A model generated the notes under the pieces. The model was given only the letters and a program-made list of their open reading frames with translations. It was not told the origin of the DNA and did no database searches. Shown in pieces: positions 1-64,000 of a stretch of DNA of 64,000 nucleotides (the first letter of the stretch is position 1; each line of letters begins with the position of its first letter). The translations under genes were made by a program, and so were the position numbers. Source of the stretch: an uncultured Bacillota bacterium (GTDB taxonomy: Bacteria > Sysuimicrobiota > Sysuimicrobiia > Sysuimicrobiales > Segetimicrobiaceae); NCBI GenBank assembly GCA_963804645.1, contig CAWDRG010000022.1, forward strand, positions 1 through 64,000, written 5' to 3'.

Positions 1-58
1 TGTTGATTATCTCTGAAAAGGTTCCAGTTTCTCTCCGAAAAGGTTCCACCCCCCGAGG
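1..58. repeat. IS21 terminal inverted repeat (istB end) with tandem GAAAAGGTTCCA sites
   Basis: GAAAAGGTTCCA at 15-26 and 37-48; starts with TG. Confidence 0.9.
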
Positions 59-199
59 GGTGTTGCACCTATTATTCGGCCGATCCTTGGGGTGTCCCTG
101 GCGGCCCTCTGAGCATCAAATTCTCCTTTCAGTCCCCGATGGTGAAAGACCAGGCTCCTGGAAGCCCCGTAGAGCGATTTCTCGGAAGTGGGGAGGCAT

Positions 200-961
200 C
201 TACGCCCCCCCCTGTTTGGGCGGCCGCTTGTCCTTCGTCCGAAAGCTGGGCCCATTAATGGCGATGACGTGACAGTGATGGAGGAGTCGATCTAACACCG
301 CGCCCGCAATCACCTCATCTCCACCGAAGACCGTGCCCCATTCCTCGAAGGGCGTATTGGTGGTGAGAATGATGGAGCCGTGCTCGTAGAGGCGGCTGAT
401 GAGTTGAAAGAAGAGATTCGCCCGCCGCGGATCCATCGGGAGATACCCGAGCTCATCGAGGATCAAGAGGTCCAGGCGCCCGAGCATCACCAACCGCGCA
501 CCCAAGGTGTGATCGACGGTGGCGGCGACGAGATCATCGAGCAACTCCGCGACGGACCGAAACAGCACCCGCTTGTACGCGCCGCACGCGCGGATGCCGA
601 TGGCGATCGACAAGTGCGACTTGCCGGTGCCCGGGGCCCCGACCAGGACCAGATTTTCGGCGCGCGCGAGAAAGCTGAGTTCGGCCAGTTCGCGGATGAG
701 CGGCGCGGGAATGGACGGTTGAAAGTCAAACTGAAAGCCCTCCAAGGTTTTGATCGTCGGGAAGCGCCCGCGGATGATGCGAGCGTTCACCGAGCGGTCG
801 GCCTTCCGCGCCAACTCCTCGTCGATCAGGTGATCGAGAAAGCCGACATAGCTCTGCTTGGTCTTCGCGGCCTTCTGCGCTTCACGCTCGAAGAGATCGG
901 CGATCGCGTGCAGCCCGAGCCGCTTGAGATTCCCCCGGAGGCGCTCGGCGTCAATGCTCAT
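200..961 (-). CDS. istB: IS21 helper AAA+ ATPase IstB
   Basis: Walker A GAPGTGKS, Walker B LLILDELGY, TTN and LDRLLHH motifs; 4-nt overlap with istA. Confidence 0.96.
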   Translation of the reverse strand: MSIDAERLRGNLKRLGLHAIADLFEREAQKAAKTKQSYVGFLDHLIDEELARKADRSVNARIIRGRFPTIKTLEGFQFDFQPSIPAPLIRELAELSFLARAENLVLVGAPGTGKSHLSIAIGIRACGAYKRVLFRSVAELLDDLVAATVDHTLGARLVMLGRLDLLILDELGYLPMDPRRANLFFQLISRLYEHGSIILTTNTPFEEWGTVFGGDEVIAGAVLDRLLHHCHVIAINGPSFRTKDKRPPKQGGA

Positions 962-2460
962 GAGCGCGCCGCCGTTGTCGATGTCAGGAGCGTCTGGTAC
1001 GCGCGCAGGTCGCGCTTCACCGCGAGGCGGGGCACCGGGCCCCGCGTCGTGGCGAGCGTCGGTGGAGTGGTCGCCGGCAGCGCGTCATGCTGCAGCACAC
1101 CTCGGACGAATTGCAGCGAGTAGGTGTTGTACGTCCCCGCGCTGCGGAAGGCGGCGCGCAGCGCCTCCGGTGCATACTGCTGCGCCAGCTCGAGGATGCC
1201 GCGGAGGTGCCGCGCCGGCCCCAGCTTCTGCTGGGCGAGCAGGCCGTCGAGGAACGCCTGCTGGTCCGGAAAGCGGCGCTGGAAGGCCTCCACGAGGACG
1301 ACGCGGGTGCGCGGCGTGTCTTTGCGTAGTCCCTCGTAATGTGCCGGATCAATGACCGTAGCCCCCTTGGTCTCGCTGAGGACATGGCGGCCGATCACGG
1401 CACCGGTAGGCGAGAGCGCCTCCAGCCGCACCCCTTGTGACACGCGGACCCACACGCGCTTGCCCGCGTAGAGGGACAGCACACTGTACCGGGACCCCTC
1501 GTACGGAATCAGACAGTCCCAACTGACCTTGCGCGTCAGCGCATGGATCCCAATGTACCGCGTCGCCGGCAGCGGCGTGAGGGACGGGGCTTCCTCGGCA
1601 AAGCGTTCGAGCGGCGGCTGATGCGTCGTTCCATGCTCGCGCACATCCAGGATCTCGGTGGTGAAACGTCGGAGGTCACGGTTGAACGCATCAAAATCGG
1701 TCCAGCTGTTGCCCTTGATCAGGTGATTCTCCGTGTATTGAAATGGTTTCTCGACCTTGCCCTTTGTTCGGGCCCGCCGCACCCGACACGCGCGCGGTTC
1801 GACCCGGTAGTAGCCGCACAGCTCCAAGAAGCGCGCATTCCATTCGAAGTGGGCCGGGCGCGCATCCACGACGAACGCGCCGGCGTTATCGATCAGCACG
1901 ACTTTGGTGACACCCCCAAAGTGCCAGAACGCCTCCTCGAGACCTTCGTAGATCGACGCCGCCGTCTCATCGCGACTCGCCCAGTTGAACTGGCGGCGGC
2001 TATAGCCCAGCACCGTATTGTAGACGATCACACGGGTCAGGGCGCCGCCGAGCAAGATCGTGTACGGCGACCAATCGAATTGACACTGCTCCCCGGGGGC
2101 TGTCTCGAAGCGTTCGGTGACGCGGGGATCGGGCTGCGTCGGACGCAGGCGTGCCCAGGTCCGATAGAATGCGGCGGGCGACCCCTTGTAGCCGCGCGCT
2201 CGGATCTCGTTGAGAATGCGACTGCCGACCAGATGTTGCTCCGTGGTCATCTCGCGGATCACAGGAATGAACCGTACGAGCTGAGGATTCTCAACCGGCT
2301 TACGCTGATAGCGCGGGGGCTGACTGCTGCGCAACGCCCGGCGAATAGCTTTACGGGACAGATGCAGTTGCCGGGAGATCGTGCTGATCGAGTGCCCTTG
2401 GGCACGCAGGGTTCGAATCGTGGTCCAGACCTCCACCGAGATCATCTCCTCTCCCTTCAC
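958..2460 (-). CDS. istA: IS21 transposase IstA
   Basis: N-terminal HTH, RFETAPGEQCQFDW, IDNA and TKGKVEK DDE motifs; start may be the ATG of MISVEVW. Confidence 0.96.
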   Translation of the reverse strand: MKGEEMISVEVWTTIRTLRAQGHSISTISRQLHLSRKAIRRALRSSQPPRYQRKPVENPQLVRFIPVIREMTTEQHLVGSRILNEIRARGYKGSPAAFYRTWARLRPTQPDPRVTERFETAPGEQCQFDWSPYTILLGGALTRVIVYNTVLGYSRRQFNWASRDETAASIYEGLEEAFWHFGGVTKVVLIDNAGAFVVDARPAHFEWNARFLELCGYYRVEPRACRVRRARTKGKVEKPFQYTENHLIKGNSWTDFDAFNRDLRRFTTEILDVREHGTTHQPPLERFAEEAPSLTPLPATRYIGIHALTRKVSWDCLIPYEGSRYSVLSLYAGKRVWVRVSQGVRLEALSPTGAVIGRHVLSETKGATVIDPAHYEGLRKDTPRTRVVLVEAFQRRFPDQQAFLDGLLAQQKLGPARHLRGILELAQQYAPEALRAAFRSAGTYNTYSLQFVRGVLQHDALPATTPPTLATTRGPVPRLAVKRDLRAYQTLLTSTTAARS

Positions 2461-2490
2461 TCCACACCATTTGAAGTGAGGGGATTGATC

Positions 2491-2551
2491 CCTCGGGAAG
2501 GTGGAACCTTTTCACGGAGAAAGCCTGGTCCCTTTTCAAAGGGAATCTACA
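2491..2551. repeat. IS21 terminal inverted repeat (istA end)
   Basis: Reverse complement matches 1-58; ends with CA at 2550-2551. Confidence 0.9.
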
Positions 2552-2815
2552 GTCCTTCAGATTCCGCCTCGCGACGGACACCCTACCCTTTTCGGCTACG
2601 GTCCGCATCCAGCTGGACCGGCAGGTCTTTCACCTGCGAGAGAACAGCACTGCCGGGCACACTAATACTAGGTCCGCACACAGATTAGCCACGCGTTCGT
2701 CATTCCCGAAGCAAAAGGCCTCAAAATAGCGTTTGTTCTGGGACTCAGCGGGGGGCAACGATTGCAGGTACATGGCCCAGAACTCATCTACCAGGTTACC
2801 TTGATTCATTCTGAG

Positions 2816-3340
2816 CTAATGAGACTCGCACAATACAGTGACACCGCGAGCCTTGCTCCTGCGATCGATGCCACGTCGGGCCTTCCCTTGATCCGGAGGA
2901 ATCGATTTGGGCATCACGGTGTCAACGAGTCTTTTCAATATCCCATCTTTGTCGAGGACAATCCGGAACGCATCCGTCACTACGCATCTCGTTCCGCTAT
3001 CAACAGGGTCTATCCGTGTCCAGGAGCAGTTCGCAAATGTCAATTCCAGTTCTGCGGCCGGAAGCAGACGGATGTGCCACGACCACACAACGCCGTAGAC
3101 TGCGCTGTCGCTCGACCTCAGGCGATAGCCAGCATTCTCGAATTTGATCTCCGTCAACCACTTCCGGCGACGCCGATACTCGGCGGCCCGGTCGGAAAGT
3201 AGCAACAGGTCGATGTCCGACGCCTGGCGTGGGTTACCTCGTGCCCACGACCCTACGAGCGCGACCGCACGAATGTCGTCACGCTCAATCGCCCAACCGG
3301 CGACCGCAGAGATTATGGCTGTGGCTCTGCCGGATTTCAC
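2816..3340 (-). CDS. Nucleotidyltransferase-domain protein (Pol beta superfamily)
   Basis: VGSWARG...SDIDL (GS-x-DxD) motif. Confidence 0.8.
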   Translation of the reverse strand: MKSGRATAIISAVAGWAIERDDIRAVALVGSWARGNPRQASDIDLLLLSDRAAEYRRRRKWLTEIKFENAGYRLRSSDSAVYGVVWSWHIRLLPAAELELTFANCSWTRIDPVDSGTRCVVTDAFRIVLDKDGILKRLVDTVMPKSIPPDQGKARRGIDRRSKARGVTVLCESH

Positions 3341-3565
3341 GACGCAAGCATAGCACCAAATGTCATGGTATTATGCGAGGCTCATTAAATTGTAAGTCGT
3401 TCCTACGAGTGCCAGATGTCTGCGACGGTGCGGCTCCAGCTCCGATGCGGCCATCTTCTCAGCGTACTCAATGTCTCGCAGTTTTCGCCCCGAGCCGCCA
3501 TAGCAACCTCCGGACGACGCGTCGAAGCATCCGCCGCTGATCGGCATCATATAGACCCTCGTCTG

Positions 3566-4153
3566 TTAGCTCGGTATCGGTACACGTATCCACACGAGGC
3601 GGGAGTAATCCAAGTCCTGCACGGGTGCGCCGGCCAACCGCAGCATCGTCATCACCTGCGCGCGATGGTGCACCTCATGAAACAAGAGCTGCCCGGCAAT
3701 ACCACCAGCCGTCGTGTGAGTGCGCTGAGGCGGCGTGAAATTACGTGAGGTGTACTCGATCGGCCGTGACGGGTCCCCCATCTCTGAGAGCACGCGCCGA
3801 GTAGCCGGCCACTCGGCGCGCCAGGCGGTCGCGAACGGCTGTAAGGCAGGATATCCTTTCGGCGTGAACGGCGACTCCGTTCGCTTGTAATCCCGACCGG
3901 TAAGCCGCTGCACGTAGCCCCACTCAATATCGGCAACGTGAATGAGGGTCGCGCGGATCGACCCTAGCCCGAAGGGAAACACCCGCGTGTAAGTTTCGAC
4001 CGGTTGATCACCAATCCAATTCAGCAGCTGGTCGCGTGCCCGGACGAGATAGTCGTAGAAATGGACATAGTCTACCGACGACCGCGTGCGGTCATCCTGT
4101 ATCATGGGCGGGATTGGTCTCTTCACGACCCGCTTCCGTGGCCGACGAGCCAT
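3566..4153 (-). CDS. DinB family protein
   Basis: SIRATLIH and C-terminal HEVHHRAQ His motifs. Confidence 0.88.
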   Translation of the reverse strand: MARRPRKRVVKRPIPPMIQDDRTRSSVDYVHFYDYLVRARDQLLNWIGDQPVETYTRVFPFGLGSIRATLIHVADIEWGYVQRLTGRDYKRTESPFTPKGYPALQPFATAWRAEWPATRRVLSEMGDPSRPIEYTSRNFTPPQRTHTTAGGIAGQLLFHEVHHRAQVMTMLRLAGAPVQDLDYSRLVWIRVPIPS

Positions 4154-4289
4154 TCGTCAGCCTCCATGACAAGACTTCGTCCGCGCAGCGGTCCGGGTTC
4201 GGCAGGTCGGGAGTGTTGACCTTCGGGGCCGAGCTGTAAGACACCCTATCCCCACCAGCTCAGGGACCGAACGGCTCTTCGACACCGGC

Positions 4290-4658
4290 CCTCTCACCAT
4301 TCCGCGCCCCTTACGCCGGGGGATTCGTAGGCGCTGCATTTCCAGGTCCTTCGCGCCGTCCGTGGCCTTCGCCCGATATCGCCAGGCTCGGCTTCCCCTT
4401 GCTCCCCTTGCGGGGTCTGTCATATCGACGCGGCAGGCTTCACGTTATGCTACGGACTGGTGAGTTGCTCAGCCCCTTGAAGGGCCTTTGTCACGGCGCT
4501 TCGCCGATTGGCTCTCACCTGGCGGCGGCCGTCAGCTACCGCGCGGCCTGGTCCCTACCCGGGCCGGACACTCGCCGGCGGGTCGATGTGAGCTTGTACG
4601 AGGTCACCCGTATCTTCGATCCACCTCGCTTCTCGGGTGTCCCGCTACCTGGGCACGC
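4290..4658 (-). mobile_element. Group II intron 5' remnant (domain I region), no RT ORF
   Basis: Minus strand starts GCGTGCCCAG (GUGYG-like). The plus strand shows blocks I recognise as typical intron reverse complements (CCGTGGCCTTCGCCC, GCAGGCTTCACGTTATGCTACGGAC, CTACCCGGGCCGGAC...CCGGCGGG). Left boundary approximate. Confidence 0.7.
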
Positions 4659-4716
4659 CGATATCCCGGCATCCTACACTTCCTCCCGAGCCACCTCCCG
4701 CTCACGCTACCCTAAT

Positions 4717-5658
4717 TCACATCGCGGGAGGAACCTCCAGGACGGCGGCCTCCCGGCGCCTTCCGAATGCGTAGATCGTGAGGGCCGCCGCCAGCACCAT
4801 CCCCGCGCCGAGGAGCTGGGACGCGGACACCACGGTACCGCGGGTGAGGACCACCAGCAGCGTCGTGACGATGGGCGCGCTAGCGGAGATCGCCGTCACC
4901 CCGGTCGCGGACGCGTAGCGCAGGCCGACGACCTCGGTCAGTGTGAACGCCAGCAGGATGAGGCCTGTGACGAGCACAAACCCCCATTGGATTGGCGATA
5001 GCTGGGTTACGCCTCCCAGGCGGCCGGTCGCCGCGAGGTACGCGAACAGCAGCCCGGATCCGAGCGTCATCTTGCCCGCGACCACCGTCGCGACCGAGAT
5101 GGTCCGAAGGACCGCCTTGATCAGGATCACGCCGACCGCGAACATGACGGTACCGCCGACGAGGAACGGGACGCCGGCATCCGTCCGCACCGTCCGAAAG
5201 CCGACGCCGAGCGCCAGGCCGAGGGCCAGCACGAGCAGCGCCGCGGCGACGGCGCGGCCAACCCGCTCGCGCAGCACGAGCGCGGCGAGCGCCGCCACCA
5301 ACAAGAACTGTGTGTGATCGATCAGCGCCGCCGTCGCCGGGGTGCTAATCTGCAGCCCGCGAAAGTACAGCGCGTACGCGACGCTGCCGGCGCACAGCGC
5401 GATCAGCACGAGTGCGCCCCACTCGCGCCGGCCGAGCCGCGCCAGTTCCTGTCGGTGACGCGCTCCGAGCAGCACCGCGAGGCCGAGCACGATGCCCACC
5501 ACGCCGTTCTTGAGCGCGGTAAAGAGCGTCGAATCGGGAAACAGCTTCACCCCCACGCTGTTCACGAAGATAGCGAACCCGCTGATCGCCGCGTTCATCG
5601 CAGCGAATTGGTATCCGAGACGAGGATCCGAGACGGCACGCGGCTCCACGAGGTTCAC
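4717..5658 (-). CDS. EamA/DMT family transporter
   Basis: About 10 hydrophobic helices in two repeats (LYFRGLQISTPATAALI; GLRYASATGVTAI); GTG start at 5658 with GGGAG RBS. Confidence 0.85.
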   Translation of the reverse strand: MNLVEPRAVSDPRLGYQFAAMNAAISGFAIFVNSVGVKLFPDSTLFTALKNGVVGIVLGLAVLLGARHRQELARLGRREWGALVLIALCAGSVAYALYFRGLQISTPATAALIDHTQFLLVAALAALVLRERVGRAVAAALLVLALGLALGVGFRTVRTDAGVPFLVGGTVMFAVGVILIKAVLRTISVATVVAGKMTLGSGLLFAYLAATGRLGGVTQLSPIQWGFVLVTGLILLAFTLTEVVGLRYASATGVTAISASAPIVTTLLVVLTRGTVVSASQLLGAGMVLAAALTIYAFGRRREAAVLEVPPAM

Positions 5659-5723
5659 CTCGAGGGCCCTCCCTTCGCGAGGGCGTTCGGCGCGGGCGGA
5701 GAGATCCCGTGCGCGCGGCGGGA

Positions 5724-6401
5724 TCAGACCTGGATGCGCCCCCGCGTCTCCGACCGCGCCGCCTCGAGCCGGGCAATCCAGTCGGCGAGGCCGAGCCCCG
5801 AGCGCACGGACACGCGCAGCACGTCGAGGTCGGGCCGCGCGTCCGCGAGGGCGCGGCGGGCCAGAGCGTCGTCGTACCCGGCCGCCTCTGCCAGGTCCAT
5901 CTTGGTGATCACGGCCAGATCCGACGTGGCGAAGATGGTGGGGTACTTCGCGGGCTTGTCCTCCCCCTCGGTGACCGAGAGCAGCACCGCCCGCAGCGCC
6001 TCCCCGAGATCGTAGCTCGCGGGGCACACGAGGTTGCCGACGTTCTCGATGAAGAGAAACTCGAGGGCGGCGAGGTCCCACCCGTCGAGCGCCCGCTCCA
6101 CCATCTCGGCGTCCAGATGGCAGACGGTCCCCGTCGTGATCTGACGGACCGGCGCGCCGCTCGCGCGGAGCCGCACGGCGTCGTGGTCCGTCGCGAGATC
6201 CCCTACGAGGGCGGCGACGCGCCGCATCGGCGCCAACCGCCGCAGCGTCTCGCCCAGCAGCGCGGTCTTGCCCGCCCCGGGGCTGGAGACCAGGCTCACG
6301 ACGCACACGCCGGCATCGGTGAACTGCTGGCGAAGCCGCCGCGCGAGCAGATCGTTCTTCTTCAGCACGGCCTGGCGGACCTCAACGATACGTGGAGACA
6401 T
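5724..6401 (-). CDS. hypB: Hydrogenase nickel incorporation GTPase HypB
   Basis: SSPGAGKT, TGTVCHLDA, ENVGNLVCPA, EGEDKPAKYP motifs. Confidence 0.96.
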   Translation of the reverse strand: MSPRIVEVRQAVLKKNDLLARRLRQQFTDAGVCVVSLVSSPGAGKTALLGETLRRLAPMRRVAALVGDLATDHDAVRLRASGAPVRQITTGTVCHLDAEMVERALDGWDLAALEFLFIENVGNLVCPASYDLGEALRAVLLSVTEGEDKPAKYPTIFATSDLAVITKMDLAEAAGYDDALARRALADARPDLDVLRVSVRSGLGLADWIARLEAARSETRGRIQV

Positions 6402-6744
6402 CCTCCTCCACCTCCAGCGCGGTCACCTCGAGCTCGGTGCCACGGACGAGCTCCGGCGTGGGCGTCCCGCAGACCGGGCACCGGAGCCGTGCCGCGCGGA
6501 GCATCCGCTCGGCCCGGCACGTGGGGCAAAATGCGGCCAGCGGGACCTCCTCGATCACCAGCCGCGCGCCCGCGAGCGGCGTGCCCTCGCACGCGGCGTC
6601 AAACGCGAACCGCAGGGCGTCGCTCGCCACCCCGGACAGCGCGCCGACGCGCAGATGCACCGCCTCGACCCGGCCCCCGCCGGCCTCTCGGGCCCGCTCG
6701 GTCGCCACATCCACCACGCTCAGCGCGATCGACAGCTCATGCAT
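6382..6744 (-). CDS. hypA: Nickel metallochaperone HypA
   Basis: MHE N-terminus; two CxxC (CPTC, CPVC). Confidence 0.96.
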   Translation of the reverse strand: MHELSIALSVVDVATERAREAGGGRVEAVHLRVGALSGVASDALRFAFDAACEGTPLAGARLVIEEVPLAAFCPTCRAERMLRAARLRCPVCGTPTPELVRGTELEVTALEVEEDVSTYR

Positions 6745-6755
6745 GCGGCATCACC

Positions 6756-7511
6756 CTAGGCCTCCACGAGCACGCCCGTGCGCCGCTGCGCATTCGCCAG
6801 CGCGAGGTGGTGGCGTGTGTACTGTACCAGGGCGCGGCACTGCCGGACGGTCAACCGATGGCAGGCGCAGCCCCAGTGCACCGCGACGACGTCCCCGACC
6901 GACACGCGGGACAGCGGCGCCTTCCCATCGAACCACCGGACCACGGATGTCGGCTCGGCCGCACCGAGCACGAGCGCATCGCGTTCGAGGCGCAGCGGAC
7001 GGCGTGCAACCAGCAGGGCATCCCCGCACTCCGCGACGACGCGCGCCCAGCTGATGCGGCAGGCGTCCATCGTCTCGAGGCGGTACCGCGCCCCCGCGTC
7101 ACCCGCCTGCACCGGCATGCTGAAGACGTGAAAGTTGTGGTGGGGCCGCGCGCCCGACGGGATGCCGCCGAGCACCGCCCGCAGCAGCCGCTGGGGGAAC
7201 CGCTGCGCAAAGCGCTCCTCGACGTGCCGCCACAGATCCGCGGCCTCGACGTGCTCGAGCAGTTCGTTGCCGATCCAGTACGCCTCGATCACGCGGAGGT
7301 CGAACGGGTCGGCGATCCCGCTGGCCGCGGCGATCAGCGAGTAGTAGGGAAACGCTCCGGCGAACCGCGCGAGGATCTGCTCGAGTCCGCGGTCGCCGCA
7401 CCCGTCGGCGAGGTGCTCCAAGATCGCCCCGCGCTCGTCGGGGCCGCAGTAGCCGAGCCGGTTCGGCATGAAGCTGAACCGAGCGGCGAGGAGCGCCCCC
7501 TCGCGGCTCAC
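6756..7511 (-). CDS. DUF6390-like hydrogenase-associated protein
   Basis: ARFSFMPNRLGYCGP, EAYWIGNELL, PHHNFHV, DACRI, HWG motifs; lies between hypC and hypA. Confidence 0.8.
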   Translation of the reverse strand: MSREGALLAARFSFMPNRLGYCGPDERGAILEHLADGCGDRGLEQILARFAGAFPYYSLIAAASGIADPFDLRVIEAYWIGNELLEHVEAADLWRHVEERFAQRFPQRLLRAVLGGIPSGARPHHNFHVFSMPVQAGDAGARYRLETMDACRISWARVVAECGDALLVARRPLRLERDALVLGAAEPTSVVRWFDGKAPLSRVSVGDVVAVHWGCACHRLTVRQCRALVQYTRHHLALANAQRRTGVLVEA

Positions 7512-7768
7512 GCGTCGCGCTCCCGGCGGTCGGCGGCCGGCTGGTCGAGCACCGGCGCGAGCTCCTCGAGCAGGCGCACGGTCTCAGCCGCCTCCGCCGC
7601 GGTCAGCCGTTCGACGGCGAACCCGGTGTGCACGAGCACCCACTCGCCCGGCGCCGCCGTCCCGAGCAGGGTCAGGTGCACCGTCTGAACCCGCCCGAGC
7701 ACATCCACCCGCGCCCGCTGGCCGTCCGCGTCGACCTCCACGATTCTCCCCGGCAGCGCGATGCACAT
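7508..7768 (-). CDS. hypC: Hydrogenase assembly chaperone HypC/HupF
   Basis: MCIALPG N-terminus; GEWVLVHTGFA. Confidence 0.95.
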   Translation of the reverse strand: MCIALPGRIVEVDADGQRARVDVLGRVQTVHLTLLGTAAPGEWVLVHTGFAVERLTAAEAAETVRLLEELAPVLDQPAADRRERDA

Positions 7769-7771
7769 CGG

Positions 7772-8257
7772 TCAGCCCCCCGTCGCGATGGTGCGGCCGA
7801 GCGCCGCGATGTCGTCGAGGCCGCGCCGCGCGACGTCCTCCACGGCCGCGGCCACCTCGGACGAGAGGCCGACGCCGGCGTCGAACCGGGCGCCCTCAAT
7901 GCCCACGACGATCAACCGGCGCGGCAGCCGCCCGAGCACGCGGGCGAGTTCGATCGCCTCGGCCGCACCGAAGGCGTGGGTCGAGTAGCGAAACCATCCC
8001 GCGGGCACCGGCGCGGCACCGGCATCCAGGTACAGGAGCGTCCCCGGCGGGGCCCCCGAGGAGACCGCGTCGACGAGGACGACCGTGTCCGCCCCCTCCC
8101 ACGCCTCGATGAGCGCCGTCCCCTCCCCGCTCATCTCTCTCAGGACGGCCGACGCGCCGGCCTCCCCGGCCAGCCGACGCGCCGCGGCCAGGCCCGCCCC
8201 GTCGTCGCGGCCGTAGGCGTTGCCGACGCCGATGACCAGCAGTCCCGGCGTGTCCAC
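7772..8257 (-). CDS. Hydrogenase maturation endopeptidase
   Basis: VIGVGN..RDDGAG, VLVDA, STH motifs; GTG start just after the large-subunit stop. Confidence 0.92.
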   Translation of the reverse strand: MDTPGLLVIGVGNAYGRDDGAGLAAARRLAGEAGASAVLREMSGEGTALIEAWEGADTVVLVDAVSSGAPPGTLLYLDAGAAPVPAGWFRYSTHAFGAAEAIELARVLGRLPRRLIVVGIEGARFDAGVGLSSEVAAAVEDVARRGLDDIAALGRTIATGG

Positions 8258-8259
8258 GG

Positions 8260-9555
8260 TCAGCCGCGCTCGATGTGGAGCCTGAGAAAATGTGTCGCGC
8301 ACGAGATGCACGGATCGTAGTTGCGGACCGCCTGCTCGCACCGCCATGTCAGCTGGTCGTCGGGCAGCGCGAGCGACTGCTGCACCAGGTGGCGGAGATC
8401 CGCCTCGATCTGACCCTGGTTCTGTGAGGTGGGCGGGATGATCGTCGCCTGGGTGATGGCCCCCTCGCGGTCAAGGGTGTACCGATGGTACAGGAGGCCG
8501 CGGGGCGCCTCGGTGGCGCCGTGGCCCGTGCCGGCCCGGGGCGGCACCTCCTGCGCGGAGCGCTCCGGACGGATATACGCGCCGATCAGGCGCAGCGCCT
8601 CGTCGCAGGCGTACACCAGCTCCACGGCACGGACGATAATGCTCCGGAACGGATTGCGGCAGACCGGGCCGAGGCCGGCGTCGCGGGCGGCCTGCTGCGC
8701 CAGGCCGGACAGCACGTCGAAGTTCAGGCTGTAGCGCGCGAGCGGCCCGAGAAAGTACGCGCCGCGCGCCCGCAGGCGCGCGTGCAGCGCGTTCGAGTAC
8801 GGGAGCTGCTCCTCGACGAAGTGGTCGGGGTACGCCTGGACCGCGATGTCGAGCCCGCGGTCGGAGACGATGCGTCCCCGCTCGATCGCGTACTCGCCCG
8901 GCTGGCGCAGGGCCACGAACTCGTAGTCCTGCTCGAACTCGGGAAACTCGAACGCGGCCACCCACCGCACCGTCTCGAGCGCCGCGTCCCGGGCCCACCG
9001 CAGCCGCTCCGCGATCTCGACCAGGTCGCCGGGCGCGGGCGCCCGGTAGAATCCCCCGACCCGCACGTTGATCGGGTGCACCGCCCGCCCGCCGAGCACG
9101 GCCATCAGGTCGTTGCCGACCCCTTTCAGCGCGAGCCCCCGTTCGACCGCCTGCCGGTGGTCCCGGGCCATCTCGATGACGCTGTCGTACCCGAGGAAAT
9201 CGGGCGCGTGCAGCATGTACACGTGCAGCGCGTGGCTCTGAATCCACTCCCCGCAGTACAGCAGCCGGCGCAGCTGCTGGAGGGGCCCGTCCACCACCAC
9301 CCCACAGGCGTCCTCCATCGCCGCGCACGCGCTCATCTGGTAGGCGACCGGGCAGATGCCGCAGATGCGGGCCGTGATGTCGGGCGCCTCCGTGAACTGC
9401 CGCCCCCGCAGGAACGCTTCGAAAAACCTCGGCGGCTCGTAGATATCCAGCCGGAGGTCCACGACCCGGTCGCCTTCGATCTTGATGAAGATTGCCCCCT
9501 CTCCCTCGACCCGGGCGAGGGCCCCGACTTTGATCGTGCGCGTCTTAGGCGCCAT
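8260..9555 (-). CDS. hyhL: Group 3b [NiFe]-hydrogenase large (alpha) subunit
   Basis: RVEGEG, L1 RICGIC, L2 DPCISCATH followed by a cleavable C-terminal tail; beta/gamma/delta genes upstream. Confidence 0.95.
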
Positions 9556-10324
9556 CAGCGTCACCGGCCTTCCGGAACGCGTCCGCGAAGGCGTTCACCC
9601 CGCGGTACGCCCGGCGGAGCGCCGGCTTGGACACGCCGATGCGCTGCCACTCGGCGCCGAGCGACGCGGTGTTGGGGGTCTCCATCGGTCCGTAGCAGCC
9701 GTAGCAGCCCCGGTCGTAGGCCGGGCAGATGGCCCCGCAGCCGGCGTGGGTCACCGGTCCGAGGCACGGGGTGCCGCGGGCGACCATCACGCAGACGGTG
9801 CCGCGCCGCTTGCACTCGACGCAGACGCTGTGGGCGGGAATCGACGGCCGGCGCCCCTGCGCGCACGCCCGGATCACCTCGAGCAGCTGGAGCTTGTTGA
9901 TCGGACACCCGTGCAGCTCGAAATCGACGCGCACGTGGTGGGCAATCGGCGTCGACGTGGCGAGCGTTTCGATGTACTCGGGATGGGCGTACACCGCCGC
10001 GGTAAACTCGTGGACGTCCGCGAAGTTCCGCAGCGCCTGAATGCCGCCGGCCGTCGCGCAGGCGCCGATCGTGACGAGCGACTTCGAGACGCGCCGCACG
10101 TGCTGGATGCGCGCCGCGTCGTGCGCGGTCGTGATCGACCCTTCGACGAGCGACAGATCGTAGGGACCCGGGGCCTCGGCGCGCGACGCCTCCAGGAACG
10201 ACGCCACCTCCACCTCCCCGAGCAGCGCGAGCAGCTCCCGCTCGAGGGACAAGAGCTGGAGCTGGCACCCGTCGCAGGAGGCGAACTTCCAGACGGCCAG
10301 CCGCGGCCGGCGCGGGGCGGCCAT
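9545..10324 (-). CDS. hyhS: Group 3b hydrogenase small (delta) subunit
   Basis: SCDGC, EGS, GACA, GCP and VCVEC...CLGP...CGAICP...CYGC motifs. Confidence 0.93.
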
Positions 10325-11193
10325 CAGAGCTCCCTCACGCGACGCCACGATGCGATCCGGTCGTACCGGAACACGGGCCCGTCCTTGCAGACGAACTCCG
10401 GCCCGAACTGGCAGTGGCCGCACAACCCGATCGCGCACCGCATGCTGCGCTCCATCGAGAGGTAGATCCGCTCGGGCGCCAGCCCTCGCTTCTCGAGCTC
10501 GGCGACGGTAAACCGCATCATGACTTCCGGCCCGCAGACCATCGCGGTGGTCTCAGCCGGCTCGCACTCCACGCGGCCGATCAGCGTGGTCACGACCCCG
10601 ACATGGCCGTGCCACGCGTCGGGGTCGGCGGCGTCCACCGTGGCCTCGACCTGGACGTCGAACCGCCCGCGCCACCGCGCCAGCTCTGGTCCGTACAACA
10701 GGTCGCCGGGCGTGCGAGCGCCATACACCAGGGCGACCCGGCCGTACTCGCTTCGGTGCGCCAGCACGTGGTACAGGACCGGACGCAGGGGGGCCAGGCC
10801 GATCCCGCCCGCGACGATCAGCACGTCGCCGCCCACGGCGGCATCCACCGGCCAGGCACTTCCAAACGGACCGCGGACCCCGAGTGTCTGCCCACGCCGT
10901 AGGCGGCAGATGTCGTTGGTGACCCGACCAACCGCCCGGACCGTGTGCACCAGCTCCTGGGGCGCGCCCGGATCGCCCGAAATCGAGATGGCGGCTTCCC
11001 CCACCCCGAACACGTACAGCATGTTGAACTGGCCCGGGGCGAAACCGTACCGTCCGCCGCCTTCCGCGGACTCGATCGCAAGGGTCATCGTGTCGTGCGT
11101 CTCCCGCTTGACCCGCCGCACCGCCCACGGGCTCGGCGCCATGGCCTCCACGACGGCGGCACCAGCCGGCGCTCGCTCAGGCACGGCGGCCAT
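10324..11193 (-). CDS. hyhG: Group 3b hydrogenase gamma subunit (FAD/NAD(P)-binding, 2Fe-2S)
   Basis: [42 protein letters not shown]. Confidence 0.93.
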
Positions 11194-11624
11194 AGACATC
11201 CAGCAGCTGCAGCCGCGTCGCCGTGAGCCGTTCTCCGACGACGCGCGACACACGCTTCAGCAGTTCGTAGCCGAGCCGGGGATCTTCGTCGCACTTCTTT
11301 CGGATGCAGGCGCCGTCGAACGAGGTGGCCCGCACCAAATCGACCGCCCGGGCATCGCACCCCTTCCGGTAGGGTGGGACCAGCCAGGACCAGCCAAGCA
11401 GTTCGCCCGCGCCCAACGTCGCGAACATCACCCGACCGCGCTCGGGAGACGCGAGCTCGAGCCCGACCGTGCCGTGGCGGATGAGGTAGAACTGGTCGGA
11501 CGGATCGCCCTCGTGGAACAGATACATCCCGGCCTTGAACTGCACATTGGAACCGCAGCCCGCGATCATCGTGAGATCGTCCTTCGACAGCCCCAAGAAC
11601 AGCGGGCTCTCGGTCAGCAGCGCG

Positions 11625-11638
<14 letters not shown>
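11177..11638 (-). CDS. Stand-alone cyclic nucleotide-binding domain protein
   Basis: [21 protein letters not shown] cNMP fold; no HTH; overlaps both neighbours. Confidence 0.88.
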
Positions 11639-12794
<1,156 letters not shown>

Positions 12795-12849
12795 CGAGCT
12801 CCTTCCGAGGCCGGGGCGCGATTAGGAGCGACGCGCCGACCGGCCGTCT

Positions 12850-13128
12850 TTATTCGCGGGCGGCGCCCGCCGCGGCGTACGCGCGGGCGGGCGAGGATCC
12901 CGTGTGCGGATCGCCAGTCCGGATGCCGCCCTCCGCCGGCGCGTCCCGCGTGCCGCGGACCTCCGTCCCGATCGGTTCCAGCGCGCGGAGGAAATCCGCG
13001 AGGACATCGCTCAACGGATCCGCGCCGCCGAGCCGCTGCGCCGCGAGCCGGACGCATCCCTCGGCGCTCAGGAGTACCTCTTCGAGGGCACACACGGCGG
13101 TGGGCTCACCCGCGTGACCTTCCGTCAT
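12850..13128 (-). CDS. Hypothetical protein (92 aa)
   Basis: ATG with upstream GGGAGGGAG; co-directional, fills the gap between mae and hyhB. Confidence 0.5.
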   Translation of the reverse strand: MTEGHAGEPTAVCALEEVLLSAEGCVRLAAQRLGGADPLSDVLADFLRALEPIGTEVRGTRDAPAEGGIRTGDPHTGSSPARAYAAAGAARE

Positions 13129-13195
13129 CCCGTCTCACTCCCTCCCACATCACCATCGGCGGGCCCGCCGGTGGACGATTGGTCTCCGACTGGCC

Positions 13196-14884
13196 TCACG
13201 CCAGGTACTCGGGCACCCACTGCCGCGCGACCGCCTCGGCGCGCAGCGCCTCAGGCGTCGTGCGCGGCGCGAGCCCTACGCGCTGCGCCTCGAGGCCGAC
13301 CGCCACGGCGATGTCCACGGCCACCCGGCGGAGGTCCCGGACGCTGGGCAGAAGCGGCGCCGTCGGATCGCTGGCCGACGGCGACTGTGCGCTCAGCGCG
13401 CGGGCCGCGGCAGCCAGCATGCCGTCCGTCACCCGGCGCGCCCCCGACGCGACGAGCCCCAGCCCGACCGCGGGGAAGATGAACACGTTGTTGCACTGGG
13501 CGATCGTCCAACGCCGCCCGCCGTAGTCCACCGGCGGAAACGGCGACCCGGTCGCGACGAGCGCCCGGCCCTCGGTCCAGCGCAGGAGATCGCCGGGGGT
13601 CGCCTCCGACCGGTCGGTTGGGTTCGACATCGGGAAGATGATCGGCCGCTCGACCTTGTGCGCCATCTCCCGGACGATCGCCTCGGTGAACGCGCCGCCC
13701 ACCGTCGACAGCCCGATCAGGATCGTGGCGGGCACCTGGCTGATCACGTTGGCCAAGCCGATCTGCCCGGCCGACGTCCGCGGCCATTCGGCGACCCGGG
13801 CCGCGGGCTGCGCGTAGACCGCCTGCTCGGGGCTGAGGTCGCGGCGCCCATCGTGCAGCAGGCCGCCGCGATTGAGAATCCAGAACCGCCTCCGTGCCTC
13901 TTCGTCCGAGAGGCCGCCGGTGACCATCGCCGCGCGCAGGTAGTCCGCGACGCCGATGCTCGCCGAGCCCGCCCCGAGAATCACGACCTGCTGGTCGGCG
14001 ACCGAGCGCCCCGCGACGCCGACCGCCGCCAGCAGGGTGCCGAGCGTCACCGAGGCGGTCCCCTGGATGTCGTCGTTGAACGTCAGAAGCTGATCGCGGT
14101 ACCGCTCGAGGATCGGGCGCGCGTGCGCCATCGAGAAATCTTCCCACTGCAGGCACGCCGCGGGCAGTTCCTGCCTCACCGCCTGGACGAACTGGTCGAC
14201 GAACGCGTCGTACTCCTCGCCGACCACGCGCCGGTGCTGCCACCCGAGGTACTCGGGGTCGCTCAGATTCTCCGGGTTGTTCGTCCCGACGTCCAGGACG
14301 ATCGGGAGCGTTCGCGACGGATGGATGCCGCCGATCGCGGTGTACAGCGACAGCTTCCCGATCGGGATCCCGAGCCCGTCGACCCCCTGGTCGCCGATGC
14401 CGAGAATCCGCTCGCCGTCGGTCACGACGATCACGTCGACGTGGGGATGGGGACGGTTCCGCAGCAGTTCCGGGATCTGGTCCCGCAGCGGATACGACAC
14501 GACGAGGCCACGGGGCCGGCGGTAGATGTGGCTGAACTGCTGACACGCCTGGCCCACGACCGGGGTGTAGATGATCGGCGTCATCTCTTCGACGTGCTCC
14601 AGGACCAGGCGGTAGAACAGCACCTCGTTCGTGTCCTGCAGCGCGCGCAGGTAGATGTGGCGCTCGAGATCGTCGGTCTTGCGCTGGTACGCGTGGTAGG
14701 CGCGCGCCACCTGCTCCGCGAGCGTCTCGACGCGCGGCGGCAGCAGCCCGTCCAATCCCAGCGCCGTCCGCTCCTCGGCGGTGAATGCGGTCCCCTTGTT
14801 GAGCGCCGGGGTGTTGAGCAGCTGCATCCCCCGCAGTTCGGCCCGTGGATCGGCGTCCTGCACCGCGTGCCAGCCCGTTGTCAT
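13196..14884 (-). CDS. maeA: NAD-dependent malic enzyme (MaeA/SfcA type)
   Basis: LNKGTAF, IYTPVVG, TDGERILG.GD, QWEDF, FNDDIQGT, GAGSA, SNPT. Confidence 0.95.
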   Translation of the reverse strand: MTTGWHAVQDADPRAELRGMQLLNTPALNKGTAFTAEERTALGLDGLLPPRVETLAEQVARAYHAYQRKTDDLERHIYLRALQDTNEVLFYRLVLEHVEEMTPIIYTPVVGQACQQFSHIYRRPRGLVVSYPLRDQIPELLRNRPHPHVDVIVVTDGERILGIGDQGVDGLGIPIGKLSLYTAIGGIHPSRTLPIVLDVGTNNPENLSDPEYLGWQHRRVVGEEYDAFVDQFVQAVRQELPAACLQWEDFSMAHARPILERYRDQLLTFNDDIQGTASVTLGTLLAAVGVAGRSVADQQVVILGAGSASIGVADYLRAAMVTGGLSDEEARRRFWILNRGGLLHDGRRDLSPEQAVYAQPAARVAEWPRTSAGQIGLANVISQVPATILIGLSTVGGAFTEAIVREMAHKVERPIIFPMSNPTDRSEATPGDLLRWTEGRALVATGSPFPPVDYGGRRWTIAQCNNVFIFPAVGLGLVASGARRVTDGMLAAAARALSAQSPSASDPTAPLLPSVRDLRRVAVDIAVAVGLEAQRVGLAPRTTPEALRAEAVARQWVPEYLA

Positions 14885-14936
14885 CGCCATCCTCCTCACT
14901 CGCTGTCGCTCAGCCCGTCCCCCGTGCGGCCGCGGA

Positions 14937-15950
14937 TCATCCGCGGGTCACCCCGGAGGCGTGGTGGTCGCTCTGCAAGATCGTGATGTAATTGGCCCGC
15001 TCGAACGCCGCGGCGTCGGGCAGCGCGCGGCGGCTCATCCGGCCGCGGATCCGGGACACGGCGTCGATATTGCGGGCGTCGAGCCAGTTCGTGAGGCCGT
15101 CGAGCAGCGTCTGCATGTACCCGACCCCGTGGCGGAGCAGCGCCGACGTGGTCATCACCACGTCGGCCCCCACGAGGAGATACTTGATCACCTCGTCGGC
15201 CGTCTCGACGCCCGTGCTGGCCGCAAGCGAGCCCCGCACCTGCCCCGCGAGCACGCCGAGCCACAGCAGCGGCAGCCGGATCTCGGACGGCGCGCTCAGG
15301 ATCAGATCCCGACGCAGCCGCAGCTCCACGAGATCGATGTCCGGCTGGTAGAACCGGTTGAACAGGACGAACCCGTCCGCCCCGCACTCGTCGAGGGCGC
15401 GCACCGTGTGGCCGACCGCGCTGAAGTAGGGACTCAACTTCATCGCGACGGGAATCGACACCGCCCGCTTGACGGCGCCCAGGACGTCGGCGTACCGCTG
15501 TTCGACCTGCGCGCCGGCGAGCGAGAGATCCGAGGGGACGAAGTAGACGTTGAGCTCGATGGCGCTGGCGCCGGCCTGCTGGACCTCGCGGGCGTAGCGC
15601 GTCCAGCCGGACGCGGTGACGCCGTTCAGGCTCGCGATCACGGGCATGTCGACCGCCTCGCGCGCGCGCCGGATCAGGTCTAAGTACCCGTCGGTCCCGG
15701 TGCGGTAGGCCGCCGAGGAGGGAAAGTACGACTGCGCCTCGCCGGTGCTGTCGGCGCCGGCGCGCACCAGCCGCTCGACCTCCTGCACCTCCGCCTCGAT
15801 CTGCTCCTCGAAGATCGACGGCAGCACGACCGCCGCCGCCCCCGCATCCTCGAGCCACCGAATGTTGCCGAGCTCGAGCCACAGCGGGGACGCGGACGCC
15901 ACCAGCGGGTGCGCCAGCGGCAGGCCGAGATACTGGGTACGCAGGTCCAT
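14937..15950 (-). CDS. Dihydroorotate dehydrogenase-like FMN protein (PFOR-associated family)
   Basis: ASASP, SIFEEQI, IASLNG, IELN, KLSPYFS, FNRFYQPDID; lacks the ELNxSCPN catalytic Cys. Confidence 0.9.
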   Translation of the reverse strand: MDLRTQYLGLPLAHPLVASASPLWLELGNIRWLEDAGAAAVVLPSIFEEQIEAEVQEVERLVRAGADSTGEAQSYFPSSAAYRTGTDGYLDLIRRAREAVDMPVIASLNGVTASGWTRYAREVQQAGASAIELNVYFVPSDLSLAGAQVEQRYADVLGAVKRAVSIPVAMKLSPYFSAVGHTVRALDECGADGFVLFNRFYQPDIDLVELRLRRDLILSAPSEIRLPLLWLGVLAGQVRGSLAASTGVETADEVIKYLLVGADVVMTTSALLRHGVGYMQTLLDGLTNWLDARNIDAVSRIRGRMSRRALPDAAAFERANYITILQSDHHASGVTRG

Positions 15951-15959
15951 GAGACCCTC

Positions 15960-18900
15960 CTAGGCGTCGCCCGGCGCGCGGCCGGCGAGGGCCGGGTGGA
16001 ACCGCTCGGGGGACCACGAGGCCATATTTTCGTAGAGCCGGTATTTTTCGTTGACCGCGGCCTGCGCCTGCGCGAGCAGGTCCGCCGCCTCCTCCGGCCG
16101 GTTCTGCGCCAGCGCCTTGTACCGGAGTTCGTTGTACGCGTAGGCGCGCAGCGGGACCGCCGGCCGGGGCGAGTCGAGCCGGAACGGGTTCTCCCCCACG
16201 GCGCGCATCGCCGGGTTGTAGCGGAACAACGGCCAGTAGCCGCTCGCCACGGCGAGCCGCTGCTGGTTCATACCGAGCCGCATGTCGATCCCGTGCGCGA
16301 TGCAGTGGCAGTAGGCGAGGATCAGCGACGGCCCCGCGTAGGCCTCGGCCTCGCGAAACGCCTGCAGCGTCTGCTGGGGATTGGCGCCCATCGCCACCTG
16401 CGCGACGTAAACGTTGCCGTACGCGATCGCCTGCAGCGCGAGGTCCTTGCGCGCCACGCGCTTGCCGGCGGCCGCGAACTTGGCGATGGCGCCGAGCGGC
16501 GTCGCCTTCGAGGCCTGGCCGCCGGTGTTGGAGTACACCTCCGTGTCGAGCACGAGCACGTTCACGTCGCGCGCGGTCGCGAGCACGTGGTCGAGGCCGC
16601 CGTAGCCGATGTCGTACGCCCACCCGTCGCCGCCGACGATCCACACGCTGCGCCGGACCAGCTGATCGACCACCGACAAGAGATCCTGCACCGCGGGCTC
16701 GCCGGGGAGGGCGTGGAGCCGGCGCTTCAGCTCCGCCACCCGCGCGTGCTGCGCCCGAATCTCGGACTCCTGCACCTGCGGGGCCGTGAGGATCGCGTCG
16801 ACGAGATCCTCGCCGAGCCGGGGCGCCAGCGTCCGCGCGAGACCGGCGGCGAGCGCCAGGTGCTTGTCCGCGGCCAGCCGGAACCCGAGGCCAAACTCGG
16901 CGTTGTCCTCGAACAGCGAGTTGGCCCACGCCGGGCCGCGGCCGTCCTTGTTCGCGGACCACGGCGTCACCGGGAGGTTCCCGCCGTAGATCGAGGAGCA
17001 CCCGGTCGCGTTCGCCACCTGCATCCGGTCGCCGAACAGCTGCGAGAGGAGGCTGAGGTACGGCGTCTCGCCGCAGCCCGCGCACGCGCCGGAGAACTGG
17101 AACAGCGGCTCGAGGAACTGTACCCCGCGCACGTTGGCGAAGTCGACCCGTGCGCGGTCGTTCACGGGCAGGGTCTCGAAGAACTCCATCGCCCGACGCG
17201 CCGGCGCGACCAGCGGCAGCTTGTCGCGGAGGTTGATCGCCTTCACCTCGGGATCGACGGGGCTGTGCGCCGGGCAGGCCTCCACGCACAGGCCGCAGCC
17301 GGTACAGTCCTCCACGTGGAACTGCAGCGAGAAGCGCACGTCCGGAAACCCGCGCACGTTGATCGGCGCCGACTTGAAGTCTTCGGGCGCCCCCTCGAGC
17401 GCCGTCCCGTCGAAGTACTTGGCGCGGATCACCGCGTGGGGGCACACGAAGCTGCACTGCCCGCACTGGATGCAGATCTCCGGCTCCCACAGGGGCACCA
17501 CGTCGGCGATGTTGCGCTTCTCCCACACCGCCGTGCCCGAGGGGTACGTGCCGTCGACCGGCATCAGGCTCACGGGGATCTGATCACCCAGGCCCTCCAT
17601 CATCTTCGCCGTGACCGTGCGCACGAACTCGGGCGCGTCGGCCGGCACGATCGGCGGCCGCTCCCACCGGCTCGTCGCCGCACCGGGAACGGTGACCTCG
17701 GACAGCTGCGCGAGCGTGTCGTCGACCGCCTGGAAGTTCCGGCGCACGACGTCCTCGCCTTTCGCGCCGTACGTCTTCTCGATCGCGCGCTTAATCTGCC
17801 GGATCGCCTCGTCCTTCGGCAGCACGCCGGAGATCCCGAAGAAGCACGTCTGCAGCACGGTGTTGGTGCGGCCGCGCAGACCGACCTGGTCGGCGACCTT
17901 CGACGCGTCAATCACAAAGACGCGCAGGTGCTTGTCGATGATCTGCTGCTGCGTCGAGCGCGGCAGGTGATCCCAAACCTCCTCCGGGCCGTACGGCGCG
18001 TTCACGAGGAACGTGGCGCCCGGCGCCGCGAGGCGCAGCACGTCGAACCGCTCCACGAACTGGAACTGGTGGCACCCGACGAAGTTCGCCTGTTGAATCA
18101 GGTACGGCGCGTGAATCGGGCGCGGCCCGAAGCGCAGGTGCGAGATCGTCTGCGCGCCCGACTTGTGCGAGTCGTAGACGAAGTAGCCCTGGGCGTACAG
18201 CCCGGCATCCTCGGCGATGATCTTCACGGTATTCTTGTTCGCGCCGACCGTGCCGTCAGCGCCGAGGCCGTAGAACACCGCCCGCACGACATCGTCGGGC
18301 TCGATCGTGAACGAGGGGTCGACCTCCAAGCTCGTGTGGGTCACGTCGTCGAGGATGCCGACCGTGAAGCCGTTCTTCGGTCGGGGGCGCGCGAGCTCAT
18401 CGAACACCGCCTTGACCCCGGCCGGGGTAAAGTCCTTGGACGACAGCCCGTACCGGCCGCCGACCACCACCGGCATGACGCGCCCAGTCCCGGACGCGGC
18501 CGCCTGCGCCAGCGCGGTCACGACGTCGAGGTAGAGCGGCTCGCCGACTGCGCCGGGCTCCTTGGTCTGCTCCACGACCGCCACCACGCGGGCCGTGAGC
18601 GGCAGCGCGGCGACGAACGCGTCGACCGCGAACGGCCGGTAGAGCCGCACCTGCACCACGCCGACCTTCTCGCCCCGGGCGCACAGCGCGGCCGCGGTCT
18701 CGCGCGCCGTCTCGGCGCCCGAGCCCATCAGCACGATGACACGCTCGGCGTCGGGCGCGCCGGCGTACTCGAACAGCCGGTAGCGGCGTCCGGTCACCGC
18801 CGCGAAGTGCGCCATCGCGCGCTCGACGATGTCCGGCACGTTGGCGTAGAACCGGTTGACCGCCTCCCGCGCCTGAAAGTACGTGTCCGGGTTGTGCGCG

Positions 18901-19553
18901 GTACCGCGCACGACCGGATGCTCCGGCGTGAGGGCGCGGGCGCGGTGCGCGCGCACGAGGTCGTCGTCGATCATCGCCCGGATCTGCGCGTCGCTCAGCA
19001 GGTCGACGGTATTGAGCTCGTGCGAGGTGCGAAATCCATCGAAGAAGTGCAGGAACGGCACCCGGGACTCCAGCGTCGCCGCCTGCGCGATCAGCGCGCC
19101 GTCGTGCGCCTCCTGCACGGAGCCCGAGGACAGCAGCGCAAACCCGGTCGTGCGTGCGGTCATGACGTCGGAATGGTCGCCGAAGATCGAGAGCGCGTGG
19201 GTGGCGAGCGTACGCGCGGCGACGTGGAACACCGTCGCCGTCAGCTCGCCGGCGATCTTCAGCATGTTGGGCAGCATCAACAGCAGGCCCTGCGACGCCG
19301 TAAAGGTCGTCGTGAGCGCGCCGGACTGCAGCGCGCCGTGCACCGTGCCGGCGGCCCCACCCTCGCTCTGCATCTCTTGGACGACCGGGATGTTGCCCCA
19401 GATGTTCGGCACGCCGGCCGCCGCCCACTCATCCGAGAGCTCGGCCATCGTCGAGGACGGCGTGATCGGAAAGATCGCGCAGACCTCATTCACCCGGTAC
19501 GCCACGTGCGCGACGGCGGTGTTGCCGTCCATCGTCGTGACCTGTGTGCTCAT
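15960..19553 (-). CDS. nifJ: Pyruvate:ferredoxin (flavodoxin) oxidoreductase, single-chain
   Basis: FPITPSS, QSEGGA, TASQGL, CIQCGQCSFVCP, CTGCGLCVEACP, ACAGCGE, GGDGWAYDIG, SNTGGQ. Confidence 0.97.
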   Translation of the reverse strand: MSTQVTTMDGNTAVAHVAYRVNEVCAIFPITPSSTMAELSDEWAAAGVPNIWGNIPVVQEMQSEGGAAGTVHGALQSGALTTTFTASQGLLLMLPNMLKIAGELTATVFHVAARTLATHALSIFGDHSDVMTARTTGFALLSSGSVQEAHDGALIAQAATLESRVPFLHFFDGFRTSHELNTVDLLSDAQIRAMIDDDLVRAHRARALTPEHPVVRGTAHNPDTYFQAREAVNRFYANVPDIVERAMAHFAAVTGRRYRLFEYAGAPDAERVIVLMGSGAETARETAAALCARGEKVGVVQVRLYRPFAVDAFVAALPLTARVVAVVEQTKEPGAVGEPLYLDVVTALAQAAASGTGRVMPVVVGGRYGLSSKDFTPAGVKAVFDELARPRPKNGFTVGILDDVTHTSLEVDPSFTIEPDDVVRAVFYGLGADGTVGANKNTVKIIAEDAGLYAQGYFVYDSHKSGAQTISHLRFGPRPIHAPYLIQQANFVGCHQFQFVERFDVLRLAAPGATFLVNAPYGPEEVWDHLPRSTQQQIIDKHLRVFVIDASKVADQVGLRGRTNTVLQTCFFGISGVLPKDEAIRQIKRAIEKTYGAKGEDVVRRNFQAVDDTLAQLSEVTVPGAATSRWERPPIVPADAPEFVRTVTAKMMEGLGDQIPVSLMPVDGTYPSGTAVWEKRNIADVVPLWEPEICIQCGQCSFVCPHAVIRAKYFDGTALEGAPEDFKSAPINVRGFPDVRFSLQFHVEDCTGCGLCVEACPAHSPVDPEVKAINLRDKLPLVAPARRAMEFFETLPVNDRARVDFANVRGVQFLEPLFQFSGACAGCGETPYLSLLSQLFGDRMQVANATGCSSIYGGNLPVTPWSANKDGRGPAWANSLFEDNAEFGLGFRLAADKHLALAAGLARTLAPRLGEDLVDAILTAPQVQESEIRAQHARVAELKRRLHALPGEPAVQDLLSVVDQLVRRSVWIVGGDGWAYDIGYGGLDHVLATARDVNVLVLDTEVYSNTGGQASKATPLGAIAKFAAAGKRVARKDLALQAIAYGNVYVAQVAMGANPQQTLQAFREAEAYAGPSLILAYCHCIAHGIDMRLGMNQQRLAVASGYWPLFRYNPAMRAVGENPFRLDSPRPAVPLRAYAYNELRYKALAQNRPEEAADLLAQAQAAVNEKYRLYENMASWSPERFHPALAGRAPGDA

Positions 19554-19605
19554 CCCGGTGTGCCTCCCTATCAAGGCGCGGCGGCGCGCGCCCGGCGGTC
19601 GCTCG

Positions 19606-21238
19606 TCACGACGGCTCGGGCACCATCTCGATCGCGTGGCACGGGCACTGCTCGAAGCACACGGCGCAGCCGGTGCACTTCGCGTAGTCGTAGACGTACC
19701 CGCGCCCCGGCCCGAGCTTCACGATCGCGTCCTCGGGACACGCCGCGTAGCAGTGGTCGCATTCGAAGCACGTCCCGCAGCTGAGGCAGCGCCGCGCCTC
19801 GTAGCGGGCGGCCGGCTCGGCGAGGCCGGCCACGACCTCGTCGAATCCGCTCACCCGCGCGGCCGGCTCGAGCGTCCGCTGCACCGACCGGTCGGCGTCG
19901 CTGAAGATCGGCAGGTGCAGCATCGGGAACGAGACGAGCGGCCGCGGCTGGGGCGCCTCATACCGGACCCCGCGCAGCCACCCGTCGATGTGGCGCGCCG
20001 CGAGCTTGCCGTGCCCGACCGCCGCGGTGACGGTGCGCTCGCTCGGGACCATGTCGCCGCCGGCGAACACCCCGGGATGCCCCGTCATCATGTCGGGGCC
20101 CACGATCACGGTGCCGTCCGCTTTGAACGCGATGCCGGACACGCGCCGGAGGAAGCCGCTCTCGGCGTCCTGGCCGACCGCCAGGACCACCGCGTCCGCC
20201 TCCAGCGTCTCGAGCTCGCCCGTCGGCTGGGGCCGGCCGTCCGCGTCGAGGGCCATGCGTTCGACCACCAGCGACGGGCCGGCGATCTCCTTGATGGTCG
20301 TGAGCCACTTGATCGTGACGCCCTCCTCGAGGGCTTCGTCGGCCTCGAACGCGCGGGCGGGCATATGCGCGCGGTCCCGCCGGTACACGATCAGCGCCTC
20401 CTCCGCTCCCAGCCGCTTCGCAGTGCGCGCCGCGTCCATGGCCGTGTTGCCGCCGCCGTAGACCACGACGCGGCGGCCGAGCTGCGGCCGCTCTCCCCCG
20501 CCGATCCCGCGCAGGACGCTGACAGCGTCGAGCACGCGCGCCGCGTCTCGCGCCGGGATGTCCACGTGCCGGCTGGCATGGGCCCCGATCGCGACAAACA
20601 CCGCATCGAACCGCCCGGCCTCGCGCTCGGCGAGGACGTCTTCGACCGTGTGGTTGAGCACCATCCTGACGCCGAGCGCCTCGATGCGGCGAATCTCCGC
20701 CATCAGATCCGCGCGCGGCAGCCGGTAGGCGGGAATGCCGAAGTGCAGCATGCCGCCGGGCAACCGGGCCCGCGTCGTGCATCTCCACGCGGTGCCCGAG
20801 CCGGGTCAAATGGTACGCGGCCGAGAGGCCGCTCGGCCCCGCCCCCACGACCAGCACGCGTTTGCCGGTCGACGGCGCGTCGACCGGGAGCGTCCAGCCT
20901 TCGGCGCCGGCGAGATCCCCGAGGAACCGCTCGACGGCGTGAATGCTGACCGGCGCGTCCAGCTCGGCGCGGTTGCAGTGGGTCTCGCACGGGTGGTAGC
21001 ACACCCGCCCGTGCACCGCGGGCAGCGGGTTATCCCGGACCAGCGTCTCCCACGCCTGGCGGTACTGGCCGGCCTGCGCCAGCGCGAGCCACGCCTGAAT
21101 GTTCTCCCCGGCCGGACACGCGTGGTTGCACGGCGGCAGGAGCGTCACGTACTCGGGACGCCGCTGCCGGACGGGCCCGCTGCCCAGCTCGTGCGTCAGG
21201 TCGACGATCGGGGTCATGTCGTGCGGCCGCCTCGACAC
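19606..21238 (-). pseudogene. GltD/SudA-like NAD(P)H flavoprotein with C-terminal 2[4Fe-4S] domain; 1-nt frameshift near 20763
   Basis: N-part (PPCNHACPAG, GRVCYHPCE, GAGPSG) and C-part (GGMLHFGIP, GGGNTAMD, CFECDHC, CTGCAVC) are in different frames, joined at ...GGCCCGGTTGCCCGGCGGCATG; could be a sequencing error. Confidence 0.85.
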
Positions 21239-21334
21239 ACTCACTCCTTCCCCGCACGGCGGCCATGAACATCCGCGCCGTCTCGGGATCGTGGTCTGCG
21301 TGATCAGCATAGCCGTCGTCCAATGGTGACGCCT

Positions 21335-21374
21335 ATCGGGTGGCGAGAGTATTGAACCGGTGGACGGACCCGAT
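21335..21374 (-). promoter_or_regulatory. Tandem operator boxes upstream of the gltD-like/nifJ/mae/hyh operon
   Basis: ATCGGGTGGCGAGAGTAT (21335-21352) and CCGGTGGACGGACCCGAT (21357-21374); -10-like TATGCT at 21306-21311, 23 nt away; distal box ATCGGCGTGCGGTCCGAC at 21548-21565. Confidence 0.55.
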
Positions 21375-21606
21375 CGCGGCGGCCTGGGGCCGTGGCCCAC
21401 CGCGCGTGCTGCCGCACGTCACGCTGGCTCGCGTCTCACTTCGACCGCGTGACCCATCGCGTCCGCGCACAGTCATACACCAGGCGCCGGACACCGCCAG
21501 TCGCACAGCACTCCGCGGCGTTCGGCCGGTAGACAGGGAAACGTGCGATCGGCGTGCGGTCCGACGGTGGCCGCCTGGGAATCGTGCCAGGCGAGCGCGC
21601 AGTGTC

Positions 21607-22974
21607 CTACAGCGCTTTCAGCTCCTGGATCAGGTGATTCACCACGTCCTGCGCGTCGCCGTAGAGCATGCGCGTGTTGTCCCCGTAGAACAAGGCGTTC
21701 TCGATGCCGGAGAAGCCGGCGCCGCGGCCGCGCTTGATGACGATCACGTTTTTCGCCTCATCGGCGTTGAGAATCGGCATGCCGTAGATGGGGCTGGCGG
21801 TGTCCGTCCGCGCGCTCGGGTTGACCACGTCGTTGGCGCCGATCACCAGCGCCACGTCGGCGTGCGCGAATGCCGCGTTGACCTCCTCGAGGTCGTGCAG
21901 CTTCTCGTAGGGCACGCCCGCCTCCGCCAGCAGCACGTTCATGTGCCCGGGCATGCGGCCGGCCACCGGATGGATGGCGAACATCACGTCGACGCCGTGG
22001 GCCTCCAGGAGCTTCGCCAGTTCCGCGATCTTGTGCTGCGCCTGGGCGACCGCCATCCCGTAGCCCGGGACGATGATCACCGTCCCCGAGTAGGCCAGCA
22101 TGATCGCGGCATCGGTCGCGTCGATCGGCTTGAGGCTCTTTCCCGCCGGGCCGGCGATCGGGACCCCGAGCTCTTCCCCGAAGCCGCTGAACAGCACGTG
22201 GGCCAGGGAGCGGTTCATCGCCTTGGCCATCAACTGCGTCAACAGGGTACCGGCGGCGCCCACGACGGTCCCGGCGATGATCATCGCGGCGTTGTTCAGG
22301 ACGTAGCCTTCGAGCCCGACCGCGAGCCCGGTGCAGGCGTTGAACAGCGAAATCACAACGGGCATGTCGGCGCCGCCGATCGGCAGGGTCATCAGGACCC
22401 CGTAGACCAGCGCCAGCGCGAAAAACAGAACGACCGTCAGCGCGGACCCCTCGCGCACGGCGGCGATCCCGGCGACGACGGACGCGCCGAGCACGAGCAG
22501 GTTCAGCGTCTGCTGTCCGCGGAACCGCCACGAATGATTGATCAGGCCCTGCAGCTTGGCGAAGGCAATCATGCTGCCGCTGAACGACACGGCGCCGATC
22601 AGCGCCCCCAACCCGGCGATCGCGGCGACCGTCTCGAACGATCCGGGACCGCGCAGCAGCTCGATCGCGGCGATCGCCGCCGCCGCGCCGCCGCCCATGC
22701 CGTTGTAGATCGCGACCATCTGCGGCATGTCGGTCATCCCGACGCGCCGCCCGGAGACCCACGCCACGCCGCCGCCGATGGCGATCGCCACCAGAATCAG
22801 CGCGATGTTCTGCAGCCCGGGGGTCAGGAACGTGCTCAGGATCGCGACCAACATGCCGGCGCCGGCCCACAGGATGCCGCCGCGCGCGGTGATCGGGGAG
22901 CTCATGCGCTTCAGACCGAAGATGAACAGGATCGACGCGATGAAATAGCTGGATTGGACCAGGCGCTCAGCCAC
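21607..22974 (-). CDS. pntB: NAD(P) transhydrogenase beta subunit
   Basis: MPQMVAIYNGMGG, IGGADMPVVIS, MAKAMNRS, PGYGMAVAQAQH, HPVAGRMPGHMNV. Confidence 0.97.
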   Translation of the reverse strand: MAERLVQSSYFIASILFIFGLKRMSSPITARGGILWAGAGMLVAILSTFLTPGLQNIALILVAIAIGGGVAWVSGRRVGMTDMPQMVAIYNGMGGGAAAAIAAIELLRGPGSFETVAAIAGLGALIGAVSFSGSMIAFAKLQGLINHSWRFRGQQTLNLLVLGASVVAGIAAVREGSALTVVLFFALALVYGVLMTLPIGGADMPVVISLFNACTGLAVGLEGYVLNNAAMIIAGTVVGAAGTLLTQLMAKAMNRSLAHVLFSGFGEELGVPIAGPAGKSLKPIDATDAAIMLAYSGTVIIVPGYGMAVAQAQHKIAELAKLLEAHGVDVMFAIHPVAGRMPGHMNVLLAEAGVPYEKLHDLEEVNAAFAHADVALVIGANDVVNPSARTDTASPIYGMPILNADEAKNVIVIKRGRGAGFSGIENALFYGDNTRMLYGDAQDVVNHLIQELKAL

Positions 22975-23266
22975 GGACGCGGTCCGGCTTACCCTTCTTG
23001 AACATCGCCAGCATGCGCTCGGTGACGACGTAGCCGCCGACGACGTTCATCGTGGCCAGCAGCACGCCGACGAACCCGATCACCCGCTCCACATCGGTGC
23101 GTGCGTCCCCGAGCGCGACCATCGCCCCAACCAGGACGATGCCGTGCACGAAGTTCGACCCCGACATCAGCGGCGTGTGCAGGATGACCGGCACGCGGCT
23201 GATCACCTCGTACCCGGTAAACGCCGCCAGCATGAACAGGTAGAGGGCGGTGAACCCGTCGATCAT
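22967..23266 (-). CDS. pntAB: NAD(P) transhydrogenase alpha2 (membrane) subunit
   Basis: LHTPLMSGSN and NVVGGYVVTERML motifs. Confidence 0.95.
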   Translation of the reverse strand: MIDGFTALYLFMLAAFTGYEVISRVPVILHTPLMSGSNFVHGIVLVGAMVALGDARTDVERVIGFVGVLLATMNVVGGYVVTERMLAMFKKGKPDRVRG

Positions 23267-24396
23267 GCTGCCGTCTCCTCGACCGCAAGCCGGGTCGGCT
23301 CGTGCAGGATCCGGCCGTCGCGGGTCAGCACGCTGCGCGCGATGATCTCATCCGCCCAGTCCGGCGCGAGCTCCCCGTTTTTGATCATGAGCGACAGGAA
23401 GTTGAACAGGTTGCGCGAGTACATCTCGCTCGCGTCCACGGGCAGCAGGCTCGGCACGTTCAGCGGTCCGTAGATCATCACCCCGTGATAGTCGGTCCGT
23501 TCGCCCGGTCGCGTCAGCACGCAGTTGCCGCCGCTCTCCGCGGCCAGGTCGACGATCACCGCGCCCGGCTTCATCCCCGCCACCGCCGCCTCGCTAATGA
23601 TGCGCGGGGCCGGACGCCCCGGCACCGCGGCCGTGGTGATGACGACATCCACGGACCCGAGGTGATGGGCCAGCATCTCCTGTTGGCTCTGGATCTCCGT
23701 GGGGGTGAGCTCCCGCGCGTACCCGCCGGCTCCCTCTCCCGCGACGTCAAACTCGAGGAACTTCGCGCCCAGGGAGTGCACTTGGTCCTTCGTCGCCGGC
23801 CGCACGTCGTAGGCCTCCACCATCGCCCCGAGCCGCTTCGCCGTCGCGATCGCCTCCAGGCCCGCCACGCCGGCACCGATCACCAGCACCGTGGAGGGAC
23901 GGATGGTGCCCGCCGCGGTCGTCAGCATGGGGAAAAACCGCCCGGTCAATTCGGCGGCCATGAGCGCGGCCCGATATCCGGCCACGGCCGCTTGCGAGGA
24001 CAGCGCGTCCATCGACTGCGCCCGGGCGATCCGCGGGATCAGTTCCATGGCAAACGCCGTGATCCGGCGGTCGCGCAGCCGCGCGACGCGCTCGTTCCGC
24101 TGCCCCGGCGCCAGGAAGCCGATCAGGGTCGCGCCGGACGGCATCAGATCGATCTCTTCGGCGCTCGGCGGCTGCACTTTGAGAATCACGCCGGCGGTGC
24201 GGTACAGCTCATCGGCAGTGGCCACGACGTGCGCTCCCGCGTAGGCCTCGTCCGGGAAGAAGCACCCGGCACCGGCGCCCGCCTGCAGGGTCACCGCCAC
24301 GCCGAGCTTCCGCAACCGGTCCGCCACGCCCGGAACCAGAGCGACCCGGCGCTCGCCCACCACAGTTTCCTTCGGTACCGCCACAGAAACCGGCAT
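23263..24396 (-). CDS. pntAA: NAD(P) transhydrogenase alpha1 (dI) subunit
   Basis: PKE...ERRVAL, RAQSMDALSSQ, GAGVAGL, GGYA, GGNC. Confidence 0.96.
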   Translation of the reverse strand: MPVSVAVPKETVVGERRVALVPGVADRLRKLGVAVTLQAGAGAGCFFPDEAYAGAHVVATADELYRTAGVILKVQPPSAEEIDLMPSGATLIGFLAPGQRNERVARLRDRRITAFAMELIPRIARAQSMDALSSQAAVAGYRAALMAAELTGRFFPMLTTAAGTIRPSTVLVIGAGVAGLEAIATAKRLGAMVEAYDVRPATKDQVHSLGAKFLEFDVAGEGAGGYARELTPTEIQSQQEMLAHHLGSVDVVITTAAVPGRPAPRIISEAAVAGMKPGAVIVDLAAESGGNCVLTRPGERTDYHGVMIYGPLNVPSLLPVDASEMYSRNLFNFLSLMIKNGELAPDWADEIIARSVLTRDGRILHEPTRLAVEETAA

Positions 24397-24532
24397 CAGG
24401 TCCCCCTCCCCGTTCGGGTAACAACAACACGCGTCCGCCCAGTACAAACGAAACGGGCCGCGAGTTTGATCCCTCACCGAACTGCGCACGAACGACCCGT
24501 CCTATGGTACCCGGACGTCTTCTTCCAGTGCC

Positions 24533-24550
24533 ATCGGGTCCGGACCGGAT
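24533..24550 (-). promoter_or_regulatory. Operator box upstream of the pnt operon
   Basis: ATCGGGTCCGGACCGGAT; -10-like TACCAT (24504-24509) 23 nt downstream. Confidence 0.65.
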
Positions 24551-24719
24551 TCTCCCCGGCGTGGACGTCGAGGCCAGGGATCACCTCCAGGCACGCGGCG
24601 CCCGGACACGCTCCCCGGCGGCCGGGCAGCTGTGGGCGGAACCGTCCCAGATCTGACGCGCGGCCTCGCGGATCACGCGCTCGGAGACTCGGCCGATCCC
24701 GGCCCTCGGTGTCCCGCGG

Positions 24720-26420
24720 TCAGCGGCGCGTCTCGGCGCCCGCCGTCGAATTCACGGCGGCGGCCGACACGCGGTCGCGCAGCGCGTAGCGCATCGTCTT
24801 GCCCGTCGGGGTCAGCGGAAGCTGATCGAGCAGCTCCAGCGACTCGGGCCACTTGTACTTGGCCAGCCCCTTCTCAGCGAGGAACGCCTGCAGCTCGCTG
24901 AGGGTCAGCGATGCGCCGTCCGCGGGGACCACGCACGCGCACCCCTTCTGCCCGAGCCGGGCGTCGGGCATGGCGACCACGGCCACGTGGTGCACCTTCG
25001 GGTGCTGATACAACAGCTCCTCGACCTCCCGGGGATCGAGCTTCTGCCCGCCGCGGTTGATCATGTCGTCGGTCCGCGCGACGTACGTGAATGTGTCGTC
25101 GGCGTTCCTGGTCATGATGTCGCCCGACATGAACCATCCGTCGGCCCGGAAGCGTTGGGCAACAAACTGCGGCTGCCGGTAGTACCCCGGGGAGAAGTTG
25201 GGACCGCGTCCCAGAAACTCACCGCGCTGGCCCGGCGCCACGTCTCGGTCGTCATCATCGACCACCCGCCACTCCCAGCCGGGCCCGGTGCGGCCGACCG
25301 TCGTGCTGGTGACCTCGACCGGATCGGCCGGGAGAGTGTACGTATGGGCCAGCCCCTCCGTCCACCCGTAGAACGCGGCGAGCGCGCACCCCAGATGCGC
25401 CTGCAGCCTCCGAAGGACGTCGACGGGACACGGCGCCCCGGCGTACATAAGAAAGCGCAGCGAGGAGAGGTCGCGCGCGCCGAGGTCCGGGCTCCGCGCG
25501 ATATCCAGCAGCATCGGCGGCGCGCCCACCAGGTGCGTGACCCGGTGCTGTTCCACGAGCGCGAGCGCCTTCGCCACGTCCCAGGACTCGAGCAGCACCA
25601 CCGACGACCGCGCCGTGAGGGCCCCGGTCAGGAACGGAATGCCGAACGCCGTGAGATGCGTGAACGGGGTGACGATCAGCCAGCGGTCGTCCGGGCCGAG
25701 CCGGAAGTCCTCGACGTATTTCCGGCATGCGTTGAGCAGGTTGGCGTGCAGGTGCATCACGCCTTTCGGCCGGCTCGTCGTGCCGGAGGTGAACATGAGC
25801 ACGAACAGGTCGGTCGCGAGCGGGGCGGGCACCTCCACCGACTCCCCCCGGTGAGACGCAAGCAGCGCCTCGAACGAGCCCTCCCCCGCCGCGCGCACCG
25901 GAAACACGTCCCGAAGATGCGGCAGCGACGCCTGGACCTGGCGGGCGAGCGCCACGTAGTCCGTGCCGCGGTAGCTGGCCGGCACGACGATCCCGCGCGC
26001 CTCGGTGAGGCGCAGAATATACTCCATCTCGTAGGCACGGTACGGGGGATGGATGAACACCGGACATACCCCCGCTCGGACCGCGCCCAACACCGCGACG
26101 CAGAACTCGCTCCAGTTGGGCAGCTGGATGCCGAGACAGTCGCCCGACCGGTACCCCTGCGCGAGGAGGGCCGCGGCAAACGCCAGGCTGCGGACCCGCA
26201 GCTGTTCCCAGGTTGTGATCGTCCCGTTTTCATCGACGATCGCGGACGCCTCCGGTGCCGCGGCCGCGTGCCGCTCCAGCAGATCCCAGTACGTGTCGAG
26301 AGACCACTCGCCGCTGCGGAGGTACTGTTCCACCCGGGCCTCCGTCAGCATGGTGTCGTCGCGCCGGACCAGCGCACGTGCCCGGTCGAGTACCCGACCC
26401 GCCAGCTCCGCCTGCGTCAT
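24720..26420 (-). CDS. AMP-dependent acyl/aryl-CoA ligase
   Basis: FTSGTTSRPKG, YGWTE, SGD, NRGG, PLTPTGK. Confidence 0.92.
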   Translation of the reverse strand: MTQAELAGRVLDRARALVRRDDTMLTEARVEQYLRSGEWSLDTYWDLLERHAAAAPEASAIVDENGTITTWEQLRVRSLAFAAALLAQGYRSGDCLGIQLPNWSEFCVAVLGAVRAGVCPVFIHPPYRAYEMEYILRLTEARGIVVPASYRGTDYVALARQVQASLPHLRDVFPVRAAGEGSFEALLASHRGESVEVPAPLATDLFVLMFTSGTTSRPKGVMHLHANLLNACRKYVEDFRLGPDDRWLIVTPFTHLTAFGIPFLTGALTARSSVVLLESWDVAKALALVEQHRVTHLVGAPPMLLDIARSPDLGARDLSSLRFLMYAGAPCPVDVLRRLQAHLGCALAAFYGWTEGLAHTYTLPADPVEVTSTTVGRTGPGWEWRVVDDDDRDVAPGQRGEFLGRGPNFSPGYYRQPQFVAQRFRADGWFMSGDIMTRNADDTFTYVARTDDMINRGGQKLDPREVEELLYQHPKVHHVAVVAMPDARLGQKGCACVVPADGASLTLSELQAFLAEKGLAKYKWPESLELLDQLPLTPTGKTMRYALRDRVSAAAVNSTAGAETRR

Positions 26421-26571
26421 GCTCCGCTCTCCTCGGCCCGTCGTGACTCCCCCACCCGTCCCGGAGCCCGTCGCCGTGCTGACCCCTCCGCCCGAGCACA
26501 CACGTCTGCCTCGTCGCGGCGGCACCCAACGCCGACCGCGTGTGTCCCGGCAGGCCGGTCCGGACGTGCCG

Positions 26572-26886
26572 CTATCTCATGGGGCGCCCACGTCGAACTT
26601 CCTGGTTGCGCTTGGCGAACGCCTCACCGCCGAGATGGATGCGCCTGAGCCGCGACACCTCCCGGCGCAGGGCGCCTTCCGCGAAGTCCGGGAGCAGCAG
26701 GCGGTCCGGCGGGCCCGACAGGGCCACCACCACGTCGCGTGCCTCGTCCATCAGCTCGATCGAGATGTGAAAGGTGGCCCGAATCTTCCGTCCGCCGCGC
26801 TCATCAGACGGCGCCACGGGAGAGAGACTCGGCGCCGATTGTTTCGTGTGCTGGAGACTCGTCTTCCGCTTCCGACGCGCACCCAC
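26572..26886 (-). CDS. Small ribbon-helix-helix protein resembling the ParB C-terminal (centromere-binding) family
   Basis: RATFHISIELMDEARDVVVALSGPP...EGALRREVSRL...GGEAF...RRGRP pattern recognised from memory. Confidence 0.55.
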   Translation of the reverse strand: MGARRKRKTSLQHTKQSAPSLSPVAPSDERGGRKIRATFHISIELMDEARDVVVALSGPPDRLLLPDFAEGALRREVSRLRRIHLGGEAFAKRNQEVRRGRPMR

Positions 26887-27018
26887 GGATCACCATCCAA
26901 CGCAGCGAGGTTCCGCCGGTCGTTACACGTTACAATTAATAGGCATACCGCGAGCCAGCCGACAATCGGGTGCGCGCAGTATCTCTGGTCTGACCGGTGA
27001 AGATCCCCCGCCCCGGTC

Positions 27019-28704
27019 TCAGCCGGGCACCGCGAGCGAGGCAGCCTCCGTCGAGTAGGCCCGCACCTGCTCGGCCTGATCGTCCGGGGACCATCCGAGC
27101 TCGTCCGCCATGAGCGCGGCCACCTGCGGCGCCACCTCGATCCCGTGCCGCGGCAGCAGGTGGCCGAGCCGCGTACGGCGCAACAGGGCGTCGGCGACGG
27201 TCGTCGCCATCTCGTCCCGGACCGCCACGACGATCTCCGCGGCGATGTGCGGGTGCCCGGGTGCCAGCGCGCCGCCAAGCGGAGGCCGGTCCGCGACCAG
27301 CTCCAGGATCACCTCGGCGCCGGTGCCGTAAGACCGCAGCAGATGGACGAGCGAGCGTCGGGACACACCGAGCTCCCTCGCGCGGGCTCGGAGCCGCCCG
27401 TACGCGCCGGCCAGCCCCTCGGCGCCGTCAAGCCGGAGATCGCGGGTGAGCGACGGCGTGCCGTGCCGCTGCCCCAGGACTTGGTTCATCGTGTCCTCGG
27501 CCATCTGCCGGTAGCTCGTCAACTTCCCACCCACGATCGTGACGAATCCATCGGCGCCGCGCACGACCTCGTGGCGGCGCGACAGGTGCGCGCTCGCCGC
27601 TCCCCCGGCTCCGACCGTACTCACGAGCGGCCGGAGGCCGGCATAGACGCCGAGCACGTCCTCTCGGCGCAGCGGCGTCCGAAGATATCGCGAGGCGTGA
27701 TCGAGGAGGTAGGCCACGTCACCGACGTCGATCGGCGGAGCGTCCGGGGCGCCGTCCCACTCGGTGTCGGTCGTGCCCACGAGCACGACCCCCTGCCACG
27801 GCACCACGAACGCGAGCCGGCCGTCGTCGGTCTCGGGCAGCACGAACGCGGTGCGGCGGGTGGGAAGCCGGTCGACGGGCAGGACGAGGTGCACGCCCTT
27901 CGCCCGGCGCACGCGAAACCGCGGGGGCGCGACCATCGCGGCCATCGCCTCCGCCCACACGCCGGTCGCATTGACCGTGGTCCGGGCGGCAACCGTGAAC
28001 CGGTCGCCCGCCAATCGATCGTGGACGCGCGCGCCCACGACCCGCCCGGCCTCCGTGACAAACCCGTCGACCTCCGCGTAGTTCGTCGCCACGGCGCCTC
28101 GCCGGATCGCGGTGCGCAGCACCGAGATCGTCAGCCGCGCATCGTCCGTGGCGGCGTCGTAGTACAGGTACGCGTGCCGCAGCCCATCGAGCCGCATCGG
28201 AGGCACCAGCGCGGCTGCGCTGGCGGCCGAAATCTGCCGATGCCCGGGCAGCCCGCGCGCGGGGCCGGTGCCGGCAAGGACGTCATACGCCCACAGGCCG
28301 CACGACATCCCCAGCGGCAGCGCCGGGCGAAGCGCCGCCGGCAGGTGGAGCCCGAGCGGCTGCCTGGCGCCCGCGTACAGGGGCAGCACGAACGGAAGCG
28401 GTCGAACGAGATGCGGGGCGTTCCGCAGCAGACGGCCGCGCTCCGCGAGATCCTCGCGCACGAGCCCGACGTCGAGCATCGGGAGATACCGAAGACCGCC
28501 GTGCACCAGCTTGGTCGACCGGCTGCTCGTGCCCTCGGCGAAATCAGCGCGTTCGACGAGCGCCACCGACAGACCGCGGGCGGCCGCGTCGAGGGCCACC
28601 CCGGCGCCGGTGATCCCGCCGCCAACCACGAGGACATCAAAGGTCCCCGCGGCCAGTCGCGCGAGCCGATCACGCCGACCGCTCCCCACCGTCACGACAC
28701 TCAT
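27019..28704 (-). CDS. glpD: FAD-dependent glycerol-3-phosphate dehydrogenase
   Basis: GGGITGAG, GTSSRSTKLVHGGLRYL, DDARL, GTTD, GLRPL, GGKLTSYR, RRTRL. Confidence 0.95.
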   Translation of the reverse strand: MSVVTVGSGRRDRLARLAAGTFDVLVVGGGITGAGVALDAAARGLSVALVERADFAEGTSSRSTKLVHGGLRYLPMLDVGLVREDLAERGRLLRNAPHLVRPLPFVLPLYAGARQPLGLHLPAALRPALPLGMSCGLWAYDVLAGTGPARGLPGHRQISAASAAALVPPMRLDGLRHAYLYYDAATDDARLTISVLRTAIRRGAVATNYAEVDGFVTEAGRVVGARVHDRLAGDRFTVAARTTVNATGVWAEAMAAMVAPPRFRVRRAKGVHLVLPVDRLPTRRTAFVLPETDDGRLAFVVPWQGVVLVGTTDTEWDGAPDAPPIDVGDVAYLLDHASRYLRTPLRREDVLGVYAGLRPLVSTVGAGGAASAHLSRRHEVVRGADGFVTIVGGKLTSYRQMAEDTMNQVLGQRHGTPSLTRDLRLDGAEGLAGAYGRLRARARELGVSRRSLVHLLRSYGTGAEVILELVADRPPLGGALAPGHPHIAAEIVVAVRDEMATTVADALLRRTRLGHLLPRHGIEVAPQVAALMADELGWSPDDQAEQVRAYSTEAASLAVPG

Positions 28705-28891
28705 CGACCGTCCCCCGCCGTGATGTTTCAGCGCCGCCGCCGGCCGACTGCGCCGCGGCCGGCGCGTCCATCCCCTAGCGTAGCAGGCATCCGGCCAAAC
28801 AACATCGCTCGGCCGCGCGGGGTCGGCCGGCACCCTCACGCAGCGCGGCCCCTCGAGGCGCCGCGCCGGCACTACCGCCCTGAGGCGTCAG

Positions 28892-29110
28892 CTAGTCGAG
28901 CGGAACCACGTTGACCGCCCGCGGCGGCTGCCGGTCGTCCGCGAGGTCGAATTCCACCATCTCGCCCTCGGCCACCGGGGCGGCGCCCGCGGGCAGATCA
29001 TTGCGGTTGAAGAACACGTCCGGGTGCTCTTCGACCTCGATCGTCCCCAACCCGGCGACCGTGTTGAACCACTTGACATAGCCCCGCATCCTCGTCTGCG
29101 TGTGCGCCAT
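28892..29110 (-). CDS. Cold-shock domain protein (atypical RNP motifs)
   Basis: GYVKWFN, DVF, EGEMVEF, AVNV. Confidence 0.8.
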   Translation of the reverse strand: MAHTQTRMRGYVKWFNTVAGLGTIEVEEHPDVFFNRNDLPAGAAPVAEGEMVEFDLADDRQPPRAVNVVPLD

Positions 29111-29178
29111 CGTCGTTCCCTCCCTCACGTCCATCATCATCCCCTCCCTCAGCGTACCCGCGATTCACCGGCGAGGGT

Positions 29179-29240
29179 ATCGGGCGCGCGTCGGATGCGT
29201 CGGCCGGCCCCGTCCCGGGGGCATCGGGTCTCCACCTGAT
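29179..29240. promoter_or_regulatory. Divergent operator boxes for csp (-) and the response regulator (+)
   Basis: ATCGGGCGCGCGTCGGAT (29179-29196) with TACGCT on - strand at 29151-29156; ATCGGGTCTCCACCTGAT (29223-29240) with TAGCTT at 29263-29268; both spacers 22 nt. Confidence 0.7.
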
Positions 29241-29298
29241 TGATCTTCGGGCCGGGGAAGCGTAGCTTCTGAGACAAGATGCCCATGGATGCGCGATC

Positions 29299-29991
29299 GT
29301 GAGTCCGGCCGACACCGCCCCGGTGTCCAACGCTGCGGGCAGAAAAATCACTGTCTTGCTCGCGGACGACCACGCGATCGTGCGCCAGGGCGTCAAGATG
29401 ATCCTGTCCGCGGAGCCTGACATCGAGGTCGTCGGGGAAGCGGAAGACGGGATCGCGGCGGTTGAGATGGCACGGCGGCTCGCACCGGATATCGCGGTCT
29501 TGGATATCAGCATGCCGCGGCTCGACGGCATTGAGGCCACGAAGCGGATCCGCGAGGCGCTGCCGGGCACACACGTGCTCGCCCTCACGATGCATACCGA
29601 GGACACGTATGTGTTTCAGCTGTTCCGCGCCGGCGCCTCGGGCTACGTGCTGAAGCGCGCGGCCGCCACCGATCTGGTGGAAGCGATCCGCGCGGCCCGC
29701 CGTGGCGAGACCTTCTTGTATCCCGCGGTGGCCAAGGCCGTGGTCGAGGACTACCTCAAGCACCTCGAGGCCGGCGAAGGCCGTGCGACCTACGACGGTC
29801 TCACCGACCGGGAGAAGCAGATCCTCGCCCTGGTCGCCGAGGGCGCGTCGAATCAGGACATCGCGCAGAAGCTGTACATCAGCATCAAGACGGTGCAGTC
29901 GCACCGCGCGCACATCATGGGCAAGCTCAACCTGCACGATCGCACGCAACTTGTTCGCTACGCGATCCGGAAGGGCCTCATCGCACCATAG
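29299..29991 (+). CDS. NarL/NreC/DosR-type response regulator (REC + LuxR HTH), orphan
   Basis: LADDH, VLDISMP phosphoacceptor Asp, YVLK, LTDREKQIL...ISIKTVQSHRAHIMGKL. Confidence 0.95.
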   Translation: MSPADTAPVSNAAGRKITVLLADDHAIVRQGVKMILSAEPDIEVVGEAEDGIAAVEMARRLAPDIAVLDISMPRLDGIEATKRIREALPGTHVLALTMHTEDTYVFQLFRAGASGYVLKRAAATDLVEAIRAARRGETFLYPAVAKAVVEDYLKHLEAGEGRATYDGLTDREKQILALVAEGASNQDIAQKLYISIKTVQSHRAHIMGKLNLHDRTQLVRYAIRKGLIAP

Positions 29992-30107
29992 CTCCCGCAT
30001 TGTGGGGTTTTGACAACGGCGAACGAGGCGGCGCCGCTCGCAGCCATCCGGTCTTCCCGCAGCCGCGAGACGCAATGCGCCCGCTCGACTCCGATCCCAC
30101 GTCCGCC

Positions 30108-30599
30108 TTAGGCGGCGGGCCGGTGCTTCGCGAAAATCCCCGTGCGCGGCTCCGCAAGCCGTGCAAAATCGGTGTACGTCATCGTGATCGTCTGTCGATG
30201 GGTCCCGGCATTGAACACAATCACGGGGTCGCGCGCCAATTTGACGTCCACGTAGAGCGGCACACCGTACAAATGGCCGAACGGCGGCATCGCCCCAACC
30301 TCACAATCGGGGAACACATGGCGAAACTCTTCTTCCCGGGCGAGCCGGACCTCGCGCGCGCCTGTCGCCTCACGCACCCAGTCAAGATCCACGAGGTCGG
30401 TGCCGGGCGCGACGATCATCGCCAGTTGGTCGTCGATCAGCACCATCACTGCCTTCGCTACCAAACGTCCCGCGATATGCTCCACCTGCGCGACTCCCTG
30501 AGCCGTATAGCGAATCGGATGCGTCGTAAGTTCATACGCGATCCCGGCGCGGCCGAGATAGTCCTCCAAACGCTCAACACAGGACCGATGAGGCGTCAT
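30108..30599 (-). CDS. YbaK/EbsC (aminoacyl-tRNA deacylase) family protein
   Basis: VAKAV, LAREEE, GAMPPFG, FNAGTH; AGGAGGTG RBS. Confidence 0.92.
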   Translation of the reverse strand: MTPHRSCVERLEDYLGRAGIAYELTTHPIRYTAQGVAQVEHIAGRLVAKAVMVLIDDQLAMIVAPGTDLVDLDWVREATGAREVRLAREEEFRHVFPDCEVGAMPPFGHLYGVPLYVDVKLARDPVIVFNAGTHRQTITMTYTDFARLAEPRTGIFAKHRPAA

Positions 30600-30650
30600 C
30601 GAAATCACCTCCTCTCACCTCTAGGGTACGCCCTTCCGGCCCCAGGCACT

Positions 30651-30668
30651 ATCGGGCCACAGTCCGAT
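30651..30668 (-). promoter_or_regulatory. Operator box upstream of ybaK
   Basis: Perfect ATCGG-GCCACAGT-CCGAT; TACCCT at 30623-30628 (22 nt). Confidence 0.72.
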
Positions 30669-30844
30669 TGCGCCGACAGCGCCCCCGACGCCGGAACGCC
30701 GCCGCGCAGGCTGGACACTTGAGCTCTGGCCGCCCGGCACTCCGGGGCGCTGGGGAGGTACAGGCCACAAACATCCGTTTGCGGCACGACCGTCGCCCGT
30801 GCCCACGCCGCCGCGGATCCGGGCGGTCGCGTTCGATACCTCAG

Positions 30845-30862
30845 ATCAGTCGTGGGCCGGAT
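30845..30862 (+). promoter_or_regulatory. Operator box upstream of the eRF1-like gene
   Basis: ATCAGTCGTGGGCCGGAT; TATCGT at 30886-30891 (23 nt). Confidence 0.6.
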
Positions 30863-30944
30863 AGGCCCGGCCGACGTCGCGCAGGTATCGTGGAGTGGGA
30901 GCTTCAAATTGACACCCAGCTAAGGATAAGGGAGGATATGCGGC

Positions 30945-32132
30945 ATGTTCGATCCGCGTGATCTGGCAACTTTGTTCGAACGGGCCCCTCGTGACGTGCT
31001 GTCAATCATTCTGGACGTCGACCCAACCAAACCAGAGAACCAAACCACCAACCCGGCGTACCGCATCTGGGCACACTCGGCCTGCTCACGATTGCACGAG
31101 ACGCTTCCGGAGGCCGCGCGGGGCAGCGCGGACGAGAGTGTCCGCCGAGTCCTGGCGTACCTCTCCTCCGGACCGCGCCACGGCCGCGGACTCGCCATCT
31201 ATGCCGCGACGGATCTGTGGCAGTCCTTCGAGCTCCCCGCGTCCGTTCCGAACCGGATCGCCCACGGCCGTGCGGATCTGCTGCCGGTCCTGTGGGCCGG
31301 CCGCATGTACCAACCGTACCTGGTCGTCATCGTCGACCGCAAGCACGCGCAGATCGCGGTCGTCGACGGCGACGCGGTCCGTACGGTGGCCGAGGCCGCG
31401 CTGGAACTGAACACCGCGCGGTGGCGATTCGAGGGTGAGCGGCCAGCCGAGACCACCCGCCAGACCGGGGTGCGCGGGGAACGGGCCATGGGCGAGGCGG
31501 ACTCGTTCGACGCGAAGATCGACGCGCGCGTGCATGAATTCTGGCAGGAGACTGCGCGGCGGCTCGGGCCCATCGCGACCGCGGAACACGCGGATCTCGT
31601 GGTCATCAGCGCGCTCGCGCAGGCGGGTGGTATCGTCCGCGAACACCTCGCCGCCCCGCTGCGCGCCGGCGTCGTTGGCATCGAACCGCTCTATGACCAC
31701 GTGTCGCTGCACGACGTGCGCGACCGCACGCTCCCACACGTGCTCGCGAAGCGGCGCGCGATGCAGGCCGACGACGTCGTGGCCGCGGTCAACGGCGCGG
31801 CGTCGGCGCGCGGCCTCAGCGGCCGCGAGCGGACGCTCGCCGCGCTGCTCGAAGGCGAGGTGCGTGTCCTGCTCGCCGCGCGCGACCTGGAGGGCGATGT
31901 GCGGGAGTGCGGGCGCTGCGGCTACACCACCGCGGAGGCCCCGACGCTGTGCCCGGCGTGCGGAAACGTGATGACCGTGGAACCGATCAGGCAGGTGCTG
32001 CCGATGGTGGCGCGGGCCCACGGCGCCGAACTGCGCGTGCTCGACCCCGACATCGGCTCACGCCTCCCCGAGGAGGTCGGAGCGCTCACCCGGTTCGTCG
32101 TGGCCGCCCCCGGGAGGCCGCCGGCCGAGTAG
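30945..32132 (+). CDS. Bacterial archaeo-eukaryotic release factor (baeRF/eRF1-like) protein with C-terminal Zn ribbon
   Basis: LSIILDVDP N-terminus, GLAIYA, VVIVDRKHA core, G..TLAAL.EG.V..LL, CGRC...CPACG, GALTRF; no GGQ. Confidence 0.8.
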   Translation: MFDPRDLATLFERAPRDVLSIILDVDPTKPENQTTNPAYRIWAHSACSRLHETLPEAARGSADESVRRVLAYLSSGPRHGRGLAIYAATDLWQSFELPASVPNRIAHGRADLLPVLWAGRMYQPYLVVIVDRKHAQIAVVDGDAVRTVAEAALELNTARWRFEGERPAETTRQTGVRGERAMGEADSFDAKIDARVHEFWQETARRLGPIATAEHADLVVISALAQAGGIVREHLAAPLRAGVVGIEPLYDHVSLHDVRDRTLPHVLAKRRAMQADDVVAAVNGAASARGLSGRERTLAALLEGEVRVLLAARDLEGDVRECGRCGYTTAEAPTLCPACGNVMTVEPIRQVLPMVARAHGAELRVLDPDIGSRLPEEVGALTRFVVAAPGRPPAE

Positions 32133-32192
32133 GGCGCGGCTCGGCACGCACATCCGGCCGATCAACGTCCGGCGCGCGCCGTCGGCCGCCGA

Positions 32193-32210
32193 ATCAGGCC
32201 CCGGCCCGAT
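32193..32210 (+). promoter_or_regulatory. Operator box upstream of the CBS-ACT gene
   Basis: ATCAGGCCCCGGCCCGAT; TACGAT at 32233-32238 (22 nt). Confidence 0.7.
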
Positions 32211-32282
32211 GATACCTCGGGACCGGCTCGGCTACGATGAGAGGGAGAGAACAGTACGGGACGCGGCATCAGGGGGTGCGAC

Positions 32283-32882
32283 ATGCTCGTGCGAGATCGG
32301 ATGACCCAACCGGTGATCACGGTCGGCCCGCGGGCGAACGTCTCCGGCGCCCTGAAGCTGATGTTCCGCCGGAAGGTCTACCGCCTGCCGGTCCTCGACG
32401 AGCACGGACGGCTCGTCGGCATCGTGACCCGGGGCACCCTCCTGCAGCACGGCACCGAGGAAGCCGATCCGCTGGTCGAGGCGGTCATGACCCCGACGCC
32501 GTTCACGACGCACCCGCTCACTCCCATTGAGCACGCGGCCGTGCGGATGCGGGATCTTCGCGTCGGCGCGCTTCCCGTGCTCGACCAGGGCCGTCTGGTC
32601 GGCATCATCACCGAGAGCGACATCTTCGATGCCTTCCTGGAACTGCTGGGCGCGCGCAGTGATGCCAGAGTGACGATCGCGCTCACGGATATCGCCCAGC
32701 AGCTGCCTCGCCTGGTCACGGCGGCCGCATCCACGGGGGTGCGGATGCACGGGGTCACCGCCCTCTCCAACGGCGCCGGCTCGTTCGCGATCGTATCGAT
32801 CGACCACGCGGACCCCAACGCCCTGGTGCGCGCGCTGCACGAGGCCGGCTTCACATCCACGGAGGCGCACACGCGCGGCTGA
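32283..32882 (+). CDS. CBS-pair + ACT-like protein (AcuB-like)
   Basis: MLVRDRMT, LPV...LVGIVT, GALPV...LVGIITESDIF. Confidence 0.9.
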   Translation: MLVRDRMTQPVITVGPRANVSGALKLMFRRKVYRLPVLDEHGRLVGIVTRGTLLQHGTEEADPLVEAVMTPTPFTTHPLTPIEHAAVRMRDLRVGALPVLDQGRLVGIITESDIFDAFLELLGARSDARVTIALTDIAQQLPRLVTAAASTGVRMHGVTALSNGAGSFAIVSIDHADPNALVRALHEAGFTSTEAHTRG

Positions 32883-33615
32883 CGCGACGACTCACCCAGG
32901 GCCGCCGTGCGGTCGGGCGCACTACTCGCCGTCCGCCAGCACCACCGGCCCGCCCCCTTCGGCACTCTCGAGCATCGCCTCGCACGGGCGCAGCGCGCGC
33001 CAGCCGTCGTCCAGCGACAGGGCTGCCATATTGACTGCACGCCGTTTCTGATGGAGCCGGTCCGCGGTGTGACCGCGGCGGCCCCGACGCGGTCAATCCG
33101 GCGCGACCAGTTTGGGCTGTCGGTGCGGCTCGGCTTTGCCGCCGGTCCGACTGGGACGCTCTTGTTCGCGTCGCACGCGTCGGTCACGCGGGGAACGCAC
33201 GCGGCCGCACACACAACCCCTGCGCGCGCCACGCACAGACTCGCACGCCGCCGCGGCCTCAGTATAGGAGGGCCCAGGCGCCGACAACGTCAGGCGCTCA
33301 CTGTATCTGAGCTCCCGAGCACGAGCCGCAGGTTCGATCGGGCACGCACCCGATTGACCAGGTCGTCCATGAGGCGTATGTAGGTGATGGGGTGGACGAG
33401 TGTCCCGACGCCGTCGCACGTGTGCGCGGGGGTGGGTGGATTCTTGGGATGCGGCTGACGACGGGTCAGCCGGGTACCGGTTGCCCGCGGGCACGGCACG
33501 GTTGGGGCGCAGCCCTTGATCGTCGCAGTGTCGCTGCGGCGGAACCAGCGCGGAGGCGAACGTGACGTCAGCACGACAGCCGGCGGGCACGCGGCGACCG
33601 GCACAAGGAGGACGT

Positions 33616-34320
33616 ATGATGCGCGCGCGCGAGCTCATGAGTACCCCGGTGATCACGGTCTCGCCTGAGACCTCCCTCAAAGGTGTCGCCGAAAAGATGG
33701 CGGCCCACAACGTGAGTGGCGTGCCGGTGGTCGATCAGTCCGGCCGCCTCGTGGGGATTGTGTCCGAGTCGGACGTCCTGACGAAACTCGAGTATCAGGA
33801 GCCGCGGCGGGGTCTGGTCGGGCTGCTGGACAGCTTCGCGCACACCGTCGGGGCCGCGAAGAAGCTCGAAGCCCACACCGCGGCCGACCTGATGACCGGG
33901 CGTGTCATCAGCGCCGGGCCCGACGCATCGTTTCGAGAGATGCTGCACCTCATGATCAGCTACGACGTCAACCGCCTCCCGATCGTCGAGTCCAACCGGG
34001 TGATCGGCATCGTGACGCGCGCCGATCTTCTTCGGACCCTTGCCCGGCCCGACGCCGCAGTCACCGAGGACGCGCAGTGGAGATTGCTGCACGACCTGTG
34101 GATCGATCCGAGTGGGCTGACCGTGACCACACAGAAGGGCATCGTCACGATCACCGGCGAAGTCGGGACGCGCTCCGAAGCGGAGCTCGTGAAGCACTGG
34201 ATCGCACACATGGAAGGCGTGGTCGACGTCGACACGCGAGACCTTCGGTACCGGATTGACGACCGCGACGTACGACCGCCGACGGGCAGCGTCGAGGTAC
34301 CGCTGGGACGCCGCCGCTAA
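33616..34320 (+). CDS. CBS-pair + BON domain protein
   Basis: SGVPVVD..GRLVGIVSESD, RLPIV..GIVTRADLL, GIVTITGEV...GVVDV. Confidence 0.9.
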   Translation: MMRARELMSTPVITVSPETSLKGVAEKMAAHNVSGVPVVDQSGRLVGIVSESDVLTKLEYQEPRRGLVGLLDSFAHTVGAAKKLEAHTAADLMTGRVISAGPDASFREMLHLMISYDVNRLPIVESNRVIGIVTRADLLRTLARPDAAVTEDAQWRLLHDLWIDPSGLTVTTQKGIVTITGEVGTRSEAELVKHWIAHMEGVVDVDTRDLRYRIDDRDVRPPTGSVEVPLGRRR

Positions 34321-34445
34321 CGCTCCGGCGGCCGGGCGCCCGCTCCGGACGGCAGCGGGTCGTGCTATCGTAGAGTCGCGTGACGGCGCCCCGTGGCCGC
34401 CGGGGCGCCGTCGATCGCGCACCGCGTGTACGCCGGGCGGTGGAC

Positions 34446-34634
34446 CTACTGGTCGACCTGTGCGTCCGTCTCCCCGGCCGCTTTCAACAGCAGGCCCTTC
34501 GCACCCCGCAGATCCTTCGGATCCTTACTGCCCGTACGGCTTTGCGCACCCCGAAACGGGTGCTTCCCGCTCTCCACTTTGCGCGCCAGTCTGGACTTGA
34601 CGACTTTCTTGCTCGCCACCAGGCGCTTCTTCAT
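34446..34634 (-). CDS. Small Lys/Arg-rich hypothetical protein (62 aa)
   Basis: GGAGG 8 nt before ATG; MKKRLVASKKVVKSRLARK...; directly downstream of usp. Confidence 0.55.
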   Translation of the reverse strand: MKKRLVASKKVVKSRLARKVESGKHPFRGAQSRTGSKDPKDLRGAKGLLLKAAGETDAQVDQ

Positions 34635-34684
34635 CGTGGACGCCTCCAACGTAGCCGCGGTGCATCCGCGGCTGGCTGAATCGC

Positions 34685-35116
34685 TCAACGCACCACCAGT
34701 ACCGGTACCGATGAGCCGTGCAGGACCCGCTCGCTGACGCTTCCGAGGAACAGGCCGCCGATCTGGCCAAACCCCCGCGTGCCCATCACAATCACGTCCA
34801 CCTTGGCCTCTGCAGCCGCTCTGACGATCTCGGTGGCCGGATCGCCCATCCGGTACGACTCGGTCACCCGCACATCACCGCCAAACTGCTTACGCGTCTC
34901 GGCCAGAATCGTCGCGCCGGTGCGTTCGAGCGACGTCTCAAGGGCGCCCAGATCGATCATCGTACCGGCCGCGGGACCCGCGAGCGCCGCCGAGGGGATG
35001 TGCCCCACGGTCACCAACGTGACCTGCGCGCCCGGTAGCTCCCCCGCCAGCCGTGCCGCGAACGCTGCGGCGCGGATGGCATGCTCGGACCCGTCAGTCG
35101 CCACAAGAAAATGCAT
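34685..35116 (-). CDS. Universal stress protein
   Basis: LVATDGS, VIVMGTRG...LGSVSERVL...PVLVV. Confidence 0.95.
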   Translation of the reverse strand: MHFLVATDGSEHAIRAAAFAARLAGELPGAQVTLVTVGHIPSAALAGPAAGTMIDLGALETSLERTGATILAETRKQFGGDVRVTESYRMGDPATEIVRAAAEAKVDVIVMGTRGFGQIGGLFLGSVSERVLHGSSVPVLVVR

Positions 35117-35201
35117 GTCCCACCTCCCGATCGCGCGGCCGCCCTCGGCCGCATCGTGCTCTCGACTAAACTAAGGATACCACCCAACACGCCGGAGGAG
35201 G

Positions 35202-35317
35202 ATCGGTCGTGGGATCGATTTCCCCATCGGCGCCGGCTCGGAATGCCCCATGGACCAGTGCTCGCCTGTCGCCCGCCGTTCAGCCGCGGAGCGGCCAAGA
35301 TCGGTCCCCGGCCCGAT
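35202..35317. promoter_or_regulatory. Divergent operator boxes for usp (-) and gap (+)
   Basis: ATCGGTCGTGGGATCGAT (35202-35219) with TATCCT on - strand at 35174-35179; second box 35226-35243; perfect ATCGG-TCCCCGGC-CCGAT (35300-35317) with GATGAT at 35340-35345; 22-nt spacers. Confidence 0.7.
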
Positions 35318-35434
35318 TCATGCCCGTCCGCCCCGGCGGGATGATAAGTGCGGGCCACCTGCGGCCGACGGCCGTCAGCGCTGGCGGAAGCGGTACCGCT
35401 GCGGCGCGGTAGCTACGTTTGCGGAGGTGTTGTC

Positions 35435-36448
35435 ATGACGGTGCGGATCGGGATCAACGGATTTGGCCGGATCGGACGGCTCGCGCTACGGGCGCTGATG
35501 CGGCGGAGCGGCAGCGCGGCGCAGGTCGTCGCGATCAATGATGTCGTCGACGCGGCGACCAACGCCAGATTGTTCAAGTACGATACCACCTACGGCCCCT
35601 ACCCGGGAACCGTCGAGACGCAGAACGGCACGATCGTCATCGACGGCCACGCGATCCGGGTGTACAGCGAGCCGAGCCCCGCGTCGATCCCTTGGATCGA
35701 AGACGGCGTGGACCTGGTCCTGGAGTCCTCGGGCAAGTTCACCGACGCGACGCGCGCCGCGGGACACCTGGGGGCCGGGGCGACCACGGTGATCATCTCG
35801 GCGCCCGCGAAGCACGAGGACATCACGATCGTCATGGGCGTGAACGATCATCTCTACGACCCTCGGCACCACCACATCCTCTCGAACGCCTCGTGCACGA
35901 CGAACGGGCTGGCGCCGGTCGCGCTCGTGCTGCACGAGGCCTTCGGCATCGATCGGGGAATGCTGACGACGGTGCACGCGTACACCAACTCCCAGCGGCT
36001 GCTGGACGTCGCCGCGAAGGATCCGCGCGATGCGCGCGCGGCCGCCCTCAACATCGTCCCCTCGGAAACCGGCGCGGCGAGGGCACTTGGGCTCGTCATC
36101 CCGGAGCTGCAGGGCAAGTTCACCGGCATGGCGTTCCGCGTCCCGGTGGCCACCGTGTCCGCGATCGACTTCACCGCCCTGCTCAAGACTACGGTCGACG
36201 TGGCGCGGATCAACGGCACAATGCGGACATGGTCCGAGGAGCGGCTGCGCGGGATCCTCGGGTACACGGAGGAGCCCCTCGTGAGCAGCGACCTCCGGGG
36301 CAGCGAATACTCGGCGGTGTTCAGCGCGGCCGACACCCAAGTCGTCGGCGGCACGCTCGTCAAGGCCATCGCATGGTATGACAACGAGTGGGGCTACGCC
36401 TGCCGGCTGGCCGATCTCGCTCTGCTAGTCGCGGACCGCGCCGCCTGA
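35435..36448 (+). CDS. gap: Type I glyceraldehyde-3-phosphate dehydrogenase
   Basis: GINGFGRIGR, SNASCTTN, TVHAYT, RVP, WYDNEWGY. Confidence 0.97.
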   Translation: MTVRIGINGFGRIGRLALRALMRRSGSAAQVVAINDVVDAATNARLFKYDTTYGPYPGTVETQNGTIVIDGHAIRVYSEPSPASIPWIEDGVDLVLESSGKFTDATRAAGHLGAGATTVIISAPAKHEDITIVMGVNDHLYDPRHHHILSNASCTTNGLAPVALVLHEAFGIDRGMLTTVHAYTNSQRLLDVAAKDPRDARAAALNIVPSETGAARALGLVIPELQGKFTGMAFRVPVATVSAIDFTALLKTTVDVARINGTMRTWSEERLRGILGYTEEPLVSSDLRGSEYSAVFSAADTQVVGGTLVKAIAWYDNEWGYACRLADLALLVADRAA

Positions 36449-36569
36449 ACGCCCCGCCGCCATTCCGGGGCGCACGCCGTCGTCAGGCGTGCGCCCCACG
36501 CCGTGCACGTCAAGGACCGCACCGATGCAACATCGTCATTACGCTCCGGATTTGGCCGGTTTGTCCGGG

Positions 36570-36640
36570 TCCACGTCCCTCGAGTTCGTGGATGCGCGTC
36601 CGAAGACAGCCACGGGCAAGGTCCAGAAGTGCGTCCCGCG
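36570..36640 (+). pseudogene. C-terminal remnant of an AMP-binding enzyme
   Basis: SLEFVDARPKTATGKVQK, compare VEFADALPKTATGKIQK in the 39942-41564 ligase. Confidence 0.6.
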
Positions 36641-36802
36641 CGCCCCAAGCCGGCCGTCAGCGCCTGACTGTGCGGTGTCTCCCAACCGCGCGTCGCAGCG
36701 AACGAATTTGTCCTCGCCTCGAAAGGCGCGACGCCGATCAAACGCGACCGCGCAACTCAGGCCATGTCTGACCAGGGCGCACCCGCGCCGTCCGCCAGCG
36801 TC

Positions 36803-36980
36803 TCACCCGCGTGGCGCGGCGCGCAACCCCCGTGCCGCCTCAAGAAGCTCGGCGTCGGGCACAACCCGCTTTGTCGCAAGCGCCCGTTTGTTCACCCAGT
36901 CAACCAGTTGCAGAAGCGTTTCCTCGGGCACGTCGACTCCCAGCTCGGCGAGTTTGGCCTTGACGGCGACGGGCCCGCTT
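36803..36980 (-). pseudogene. C-terminal remnant of a homocitrate/isopropylmalate synthase-like protein
   Basis: Frame reads SGPVAVKAKLAELGVDVPEETLLQLVDWVNKRALATKRVVPDAELLEAARG...stop, with no start. Confidence 0.5.
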
Positions 36981-37083
36981 CCGCTCCAAGCCAGAAGGCT
37001 TCAAAGCCGCGCGCCGCGGCCCTCTCCGCCAGCGGCGCATAGTGCTCGAGCGGCTGCTCGAACACGGTCAACGAGAATCTCAT
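36981..37083 (-). pseudogene. N-terminal remnant of a luciferase-like (LLM) monooxygenase
   Basis: MRFSLTVFEQPLEHYAPLAERAAARGFEAFWLGAE, then abrupt loss of similarity. Confidence 0.6.
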
Positions 37084-37397
37084 TGTTCTGGAACTGAAGT
37101 GGGTCGATCATTGGCGGGACGTGGACGAGTGACCGCGGTCAGGTGCGGATGGCAATGGAGCCGAGCGGGTAGACGGCCATCGGGGCCCAGAATCGGAAGG
37201 ACACCGTCATGATGCGCGGCGTTGGGACCCGTGTGCCCGGGCCGGGATCCCTGGGTGCGCGGCCCCGCACGCATCGCTCGTCCGGTACGCACGGATGAGG
37301 AGTACGACGTGGGACACCCCCGTCATTGGCGCTCACAAGCACCATTATCAGAAGATTACGGACCTGCACCGCCGAAGTCCAATATATTAGTATCACC

Positions 37398-38302
37398 GGC
37401 CAATCGGTCAACCAGAACGCTTCGATGATCTTGCCGTTCGGCTTGGTCTGCCGATACTTCAGGACGCGTACCGTCTTCCACCGCAGCCCCACCCACGGAT
37501 CGAAATCGCTCGCATCCCACACCTCCAGCTGATCGCGACCGTCTGTGAACGTCGCGGTCGGCATGCGGCCCACAAACCGCGCCTGCGCCGCGGCATGGAG
37601 CTCCGGGAGATTGTCCTTTAAGCGCGCCACCACCCGCAGGCCGACGTCCCCCGCCGTATGCAGGAAGGGTGCCGTCGCGAATTTGCTGTCGCCCACGACA
37701 TAGTCGGCGAACCGCGGCCCCAACGCCGCCACCCCGCGCCGCAGCACGCGCTGCCCCGCCGCCGACTCACTGTCGCCCGGCCCGTAGAGCTCCAGGTCAC
37801 ACGGCAACGTCACGCCCGCATTCACGATGCTCAGCACGGCCATCTCATGCCGATACCCTAGCAGGGTGCCATCCTCTTTGCGCAACGGTCGACAGTACGG
37901 ACAGTCGGTACCCGGCTTGCTGAGACAGGTGGTCGCGGTGCCATCCACCGCGAGGCCAATCCACCCACTGCCCACCAAGGCTTTATTCCGCTTCGCGCGG
38001 CGTGCCACCGCGCTCAACGCCGCGCGCGTCGGCCCCGGATCCAACCGCGCGGTCACATATGCCAGCGTATCGTGACTGAACCGCCGGCCCACGCCCAGCG
38101 CCCGGGCCGCGCCCCGGACCAGGGCATCCACCCCCGCAAACGCGTCTTCCCGCAGAATGTGCCCGATCACCAGCCCCCACAAGATCGCCCGCGCCGGAAT
38201 TTGCGGCGCGGGCCGCTCATCCCCAGGCGCCGCGAAGTAGGTGGCCAAGCGTAAGCGCTGCACGACGTACTTCCACAGACGCCGCGGGGTCGGCCCTCTC
38301 AT
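37398..38302 (-). pseudogene. 3'-truncated DDE transposase (IS4-superfamily-like)
   Basis: LAVDGT, GDSE, VVGDSKF, VARLKDN, FWLTDW; breaks before the expected Y..RW.IE motif at an AT-rich junction; upstream ORF tail (...LLKLARQQQRRR) overlaps the ATG. Confidence 0.8.
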
Positions 38303-38450
38303 CGCCGCCGCTGCTGCTGACGCGCCAACTTCAACAACTGCGCGTTAGCGGCCAGCACGTCGCGGACCGCATCCTGCACCGCATGCCCCGCCTCCACCCG
38401 CGATGGCAAACAATAGCAAAAGCATATCATCGTGACGCCCCGGCGCGATG

Positions 38451-39902
38451 TCAGTCCGGCGCCGACGCGCCCGCCGCGCGGGCCGCGGCGCGCTTGAGCG
38501 GGGTGAGGTCGAAATCCATCAGGACGGTCAGCTTCTGCGTCTCGAGCGACCCCTCCGCGTGCAGAGCCAGCACCTCGAGGTATCCTCCCAAGTCCGACGC
38601 GACGAGATCTCGGATCAGATTGGTCACCCGCAGTCGGTCCTCCGAGCCAATCGACGCTCGACCGCCAAGGTAGGGTTCGAGCAACGCTCGCACATCAGGA
38701 TTGCTCCAGTCCTCCTCGGCCGGCCCCGTCACGATGAGGCCGCCCGCCAAGTCCTGGACGTCCCGCACCGCATCGTGGTAGCCGCGGGCGAACTGGTACT
38801 TCGCCGCGTTCGTCAGCACTGGGTTCGGCACGGCGATCTCCTCAGCCACGCGGCACTCCGCCGCTGCCGCCGTCGTGAGTCCGCGGCCGGTATGGAGGTA
38901 CATGATCAGACGCGCCAGCTTGTCCCGAACGTGCGCCGCGCCGAGGAGTCCATGATAGTCTGCAATCAACGCCGCGGCCCCGAGCAGAAGTTCCAGCAGC
39001 GGCGTCTTGTACGCCACGGCGGTGAACCGGTGGAACTCCACGAACGTCTTTGCCAGCGCCCCGGCCGTCCGCCACTCTCCGCAAAGAAACACCCGCTCCC
39101 ATGGAACGCACACGTCATCGAAGATGGTGAGTGACTCGGTGAGACTATACCGACTGCTCAGCGGATTGTCGAACGTGCTCGTCGCGCTGAACCCCCTGGG
39201 GCTCGCCACCATCGTCACTCCGGGCGCGTTCGCCGGCACTGCGAACGCCACGGCGTAGTCTGCATCCGCTTCGGTCATCGCCCGCGTCGGCAGGACGAGG
39301 ATCTCGTTGGCGAACACGGCGTTCGTGGTGTGCGCCTTCGCGCCGCGGACGATCATGCCGTGTGGCGTCTCCCGCACCCGATGCACGTAGACATCGGGGT
39401 GTGGCTGCTCCGCCGGCCGGCGACTGCGGTCCCCCTTGGCATCGGTCTGCGCGACGGCGATCGCTAGGTCCCCTTCCCGGCAGCGCGCATAGAACGCGCG
39501 CACCCGTTCCAGATACTCCGTGTTTGCGGTACGATCGAGCCCCGCCGTCACAATCATCAGCGCGAACAGCGCATCCGTGCCGATCTCTTTGATCAGCGGC
39601 ACGAACGACCACGCTTCCCGGGTGACGTGCTCGATCAGATCGCGGCGCCGCACCAGGTCCGCGGCCGTCCGCGGGATCGTAAAGTACCGGCTCGCAGGAA
39701 ACGCCGGGTCGGTATGATCCACCAGGAGCGGATCGTCCGGCCGGGCGTGCGCGAGCCGGAAATCGACCGCCACGTGACGCGCTCCGCGTCCGAGATGTGG
39801 GTGCGCGGTCACGTCATCAACCGCATGCCCGCGATAGATCACGCGCCGACTGTCGCGCAGGCTCGCCAGAAATTCCTCTTCCGCCCGTAATGTCATCGTC
39901 AC
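38451..39902 (-). CDS. HpaB / 4-hydroxybutyryl-CoA dehydratase family flavoprotein
   Basis: FLASLRD, AQTDAKGDRS, IVRGAKAHTT, FDDVCVPWERVFL, HAEGS. Confidence 0.88.
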   Translation of the reverse strand: MTMTLRAEEEFLASLRDSRRVIYRGHAVDDVTAHPHLGRGARHVAVDFRLAHARPDDPLLVDHTDPAFPASRYFTIPRTAADLVRRRDLIEHVTREAWSFVPLIKEIGTDALFALMIVTAGLDRTANTEYLERVRAFYARCREGDLAIAVAQTDAKGDRSRRPAEQPHPDVYVHRVRETPHGMIVRGAKAHTTNAVFANEILVLPTRAMTEADADYAVAFAVPANAPGVTMVASPRGFSATSTFDNPLSSRYSLTESLTIFDDVCVPWERVFLCGEWRTAGALAKTFVEFHRFTAVAYKTPLLELLLGAAALIADYHGLLGAAHVRDKLARLIMYLHTGRGLTTAAAAECRVAEEIAVPNPVLTNAAKYQFARGYHDAVRDVQDLAGGLIVTGPAEEDWSNPDVRALLEPYLGGRASIGSEDRLRVTNLIRDLVASDLGGYLEVLALHAEGSLETQKLTVLMDFDLTPLKRAAARAAGASAPD

Positions 39903-39941
39903 GCTCCGTCAGTCAGCCGCCCGCCGTTCGGGGCGCACCGG

Positions 39942-41564
39942 CTAGAGTGGGTTTTCCGACGACGTCTTGCGCGCGGCGGCGCGCAGCAGGTATTTCTGGA
40001 TCTTTCCGGTCGCCGTCTTCGGCAAGGCGTCGGCGAATTCGACCAGTCGCGGCGCCTTGAAGTGCGCCAACCGAACCCGCGCGAACGCGATCAGCTCATC
40101 CGCCGTGACCTCGCTGCCTGGTCGGCGCACCACCACCGCCTTGACTGTCTCTCCCCACACGTCGTGTGGTACGGCCACGACCGCCGCCTCGAACACCGCC
40201 GGATGCTGGTACAGGACCGCCTCGACCTCCACGGATGACACGTTCTCACCGCCGCTGATGATGAGGTCTTTCTCGCGATCCATGATTTGGAGATATCCGT
40301 CCGGATGGATTACCGCGAGATCCCCGGTGTGAAACCATCCACCCGCCCACGCCCGGCGCGTCGCCTCTGGATCCGCGTAGTAGCCCGGGGTCGTCGTCGG
40401 GCCCCGGACCACGATCTCGCCCACGTCCGCCCCGTCCCGAGCCACGTCGGTCAGATCCGCGTGAACCACCCGCACCCGCCCGGTAAGGAGCTGCCCCACC
40501 CCCTGGCGCGCCTTCAGCGCCGCCTGTTCCTCGCGCGGCCGCGTATCCCATTCGCGCCGCCATTCGCACACCGTCAGCCACGGCCCCGTCTCCGTCAACC
40601 CGTACACGTGCGTGATTTCGAACCCGAGCTCGTCCTCCATGCGCCGAATCAGCGCTGACGGCGGCGGCGCACCCCCCACATACCACCGCACCCGCTGCTG
40701 CGGCCGCCACCCCGCCGTACTCGGGTCGCTCCCGAGCAGCACCAACACCGTCGGCGCGGCGCAAGCCACCGTCACCCCGTGTGCATCGATCAGCTCCACA
40801 ATCGCCGGCGGATCGACCTTCGGCAGGCACACGTGGGTGGCACCCACCGCGGTGATCGCCCACACGCCGCCCCACCCGTTGACGTGGAACATCGGCAGCG
40901 TGTGAAGGTACACGTCCTCCAGGGTCAGCCGCGCGTGCACGATCACGTCCAGCGCGTTGAGCGCCGTGATGCGGTGTGTGAGCACGACCCCTTTGGGCCG
41001 TGCGGTCGTGCCGCTCGTATAGTTGATCGTGATCGGGCCGTCCTCGTCGAGATCGTCCACCCGGTCCAGCATGCGCTGCCGCGCTGCGGTTCCGGCGGAC
41101 GCGATCACCCGCTCCACCGTCGTCCACGCCGTGCCCGCCACCGTGGCATCGGCCAGCACCACCACTCGGCCATCGACCGCGCCGGCCAGCTCGCGCCCGA
41201 CGTCGGCCAACGCCGGGTCCACGAGGAGCACGCGCACGCCCGCGTGCGTCAGGATGTACAGGTAATCGTCCACCGTGAGCCGCGTGTTCAGAGGCACCAG
41301 CGTCGCGTGCGCGAGCGGCACCGCAGAATAGCACTCGAGGGCCCGGTGTGAGTTCAGCGCGAGGAGTGCCGCCCGATCTCCCGGCCGGAGTCCGACGTCC
41401 GCGAGACCCGCCGCCAACCCGGCACACCGCGCCGCGAACTCCCGATAGCTGAATCGCGCCGGCCCGTCCACCACGGCCAGGCGCGTCGCGTACACATCAC
41501 CGGCCCGCCGAAAATACTGCAACGGCGAGAGCGGAATCTTCGGACCGTGCCTGTCGTCACGCAT
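39942..41564 (-). CDS. Acyl-CoA synthetase (AMP-forming)
   Basis: YTSGTTARPKG, LPMFHVNGW, YGLTE, FHTGD, ISGGENV, PKTATGK. Confidence 0.94.
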   Translation of the reverse strand: MRDDRHGPKIPLSPLQYFRRAGDVYATRLAVVDGPARFSYREFAARCAGLAAGLADVGLRPGDRAALLALNSHRALECYSAVPLAHATLVPLNTRLTVDDYLYILTHAGVRVLLVDPALADVGRELAGAVDGRVVVLADATVAGTAWTTVERVIASAGTAARQRMLDRVDDLDEDGPITINYTSGTTARPKGVVLTHRITALNALDVIVHARLTLEDVYLHTLPMFHVNGWGGVWAITAVGATHVCLPKVDPPAIVELIDAHGVTVACAAPTVLVLLGSDPSTAGWRPQQRVRWYVGGAPPPSALIRRMEDELGFEITHVYGLTETGPWLTVCEWRREWDTRPREEQAALKARQGVGQLLTGRVRVVHADLTDVARDGADVGEIVVRGPTTTPGYYADPEATRRAWAGGWFHTGDLAVIHPDGYLQIMDREKDLIISGGENVSSVEVEAVLYQHPAVFEAAVVAVPHDVWGETVKAVVVRRPGSEVTADELIAFARVRLAHFKAPRLVEFADALPKTATGKIQKYLLRAAARKTSSENPL

Positions 41565-41796
41565 CCCCTGCACGCCCCGACCGCTGCGATGCCGTCTGCA
41601 CCTGACCCACCGCCGTAATCTCCGTCCAGGCATCCCGCGGCACCCCGAAGCGCTCTGCGACGTCGAGCACTTCGGCGAGCGTCCGATACCAAAATTCTTC
41701 CTCCGCCAAGCCGGCGCGTGCTGCGCGCCGCCAAGGTAGGCGACTCCCGTAAGTGTGTGTGCCCCCGCGTGCGGACGAGACGTCAGCGCCGCGGCG

Positions 41797-43191
41797 TCAC
41801 TTCAGGGACGACAGGTAGTCGACCAGCGAACTGAGCTGCGCCGGCGTCAGCGTACTGAACGCGGGCATTCCCTTCGACGTCCCGTGCGTGATCGTGGTCC
41901 TCATCTGGGCCGCCGTCAGCGTGCCGCCGATGTGCGACAGATCGGGTCCGACCTTCCCCCCGGTCCCCGCGATCGTGTGGCAGTTGGCGCACCCTTGCGC
42001 CTGAAACACCTGGACGCCTGCGGCGGTCGCGGGGCTCGACGCCGCGGGGGCCGCGGCAGTGCCGGGCGGCGCCGGCGCCTGCGCGCCCACGTACGTAAAC
42101 CCGAGCACGCCCGCGACGACCAGCACCGCGCACGTCGTCGCCAGCGGCCGCCGCAAGGGGTGCCGCTGGGGGGACCGATCGTAGAACGGCAGGAACAGCA
42201 CGAGGAGCACCGCGCCGGTCACGATCAAAAAGATGTACAGCGGCTCCCAGTCTCCCTTCAGGTACCAGAGCAGCTGAAAGAAGTTCAGGAAGTACCAGTC
42301 GGGCCGCGGCACGTACGTGGTCGAGTTCGGGTTGGCCGGCTTCTCGAGCGGATTGCCGACGGCGATCGCGAGGATGGAAATCGCGGCGAACAGCACGAGC
42401 ATGAACACGGCGTCCTTCAGCACCGACAGGTAGAAGGGATGCCCCGCCTGCTTCTCCATCGCGTACTCGCGCTCGTAGCGCTCGCGCGTGGACAGCCCCG
42501 CCCCGGCGGCCCCGAGGTCGAGCGGCACCCGGCGCGGCGGCGCCGCGATCCCCTGCCGGATCACCATGAACAGATGCGCGACCACGAACAGCACCAACCC
42601 CGCCGGCAGCAGCCAGATGTGGAACCCGTAGAACCGCTGCAGCGTCATCGCGCCGATCGCCGTCCCGCCGCGCAGCAGCCGCAGCGCCCACCCGCCGACG
42701 AACGGCGCCGCCCCCGCGATGTTGGTGCCGACCGTGGTGGCCCAGTACGCCTTCTGATCGTACGGCAGCAGGTACCCCGTAAACGCGAACGCGAGCACGA
42801 TCAGCAGAAGCACGCCCCCGGTGATCCACGTCGTCTCGCGCGGATACTTGTACGCCCCGTACAGAAACGTCCGCAGCATGTGGAGGCCGATGATGACCAC
42901 CAGGAAGCTCGCCGACCACCGGTGGATGCCGCGCACAAACTGGCCGAACGGCACCGACTGCCCGATGAACTGGACGCTTTGGTAGGCGTGGTCGTCCGCC
43001 GGCGAGTAGTAGATCGTCAGAAAAATACCGGTCGCAAACTGCACCGCGAGCAGGAACAGCGTCGCGCTCCCGAACGTGTGGAACCAGCCGATCCCCTGCG
43101 GCACTTTGCGGTCCATGAAGCCCCGCCAGATCGGCGTAACTTCGAGCCGCTCATCCAACCACCCCACGACACGCTTCCACACAGGCGTCAC
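41797..43191 (-). CDS. Cytochrome b + subunit IV + c-type cytochrome fusion (bc complex)
   Basis: RGIHRW, LHMLR, FTGYLLP, FHIW..AHL heme ligands, PDWY Qo motif, C-terminal CANCH...GPDL...MP. Confidence 0.92.
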   Translation of the reverse strand: MTPVWKRVVGWLDERLEVTPIWRGFMDRKVPQGIGWFHTFGSATLFLLAVQFATGIFLTIYYSPADDHAYQSVQFIGQSVPFGQFVRGIHRWSASFLVVIIGLHMLRTFLYGAYKYPRETTWITGGVLLLIVLAFAFTGYLLPYDQKAYWATTVGTNIAGAAPFVGGWALRLLRGGTAIGAMTLQRFYGFHIWLLPAGLVLFVVAHLFMVIRQGIAAPPRRVPLDLGAAGAGLSTRERYEREYAMEKQAGHPFYLSVLKDAVFMLVLFAAISILAIAVGNPLEKPANPNSTTYVPRPDWYFLNFFQLLWYLKGDWEPLYIFLIVTGAVLLVLFLPFYDRSPQRHPLRRPLATTCAVLVVAGVLGFTYVGAQAPAPPGTAAAPAASSPATAAGVQVFQAQGCANCHTIAGTGGKVGPDLSHIGGTLTAAQMRTTITHGTSKGMPAFSTLTPAQLSSLVDYLSSLK

Positions 43192-43784
43192 GCTCCCGAC
43201 GGGAGCAGCGCTCCCATGTACAGTGTGCCGTTCTCGACCTTCGTCGCGTACTGGTCCAGCGGGCGCGGCGGCGGCCCCGAGACGTGCTTGCCGTCGGCGT
43301 CGAAGACGCCGCCGTGGCACGGACAGAAGAACAGCTTCGCACCCGTGTTCCAGCTGACGGGGCAGCCCAGGTGGGTGCAGTGAAAGTCGAAGACCGCGGC
43401 CTGATTGCCGCTGCGCCGCACGTACACGGCGACCTGCGCGTTCTCGGTGACCCAGCCGTCCTGCACCGGCATGGCGACGGTCACCAGGGTGGGCGTCCCG
43501 TCGGGCAGCGCCGTGAGCTCGCCGACCGCGACCCACGGCACGCTCGCCTGCAGGGTCGGCGGCTCGGAGCGCCCCAGCCACCGCCACTGGTACGTGCCGC
43601 GCAGGGCCGGGCCGAAGAGGAACACCACGAGCGGCAGCCCGAGCACGACCCCGATGAACGCGGAGATGCCCGCGAGCATGCGCATGACCACCTGGCGGCG
43701 GGTCGCCGTCTCCGGCTCGGATCCGCTGGGCGATCCCCCAGCGGGGACAACAGGTTCAACACTGGACTGCGAGTGACTTGGCAC
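43188..43784 (-). CDS. Rieske 2Fe-2S subunit of the bc complex
   Basis: Tat-like TRR + TM helix, CTHLGC, CPCHGG, GPPPRPL. Confidence 0.94.
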   Translation of the reverse strand: MPSHSQSSVEPVVPAGGSPSGSEPETATRRQVVMRMLAGISAFIGVVLGLPLVVFLFGPALRGTYQWRWLGRSEPPTLQASVPWVAVGELTALPDGTPTLVTVAMPVQDGWVTENAQVAVYVRRSGNQAAVFDFHCTHLGCPVSWNTGAKLFFCPCHGGVFDADGKHVSGPPPRPLDQYATKVENGTLYMGALLPSGA

Positions 43785-43877
43785 GTGCGCCTCCTCCGTG
43801 ACCTAGCGTGTCCGAAGCCGGAGCGCCGAGAACCGCGCCCCGCCGGGGCGGACCGCCCCATGGCCGTTCCCCACGCG

Positions 43878-45515
43878 TCACCAGACGCGCATCCCCGCGG
43901 CGTTCAGCTGCGTCGTCGAGATCAGGTTGATCAGCACGGGCCCGTACGCCAGCACGATCAGCAGCACCGCGAAGCCGATCCACATCCGCCAGTTGTCCAG
44001 CCACGCCGGCACCGGCGCGGCCTCGTACGGTTCGGCGATCGGCATCTCGACCGGCTGCGTCGCCTTCGCCCCGGCGAACACCGTCCCGACCACCACGATG
44101 AAGAACAGGGTGACGCTGATCCACAGAATCACCCCGCCGACCGCGCCATCCACGAGGTACGGCTTCCACGCGGCGTCCAGGTAGGTGGCCGACCCGAGCG
44201 CGACGCGGCGCGGCACGCCGTAGTCGAGGCCCACGAGATGGTAGGCGCCGGACATGATCAGCATCCCGAGGAACCACGTATACGCCTGCGCGAGCGCGAG
44301 CTTCGGCGCCCAGAGCTGGCGTCCCGTGAGGTGCGGCAGCAGCCAGTACAGGATGCCGATGAACGTCAGGGTCACCGCGGTCGCCACGGTCAGGTGGAAG
44401 TGGCCGGCTATGAACAGTGTGTTGTGCACGACGAGGTTGACGTTGTACGAGGCGTTCACCAGCCCGCCGATGCCGCCGAACGCGAACAGGATCATCGCCA
44501 GATTCTGCGCGGCGTACGACGGGTCGTGCCACGGCAGTGCGCCCATCCACGCGAACAGTCCCCGCCCGCCACGGGCGCGCGCCCCGATCTCAAGCGACGC
44601 GATCACCGTAAACGCCGTCATCATGCTCGGGAAAAACACCGCGTACGTGAGCAGCCCGTGCACGGCCTTCCACGCGGGCGAGATGCCCGGGTCGAGAAAC
44701 TGATGGTGCAGGGCGACCGGGACGGACAGCACGAGAAACAGCCAGAACGAGAGGCGCGCCAGCGGATCGCTGAACAGCTTCCCGCCCGCCTGCTTCGGCA
44801 TCATGACGTACCAGGACACGTACGCCGGCAGCAGCCAGAAGTACACGAGCGCGTGCCCGAAGAACCAGAACTCGGTCCGGGCCAGCAGCGGGTCCGTGCC
44901 GCCCAGCCACCCCACCGACCAGGGAATCAGCATCCCCAGCATCTCGGCCGCGACGCCGAGGGAGCAGATCTGCCACATCACCATCGTGATCAGCGAGGCG
45001 AGCGCGAGCAGCGGGGTGCGCTCGCCGGGGTGCTCCCGCCGCCACCGTCCGTAGGTCACGTAGTAGCCCCAGCCGGCCACCCACGACCCGACGACGACGA
45101 GGGTGAGCCCCACGTAGAACGTCCAGTGCGCCTTCATGGGGGGATAAAACGTGTAGAGCACCGTCGCGTTGTTGGTGAGGAGCGCCCAGGCGGTGAGCGC
45201 GGTGCCGACGACCATCAGGACGAACCCGACGACGTTGAGCCACGGCGCGTCGAGAGGCCGACGGAGCCCGTAGGTCACGGTCAGCGTAAAGAACCCGATG
45301 ATGAAGAACGTCGTCCACACGAGCGCGTTGAACACGCCGTGGATCGACAACCCCTGATAGTACGAGATCCCGCCGGTCGCCGACGGATACAGGTTGACCC
45401 CCGCGTGCTCCAGGGTCTGCAGCGGGCCGAACCACGTGCCGACGGCGAGCGCGACCAGCGCCACGCCGATGTTCCAGGAGGCCAGGGCCCGCTCGCGGGC
45501 GAACATCGTCTGCAT
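43878..45515 (-). CDS. cbaA: ba3-type (family B) cytochrome c oxidase subunit I
   Basis: YYQGLSIHG, YTFYPP, FWFFGHALVY, LHHQF, GHFH, PRR. Confidence 0.94.
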   Translation of the reverse strand: MQTMFARERALASWNIGVALVALAVGTWFGPLQTLEHAGVNLYPSATGGISYYQGLSIHGVFNALVWTTFFIIGFFTLTVTYGLRRPLDAPWLNVVGFVLMVVGTALTAWALLTNNATVLYTFYPPMKAHWTFYVGLTLVVVGSWVAGWGYYVTYGRWRREHPGERTPLLALASLITMVMWQICSLGVAAEMLGMLIPWSVGWLGGTDPLLARTEFWFFGHALVYFWLLPAYVSWYVMMPKQAGGKLFSDPLARLSFWLFLVLSVPVALHHQFLDPGISPAWKAVHGLLTYAVFFPSMMTAFTVIASLEIGARARGGRGLFAWMGALPWHDPSYAAQNLAMILFAFGGIGGLVNASYNVNLVVHNTLFIAGHFHLTVATAVTLTFIGILYWLLPHLTGRQLWAPKLALAQAYTWFLGMLIMSGAYHLVGLDYGVPRRVALGSATYLDAAWKPYLVDGAVGGVILWISVTLFFIVVVGTVFAGAKATQPVEMPIAEPYEAAPVPAWLDNWRMWIGFAVLLIVLAYGPVLINLISTTQLNAAGMRVW

Positions 45516-45520
45516 CCCCC

Positions 45521-46000
45521 CTACCTCGCCGGGTCGACGATGATGCGGCCGGCCATCGTCTGATGGTTCAGCCCGCAGTATTCGTCGCACCAAAACGGGT
45601 ACGTGCCCGCCTTCCGAAACGTCGCCGTCAGGTCAGACACCTGGCCGGGCAGCACCATCATGTGGATGTTCGTGCCTGCCACGTAAAAGCCGTGCTGCAC
45701 GTCCTGGCTGGTCAGGTGAAACGTGACCGTGGAGCCCTGAGGGACATGGATCTCATTGGGGAAAAACGTCCAGATCTGCGCGCGGATGTACGCTTCGTAG
45801 CGCCCCGGCCCGAGCTGCCGCAGGCCGGGCGACGCGAACGGGCCGGCCGACCCGACGGTCGCGGGGTTGACCCGCACGGAGACCCCCGGGACCTCGATCC
45901 CGCCCACGATCGCCGTGACGGCGATGGCGACGACGAAGATGACCAGCATGATGCCCGTGGCCCAGAGCCAGCGCTGCTCGTAGCGGTCGAGGTGCATCAT
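45521..46000 (-). CDS. cbaB: ba3-type oxidase subunit II (CuA)
   Basis: Single TM helix; DVQHGF and CDEYCGLNHQTM CuA motif. Confidence 0.94.
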   Translation of the reverse strand: MMHLDRYEQRWLWATGIMLVIFVVAIAVTAIVGGIEVPGVSVRVNPATVGSAGPFASPGLRQLGPGRYEAYIRAQIWTFFPNEIHVPQGSTVTFHLTSQDVQHGFYVAGTNIHMMVLPGQVSDLTATFRKAGTYPFWCDEYCGLNHQTMAGRIIVDPAR

Positions 46001-46149
46001 TGCGTCGTCCCCCGGCTGAGCATCACGAAGTAGATGCCCCCCCACGAGAGGATGATCAGCAGCATGTACACCGCGAGCAGCGCCACCGTGCCCTGCGGCG
46101 CGTGGTACCCGTCGTCACCCGGCTGCGGTCGTGGATGGTTGTCGTTCAT
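45997..46149 (-). CDS. cbaD: ba3-type oxidase subunit IIa (50 aa; below the ORF-track cutoff)
   Basis: MNDNH...PQGTVALLAVYMLLIILSWGGIYFVMLSRG; PxG..W..Y..RG pattern; GAGGA RBS; ATGA overlap with cbaB. Confidence 0.85.
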   Translation of the reverse strand: MNDNHPRPQPGDDGYHAPQGTVALLAVYMLLIILSWGGIYFVMLSRGTTQ

Positions 46150-46230
46150 ACGGTCCTCGTCACCCGGGCACACCTCGAGCCAGACGGCTGCTGCTGCATC
46201 GAGTCCCTCCCCTGTCGATCGAGTGACGTC

Positions 46231-49439
<3,209 letters not shown>

Positions 49440-49443
<4 letters not shown>

Positions 49444-49709
49444 GTCGGGAGGAGCGGCTGCGGAAACACCTCGAGGTGCAGGAACACCGGCTCAAGAGGG
49501 CCGAGCAGGCCCGCGGGACGCTTCTGTCTCGGGCGCTCTACGTCGGCACGGTGGGCCTGCTCTTGGTGCTGCCGCCCGTGGCGGGCGCGTACCTCGGGAA
49601 TTGGCTCGACCGGCGCGCCGGCGCCTACTCCGTCCAATGGACGATCTCGCTGATCCTGCTCGGCCTCGGAGTCGGCGTGTTCAATGTGTACCGGTTGATC
49701 AAGGAGTAG
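49440..49709 (+). CDS. atpQ: AtpQ (AtpZ/AtpI-like) N-ATPase accessory membrane protein
   Basis: G..G...PPVAGAYLGNWLD, two TM helices; GTGA overlap with atpC. Confidence 0.85.
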
Positions 49710-49712
49710 CCT

Positions 49713-50405
49713 ATGCTGAGCGGCGCGCTCACGGCCACCGTGGTGTTCCAGCTCGGACCGCTCCAAGTGACGAGCACGACGGTCACCACCTGGGTGATCA
49801 TGCTCGTGTGCGGGCTGCTCGCGTGGGCCGGCAGCCGGCGGCTGCGGATGGCGCCGGGCCTGTTCCAGACCGCTGTCGAGGCGGTCGTCGCCCTGATGGA
49901 AGACCAGATCCGCCAGGTCGCCCCGCAGCTCACGTCCGAGCTCCTGCCATTTATCGGCACGCTGTGGATCTTTCTCCTCGTCGCGAACCTCAGCGGCCTG
50001 CTGCCCGGCGTCGCGTCGCCGACCCAGGACCTCTCGCTGACCGCGGCGCTGGCGGTCGTCGTCTTCCTGTCGGTGCATTGGTTCGGCATCCGGACGCGCG
50101 GCGCCGCGGCGTATTTCCGCCACTATCTCAAGCCGACGCCCCTGCTGCTGCCGTTCGAGCTCATCAGCGAAGTCACGCGGACGGTCTCCCTCGCCGTCCG
50201 GCTGTTCGGCAACATGATGAGCCTGGAGCTGACGGCGCTGCTGGTCCTGTTTGTGGCGGGGTTTCTCGTGCCCATTCCCATTCTGATGCTCCACATCGTG
50301 GAAGCCCTGGTGCAGGCGTACATCTTCGGGATGTTGGCGCTAATCTACGTCGCCGGCGGCCTGGAAGCGCAGGCCGAACGGCAGACCGAAAGGAGTCAGC
50401 CATGA
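49713..50405 (+). CDS. atpB: F0 subunit a
   Basis: ANLSG, PT.DL, SLAVRLFGN, QAYIF. Confidence 0.95.
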   Translation: MLSGALTATVVFQLGPLQVTSTTVTTWVIMLVCGLLAWAGSRRLRMAPGLFQTAVEAVVALMEDQIRQVAPQLTSELLPFIGTLWIFLLVANLSGLLPGVASPTQDLSLTAALAVVVFLSVHWFGIRTRGAAAYFRHYLKPTPLLLPFELISEVTRTVSLAVRLFGNMMSLELTALLVLFVAGFLVPIPILMLHIVEALVQAYIFGMLALIYVAGGLEAQAERQTERSQP

Positions 50406-50668
50406 CTGGCCTCAGCTGGATGGCGGTCGTATCGACGGTGGCGGCGATTCTGGGGATGGCGATCGGCGTGATCGGGCCCGCGCTGGGCATGGGCCGCGCC
50501 ATCAGCAGCGCGCTCGATGCGATCGCGCGGCAGCCCGAGTCGGAGGCGACCGTGATGCGCCTGCTGTTCATCGGGCTCGCGATGATCGAGTCGCTCGCCA
50601 TCTATTGTCTGGTCATCGTCCTCATCATCTTGTTCCGCAATCCACTGTTCGCGTACCTGGTGAAGTAG
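50402..50668 (+). CDS. atpE: F0 subunit c
   Basis: GPALGMG, ARQPE, LAMIESLAIY, FRNP. Confidence 0.95.
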   Translation: MTGLSWMAVVSTVAAILGMAIGVIGPALGMGRAISSALDAIARQPESEATVMRLLFIGLAMIESLAIYCLVIVLIILFRNPLFAYLVK

Positions 50669-50784
50669 GCGGGAGCCCGGATGATGTTCACCCGACATCG
50701 TCGCGGCGACGAACGCGGACAGGTCCCGGCGTCCTCCGGCGCTCGGTCCGGAGGCATCCGGGGGGACACACGGGGGCGATCGCG

Positions 50785-51528
50785 GTGCAGCTGAACGGGT
50801 CCACGTTTGTGCTGGAGATCATCAACTTCCTGATCCTCGTCTGGATTCTCCAGCATTTCCTGTATAAGCCGGTCCTCAACCTCGTGGCCCGACGGCGCGC
50901 CGCCGTGGAGCAGATGGTCGCGGACGCGCACGCGCTCCAGCAGGACGCCGACGCCTTGAAACGCCAGTACGAGGCCCGCGCGGCGCAGTGGGCAGCGGAA
51001 CACGAGGCGGCCCGCGCCGCCCTCGCAGACGAGATCGCCGCCGAGCGGGCGAGGCAGCTCGGCCACGTCCGCGCCGAACTCGAGCAGGAGCGGCAGCGGG
51101 CGGACGCGCTGGAGCAGCGCCGGATGGAAGCGCTCCGGAGGCGGCTGGAGCAGGCCGCCGTCGAGACCGGGGCCCAGTTCGCGGCGCGCCTGCTCCGCGC
51201 CGCGGCCGCGCCCGAGCTGGAACAGCGTCTGATCACCCTGCTACTCGAGGGTCTCCCGACGCTCCCGGCGGAGCAGCGAGACGGCCTGCGCGCCGCGGCA
51301 GCGGCCGCACACGACGTGGCCGTCGTGACCGCCTATCCGCTGGACGACGGCACGCGCCGGTCGATGGAGCGCGCGTTCGAGACGGCGTTGGGCGCGGCGG
51401 CGGCGTTCCGGTACGCTGAGGACCGCGCGCTAGGGGCCGGGGCCCGCGTCACGATCGGCCCGTGGGTCCTGCGCGCGAATCTTGAGGACGACCTGGCGGC
51501 GTTTGCGGAGTTCGCCCATGGCGCCTGA
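50785..51528 (+). CDS. atpF: F0 subunit b with fused delta-like C-terminus
   Basis: [20 protein letters not shown], coiled coil, VVTAYPL...LGAG delta-like tail. Confidence 0.92.
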
Positions 51529-53011
51529 TACGGCGGCGACCGGTCCCCTCGAGACGCAGCGGGCCTGGCTGGCCACGTACGCGCCGGGGCTCCGCGTGGC
51601 GGAGCAGGGCACCGTGGTGTCCGTGGGCGACGGGATCGCGTGGATCGCAGGCCTGCCGTCGGCCACCCTGAACGGCGTGCTCGAACTGGAACACGGGGGC
51701 CAGGCGATGGTCTTCGACCTGAGCGACCGCATGGTCGGCGCCGTGATCCTGCGGGACAGCGGCACCATCACCTCGGGCACCACGGTCCGGCAGACGCGCG
51801 GCCGGCTCGCGATGCCGGTCTGTCCCGAGCTGCTCGGGCGGATCGTCGACCCGCTCGGAAGTCCGCTCGACGGCGGGATCCCACTCACCCCGACGGCCTG
51901 GCAGCCGCTCGAAGCCGCCTCGCCACCGATCGTGGCCCGCGATTTCGTCCGCCGGCCGCTGTACACCGGCATCAAGGTCATCGATACGCTGATCCCGATC
52001 GGCAAAGGCCAGCGGCAGCTGATCATCGGCGACGGGGGCCTGGGACGCACGTCGGTGGCCTTGGACGCGGTGATCCACCAACGGGGACAGGCGGTCCGCT
52101 GCGTCTACGTCCTGGTCGGGCAGAAGCGGTCGACCGTCGTGAACGTCGTCGAGACGCTGCGCGCGCACCGCGCCTTGGAGTTCACTACCGTCGTCGCCGC
52201 CGAGGCGAGCGCGCTGCCGGGCCTGCAGCACCTCGCCCCGTTTGCGGGATGCGCCGTCGCGGAGTACTGGATGCAGCAGGGCTACGACACCCTGGTCGTC
52301 TACGACGACCTCGCAACCCACGCGAAGCTCTACCGCGAACTGTCGCTGCTGCTGCGCCACCCGCCGGGACGCGAGGCGTACCCGGGCGACATCTTCTCGA
52401 TCCACGCGGGCCTGCTCGAGCGGGCGACGTGCCTGAACGCCGAGCACGGCGGGGGCAGCATGACGGCTCTGCCGATCGTCGAAACGCTGCAGGGGGAGAT
52501 CGCGGCGTACATCCCGACGAACCTGATCTCCATCACCGACGGGCAGGTGTATCTCGACCGGCGGCTCTTCGCGAGCGGCGTCCGCCCGGCGATCGACATC
52601 GCGAAGTCCGTCTCCCGCATCGGCGGACAGGCGCAGCATCCCCGCATCAAAGGCGAGGCGGGCCGGATGAAGCTCGACTATCTCCAGTTTCTCGAGCTCG
52701 AGGTGTTTACGCAGTTCGGCGCGCGCCTCGAAGCGTCGATGGAGGCCGCGATCCGCCGCGGCCGCGTGCTGCGGGAGATCCTGAAGCAGGACCGCCTGTC
52801 GCCGGTGCCCATCGAGTCTCAAATGGCATGGCTGGTGGCGTTCAACGAAGGCTTGCTCGACGACGTGGAGCTTGCGGACGTCGCGGGGCGCCTGGACGCG
52901 CTACAGCGCGGCGTCGAGCAGGCGTCCCTCACCGTCGACAGTCCGCGGTCCGAATGGGTCGCGGCCGTCACCCGCACGCTCGGCGGCGCGCCGCGGCCCG
53001 CCGCACCATGA
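51518..53011 (+). CDS. atpA: N-type F-ATPase alpha subunit
   Basis: [44 protein letters not shown]. Confidence 0.95.
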
Positions 53012-53880
53012 GCCGCCGCCGCGAGCTGGAACGCCGCTGCCGCACGCTCGGCGAGATTCGCAACATCATGGACTCGATGAAGACGCTGGCCTACCTGGAG
53101 ACGCGAAAGCTGACTCGGTTTCTGGCGGCGCAACGCGCCGTCGTCGCGCACCAGCGGGCGGTGGCCGACGACCTGCTCGCCCACTACCCCGAGACGCTTG
53201 CGCCGGCGGTGCCGTCACTCTCGGTCTACGTGCTGATCGGCTCGGAACGCGGGTTCTGCGGCAGCTTCAACCAGACGATCCTGACGGCATGGGACGCGGT
53301 TGCCGAGACGGCGGGCGGCGCGGCGGTGGTCCTGCCGGTGGGACGCCGGCTGTGCGCGCATCTGGAAGGCTCGCCTCGCGCGGCCGCGTTCGTGGCGGGC
53401 GCCGCCTCGGTGGACGAGGTGCCGGACACGCTCAACCGGATCACCGACGCGCTGGCGTCGCTGCAGGCGCGCCACGGCGGCCTCGCGGTGACGGCCGTCT
53501 ACCACGATCCGGACCTCACGGAGGTCGCGATCGAACGGTTGCTGCCGCCGTTTGGCGCTCCGGAGGTCCGCCGCCGGCGGTTCGCGTGCCCCCCGATGCT
53601 AACGCTGCCGCCCGACGCGTTCCTGGCCGCGCTCGTGGACGAGTACCTGTTTGCCACGCTGCACCAACTTCTCTATCTCTCGCTGATGGCCGAGAACCTC
53701 CGGCGAACGCAGCACCTGGATGGCGCCGTGCGGCACCTAGACGATGAGACCGCGGCCCTGCAGCGCCGGGTGAACGCCGCGCGCCAGCAGGAGATCATCG
53801 AGGAGATTGAAGTCATTCTGCTCAGCGCCGGCCAGACGGAGGGCCCGCTGCCGGGCCGTCCGGGCGACGCGCGCAAGTAG
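53008..53880 (+). CDS. atpG: N-type F-ATPase gamma subunit
   Basis: [31 protein letters not shown]. Confidence 0.94.
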
Positions 53881-53906
53881 CGTGCCTGCGAGGGTGCCCC
53901 GAGCGT

Positions 53907-54758
53907 TCACGCGAGGTGCGCGCGGTATCGTGCCCCGATCAGTGCCAAAACGTCGTCGCCCGCCATCGCGTGAATCTCTCGATTGAAGATCTCCACCTCG
54001 ATGGGGCCGGCGTACCCGGCGGCATCGACCGCCCGCCGCAGACGCCGGAGTTCGATGACGCCGTCCCCCATCATCCCGCGTCCGAACAGGACGTCGGGAA
54101 GCGGGGTGATCCAGTCGCTCACGTGAAAGCCGAAGATCCTGGCGCCGGCGCGGGCGATCTCCGCGTACACGGCGGGGTCCCACCAGATGTGATAGACGTC
54201 GGCGAGGACCCCGACCCGGCCCGGCTGGAATCGCTCCGCCAGCGTCGTCGCCTCGGCCAGGGTGGTGATGACCGACCGGTCCGCGGCGAACATCGGGTGG
54301 AGCGGCTCAACCGCGAGCCGGACCCCAGCGGCGGACGCGTCGGGGACGAGCGCCGCGACCGCGTCGCCCACCATCCGCCGGGCCGCGTCCAGGTCGCGGT
54401 CGGGCGCGGGCCCGCAGACGAGCACCAGGGTGTCCGTGCCGAGCGCGTGCGCTGCTTCGAGCGCACGCCGGTTGTCGTCGATGCGGCGCTGCCGCTCGGC
54501 GTGCGTCGCCGCGGGAAACCAGCCCCCGCGGCACAAGCTGGACACGACCACCCCGGCGTCGCGCGCCGCGCGGGCGGCGGCGTCGACCCCGCACTCCGCC
54601 ACCGGCTCCCGCCACAGCCCGATGTGACGGATTCCGTGCCGCGCACACCCTTCCACCGCCTCGCGGACGGTCCACCCGGGCACCGTCATCTGGTTGAGAC
54701 TCAGGCGATCGGCCGGGCCGACCGGTCCCTCCCCCGTCCGCGCGTCGGATGGGATCAC
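53907..54758 (-). CDS. Sugar phosphate isomerase/epimerase (xylose isomerase-like TIM barrel)
   Basis: SLNQMT, SLCRGG, EPLHP, DVYHIWWD, HVSD, EVEIF. Confidence 0.9.
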   Translation of the reverse strand: MIPSDARTGEGPVGPADRLSLNQMTVPGWTVREAVEGCARHGIRHIGLWREPVAECGVDAAARAARDAGVVVSSLCRGGWFPAATHAERQRRIDDNRRALEAAHALGTDTLVLVCGPAPDRDLDAARRMVGDAVAALVPDASAAGVRLAVEPLHPMFAADRSVITTLAEATTLAERFQPGRVGVLADVYHIWWDPAVYAEIARAGARIFGFHVSDWITPLPDVLFGRGMMGDGVIELRRLRRAVDAAGYAGPIEVEIFNREIHAMAGDDVLALIGARYRAHLA

Positions 54759-54764
54759 GACACG

Positions 54765-55931
54765 CTACTCGATGCCGGAGACGGCCAGGACCGTGCGCAT
54801 GCGCGCGGCGGCCAGCTCCGGATCGCGCAGCAGCCGGGCCCGGTCGGCAAGCTCCAGCACGCGCCCGAGATGTACCACCGACCTGGCGCTCTCCAGCCCT
54901 CCGACCATGCGGAAGTGCGACTGATGCCCATTCAGATACGCGAGGAAGACGACGCCGGTTTTGTAATAGAAGGTGGGGGCGCCAAAGATGTGCCGCGAGA
55001 GCGGCACGGTCGGCGCGAGGATCGCCTCGTACGCGTCGACCGCGCCGCGGTCGAGCGCCTGCAGCGCCGCGGATGCCGCCGGCGCGATGGCGTCGAAGAT
55101 ACCGAGCAGCGCGTGACTGTGCCCCCGCGCATCCCCCCGGATCAGCTCCGCGAAGTTGAAGTCGTCGCCGGTGTAGGTACGCACGTCGTGCCGGCTCAGC
55201 CGCTCGCGGAGCGCAAGCTCCCGCTCCCCCTCGAGCAGCGAGATCTTCACGCCGTCGATCTTGGACGCGTGCGCGGCCACGATCTGCAGCACGACGTCGG
55301 TGGCACGGTCCAGGTCCCGGACGCCCCAATAGCCGGCGAGCTGCGGGTCGAACATCTCGCCCAGCCAGTGCAGGATCACGGGGCGCGACACCCGCGACAG
55401 GACGTGGCCGTAGACCCGCCGATACTCGTCCGGGTCCGCGGCGCGCGCGGCCAGGTGGCGACTCGCCATCACCACCACGGTGGCGCCGGCGTCTTCGATG
55501 ACCGCGCACTGTTCGTCGTACGCCCGCTCGATCGCCGCGAGATCCGCCGGACCCGGCGGCAGCTGGTCGGTGTTCGCGCCGCAGGCAAGCCCGCCGCCCA
55601 CGGCGCGGGCCTCGGCCGCCGTCCGCTGAATGAGCTCCCGGCACGCCGCCCAGCCGAGCCCCATCCCCCGCTGGGCCGTGTCCATCGCGTCCGCGACCGA
55701 CAGGCCGAGCGACCAGAGATAGCGCCGGTAGGCGAGCGTCGCGTCCCAGTCCAGCCGCGCGTCGCCCGCTGACGTCGGCTCCGCGAACGGGTCGGCGACC
55801 ACGTGCACCGCCGCATACGCGACCCGGTTCCGGAACGGTCCCGCCGGCTGCCCGTACGGGGACGCCTCCCCGAGCGTGTGCCGCACGAGACTCCGGTCCG
55901 CGCGGGGCAGGACGACCCAGGGACGCGTCAC
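54765..55931 (-). CDS. DUF993 / dihydrodipicolinate synthase-like protein
   Basis: AYAAVHVV, AMDTAQRGMG, HWLGEMFDP, KISLL, YTGDDFN. Confidence 0.88.
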   Translation of the reverse strand: MTRPWVVLPRADRSLVRHTLGEASPYGQPAGPFRNRVAYAAVHVVADPFAEPTSAGDARLDWDATLAYRRYLWSLGLSVADAMDTAQRGMGLGWAACRELIQRTAAEARAVGGGLACGANTDQLPPGPADLAAIERAYDEQCAVIEDAGATVVVMASRHLAARAADPDEYRRVYGHVLSRVSRPVILHWLGEMFDPQLAGYWGVRDLDRATDVVLQIVAAHASKIDGVKISLLEGERELALRERLSRHDVRTYTGDDFNFAELIRGDARGHSHALLGIFDAIAPAASAALQALDRGAVDAYEAILAPTVPLSRHIFGAPTFYYKTGVVFLAYLNGHQSHFRMVGGLESARSVVHLGRVLELADRARLLRDPELAAARMRTVLAVSGIE

Positions 55932-55953
55932 CGCGGCGCCTCGACGCGGCGGC

Positions 55954-57105
55954 TCACAGGGTCAGCTCCGGCACGTCGATCCACCGTCGTTCGCGCCACG
56001 ACCGCAGCCCGGCCTCGGCGAGCTGGACTCCCTTCGCGCCCTCGAGGAACGACCACGGGAACGGCGTGCCCTGCGCCACGTGACGCAGAAACAGCTCCCA
56101 CTGCACCTTGAACGCGTTGTCGAACCGCTGGTTGTCCGGCACCTCCTGCCAGTGATCCCGGTAGACCTCGGGGGTCGGACGATCGGGGTCCCAGACCGCG
56201 CGGACCGTGTTCGCGCGATGCTGGACCGTGCACCCCCACAGCCCCGCGACCGCGCTGCCGTCGGTTCCGTCGACCTGGACGCTCAGCAGCTCGTCCCGGT
56301 ACACCCGCACGCACCACGAGGAATTGAACTGGGCGATGACTCCGCCGTCCAGCTCGAACGCCGCGTACGCGGCGTCCGCCGCGGTGCCGGCGTAGGGCTC
56401 GCCGCGCTCGTCGACCCGGCGCGGGATGTGCGTCGCGCCGACGCAGACGACGCGCCGCACCGTCCCGAAGAGACCGTCCAGCACGTACCGCCAGTGGGGA
56501 AACATGTCGAGGATGATCCCGCCGCCGTCCTCTTTCCGGTAGTTCCACGACGGGCGCTGCGCGGGCTGCCAGTCGCCCTCGAACACCCAGTAGCCGAACT
56601 CTCCCCGCACCGACAGCAGCCGGCCGAAGAAGCCCCCGTCGAGGAGGCGCTTGAGCTTGCGCATCCCGGGCAGAAACAGCTTGTCCTGCACGACCCCGTT
56701 CCGGACCGAGGCCGCGGCCGTGAGGCGCGCGAGGTCGAGACTGGTCTCGAGATCGTCGGCGAGGGGCTTCTCGACATAGACGTGCTTGCCCGCGCGGATC
56801 GCCCGGCGCGTGGCGTCGGCCCGCGCGGACGTCACTTGGGCGTCAAAGTAGATCTGCGCCGCCGGATCGCCGAGGCAGCCGTCCAGGTCGGTGCTCCACC
56901 GCTCGAGCCCGAACCGAGCCGCGAGCGCGGCCAGCTTGCCGCCGTCGCGCCCGACGAGGATCGGTTCCGGCCAGACGACGTCGCCGCTGTCGAGCGCCAC
57001 CCCGCCCTGGTCGCGGATCGCAACGATCGAGCGCGCGAGGTGCTGGTTTGTGCCCATGCGGCCGGTCACCCCATTCATGACGATCCCCAACGTGACTCGG
57101 GCCAC
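55954..57105 (-). CDS. Gfo/Idh/MocA family oxidoreductase
   Basis: NGVTGRMG, GKHVYVEKP, GGGIILDMFPH. Confidence 0.92.
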   Translation of the reverse strand: MARVTLGIVMNGVTGRMGTNQHLARSIVAIRDQGGVALDSGDVVWPEPILVGRDGGKLAALAARFGLERWSTDLDGCLGDPAAQIYFDAQVTSARADATRRAIRAGKHVYVEKPLADDLETSLDLARLTAAASVRNGVVQDKLFLPGMRKLKRLLDGGFFGRLLSVRGEFGYWVFEGDWQPAQRPSWNYRKEDGGGIILDMFPHWRYVLDGLFGTVRRVVCVGATHIPRRVDERGEPYAGTAADAAYAAFELDGGVIAQFNSSWCVRVYRDELLSVQVDGTDGSAVAGLWGCTVQHRANTVRAVWDPDRPTPEVYRDHWQEVPDNQRFDNAFKVQWELFLRHVAQGTPFPWSFLEGAKGVQLAEAGLRSWRERRWIDVPELTL

Positions 57106-57222
57106 GGTGCGCTCCTCCATCTCCTGAGACCAGTCGGCCCAGTGTTCTCCACCCCCGGAGGTGTGCTCCTCCGTTGTCCCGATCGGCTTGGCGGGCCACG
57201 CGCCGTCAGGCACAATGGAGGC

Positions 57223-58305
57223 ATGCCGACGGCGTTCACCGCCAGGCTGAGCCTGAGATGGTGCTTACTCCTCATTCCGCTCTCCGTGGTCCTGTCCGTG
57301 ATCGCGACGGCGGTGCCGAACGGGGCGCTCCTCGCCTTCCTCGCCGCGGCGGGTGCGCTCATGCCCCTGGCTGAACTGATCGGCGTCTGCACCGAGCAGA
57401 TCGCCGTGCACGCCGGGCCGCGCACGGGGGGCCTGCTCACCGCGACGTTCTCAAACGTGCCCGAGCTGATCCTCGCCGTCTTCCTGCTCGCCGGCGGTCA
57501 GGCCGTGATCGTCAAGGCCTCGCTCACGGGCTCAATCGTCGCGAACATCCTGCTCGTGCTCGGCGCGGCGTTCCTCGCCGGCGGCCGCGGACAGCGGGTC
57601 CAGCGCTACAGCGCCGCGGCCGCCGGGGTGCACGCCACCACGCTGACCCTCGCCGTGATCGGCTTTCTGATGCCCGGCGTGTTCGTGCTGACCACGGGCG
57701 CCCACGATGCCTTTCAGCTGGAGGTCGTCAGCACGGTCGTCGCGGTCGTGCTGATCACGCTGTATCTCGCCGCCCTCGTCTTCACGCAGGCGAACCGGGA
57801 CAGCTTGTTTCGCGCCCCGAAGATGGAGGACGGCGCCGTCTGGTCCCTGGCGCTGAGCGTCGTCCTCCTCGTGCTCGCGGCCGGGGCGACCGCCCTGGAG
57901 GCCGGGCTGCTGGTGCGGGCGCTCGAACCCGCCTTGGCGATCATCGGACTGTCCAAGTTCTTCGTCGGCTTTATTTTGGTGCCCATCATCGGCAACGTCG
58001 CGGAGGCCAGTTCCGCCGTGCGTTTCGCGCTCCGGAACAACCTGGACGTCACGTTTGAGATCGCGATCGGCTCGTCCACGCAGGTCGCCCTCTTCGTCGC
58101 GCCCGCGCTGGTCCTGATCAGCCTGGTGCTGCGGCACCCCATGGATCTAGTGTTTACCGCGTTCCAGCTCACGGCGGTGGGGCTCTCGACGTTGATCTTG
58201 GCGCTCGTCTCCCACGACGGACGAAGCAACTGGCTCGAAGGCGCGCAACTCGTCGCCGCGTACATGATCGTCGCCACCTCGTCGTTCTTCGTAGGATCCC
58301 CGTGA
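57223..58305 (+). CDS. cax: Ca2+/H+ exchanger (CaCA/CAX)
   Basis: TFSNVPE, GSIVANILL, GNVAE, GSSTQVAL, SNWLEG. Confidence 0.92.
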   Translation: MPTAFTARLSLRWCLLLIPLSVVLSVIATAVPNGALLAFLAAAGALMPLAELIGVCTEQIAVHAGPRTGGLLTATFSNVPELILAVFLLAGGQAVIVKASLTGSIVANILLVLGAAFLAGGRGQRVQRYSAAAAGVHATTLTLAVIGFLMPGVFVLTTGAHDAFQLEVVSTVVAVVLITLYLAALVFTQANRDSLFRAPKMEDGAVWSLALSVVLLVLAAGATALEAGLLVRALEPALAIIGLSKFFVGFILVPIIGNVAEASSAVRFALRNNLDVTFEIAIGSSTQVALFVAPALVLISLVLRHPMDLVFTAFQLTAVGLSTLILALVSHDGRSNWLEGAQLVAAYMIVATSSFFVGSP

Positions 58306-58402
58306 CGGCGAGACACGCGCGTTGCAATGCGGACGGCGTCGTGCTATGCCAACCAGGGACCGGAGTGCGGACACACGATCGCGCCGGCGGGGAGACGTGG
58401 GG

Positions 58403-59182
58403 ATGAAGTTCGGCTGCTGCGTGTCAGGGTTTGATCAGGTGGCCGCGGTCGAGGCCGCCGGGGCCGACTACTACGAACTGCCGGTCGCGACCGCCGTCAT
58501 GGCGGACGGCGAGGCCGGCCGCGCGGCGTTCCTGGCGGCGATCCCGCGGTACCGACTCCGGCCGACCGCGTACAACATCCTGTTTCCGCGGACGATCCTC
58601 CTCGTCGGACCGGCGGTCGACCGGGCCGCCGTCGGCCGCTACGTGGTCGAGGCCCTGGACCGCGTCGCGGCGGCCGGCGGGCGCGTGGTGGTCTTCGGGA
58701 GCGGCCGGTCGCGCGCCGTGCCGGATGGAGTCGACCGGGCCAGCGCGCTGGATGAGCTCGAACGGCTCCTCCGCTGGACCGCCGCGGAGGCGAGCAGGCG
58801 GGGCGTGGTCGTCGCGCTCGAACCGCTCCGCCGCGCCGAGAGCAACGTCTTCAACAGCCTCGGCGAATGCGCCGCGTTCCTGCGCGACCGACGGCTCGGC
58901 GAACTCCGGCTGGTGGCCGACTCCTACCATATGGTGGAAGAGGGCGAACCGCTCGAGGCGATCGATGCGGCAGGCGACCGCATCGCACATGCGCACGTCG
59001 CGGACTCGGGTCGGGTGCCGCCCGGCCGCGGACAGTATGAGTTCAGCAGGTTCTTTGCGAGGCTCCACGCCTCGGGGTATCACGGCGACTGCTCGATCGA
59101 GTGCGTCTGGACCGATTTCGCGAGCGAGATCGCGACCAGTCTCGAGGTGGTCCGCCGGGCCGCCGCGGAGGGCGGCTGGTGA
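58403..59182 (+). CDS. Sugar phosphate isomerase/epimerase family protein
   Basis: VFGSG, EPL...E, DSYHM, HAHVAD, PG.G, SIE. Confidence 0.9.
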   Translation: MKFGCCVSGFDQVAAVEAAGADYYELPVATAVMADGEAGRAAFLAAIPRYRLRPTAYNILFPRTILLVGPAVDRAAVGRYVVEALDRVAAAGGRVVVFGSGRSRAVPDGVDRASALDELERLLRWTAAEASRRGVVVALEPLRRAESNVFNSLGECAAFLRDRRLGELRLVADSYHMVEEGEPLEAIDAAGDRIAHAHVADSGRVPPGRGQYEFSRFFARLHASGYHGDCSIECVWTDFASEIATSLEVVRRAAAEGGW

Positions 59183-59308
59183 ACGGGACCCGACACCTGG
59201 GCGAGCGGACGACCGGGTGATCGTCCGCACCGCTCACGACGCCGACGCATAGGAGCGCTCGCGTCCCGGCACAGGGAGGATGCCGGGCGGCGGCGAAGCC
59301 CAGCGCCG

Positions 59309-60010
59309 ATGCACCTCGAGGCCCCTGCGCGCGATCCCGTGTACGTGGCCGAGGTCCTGGCGCGACGGTACGCGTTCGCCTGTCGCGAGGAGTGTCCGTA
59401 CCTCGTCGAGGTGCTCCTCGCGCACGTGCTCATGCTGCGCCGACAGCGGATCCTTCCGGAGCACGACGCCGTGCTCACCCTGCGCGCGCTGCGGTCGATC
59501 ACGCCCGCCAGCCTGCCCCCGTACGATCCTCAATGGGAGGATCTCTACTTTGTCATCGAGACGCACGTCGCACAGGCGACCGGAGGACGCGGAGAGTTCC
59601 GCATCGCGCTGAGCCGCAACGACGCCTGGGCGACGCTCGTGCGCCTCGCCTTGCGTGATCAGACGCTCGGCCTGCTCGCCGCCCTGGACGGGCTGCGCGA
59701 GGCGGTGCTCGATCAGGCCGACCGGCACCGCGGGACGCTGTTTCTAGCCTCTACCCACCAGCAGCATGCCCAGCCGACGACCGTCGCGCACTACCTGCTA
59801 GCCGTCGCCGCGACGCTGGGCCGGTGTGCCGACCGGTACCGGGGCGCGCTCGCGCGTCTGAACCAGAGCCCGCTCGGCGCTGGAGCGCTGACGACCACCG
59901 GCTTCCCGATCGACCGGGCCTACGCCGCGGACCTCCTCGGATTTTCCGGCCTCGTGGAAAACAGCTATGACGCGGGCGCGTCCGCAGACCATGTCGGAGA
60001 ACTCGCGGGC
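59309..60010 (+). pseudogene. N-terminal half of an argininosuccinate lyase-like protein
   Basis: AHVLML, EDLY, SRND, THQQHAQP, SPLGAGAL, LGF...ENSYD; SS.MP.K.NP signature missing. Confidence 0.8.
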
Positions 60011-60011
60011 A

Positions 60012-60170
60012 GCCACCGACTCGAGCTGGTTTCCGCGCGGCTTCGCAGTGCGCTATCTCGAGGAACAGCTCCGGGCGTGCTGGGAGTTGAAGTGCAGTGA
60101 GGCCGACGTCCAGGCGATCTTCGGCGGCAACGCCGCGCGGCTCCTGGGAATCGCGCTGACGAACGGCTGA
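60012..60170 (+). pseudogene. C-terminal remnant of an amidohydrolase_2 protein
   Basis: TDSSWFPRG...IFGGNAARLL in a different frame, starting at the argH breakpoint. Confidence 0.7.
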
Positions 60171-60269
60171 CTCGGCCGGACGCGGATCTGGACGGGCGCG
60201 CTGCGCGGGCCCGGCAACAGCCGGGGCCCCAACAGGTGCGCAGGTCGGGCATGAAAGGAGGGAGCGGCG

Positions 60270-61103
60270 ATGCGAGTGGAGCACAGCGTGGCTCTCGTTA
60301 CCGGCGCGGGACGCGGCCTGGGGTGGGGGATCGCCCGGGCATTCGGCCTCGCCGGCGCGCGGGTCTGCGCGCTCGACATCAACGGCGATGAACTGGAGCG
60401 CTGCGCCCGCGACCTCGCGGCGGACCACGCGGAGTTTCAGGTCTCCCGATCGGATGTGGCCGACCTCGCGGAGTGCCAGCGCGTCGTGCGGGAACTCGTG
60501 GATCGCTGGGGACGTCTGGACGTCGTCGTGCACAACGCGATCTACATGCCGCTCGTGACGTTCGGGGCGACGACGCCGCAGGAATGGTCGCGCCAGCTCG
60601 ATGTCGGGATCGGCGGCCTGTTCAACTGCGCGCACGCCGTCTGGGAACAGATGAAGGCGCAGGGCGGCGGCCACATCATCGGGGTCGCGAGCGGCTCGAG
60701 CGTCCGAGGGTACAAGGAGGAAATCGCATACTGCACCATCAAGCACGGCGTCGAGGGGTTCGTCAAGGCGCTCTCCCTCGAAGCTGCCGCTCACAACATC
60801 GCGATCAACACGATGGGTCCGGGGGCCCGCATCAAACCGACGCGCATGACGTGGGCGGACTACGATCGCGCCCCCGCGGACGTGAAGGCGCGGTGGGCGG
60901 ATCCGGTCGAACTGGGCCGAGGCTTTGTCTGGCTCGCCGCGCAGCCGCCGAGCCGGTTCTCCGGCTATCGCTTCGATGCCGGGACCGTGATGCAGACTAT
61001 CGCGCGGGAGGGCGACGCGTTTGCATTCGCGCCCGAGAAGGTGACGCTCTACCCGGACGATTTCCGCGCACGCCAGGAATGGTACCGCACCTACCCAGAC
61101 TAG
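60270..61103 (+). CDS. SDR family oxidoreductase
   Basis: TGAGRGLG, HNA, YCTIK. Confidence 0.93.
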   Translation: MRVEHSVALVTGAGRGLGWGIARAFGLAGARVCALDINGDELERCARDLAADHAEFQVSRSDVADLAECQRVVRELVDRWGRLDVVVHNAIYMPLVTFGATTPQEWSRQLDVGIGGLFNCAHAVWEQMKAQGGGHIIGVASGSSVRGYKEEIAYCTIKHGVEGFVKALSLEAAAHNIAINTMGPGARIKPTRMTWADYDRAPADVKARWADPVELGRGFVWLAAQPPSRFSGYRFDAGTVMQTIAREGDAFAFAPEKVTLYPDDFRARQEWYRTYPD

Positions 61104-61161
61104 ATCGGGGGCGCGGCGGCCGGTCGGCCATCGACGCCCACCCGAAAAGGAGCCGCAGACC

Positions 61162-62097
61162 GTGCCCAGTATCTATGACTCGCTCAGATGGAACGAACTC
61201 CGCGTCACGGCGCACGCCGCCGCCCAGCACATTCCCCTGAAGTTCGGCGAAGCCGGCACGACCGGCACGCGCGCCACCCTGATCGCCGGGACGCACGGCG
61301 ACGAGGGGCCCTGGTCCGCGCTCGCGATCAAGATGTTCTGCGAGCGGCCGGTCTCCCAGCTCACCGGGCGGTTGCGCGTGATCTTCACCGCGAACGCCCT
61401 CGCCGCGGAGGTCGAGCGGCGCAACTCCTGGATCGACTCGCCGAACTCGATCGACCTGGACAGCGTCTTTCCCGGCAACGCCGAAGGCTCGCACACCGAC
61501 CGGCTCGCGGCCGCCCTCGCGCCCCTCATCGCCGACAGCGACGTCGTCATCGACCTGCACGGGGGCGGCACGTGGTGCATCAACGCGTTCGTGAAGCGGT
61601 TCGAGGGATCCGAGCAGCTGGCCGCCGATCTCGGCGCCCCCTTCATCAGCAACGCGCCGAACAAGCGCGGCGGGCTCACCACCTACGCCCGCTCGCTGGG
61701 GATCAAGGTCGCCAACGTGGAGGTCGGCGGACGGTCGGGCCGAGAGATGTATTGGACCGAACGAAACGTGCGCGGCCTCGAGCGCGCCCTCGCCACCCTC
61801 GGCGTCGTCAAGCCCGACCGGGCCCCCGCGCCCGCCGACCCGGCCATCGATGTCGGTAAGACCGAAGCAATGCGCGCCAAGGTGGGCGGCATCTTCGTGC
61901 CCACCCTGCGCGAGGACGCGGTGGGCACCATCGTCCCGGCCGGCACGGAGCTGGGCAAGATCCTCGACCTGCACACGCTGGCGGAGCTGCAGGTGTTCAC
62001 CGCCCCGTACGAGCGCACCGCGATGATGCTGATGCGTCCCCAGATCTGCACGGTCGAGGGGTCCGCCCTGGTGTATGTCCTCGCGCAGCCGGCCTAG
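61162..62097 (+). CDS. Succinylglutamate desuccinylase/aspartoacylase (M14) family protein
   Basis: GTHGDE, DL..VFPG, IDLHGG, VEVGG, C-terminal barrel-sandwich domain. Confidence 0.9.
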   Translation: MPSIYDSLRWNELRVTAHAAAQHIPLKFGEAGTTGTRATLIAGTHGDEGPWSALAIKMFCERPVSQLTGRLRVIFTANALAAEVERRNSWIDSPNSIDLDSVFPGNAEGSHTDRLAAALAPLIADSDVVIDLHGGGTWCINAFVKRFEGSEQLAADLGAPFISNAPNKRGGLTTYARSLGIKVANVEVGGRSGREMYWTERNVRGLERALATLGVVKPDRAPAPADPAIDVGKTEAMRAKVGGIFVPTLREDAVGTIVPAGTELGKILDLHTLAELQVFTAPYERTAMMLMRPQICTVEGSALVYVLAQPA

Positions 62098-62205
62098 GCG
62101 CCGGGCGCGTCGCGCGGCGGCGCGCGTCGTCGGCTCCCTGGTCGGTCGCGCTCCGCGTCCCGACCGGGGGCCGGGTCGCCTCGGCCGACCGGGGCGATCC
62201 GGCTC

Positions 62206-63783
62206 GTGCTGAGGCTGATCGCCCCGCAGTCGATCCCGGGATTCTTCGCCAACGCGGGCCAGGCCGCGGTCGAGCGTGCGCTCGTGCAGACGCTGCCGGA
62301 CACCGGGCGCGTGCACGTGTGCATCCTCGCGCTCGGCGACGCGGATGATCAAGCGCAGCTGGCGGAGTACTGCCGCCCGCATCTCCGCGACGCCCGCGTC
62401 AGCATCGTCCCATTCGATCCGTCGCTACCGGCGGATCTCCTCGCGGGATACGACGGGCTCATCCTGCACGGGCTGTCGCCGTTTCCCACCGTCCGGCGCT
62501 GGCTCCGGCGAGCGCGGGCCACGCGGCGCCTTCCCGTCGTGCAGCACATCCACAGTCTGTTCTTGGTGGAGTTCGAGCTGCGCCTGTACGCCCAATTATG
62601 GGCGGGCTGGCAGGGATGGCCGCCCGCCGCGTGGGTGGTCCCCACCCACAACACGGCCCGCCGCGCGCAGTTGATGCCGGGGATGCCGTCGGCCTACCCG
62701 CCCATGACTGTGGTCCCGCACGGGATCCTCGGCGATGAGATCAAGACCGGCGACCGGGGGCGCGGGCGGCGGCTCCTCGACGCGTCCGGCGACGATCTGG
62801 TGCTCCTCAGCCTCGCGCGGCTCTCCTCGGAAAAGTGCGACTACGTGCAGCTCGTCCATGCGATGCACGCCCTGCGGCAGACGAGCCCGCTCGGCGGGCG
62901 TCTGCTGCTCGCGCTCGCCGGGGGGTTGGGGCCGGATGACGTGGTGTACATGCAGCGTGTGCGCGCGCTGGTCGACGCGCTCGGCCTGCGCGAGCGGGTC
63001 CGGATCATCGACAACCTGGACGAGGATAAGAAGGCGGATGTCTTGGCCGCCGCCGACCTGTTCGTCTCCCTCGCCCGCAACCCGCAGGAGTCGTTCGGCA
63101 TCGCGCTCCTCGAAGCCCAGGCGGCCGGCCTCCCGATCGTGGCGAGCGACTGGAACGGCTATCCGGAGGTCCTGCCGCCCTGCTACCACGATCGCATGGT
63201 GCCCACCGTGGCGAGCCGCGCGTGCGCCCGGACGCTGAACTGGCGCCGCCTCTCCGACGCGACCGCGATCGACTTCACGGCGCTCGTCGGGCTGCTCCGG
63301 CGGTTCCTTGAGGATCCCGTCCTCCGCGAGGAGGTCGCCCGGGACGGCCGCGAGCACGCCGGGCGGTTCACGTGGCGCGCCACCGCCGAGCGCCTCGTGG
63401 CCGTGTGGGAGGAGCTGGACGCGCGCCACCGAGCCGGGCCAGCCGAGCGGGCCTCCGCCCTGCGCGCCGACCATCTCACGTGGCGGGGAGCCGCCCAGCG
63501 GCTCGTCGCCCTGTGGGAACCGCGACCGCGTCCGTCGCCTGTCGAAGGGCTGGCCACGCACTACACCGATCCGGCGCTCCGCTTCCGCGTGGGCACGGCG
63601 CTTCCGCCTTCGTTCGACGGTGAGGGGATCCCGCCCCGCGCGCGAGATCTCCTCGCGGCCAACGCGGGCCAGATCATGACGGTCGCCGAATGGAGGAACA
63701 CATCCGGCCTCTCGGCGATGTCCTCCGATCGCCTGTTCCTTCAACTCGTCCGCAGCGGTGCCGTGGCGCCGGCGCGAGCGTAA
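62206..63783 (+). CDS. Glycosyltransferase family 4 with C-terminal extension
   Basis: VVPHG, ARL..EK, ADLFV, ESFGIALLEAQAAGLPIVASDW, FTW. Confidence 0.9.
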   Translation: MLRLIAPQSIPGFFANAGQAAVERALVQTLPDTGRVHVCILALGDADDQAQLAEYCRPHLRDARVSIVPFDPSLPADLLAGYDGLILHGLSPFPTVRRWLRRARATRRLPVVQHIHSLFLVEFELRLYAQLWAGWQGWPPAAWVVPTHNTARRAQLMPGMPSAYPPMTVVPHGILGDEIKTGDRGRGRRLLDASGDDLVLLSLARLSSEKCDYVQLVHAMHALRQTSPLGGRLLLALAGGLGPDDVVYMQRVRALVDALGLRERVRIIDNLDEDKKADVLAAADLFVSLARNPQESFGIALLEAQAAGLPIVASDWNGYPEVLPPCYHDRMVPTVASRACARTLNWRRLSDATAIDFTALVGLLRRFLEDPVLREEVARDGREHAGRFTWRATAERLVAVWEELDARHRAGPAERASALRADHLTWRGAAQRLVALWEPRPRPSPVEGLATHYTDPALRFRVGTALPPSFDGEGIPPRARDLLAANAGQIMTVAEWRNTSGLSAMSSDRLFLQLVRSGAVAPARA

Positions 63784-64000
63784 GCCGTCCAACCCAGCCA
63801 CCGCGCGCTCGAGCGTATTCGATTTCACCGGCGCACGCCGCGATGTTTGCTCCGCTCAATAGAGTAACCGGGGTCTCTGCACGGCCGGTCGCGAAAGAGA
63901 CAATCCGGTGCGCCCGCTATCCTCTGCTCGAATTAGCGCCCCTAGGCGGACGTCGAAGTTCAAATCGGCTGACGTACAAACCGAGCGTCCCGGGTTGTTC

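Follow-up and report, generated by a model that had tools for sequence, protein, structure and literature searches.

The island studied here resembles the mycobacterial low-oxygen dormancy programme, the DosR regulon, although its parts differ. Two further systems bear on individual components. In the kinase AirS, a Cys-X7-Cys-X-Cys-X17-Cys motif binds a [2Fe-2S] cluster (PMC4601167); reviews disagree about the conditions, oxic or anoxic, in which this kinase is active. In Nitrospira marina, N-type ATPase subunits rose at low O2 in a proteomic study (PMC8115632). We analysed a 64,000-nucleotide stretch of DNA (the window) from an uncultured bacterium of peat, for which the original prediction had proposed a DosR-like energy island clustered around one response regulator. 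The genes that it named were all found roughly where it had placed them by Pfam, NCBIfam and PDB sequence searches. We hold with moderate confidence that 21.3-53.9 kb, probably extending down to 4.7 kb, forms one hot spot of an activator regulon.

The operator of this regulon is an 18-bp palindrome, ATCGGG-N6-CCCGAT. At one mismatch or fewer, the window contains eight copies of ATCGGGNNNNNNCCCGAT, where 0.56 would be expected; 0 of 100 shuffles gave as many, and all eight copies are intergenic. The canonical DosR box (GGGAC-N4-GTCCC) shows no enrichment there (6 versus 6.3 expected). A −10-like hexamer lies exactly 22-23 nt downstream of the palindrome. In all eight sites used to train the PWM, an xAxxx(T/A) hexamer stands at that offset and is directed at a gene, and four window sites outside the training set (at 21335, 29179, 30845 and 35202) obey the same spacing rule. 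PWM scores of window sites are circular, because the PWM was trained on them. Across the whole genome, 31 sites of at least 10 bits have TANNNT at offsets 22-23, compared with 0-8 for the eight other offset pairs tested. The hexamers of four window operators, including both of those beside the oxidase and ATPase genes, are noncanonical (TATGTA, GATGAT, CACGAT and CATGAT). Given the position of the hexamer, the palindrome extends from about −52 to −35 with its centre near −43, which is class II activator geometry. About a dozen promoters in the island are predicted to lie under the binding site of one regulator, the hydrogenase less directly; the units with a site are pntAB, csd-glpD, the regulator, ybaK, baeRF, CBS, CBS-BON, USP, an extra GAPDH, sco with the ba3 oxidase and bc complex, and an AtpR-less F-type ATPase.

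The regulator gene, RR1 (29299-29991, plus strand; Pfam Response_reg and GerE), encodes an orphan NarL/LuxR-family response regulator, presumed to be the operator-binding activator. It diverges from csd across a region (29179-29240) with two operators, one facing csd (29179-29196; TACGCT at +22) and one facing RR1 (29223-29240; TAGCTT at +22). On the minus strand, csd (28892-29140; Pfam CSD) is accompanied by glpD (27019-28872; Pfam DAO and DAO_C; 327 bits to NF008899, slightly under the cut-off of 360), orf104 (26572-26886) and an acyl-CoA synthetase gene (24720-26525; Pfam AMP-binding). Beyond RR1, an operator at 30651-30668 (TACCCT at +22) faces a gene for a YbaK-type aminoacyl-tRNA editing domain protein (30108-30608, minus; Pfam tRNA_edit), the G002 orthologue of which (locus L052) likewise has an operator, and another at 30845-30862 (TATCGT at +23) faces the eRF1-like gene baeRF (30945-32132, plus; Pfam baeRF_family10, 34.6 bits versus a cut-off of 27.1), whose product is distantly similar to the Rv2629 family (NCBIfam Rv2629_fam_RHF, 39 bits versus 320). 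Operators at 32193-32210 and 33337-33354 precede plus-strand genes for a CBS-pair protein (32283-32882; Pfam) and a CBS-BON protein (33562-34320; Pfam). A weak operator (35202-35219; TATCCT at +22) accompanies the USP gene (34685-35116, minus; Pfam Usp), beside which lies an 80-residue ORF (34446-34688, minus), and an operator at 35300-35317 (plus; GATGAT at +22) precedes the extra type I GAPDH gene (35348-36448, plus; Pfam; TIGR01534, 398.6 bits versus 367.2). An insertion sequence (37392-38400, minus) lies outside the regulon; copies with 99% identity occur on contigs C19 and C6, and a contig from peat run X2 joins 37391 to 38401 with the element absent.

A second divergent region (47137-47300) also holds two operators, facing the sco/oxidase genes (47137-47154; CACGAT at +22) and the ATPase genes (47283-47300; CATGAT at +22). 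The minus-strand unit encodes a Sco-like protein (46231-47001; a lead taken solely from the protein atlas, score 0.96), ba3-type oxidase subunits II (COX2, 45521-46045; Pfam) and I (COX1, 43878-45593; Pfam and PDB sequence search, with a full-length match to Thermus ba3 subunit I, E = 6.7e-131), a Rieske protein (43188-43784; Pfam) and a fused cytochrome b/subunit IV/cytochrome c (41797-43587; Pfam). Its tail possibly includes an acyl-CoA synthetase (39942-41633, minus; Pfam AMP-binding) and an HpaB-family flavoenzyme (38451-39902, minus; Pfam HpaB_N and HpaB), both below NCBIfam equivalog cut-offs; motif scans found no operator in 41634-41796.

The plus-strand unit opens with an 84-residue Cys-rich ORF (47370-47624) whose stop codon overlaps the atpD start in the ATGA manner, and continues, by Pfam, ORF and NCBIfam analysis, with atpD (47621-49027), atpC (49024-49443), atpQ (about 49440-49709), atpB (49713-50405), atpE (50402-50668), a long atpF with a delta-like C terminus (50605-51528), atpA (51482-53011) and atpG (53011-53880). 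The original prediction called this enzyme an N-ATPase, a label that we withdrew: no AtpR was found in the whole genome, and in a PDB sequence alignment the c subunit, which reads E-S-L-A-I-Y, has Met where the solved c-rings have Gln and is without the Na+ ligand set. With AtpR and the Na+ ligands missing, the ATPase is N-ATPase-like only; it is probably H+ coupled. The original prediction knew of no description of an N-ATPase and a ba3/bc chain in such a regulon; the N. marina study (PMC8115632) offers a low-O2 precedent for the ATPase. Among 30 relatives, a COX1 orthologue was found in one and a beta orthologue with >48% identity in none; the two complexes are almost unique to this genome. 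One relative, G005, has a 47% identical alternate ATPase operon on the same strand downstream of an operator-bearing csd promoter, adjoining CBS-BON and USP genes with sites.

The link to the operator is looser in the minus-strand block at the other end of the island. An operator at 24533-24550 (TACCAT 23 nt downstream) precedes pntAA, and pntB, pntAB and pntAA (21607-24489; Pfam PNTB, PNTB_4TM and AlaDh_PNT) encode a proton-translocating transhydrogenase. From 21400 down to 4717, every intergenic gap between ORFs is ≤70 bp. This stretch begins with a gene that a frameshift divides into two ORFs (19606-20763 and 19958-21400; Pfam; PRK12771 positions 14-171 and 173-565 in two reading frames, with the break near 20760-20770) and whose product is a GltD-like NAD(P)-binding Fe-S flavoprotein; it is followed by genes for PFOR (15960-19574; Pfam; TIGR02176, 1710 bits versus a cut-off of 911), a DHODH-like protein (14937-15950; Pfam; PRK07565) and malic enzyme (13196-14899; Pfam; NF010052). 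Next is a four-subunit [NiFe] hydrogenase of group 3b type (8260-12794; Pfam and NCBIfam), single copy genome-wide, with beta (11625-12794), gamma (10324-11253), delta (9545-10438) and alpha (8260-9564) subunits and a cNMP-binding ORF (11177-11713) between beta and gamma. The top NCBIfam matches of the subunits are the sulfhydrogenase families ShyA/HydA, ShyD, ShyC/HydG and ShyB/HydB, all below equivalog cut-offs, and the Ni-binding motifs, DPCISCATH among them, are intact. The maturation genes (5724-8347: hypB, hypA, DUF6390, hypC and a HycI-type protease; Pfam cobW/HypB, HypA, DUF6390, HupF_HypC and HycI) keep this order in relatives, as does the final gene, for an EamA-family transporter (4717-5700; Pfam EamA), its place after hypB.

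Across 4.7-21.6 kb, the operator scan gave no hit of ≥12 bits. The hydrogenase genes lack an operator, and a weak half-site, ATACTCTCGCCACCCGAT (21335-21352, minus; TATGCT 23 nt downstream), faces the GltD-like/PFOR unit at 9.6 bits in a composite scan, under the 12-bit listing threshold. Thus, of the predicted shared operator, the enriched palindrome was borne out, but the hydrogenase is tied to it only indirectly and PFOR through a weak half-site. In relatives, the order is operator, pntAAB, hyh (G011 and G015) or operator, USP, hyh (G002 and G006), and no operator was found near pntA-hyh in G009. We consider that the block down to 4.7 kb probably belongs to the hot spot, and that PFOR, malic enzyme and the H2-evolving hydrogenase would probably be reached through a weak promoter at the 21335 half-site, read-through from pntA, or both.

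In its gene content (USP, CBS and a baeRF/Rv2629-like factor, with Hsp20 and PFK on a second island), the system is like the DosR regulon. RR1 is not a DosR orthologue: it matches VraR (E = 4.6e-49) better than DevR (E = 3.2e-34), its recognition helix reads KTVQSH as against KTVKNY in DevR, and the operator spacing differs from that of the DosR box. The kinase differs too. A cytoplasmic GAF-HisKA_3 histidine kinase is encoded on another contig (C11:214266-215537), and its homologues adjoin RR1 orthologues in at least 13 relatives by coordinate comparison. Its GAF domain has an invariant Cys-x-Cys-x17-Cys motif plus a His (C109, C111, C129 and H145, in 17/17 aligned kinases), sharing by comparison of published motifs the spacing of the staphylococcal AirS [2Fe-2S] site, of which the first cysteine is absent; the sensor domain had no NCBIfam or PDB sequence match. 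The sensor looks to be of an iron-sulfur, AirS-like type rather than a haem-GAF type. The system is an analogue of DosR rather than a homologue; the likeness lies in content and does not extend to regulator, operator spacing or kinase sensor.

Physical clustering of the units around one response regulator was supported, and they have sites, but the regulon is predicted to be genome-wide, with about 31 promoters, the window being one of two hot spots: of the 56 operators with ≤1 mismatch in 5.31 Mb, a 23-kb part of the window holds 8 and a 33-kb part of contig C11 holds 6. On C11 the second island, with CBS and CBS-BON paralogues, and a regulator 79-82% identical to RR1 (C11:188486-189142) are found. 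Elsewhere, the promoter type precedes genes for molybdopterin oxidoreductases, Hsp20, PFK, adenylate kinase, more USP and CBS-BON proteins, a radical-SAM enzyme, a 2-hydroxyacid dehydrogenase and a P-type ATPase; the genes of the second island, like the scattered ones, are of anaerobic or stress type. The pattern ATC-N10-CNGAT-N22/23-TANNNT has 32 matches in the genome versus 2 for the reversed control, and at least five in 58 of the phylum's 73 genomes, with no control count there above 2. Seven of the eight genomes without a sensor-domain match (E up to 1e-10) have ≤3 pattern matches, the exception being G040 (24 matches; 89% completeness), in counts for which related genomes are non-independent samples. 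G005, G003 and G014 (31, 9 and 6 matches; 86-94% completeness) all have a sensor-domain match, and no close RR1 orthologue was found in them. Loci of 11 relatives have an operator (17.7-26.7 bits) upstream of the RR1 orthologue in eight, on its other side in two and not at all in one. Regulator, kinase and promoter class co-occur throughout this small phylum. In the nearest public MAG locus, L001 (baeRF 74%, pntB/pntAB/pntAA 84-99% identical), 21 kb hold no site of ≥12 bits and only half-sites, at the same spacing.

Had the island copies been the only ones, they could have been housekeeping genes; the genome also has a separate V/A-type ATPase, further GAPDH genes (C9:1368 kb, 58% identity; C5:110 kb, 34%) and an A-type oxidase that is accompanied by a second bc complex. 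A chimeric assembly is unlikely. The stretch is present in peat metagenomes, and contigs from peat RNA libraries cover parts of glpD and csd, the regulator-ybaK junction, baeRF, CBS, CBS-BON, USP (spanning 34422-35156), GAPDH and the atpD leader.

We infer oxygen control, both its signal and its direction, from gene content and habitat. The GAF-HisKA_3 kinase would sense oxygen or redox state and phosphorylate RR1 and its 80% identical paralogue, and a regulator dimer would bind the regularly spaced ATCGGG-N6-CCCGAT sites and activate transcription. Most likely, the regulon would re-tool energy metabolism and protect cell components when oxygen is limiting in waterlogged peat: the high-affinity oxidase would support scavenging respiration, reductant would be disposed of as H2, and ATP would be used to keep up the membrane potential.

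On reading the intergenic sequences of the window, we spotted a recurring 18-bp palindrome, ATCGGG-N6-CCCGAT (the operator). With at most one mismatch allowed, it was found 8 times in the window, as against 0.56 expected, with none of 100 shuffles giving 8, and all 8 copies were intergenic; genome-wide there were 56 such sites, 8 of them in a 23-kb part of the window and 6 in a 33-kb part of contig C11. A TANNNT hexamer begins 22 to 23 nt past the end of the operator. Across the genome, 31 sites scoring at least 10 bits with a PWM trained on 8 window sites had TANNNT at offsets 22-23, whereas eight other offset pairs gave 0 to 8, and since the -10 spacing was absent from the training of the PWM, this control is independent of the way in which the matrix was constructed. 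With the hexamer placed at -12 to -7, the palindrome would span about -52 to -35, with its center near -43, which is the usual place of a class II activator; the promoter-proximal Dev box is likewise centered near -43. Sigma-70 and terminator scans of 4.5-44.5 kb, which are uninformative in this 70% GC DNA, yielded no useful promoters or terminators. We took the operator to be genuine, and its definition is now sharper than the original prediction could make it.

Eight sites in the window fit the composite model (operator plus TANNNT hexamer at offset 22-23). Those on the plus strand face the gene for the orphan NarL/LuxR-family response regulator (29223), baeRF (30845), and a CBS gene (32193), and those on the minus strand face pntA (24533), csd-glpD (29179), ybaK (30651), a USP gene (35202), and, in the case of a weak site of 9.6 bits at 21335, the GltD-like gene and PFOR. 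Four more of the training sites have a near-consensus hexamer at offset 22, namely, 33337 (TATGTA), facing the CBS-BON gene; 35300 (GATGAT), facing the GAPDH gene; 47137 (CACGAT), facing sco, the ba3 oxidase, and the bc complex; and 47283 (CATGAT), facing a small ORF and atpD. Genes were called from codon-position GC and named through Pfam, NCBIfam, and PDB sequence searches, which recovered all of the gene classes of the original prediction, about where it had placed them. The baeRF protein scored 34.6 bits against Pfam baeRF_family10 (cut-off, 27.1) and 39 bits against NCBIfam Rv2629_fam_RHF (cut-off, 320).

The original prediction, a hypoxia/dormancy island of ~49 kb at 4717-53880, had one operator shared by all of its units. 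This holds for the energy and stress units, but the hydrogenase has no site of its own and PFOR has only a weak half-site. No operator of 12 bits or more was found in 4.7-21.6 kb, which carries the hydrogenase, malic enzyme, and PFOR genes, so that these would rely on the half-site at 21335, on read-through from pntA, or on both. The intergenic gaps from 21400 down to 4717 are all of about 70 bp or less, and the hydrogenase-PFOR stretch is compatible with one long transcript. Among the relatives, the order of the hydrogenase (hyh) operon is conserved; in G011 and G015 the operator is followed by pntAAB with hyh directly after it, and in G002 and G006 by a USP gene and then hyh. No site was found near the hyh locus of G009, and in G010 and G017 a contig end precedes the region relevant to a hyh operator. 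The hydrogenase is tied to the operator indirectly.

The best NCBIfam matches of the hydrogenase alpha, delta, gamma, and beta proteins were subunits of the Pyrococcus sulfhydrogenase (group 3b), below the equivalog cut-offs, and the four-subunit set appears in Pfam as NiFeSe_Hases, Oxidored_q6, NAD_binding_1 plus DHODB_Fe-S_bind, and Fer4_22. The Ni-Fe ligand motifs of the large subunit are intact, including DPCISCATH. Of 30 relatives, 13 have this subunit, which is 56-81% identical in 12 of the 13, and the whole block is syntenic with, and 74-81% identical to, that of same-family relatives. Between the beta and gamma genes lies a 178-residue ORF with a cNMP-binding domain (11177-11713, minus strand). 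Of 10 hyh loci in relatives, 9 keep it in this position (it was undetected in G022); we know of no description of a group 3b hydrogenase with an accessory subunit that binds nucleotides. A DUF6390 gene (6756-7511, minus strand) stands between hypC and hypA and is conserved there in same-family relatives. PFOR passes the NCBIfam model TIGR02176, and the malic enzyme passes NF010052. The neighbors of PFOR (14937-21400, minus strand) encode a DHODH-like protein (PRK07565, above cut-off) and a GltD-like Fe-S flavoprotein (PRK12771), which, to judge from their family assignments, may serve PFOR as an electron module linked to NAD(P)H. The GltD-like gene, upstream of PFOR (19606-21400, minus strand), is split near 20760-20770 at a GGGCCCGG run, with NCBIfam positions 14-171 and 173-565 in different ORFs; the frame break is probably a single-base assembly error.

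The product of the regulator gene (29299-29991, plus strand) has a GerE domain and a normal receiver domain, the acidic pocket and phosphoacceptor Asp of which align with their counterparts in VraR and DevR. Its PDB matches included VraR (4.6e-49), NarL (2.1e-35), and, in fifth place, DevR (3.2e-34). The recognition helix reads KTVQSH, versus KTVKNY in DevR, and differs at two of the three positions (K179, K182, and N183) that we take to be the DNA contacts of DevR. The better match to VraR and these two helix positions speak against orthology of the regulator to DevR. Among 11 relatives' regulator loci, 8 have a site (17.7-26.7 bits) that precedes the gene by 100-220 bp, 2 have one on the opposite side, and 1 has none; these sites were outside the PWM training set. 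A paralogous regulator, 79-82% identical, is encoded at C11:188486-189142.

No kinase gene adjoins either regulator in this genome, which has three orphan HisKA_3 kinases. One of them (C11:214266-215537) consists of GAF, HisKA_3, and HATPase_c domains, as do DosS and DosT, and its homologues directly adjoin regulator orthologues in at least 13 relatives. Residues C109, C111, C129, and H145 of its GAF domain are invariant in all 17 aligned kinases, and the motif is Cys-X-Cys-X17-Cys, without a Cys 8 residues upstream. The sensor domain had no PDB sequence match, and none to the heme-GAF of DosS or DosT; the weak matches to DevS (2.2e-9) and DosT (3.6e-6) are limited to the ATP-binding domain. 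The invariant CxC-x17-C plus His suggests that the sensor would bind a cofactor other than heme.

The physical clustering that had been predicted stands within the window, but the regulon is genome-wide, with a second operator-rich island on C11 (187-237 kb; loci L024 to L026). The second island contains the genes for the paralogous regulator, the GAF-HisKA_3 kinase, four or five DMSO-reductase-family enzymes, a NarJ-like chaperone, a CBS protein, a CHAD protein, USPs, two CBS-BON proteins, an ABC/HlyD exporter, an ADP-forming acetyl-CoA synthetase/GNAT protein, a cold-shock-domain protein, PFK, adenylate kinase, Hsp20, aconitase, and glucan phosphorylase, and the 45 kb beyond the paralogous regulator hold 10 composite sites. 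A further 14 are scattered in the genome, preceding genes for molybdoenzymes, a radical-SAM enzyme, a P-type ATPase, a D-2-hydroxyacid dehydrogenase, a PAS-LuxR regulator, a peroxiredoxin, sugar ABC importers, and ISL3 transposase copies. The operators at C8:113231 and C17:14678, ~160 bp upstream of the ISL3-family copies, are perfect and identical, with TATCTT at +22.

We counted the composite pattern ATC-N10-CNGAT-N22/23-TANNNT in each genome, with the reversed pattern as the control, and found 32 matches in the genome under study, as against 2 for the control. Among 73 genomes of "phylum" scope, all at least 85% complete and all marked "same order," 58 had at least 5 matches and the control never exceeded 2 (the unpublished G030 and G047 are two rows in these counts, with one match each). 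The kinase sensor domain was found in 65 of the 73 at E up to 1e-10, and 7 of the 8 genomes without it have at most 3 pattern matches, the other being G040 (89% complete), with 24. Among the first 30 relatives, the median was 15 matches in the 22 that have a close regulator orthologue (best E of 1e-87 or lower) and 1.5 in the 8 without one; the exceptions among the latter, G005 (31 matches), G003 (9), and G014 (6), all have a sensor-domain match. Because the relatives are nonindependent samples, we give no test statistic.

Peat metagenomes contained 0.40-0.77 of the sampled words of 34-42 kb, and peat RNA libraries contained 0.09-0.22. On 28-48 kb, partial coverage by contigs from the RNA libraries was seen for glpD, csd, the regulator-ybaK junction, baeRF, the CBS, CBS-BON, USP, and GAPDH genes, and the atpD leader; these are short Logan contigs from two runs of one sample and carry no transcript levels, starts, or strands. 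From 36.7 to 47.3 kb (the insertion sequence, HpaB, the bc complex, and ba3), the two runs gave only 21-letter joint fragments, and this absence of contigs is no evidence that the genes there are silent.

The COX1 protein of the window matched the Thermus ba3 chains over query residues 17-571 with E values of 6.7e-131 to 2.2e-129, the first match outside this group being 8iuf at 5.5e-12. The oxidase resembles the Thermus thermophilus enzyme (PDB 1EHK and 1XME) in subunit I over its full length (E of ~1e-130) and in its small subunit II; it differs in standing beside sco and a Rieske/cytochrome b-c complex, behind a regulator-type operator. The Sco call for orf256 came from a SCO1/SenC lead in a protein atlas, without an alignment. 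The only other COX1 in the genome is a COX1+COX3 fusion, just 28% identical to that of the window. Cytochrome bd was not found in the genome assembly, which leaves ba3 as the only candidate high-affinity oxidase there. Among 30 relatives, ba3 subunit I occurs in one, G024, at 56% identity.

Further ATPase, oxidase, bc, and GAPDH sets were sought elsewhere in the genome as housekeeping copies, and all four have them, so that those of the window are not the sole copies. They comprise an A-type COX1+COX3 oxidase with its own Rieske protein and cytochrome b (C11:53-58 kb), a V/A-type ATPase set (C9:1358-1365 kb; subunit I, c subunit, and two ATP-synt_ab genes read as A and B), and extra GAPDH copies on C9 and C5; no second F-type ATPase set was found in the genome. 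The hydrogenase, PFOR, malic enzyme, PntAB, GlpD, and baeRF are each present in single copy.

The first gene after the operator at 47283 is an 84-residue ORF with the motif C-x2-C-x17-C-x2-C and no family match (47370-47624, plus strand), the stop codon of which overlaps the atpD start in the sequence ATGA. The ATPase genes follow in the order D-C-Q-B-E-F-A-G with no gap for R, as atpQ ends at 49709 and atpB starts at 49713. A search of the whole 96.8%-complete genome with the AtpR profile (PF12966) gave nothing at E up to 1; as a control, the same profile scored above its cut-off in Methanosarcina acetivorans. The b subunit, of 307 residues as the longest ORF, matches ATP-synt_B at 67-197 and OSCP at 228-299, and the operon has no separate OSCP gene. 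In the c subunit, for which we followed what we take to be the numbering of the Na+ ligands, Met stands where the solved c-rings in the alignment have Gln, and helix 2 reads E-S-L-A-I-Y, without Thr, and resembles that of chloroplast H+ c-rings. The NCBIfam "alternate F1F0" models came top for beta, b, and gamma, all below their cut-offs, and the ordinary atpD and atpA models pass theirs.

According to the available text of Dibrova, Galperin, and Mulkidjanian (2010; PMC2881411), N-ATPases have the operon atpDCQRBEFAG, with AtpR as the hallmark, and invariably accompany an F- or A-type enzyme as a second copy. Judged by that text, the predicted N-ATPase is one in part. Apart from the missing R, the order beta-epsilon-AtpQ-a-c-b-alpha-gamma agrees with it. 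So do the absence of delta as a separate gene, a long b subunit whose C terminus is delta-like, and the position as a second rotary ATPase beside an A/V-type enzyme, apparently laterally acquired, but atpR is absent and the c subunit lacks the Na+ ligands, with neither the helix-1 Glu/Gln nor the ESTxxY set. The enzyme is N-ATPase-like and is probably coupled to H+. There is precedent for an alternate ATPase in a low-oxygen response, in that N-type ATPase subunits rose at low O2 in the proteome of Nitrospira marina (PMC8115632), although the available text of that study defines no regulator or operator and concerns a Na+-type N-ATPase. In the literature, we found no paper that combines an N-ATPase with DosR and none on N-ATPases and hypoxia that describes such a regulon.

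No orthologue of the ATPase beta subunit exceeded 48% identity in 30 relatives. An alternate operon, 47-48% identical, is present in G002 and G005 after an aldehyde dehydrogenase gene. Its genes come in the same order, its b subunit ends in a delta-like tail, and its c subunit is duplicated. In these loci (L052, on G002:C15, and L053, on G005:C145), the c subunit has 180 residues with two PF00137 repeats, and DUF779 stands alongside. The G005 operon lies downstream of a csd promoter that carries an operator, on the same strand, and its neighbors include CBS-BON and USP genes with sites. Since the ATPase operons of G005 and of the genome under study both lie near an operator, an alternate F-type ATPase is linked to the regulon in two genomes, by way of two different enzymes.

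The closest known sensor/regulator pair is AirSR (YhcSR), a two-component system with which Staphylococcus aureus senses redox state and oxygen by means of a [2Fe-2S] cluster (PMC4601167, PMC8774646) and in which, according to the available text, the AirS motif Cys-X7-Cys-X-Cys-X17-Cys binds the cluster (PMC4601167). Both kinases are of the HisKA_3 type with an N-terminal cysteine cluster of identical Cys-X-Cys-X17-Cys spacing, both regulators are of the NarL/LuxR type, and the closest solved regulator is staphylococcal VraR; the likeness of the sensor to AirS is one of motif spacing. The first cysteine (X7 upstream) is absent here, His145 is invariant, and the target genes are quite unlike. 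In its layout, the regulon resembles the lxa cluster of Burkholderia cenocepacia, for which the available text (PMC3721108) describes a cluster of ~50 genes in which a single palindromic motif recurs at many points between genes, together with a few co-regulated loci elsewhere, with USPs, alpha-crystallin, PFK, and a cation ATPase among its products and an overlap with DosR noted by its authors. The lxa motif, in contrast, is the Anr/Fnr-like TGA-N6-TCA, validated by transcriptomics and deletion, the same text lists no hydrogenase, oxidase, or rotary ATPase, and the housekeeping ATP synthase is down-regulated.

The genome assembly (GCA_963804645.1) comprises 5.31 Mb in 22 contigs and is 96.8% complete, the contig of the window being 175.6 kb long; a taxonomy check found no Spo0A_C. 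An IS21 pair, IstB and IstA (200-2460), lies at the contig start, where GC is 0.59-0.64 in the first 4 kb of the window, and is followed by a nucleotidyltransferase gene and a DinB-family gene, also in lower-GC DNA. Another insertion sequence, of ~1 kb (37392-38400), has copies 99% identical at C19:242985 and C6:72448, and its transposase matched nothing in Pfam or NCBIfam. The spacer at 36449-36763, 3' of the GAPDH gene, resembles by eye the C-terminal end of an AMP-binding enzyme and may be a gene remnant beside the insertion sequence. A multicopy insertion sequence inside the island and an assembly with at least one likely indel error could point to a chimera, which is unlikely: GC is an even 0.67-0.73 from 4 kb onward, the hydrogenase block is syntenic within the family, the operator occurs on both sides of the insertion sequence, and a peat-metagenome contig joins 37391 to 38401 with that element absent, with only 33 letters on its shorter side. 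To a joining of unrelated genomes we would give hardly any credence. It is also very improbable, if a little less so, that the cluster arose as a side effect of gene transfer and insertion sequences, with no regulatory unity and a palindrome that belongs to some other factor or is a repeat. The two insertion sequences, the lack of the ba3 oxidase and the ATPase in nearly all relatives, and the perfect operators before transposase copies on C8 and C17 fit such a view, but the spacing to the -10 hexamer is fixed, the sites are oriented toward their genes and conserved upstream of regulator orthologues, the pattern co-occurs with the kinase sensor across the 73 genomes, and the operator before the laterally acquired units is that of the lineage itself.

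The DosR/DevR-DosS/DosT dormancy regulon is that of Mycobacterium tuberculosis and M. smegmatis; its members and the Dev box are reportedly laid out in work by Park and by Voskuil, both from 2003. Much here is DosR-like: a GAF-HisKA_3-HATPase kinase, a NarL-type regulator with receiver and GerE domains that is autoregulated, a palindrome centered near -43, as are Dev boxes, and a membership of several USPs, a CBS-pair protein, an Rv2629-like baeRF, Hsp20, PFK, a P-type ATPase, and a group 3b-type hydrogenase. In Mycobacterium smegmatis, too, the DosR regulon includes a DosR-activated group 3b hydrogenase, Hyh, according to the available text of a preprint (bioRxiv 10.1101/2023.09.11.557286). 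A true orthologue of the DosR/DevR-DosS/T system of mycobacteria and Streptomyces that has drifted in sequence would account for this overlap, as for the weak matches to the DevS and DosT ATP-binding domains, but we think it improbable. The regulator is nearer to VraR and NarL than to DevR, with a different recognition helix; the GGG and CCC of the operator are 6 nt apart, not 8, a spacing 2 nt shorter, and the Dev box core GGGAC-N4-GTCCC is not enriched in the window (6 copies versus 6.34 expected); and the sensor has a single GAF domain with the invariant CxC-x17-C plus His instead of a heme-GAF. The system also differs from that of mycobacteria in that the phylum is small and nonactinobacterial and that ba3 with a bc complex, an alternate ATPase, PntAB, GlpD, and PFOR with malic enzyme are found here. 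The analogy with DosR holds in function and not in ancestry. Unlikely, though less so than common descent with DosR, is a real regulon that answers to a signal other than oxygen limitation, such as NO, peroxide, iron or sulfur status, energy starvation, or stationary phase, with its energy genes part of a general persistence program. Many members are general stress genes (those for USPs, CBS proteins, Hsp20, cold-shock-domain proteins, and baeRF), the peroxiredoxin and sugar ABC transporter genes carry this promoter type, and AirS reacts with H2O2 and nitrosating agents, its oxygen response being disputed in the available texts (PMC4601167, PMC8774646). Against this, the regulon is rich in functions that would be of use only at low or zero oxygen: a B-family oxidase that is the only candidate for high affinity in an assembly without cytochrome bd, PFOR, an H2-evolving-type hydrogenase, several molybdoenzymes of the DMSO-reductase family together with a NarJ-like chaperone, a radical-SAM enzyme, and a 2-hydroxyacid dehydrogenase. 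We infer, with good motivation, that oxygen is the signal.

We tentatively propose, as a possibility well short of an even chance, that a small uncultured phylum independently built a DosR-like dormancy or low-oxygen regulon from an AirS-like iron-sulfur GAF kinase, a NarL-type activator, and an operator of its own and that in this genome the regulon captured a laterally acquired ba3 oxidase with its bc complex and an AtpR-less alternate F-ATPase of the H+ type. From the original prediction, most of which was right, the gene content and the operator are retained, and the link to the hydrogenase has become indirect. The result is a model, testable at the sequence level, of an uncultured peat and soil lineage under fluctuating oxygen, with a sensor, a regulator, an operator, a promoter geometry, and ~30 target promoters. 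A DosR-like gene set wired to another sensor chemistry and another operator would represent convergent regulon assembly, in which an alternate rotary ATPase and a high-affinity oxidase belong to one regulatory unit with PFOR and, less directly, the hydrogenase. A defined candidate regulator and an operator before an alternate ATPase offer an experimental handle on the role of N-type and alternate F-ATPases. If the proposal is true, such "second" rotary ATPases would be ATP-driven pumps that keep the membrane energized during fermentative, H2-evolving persistence.
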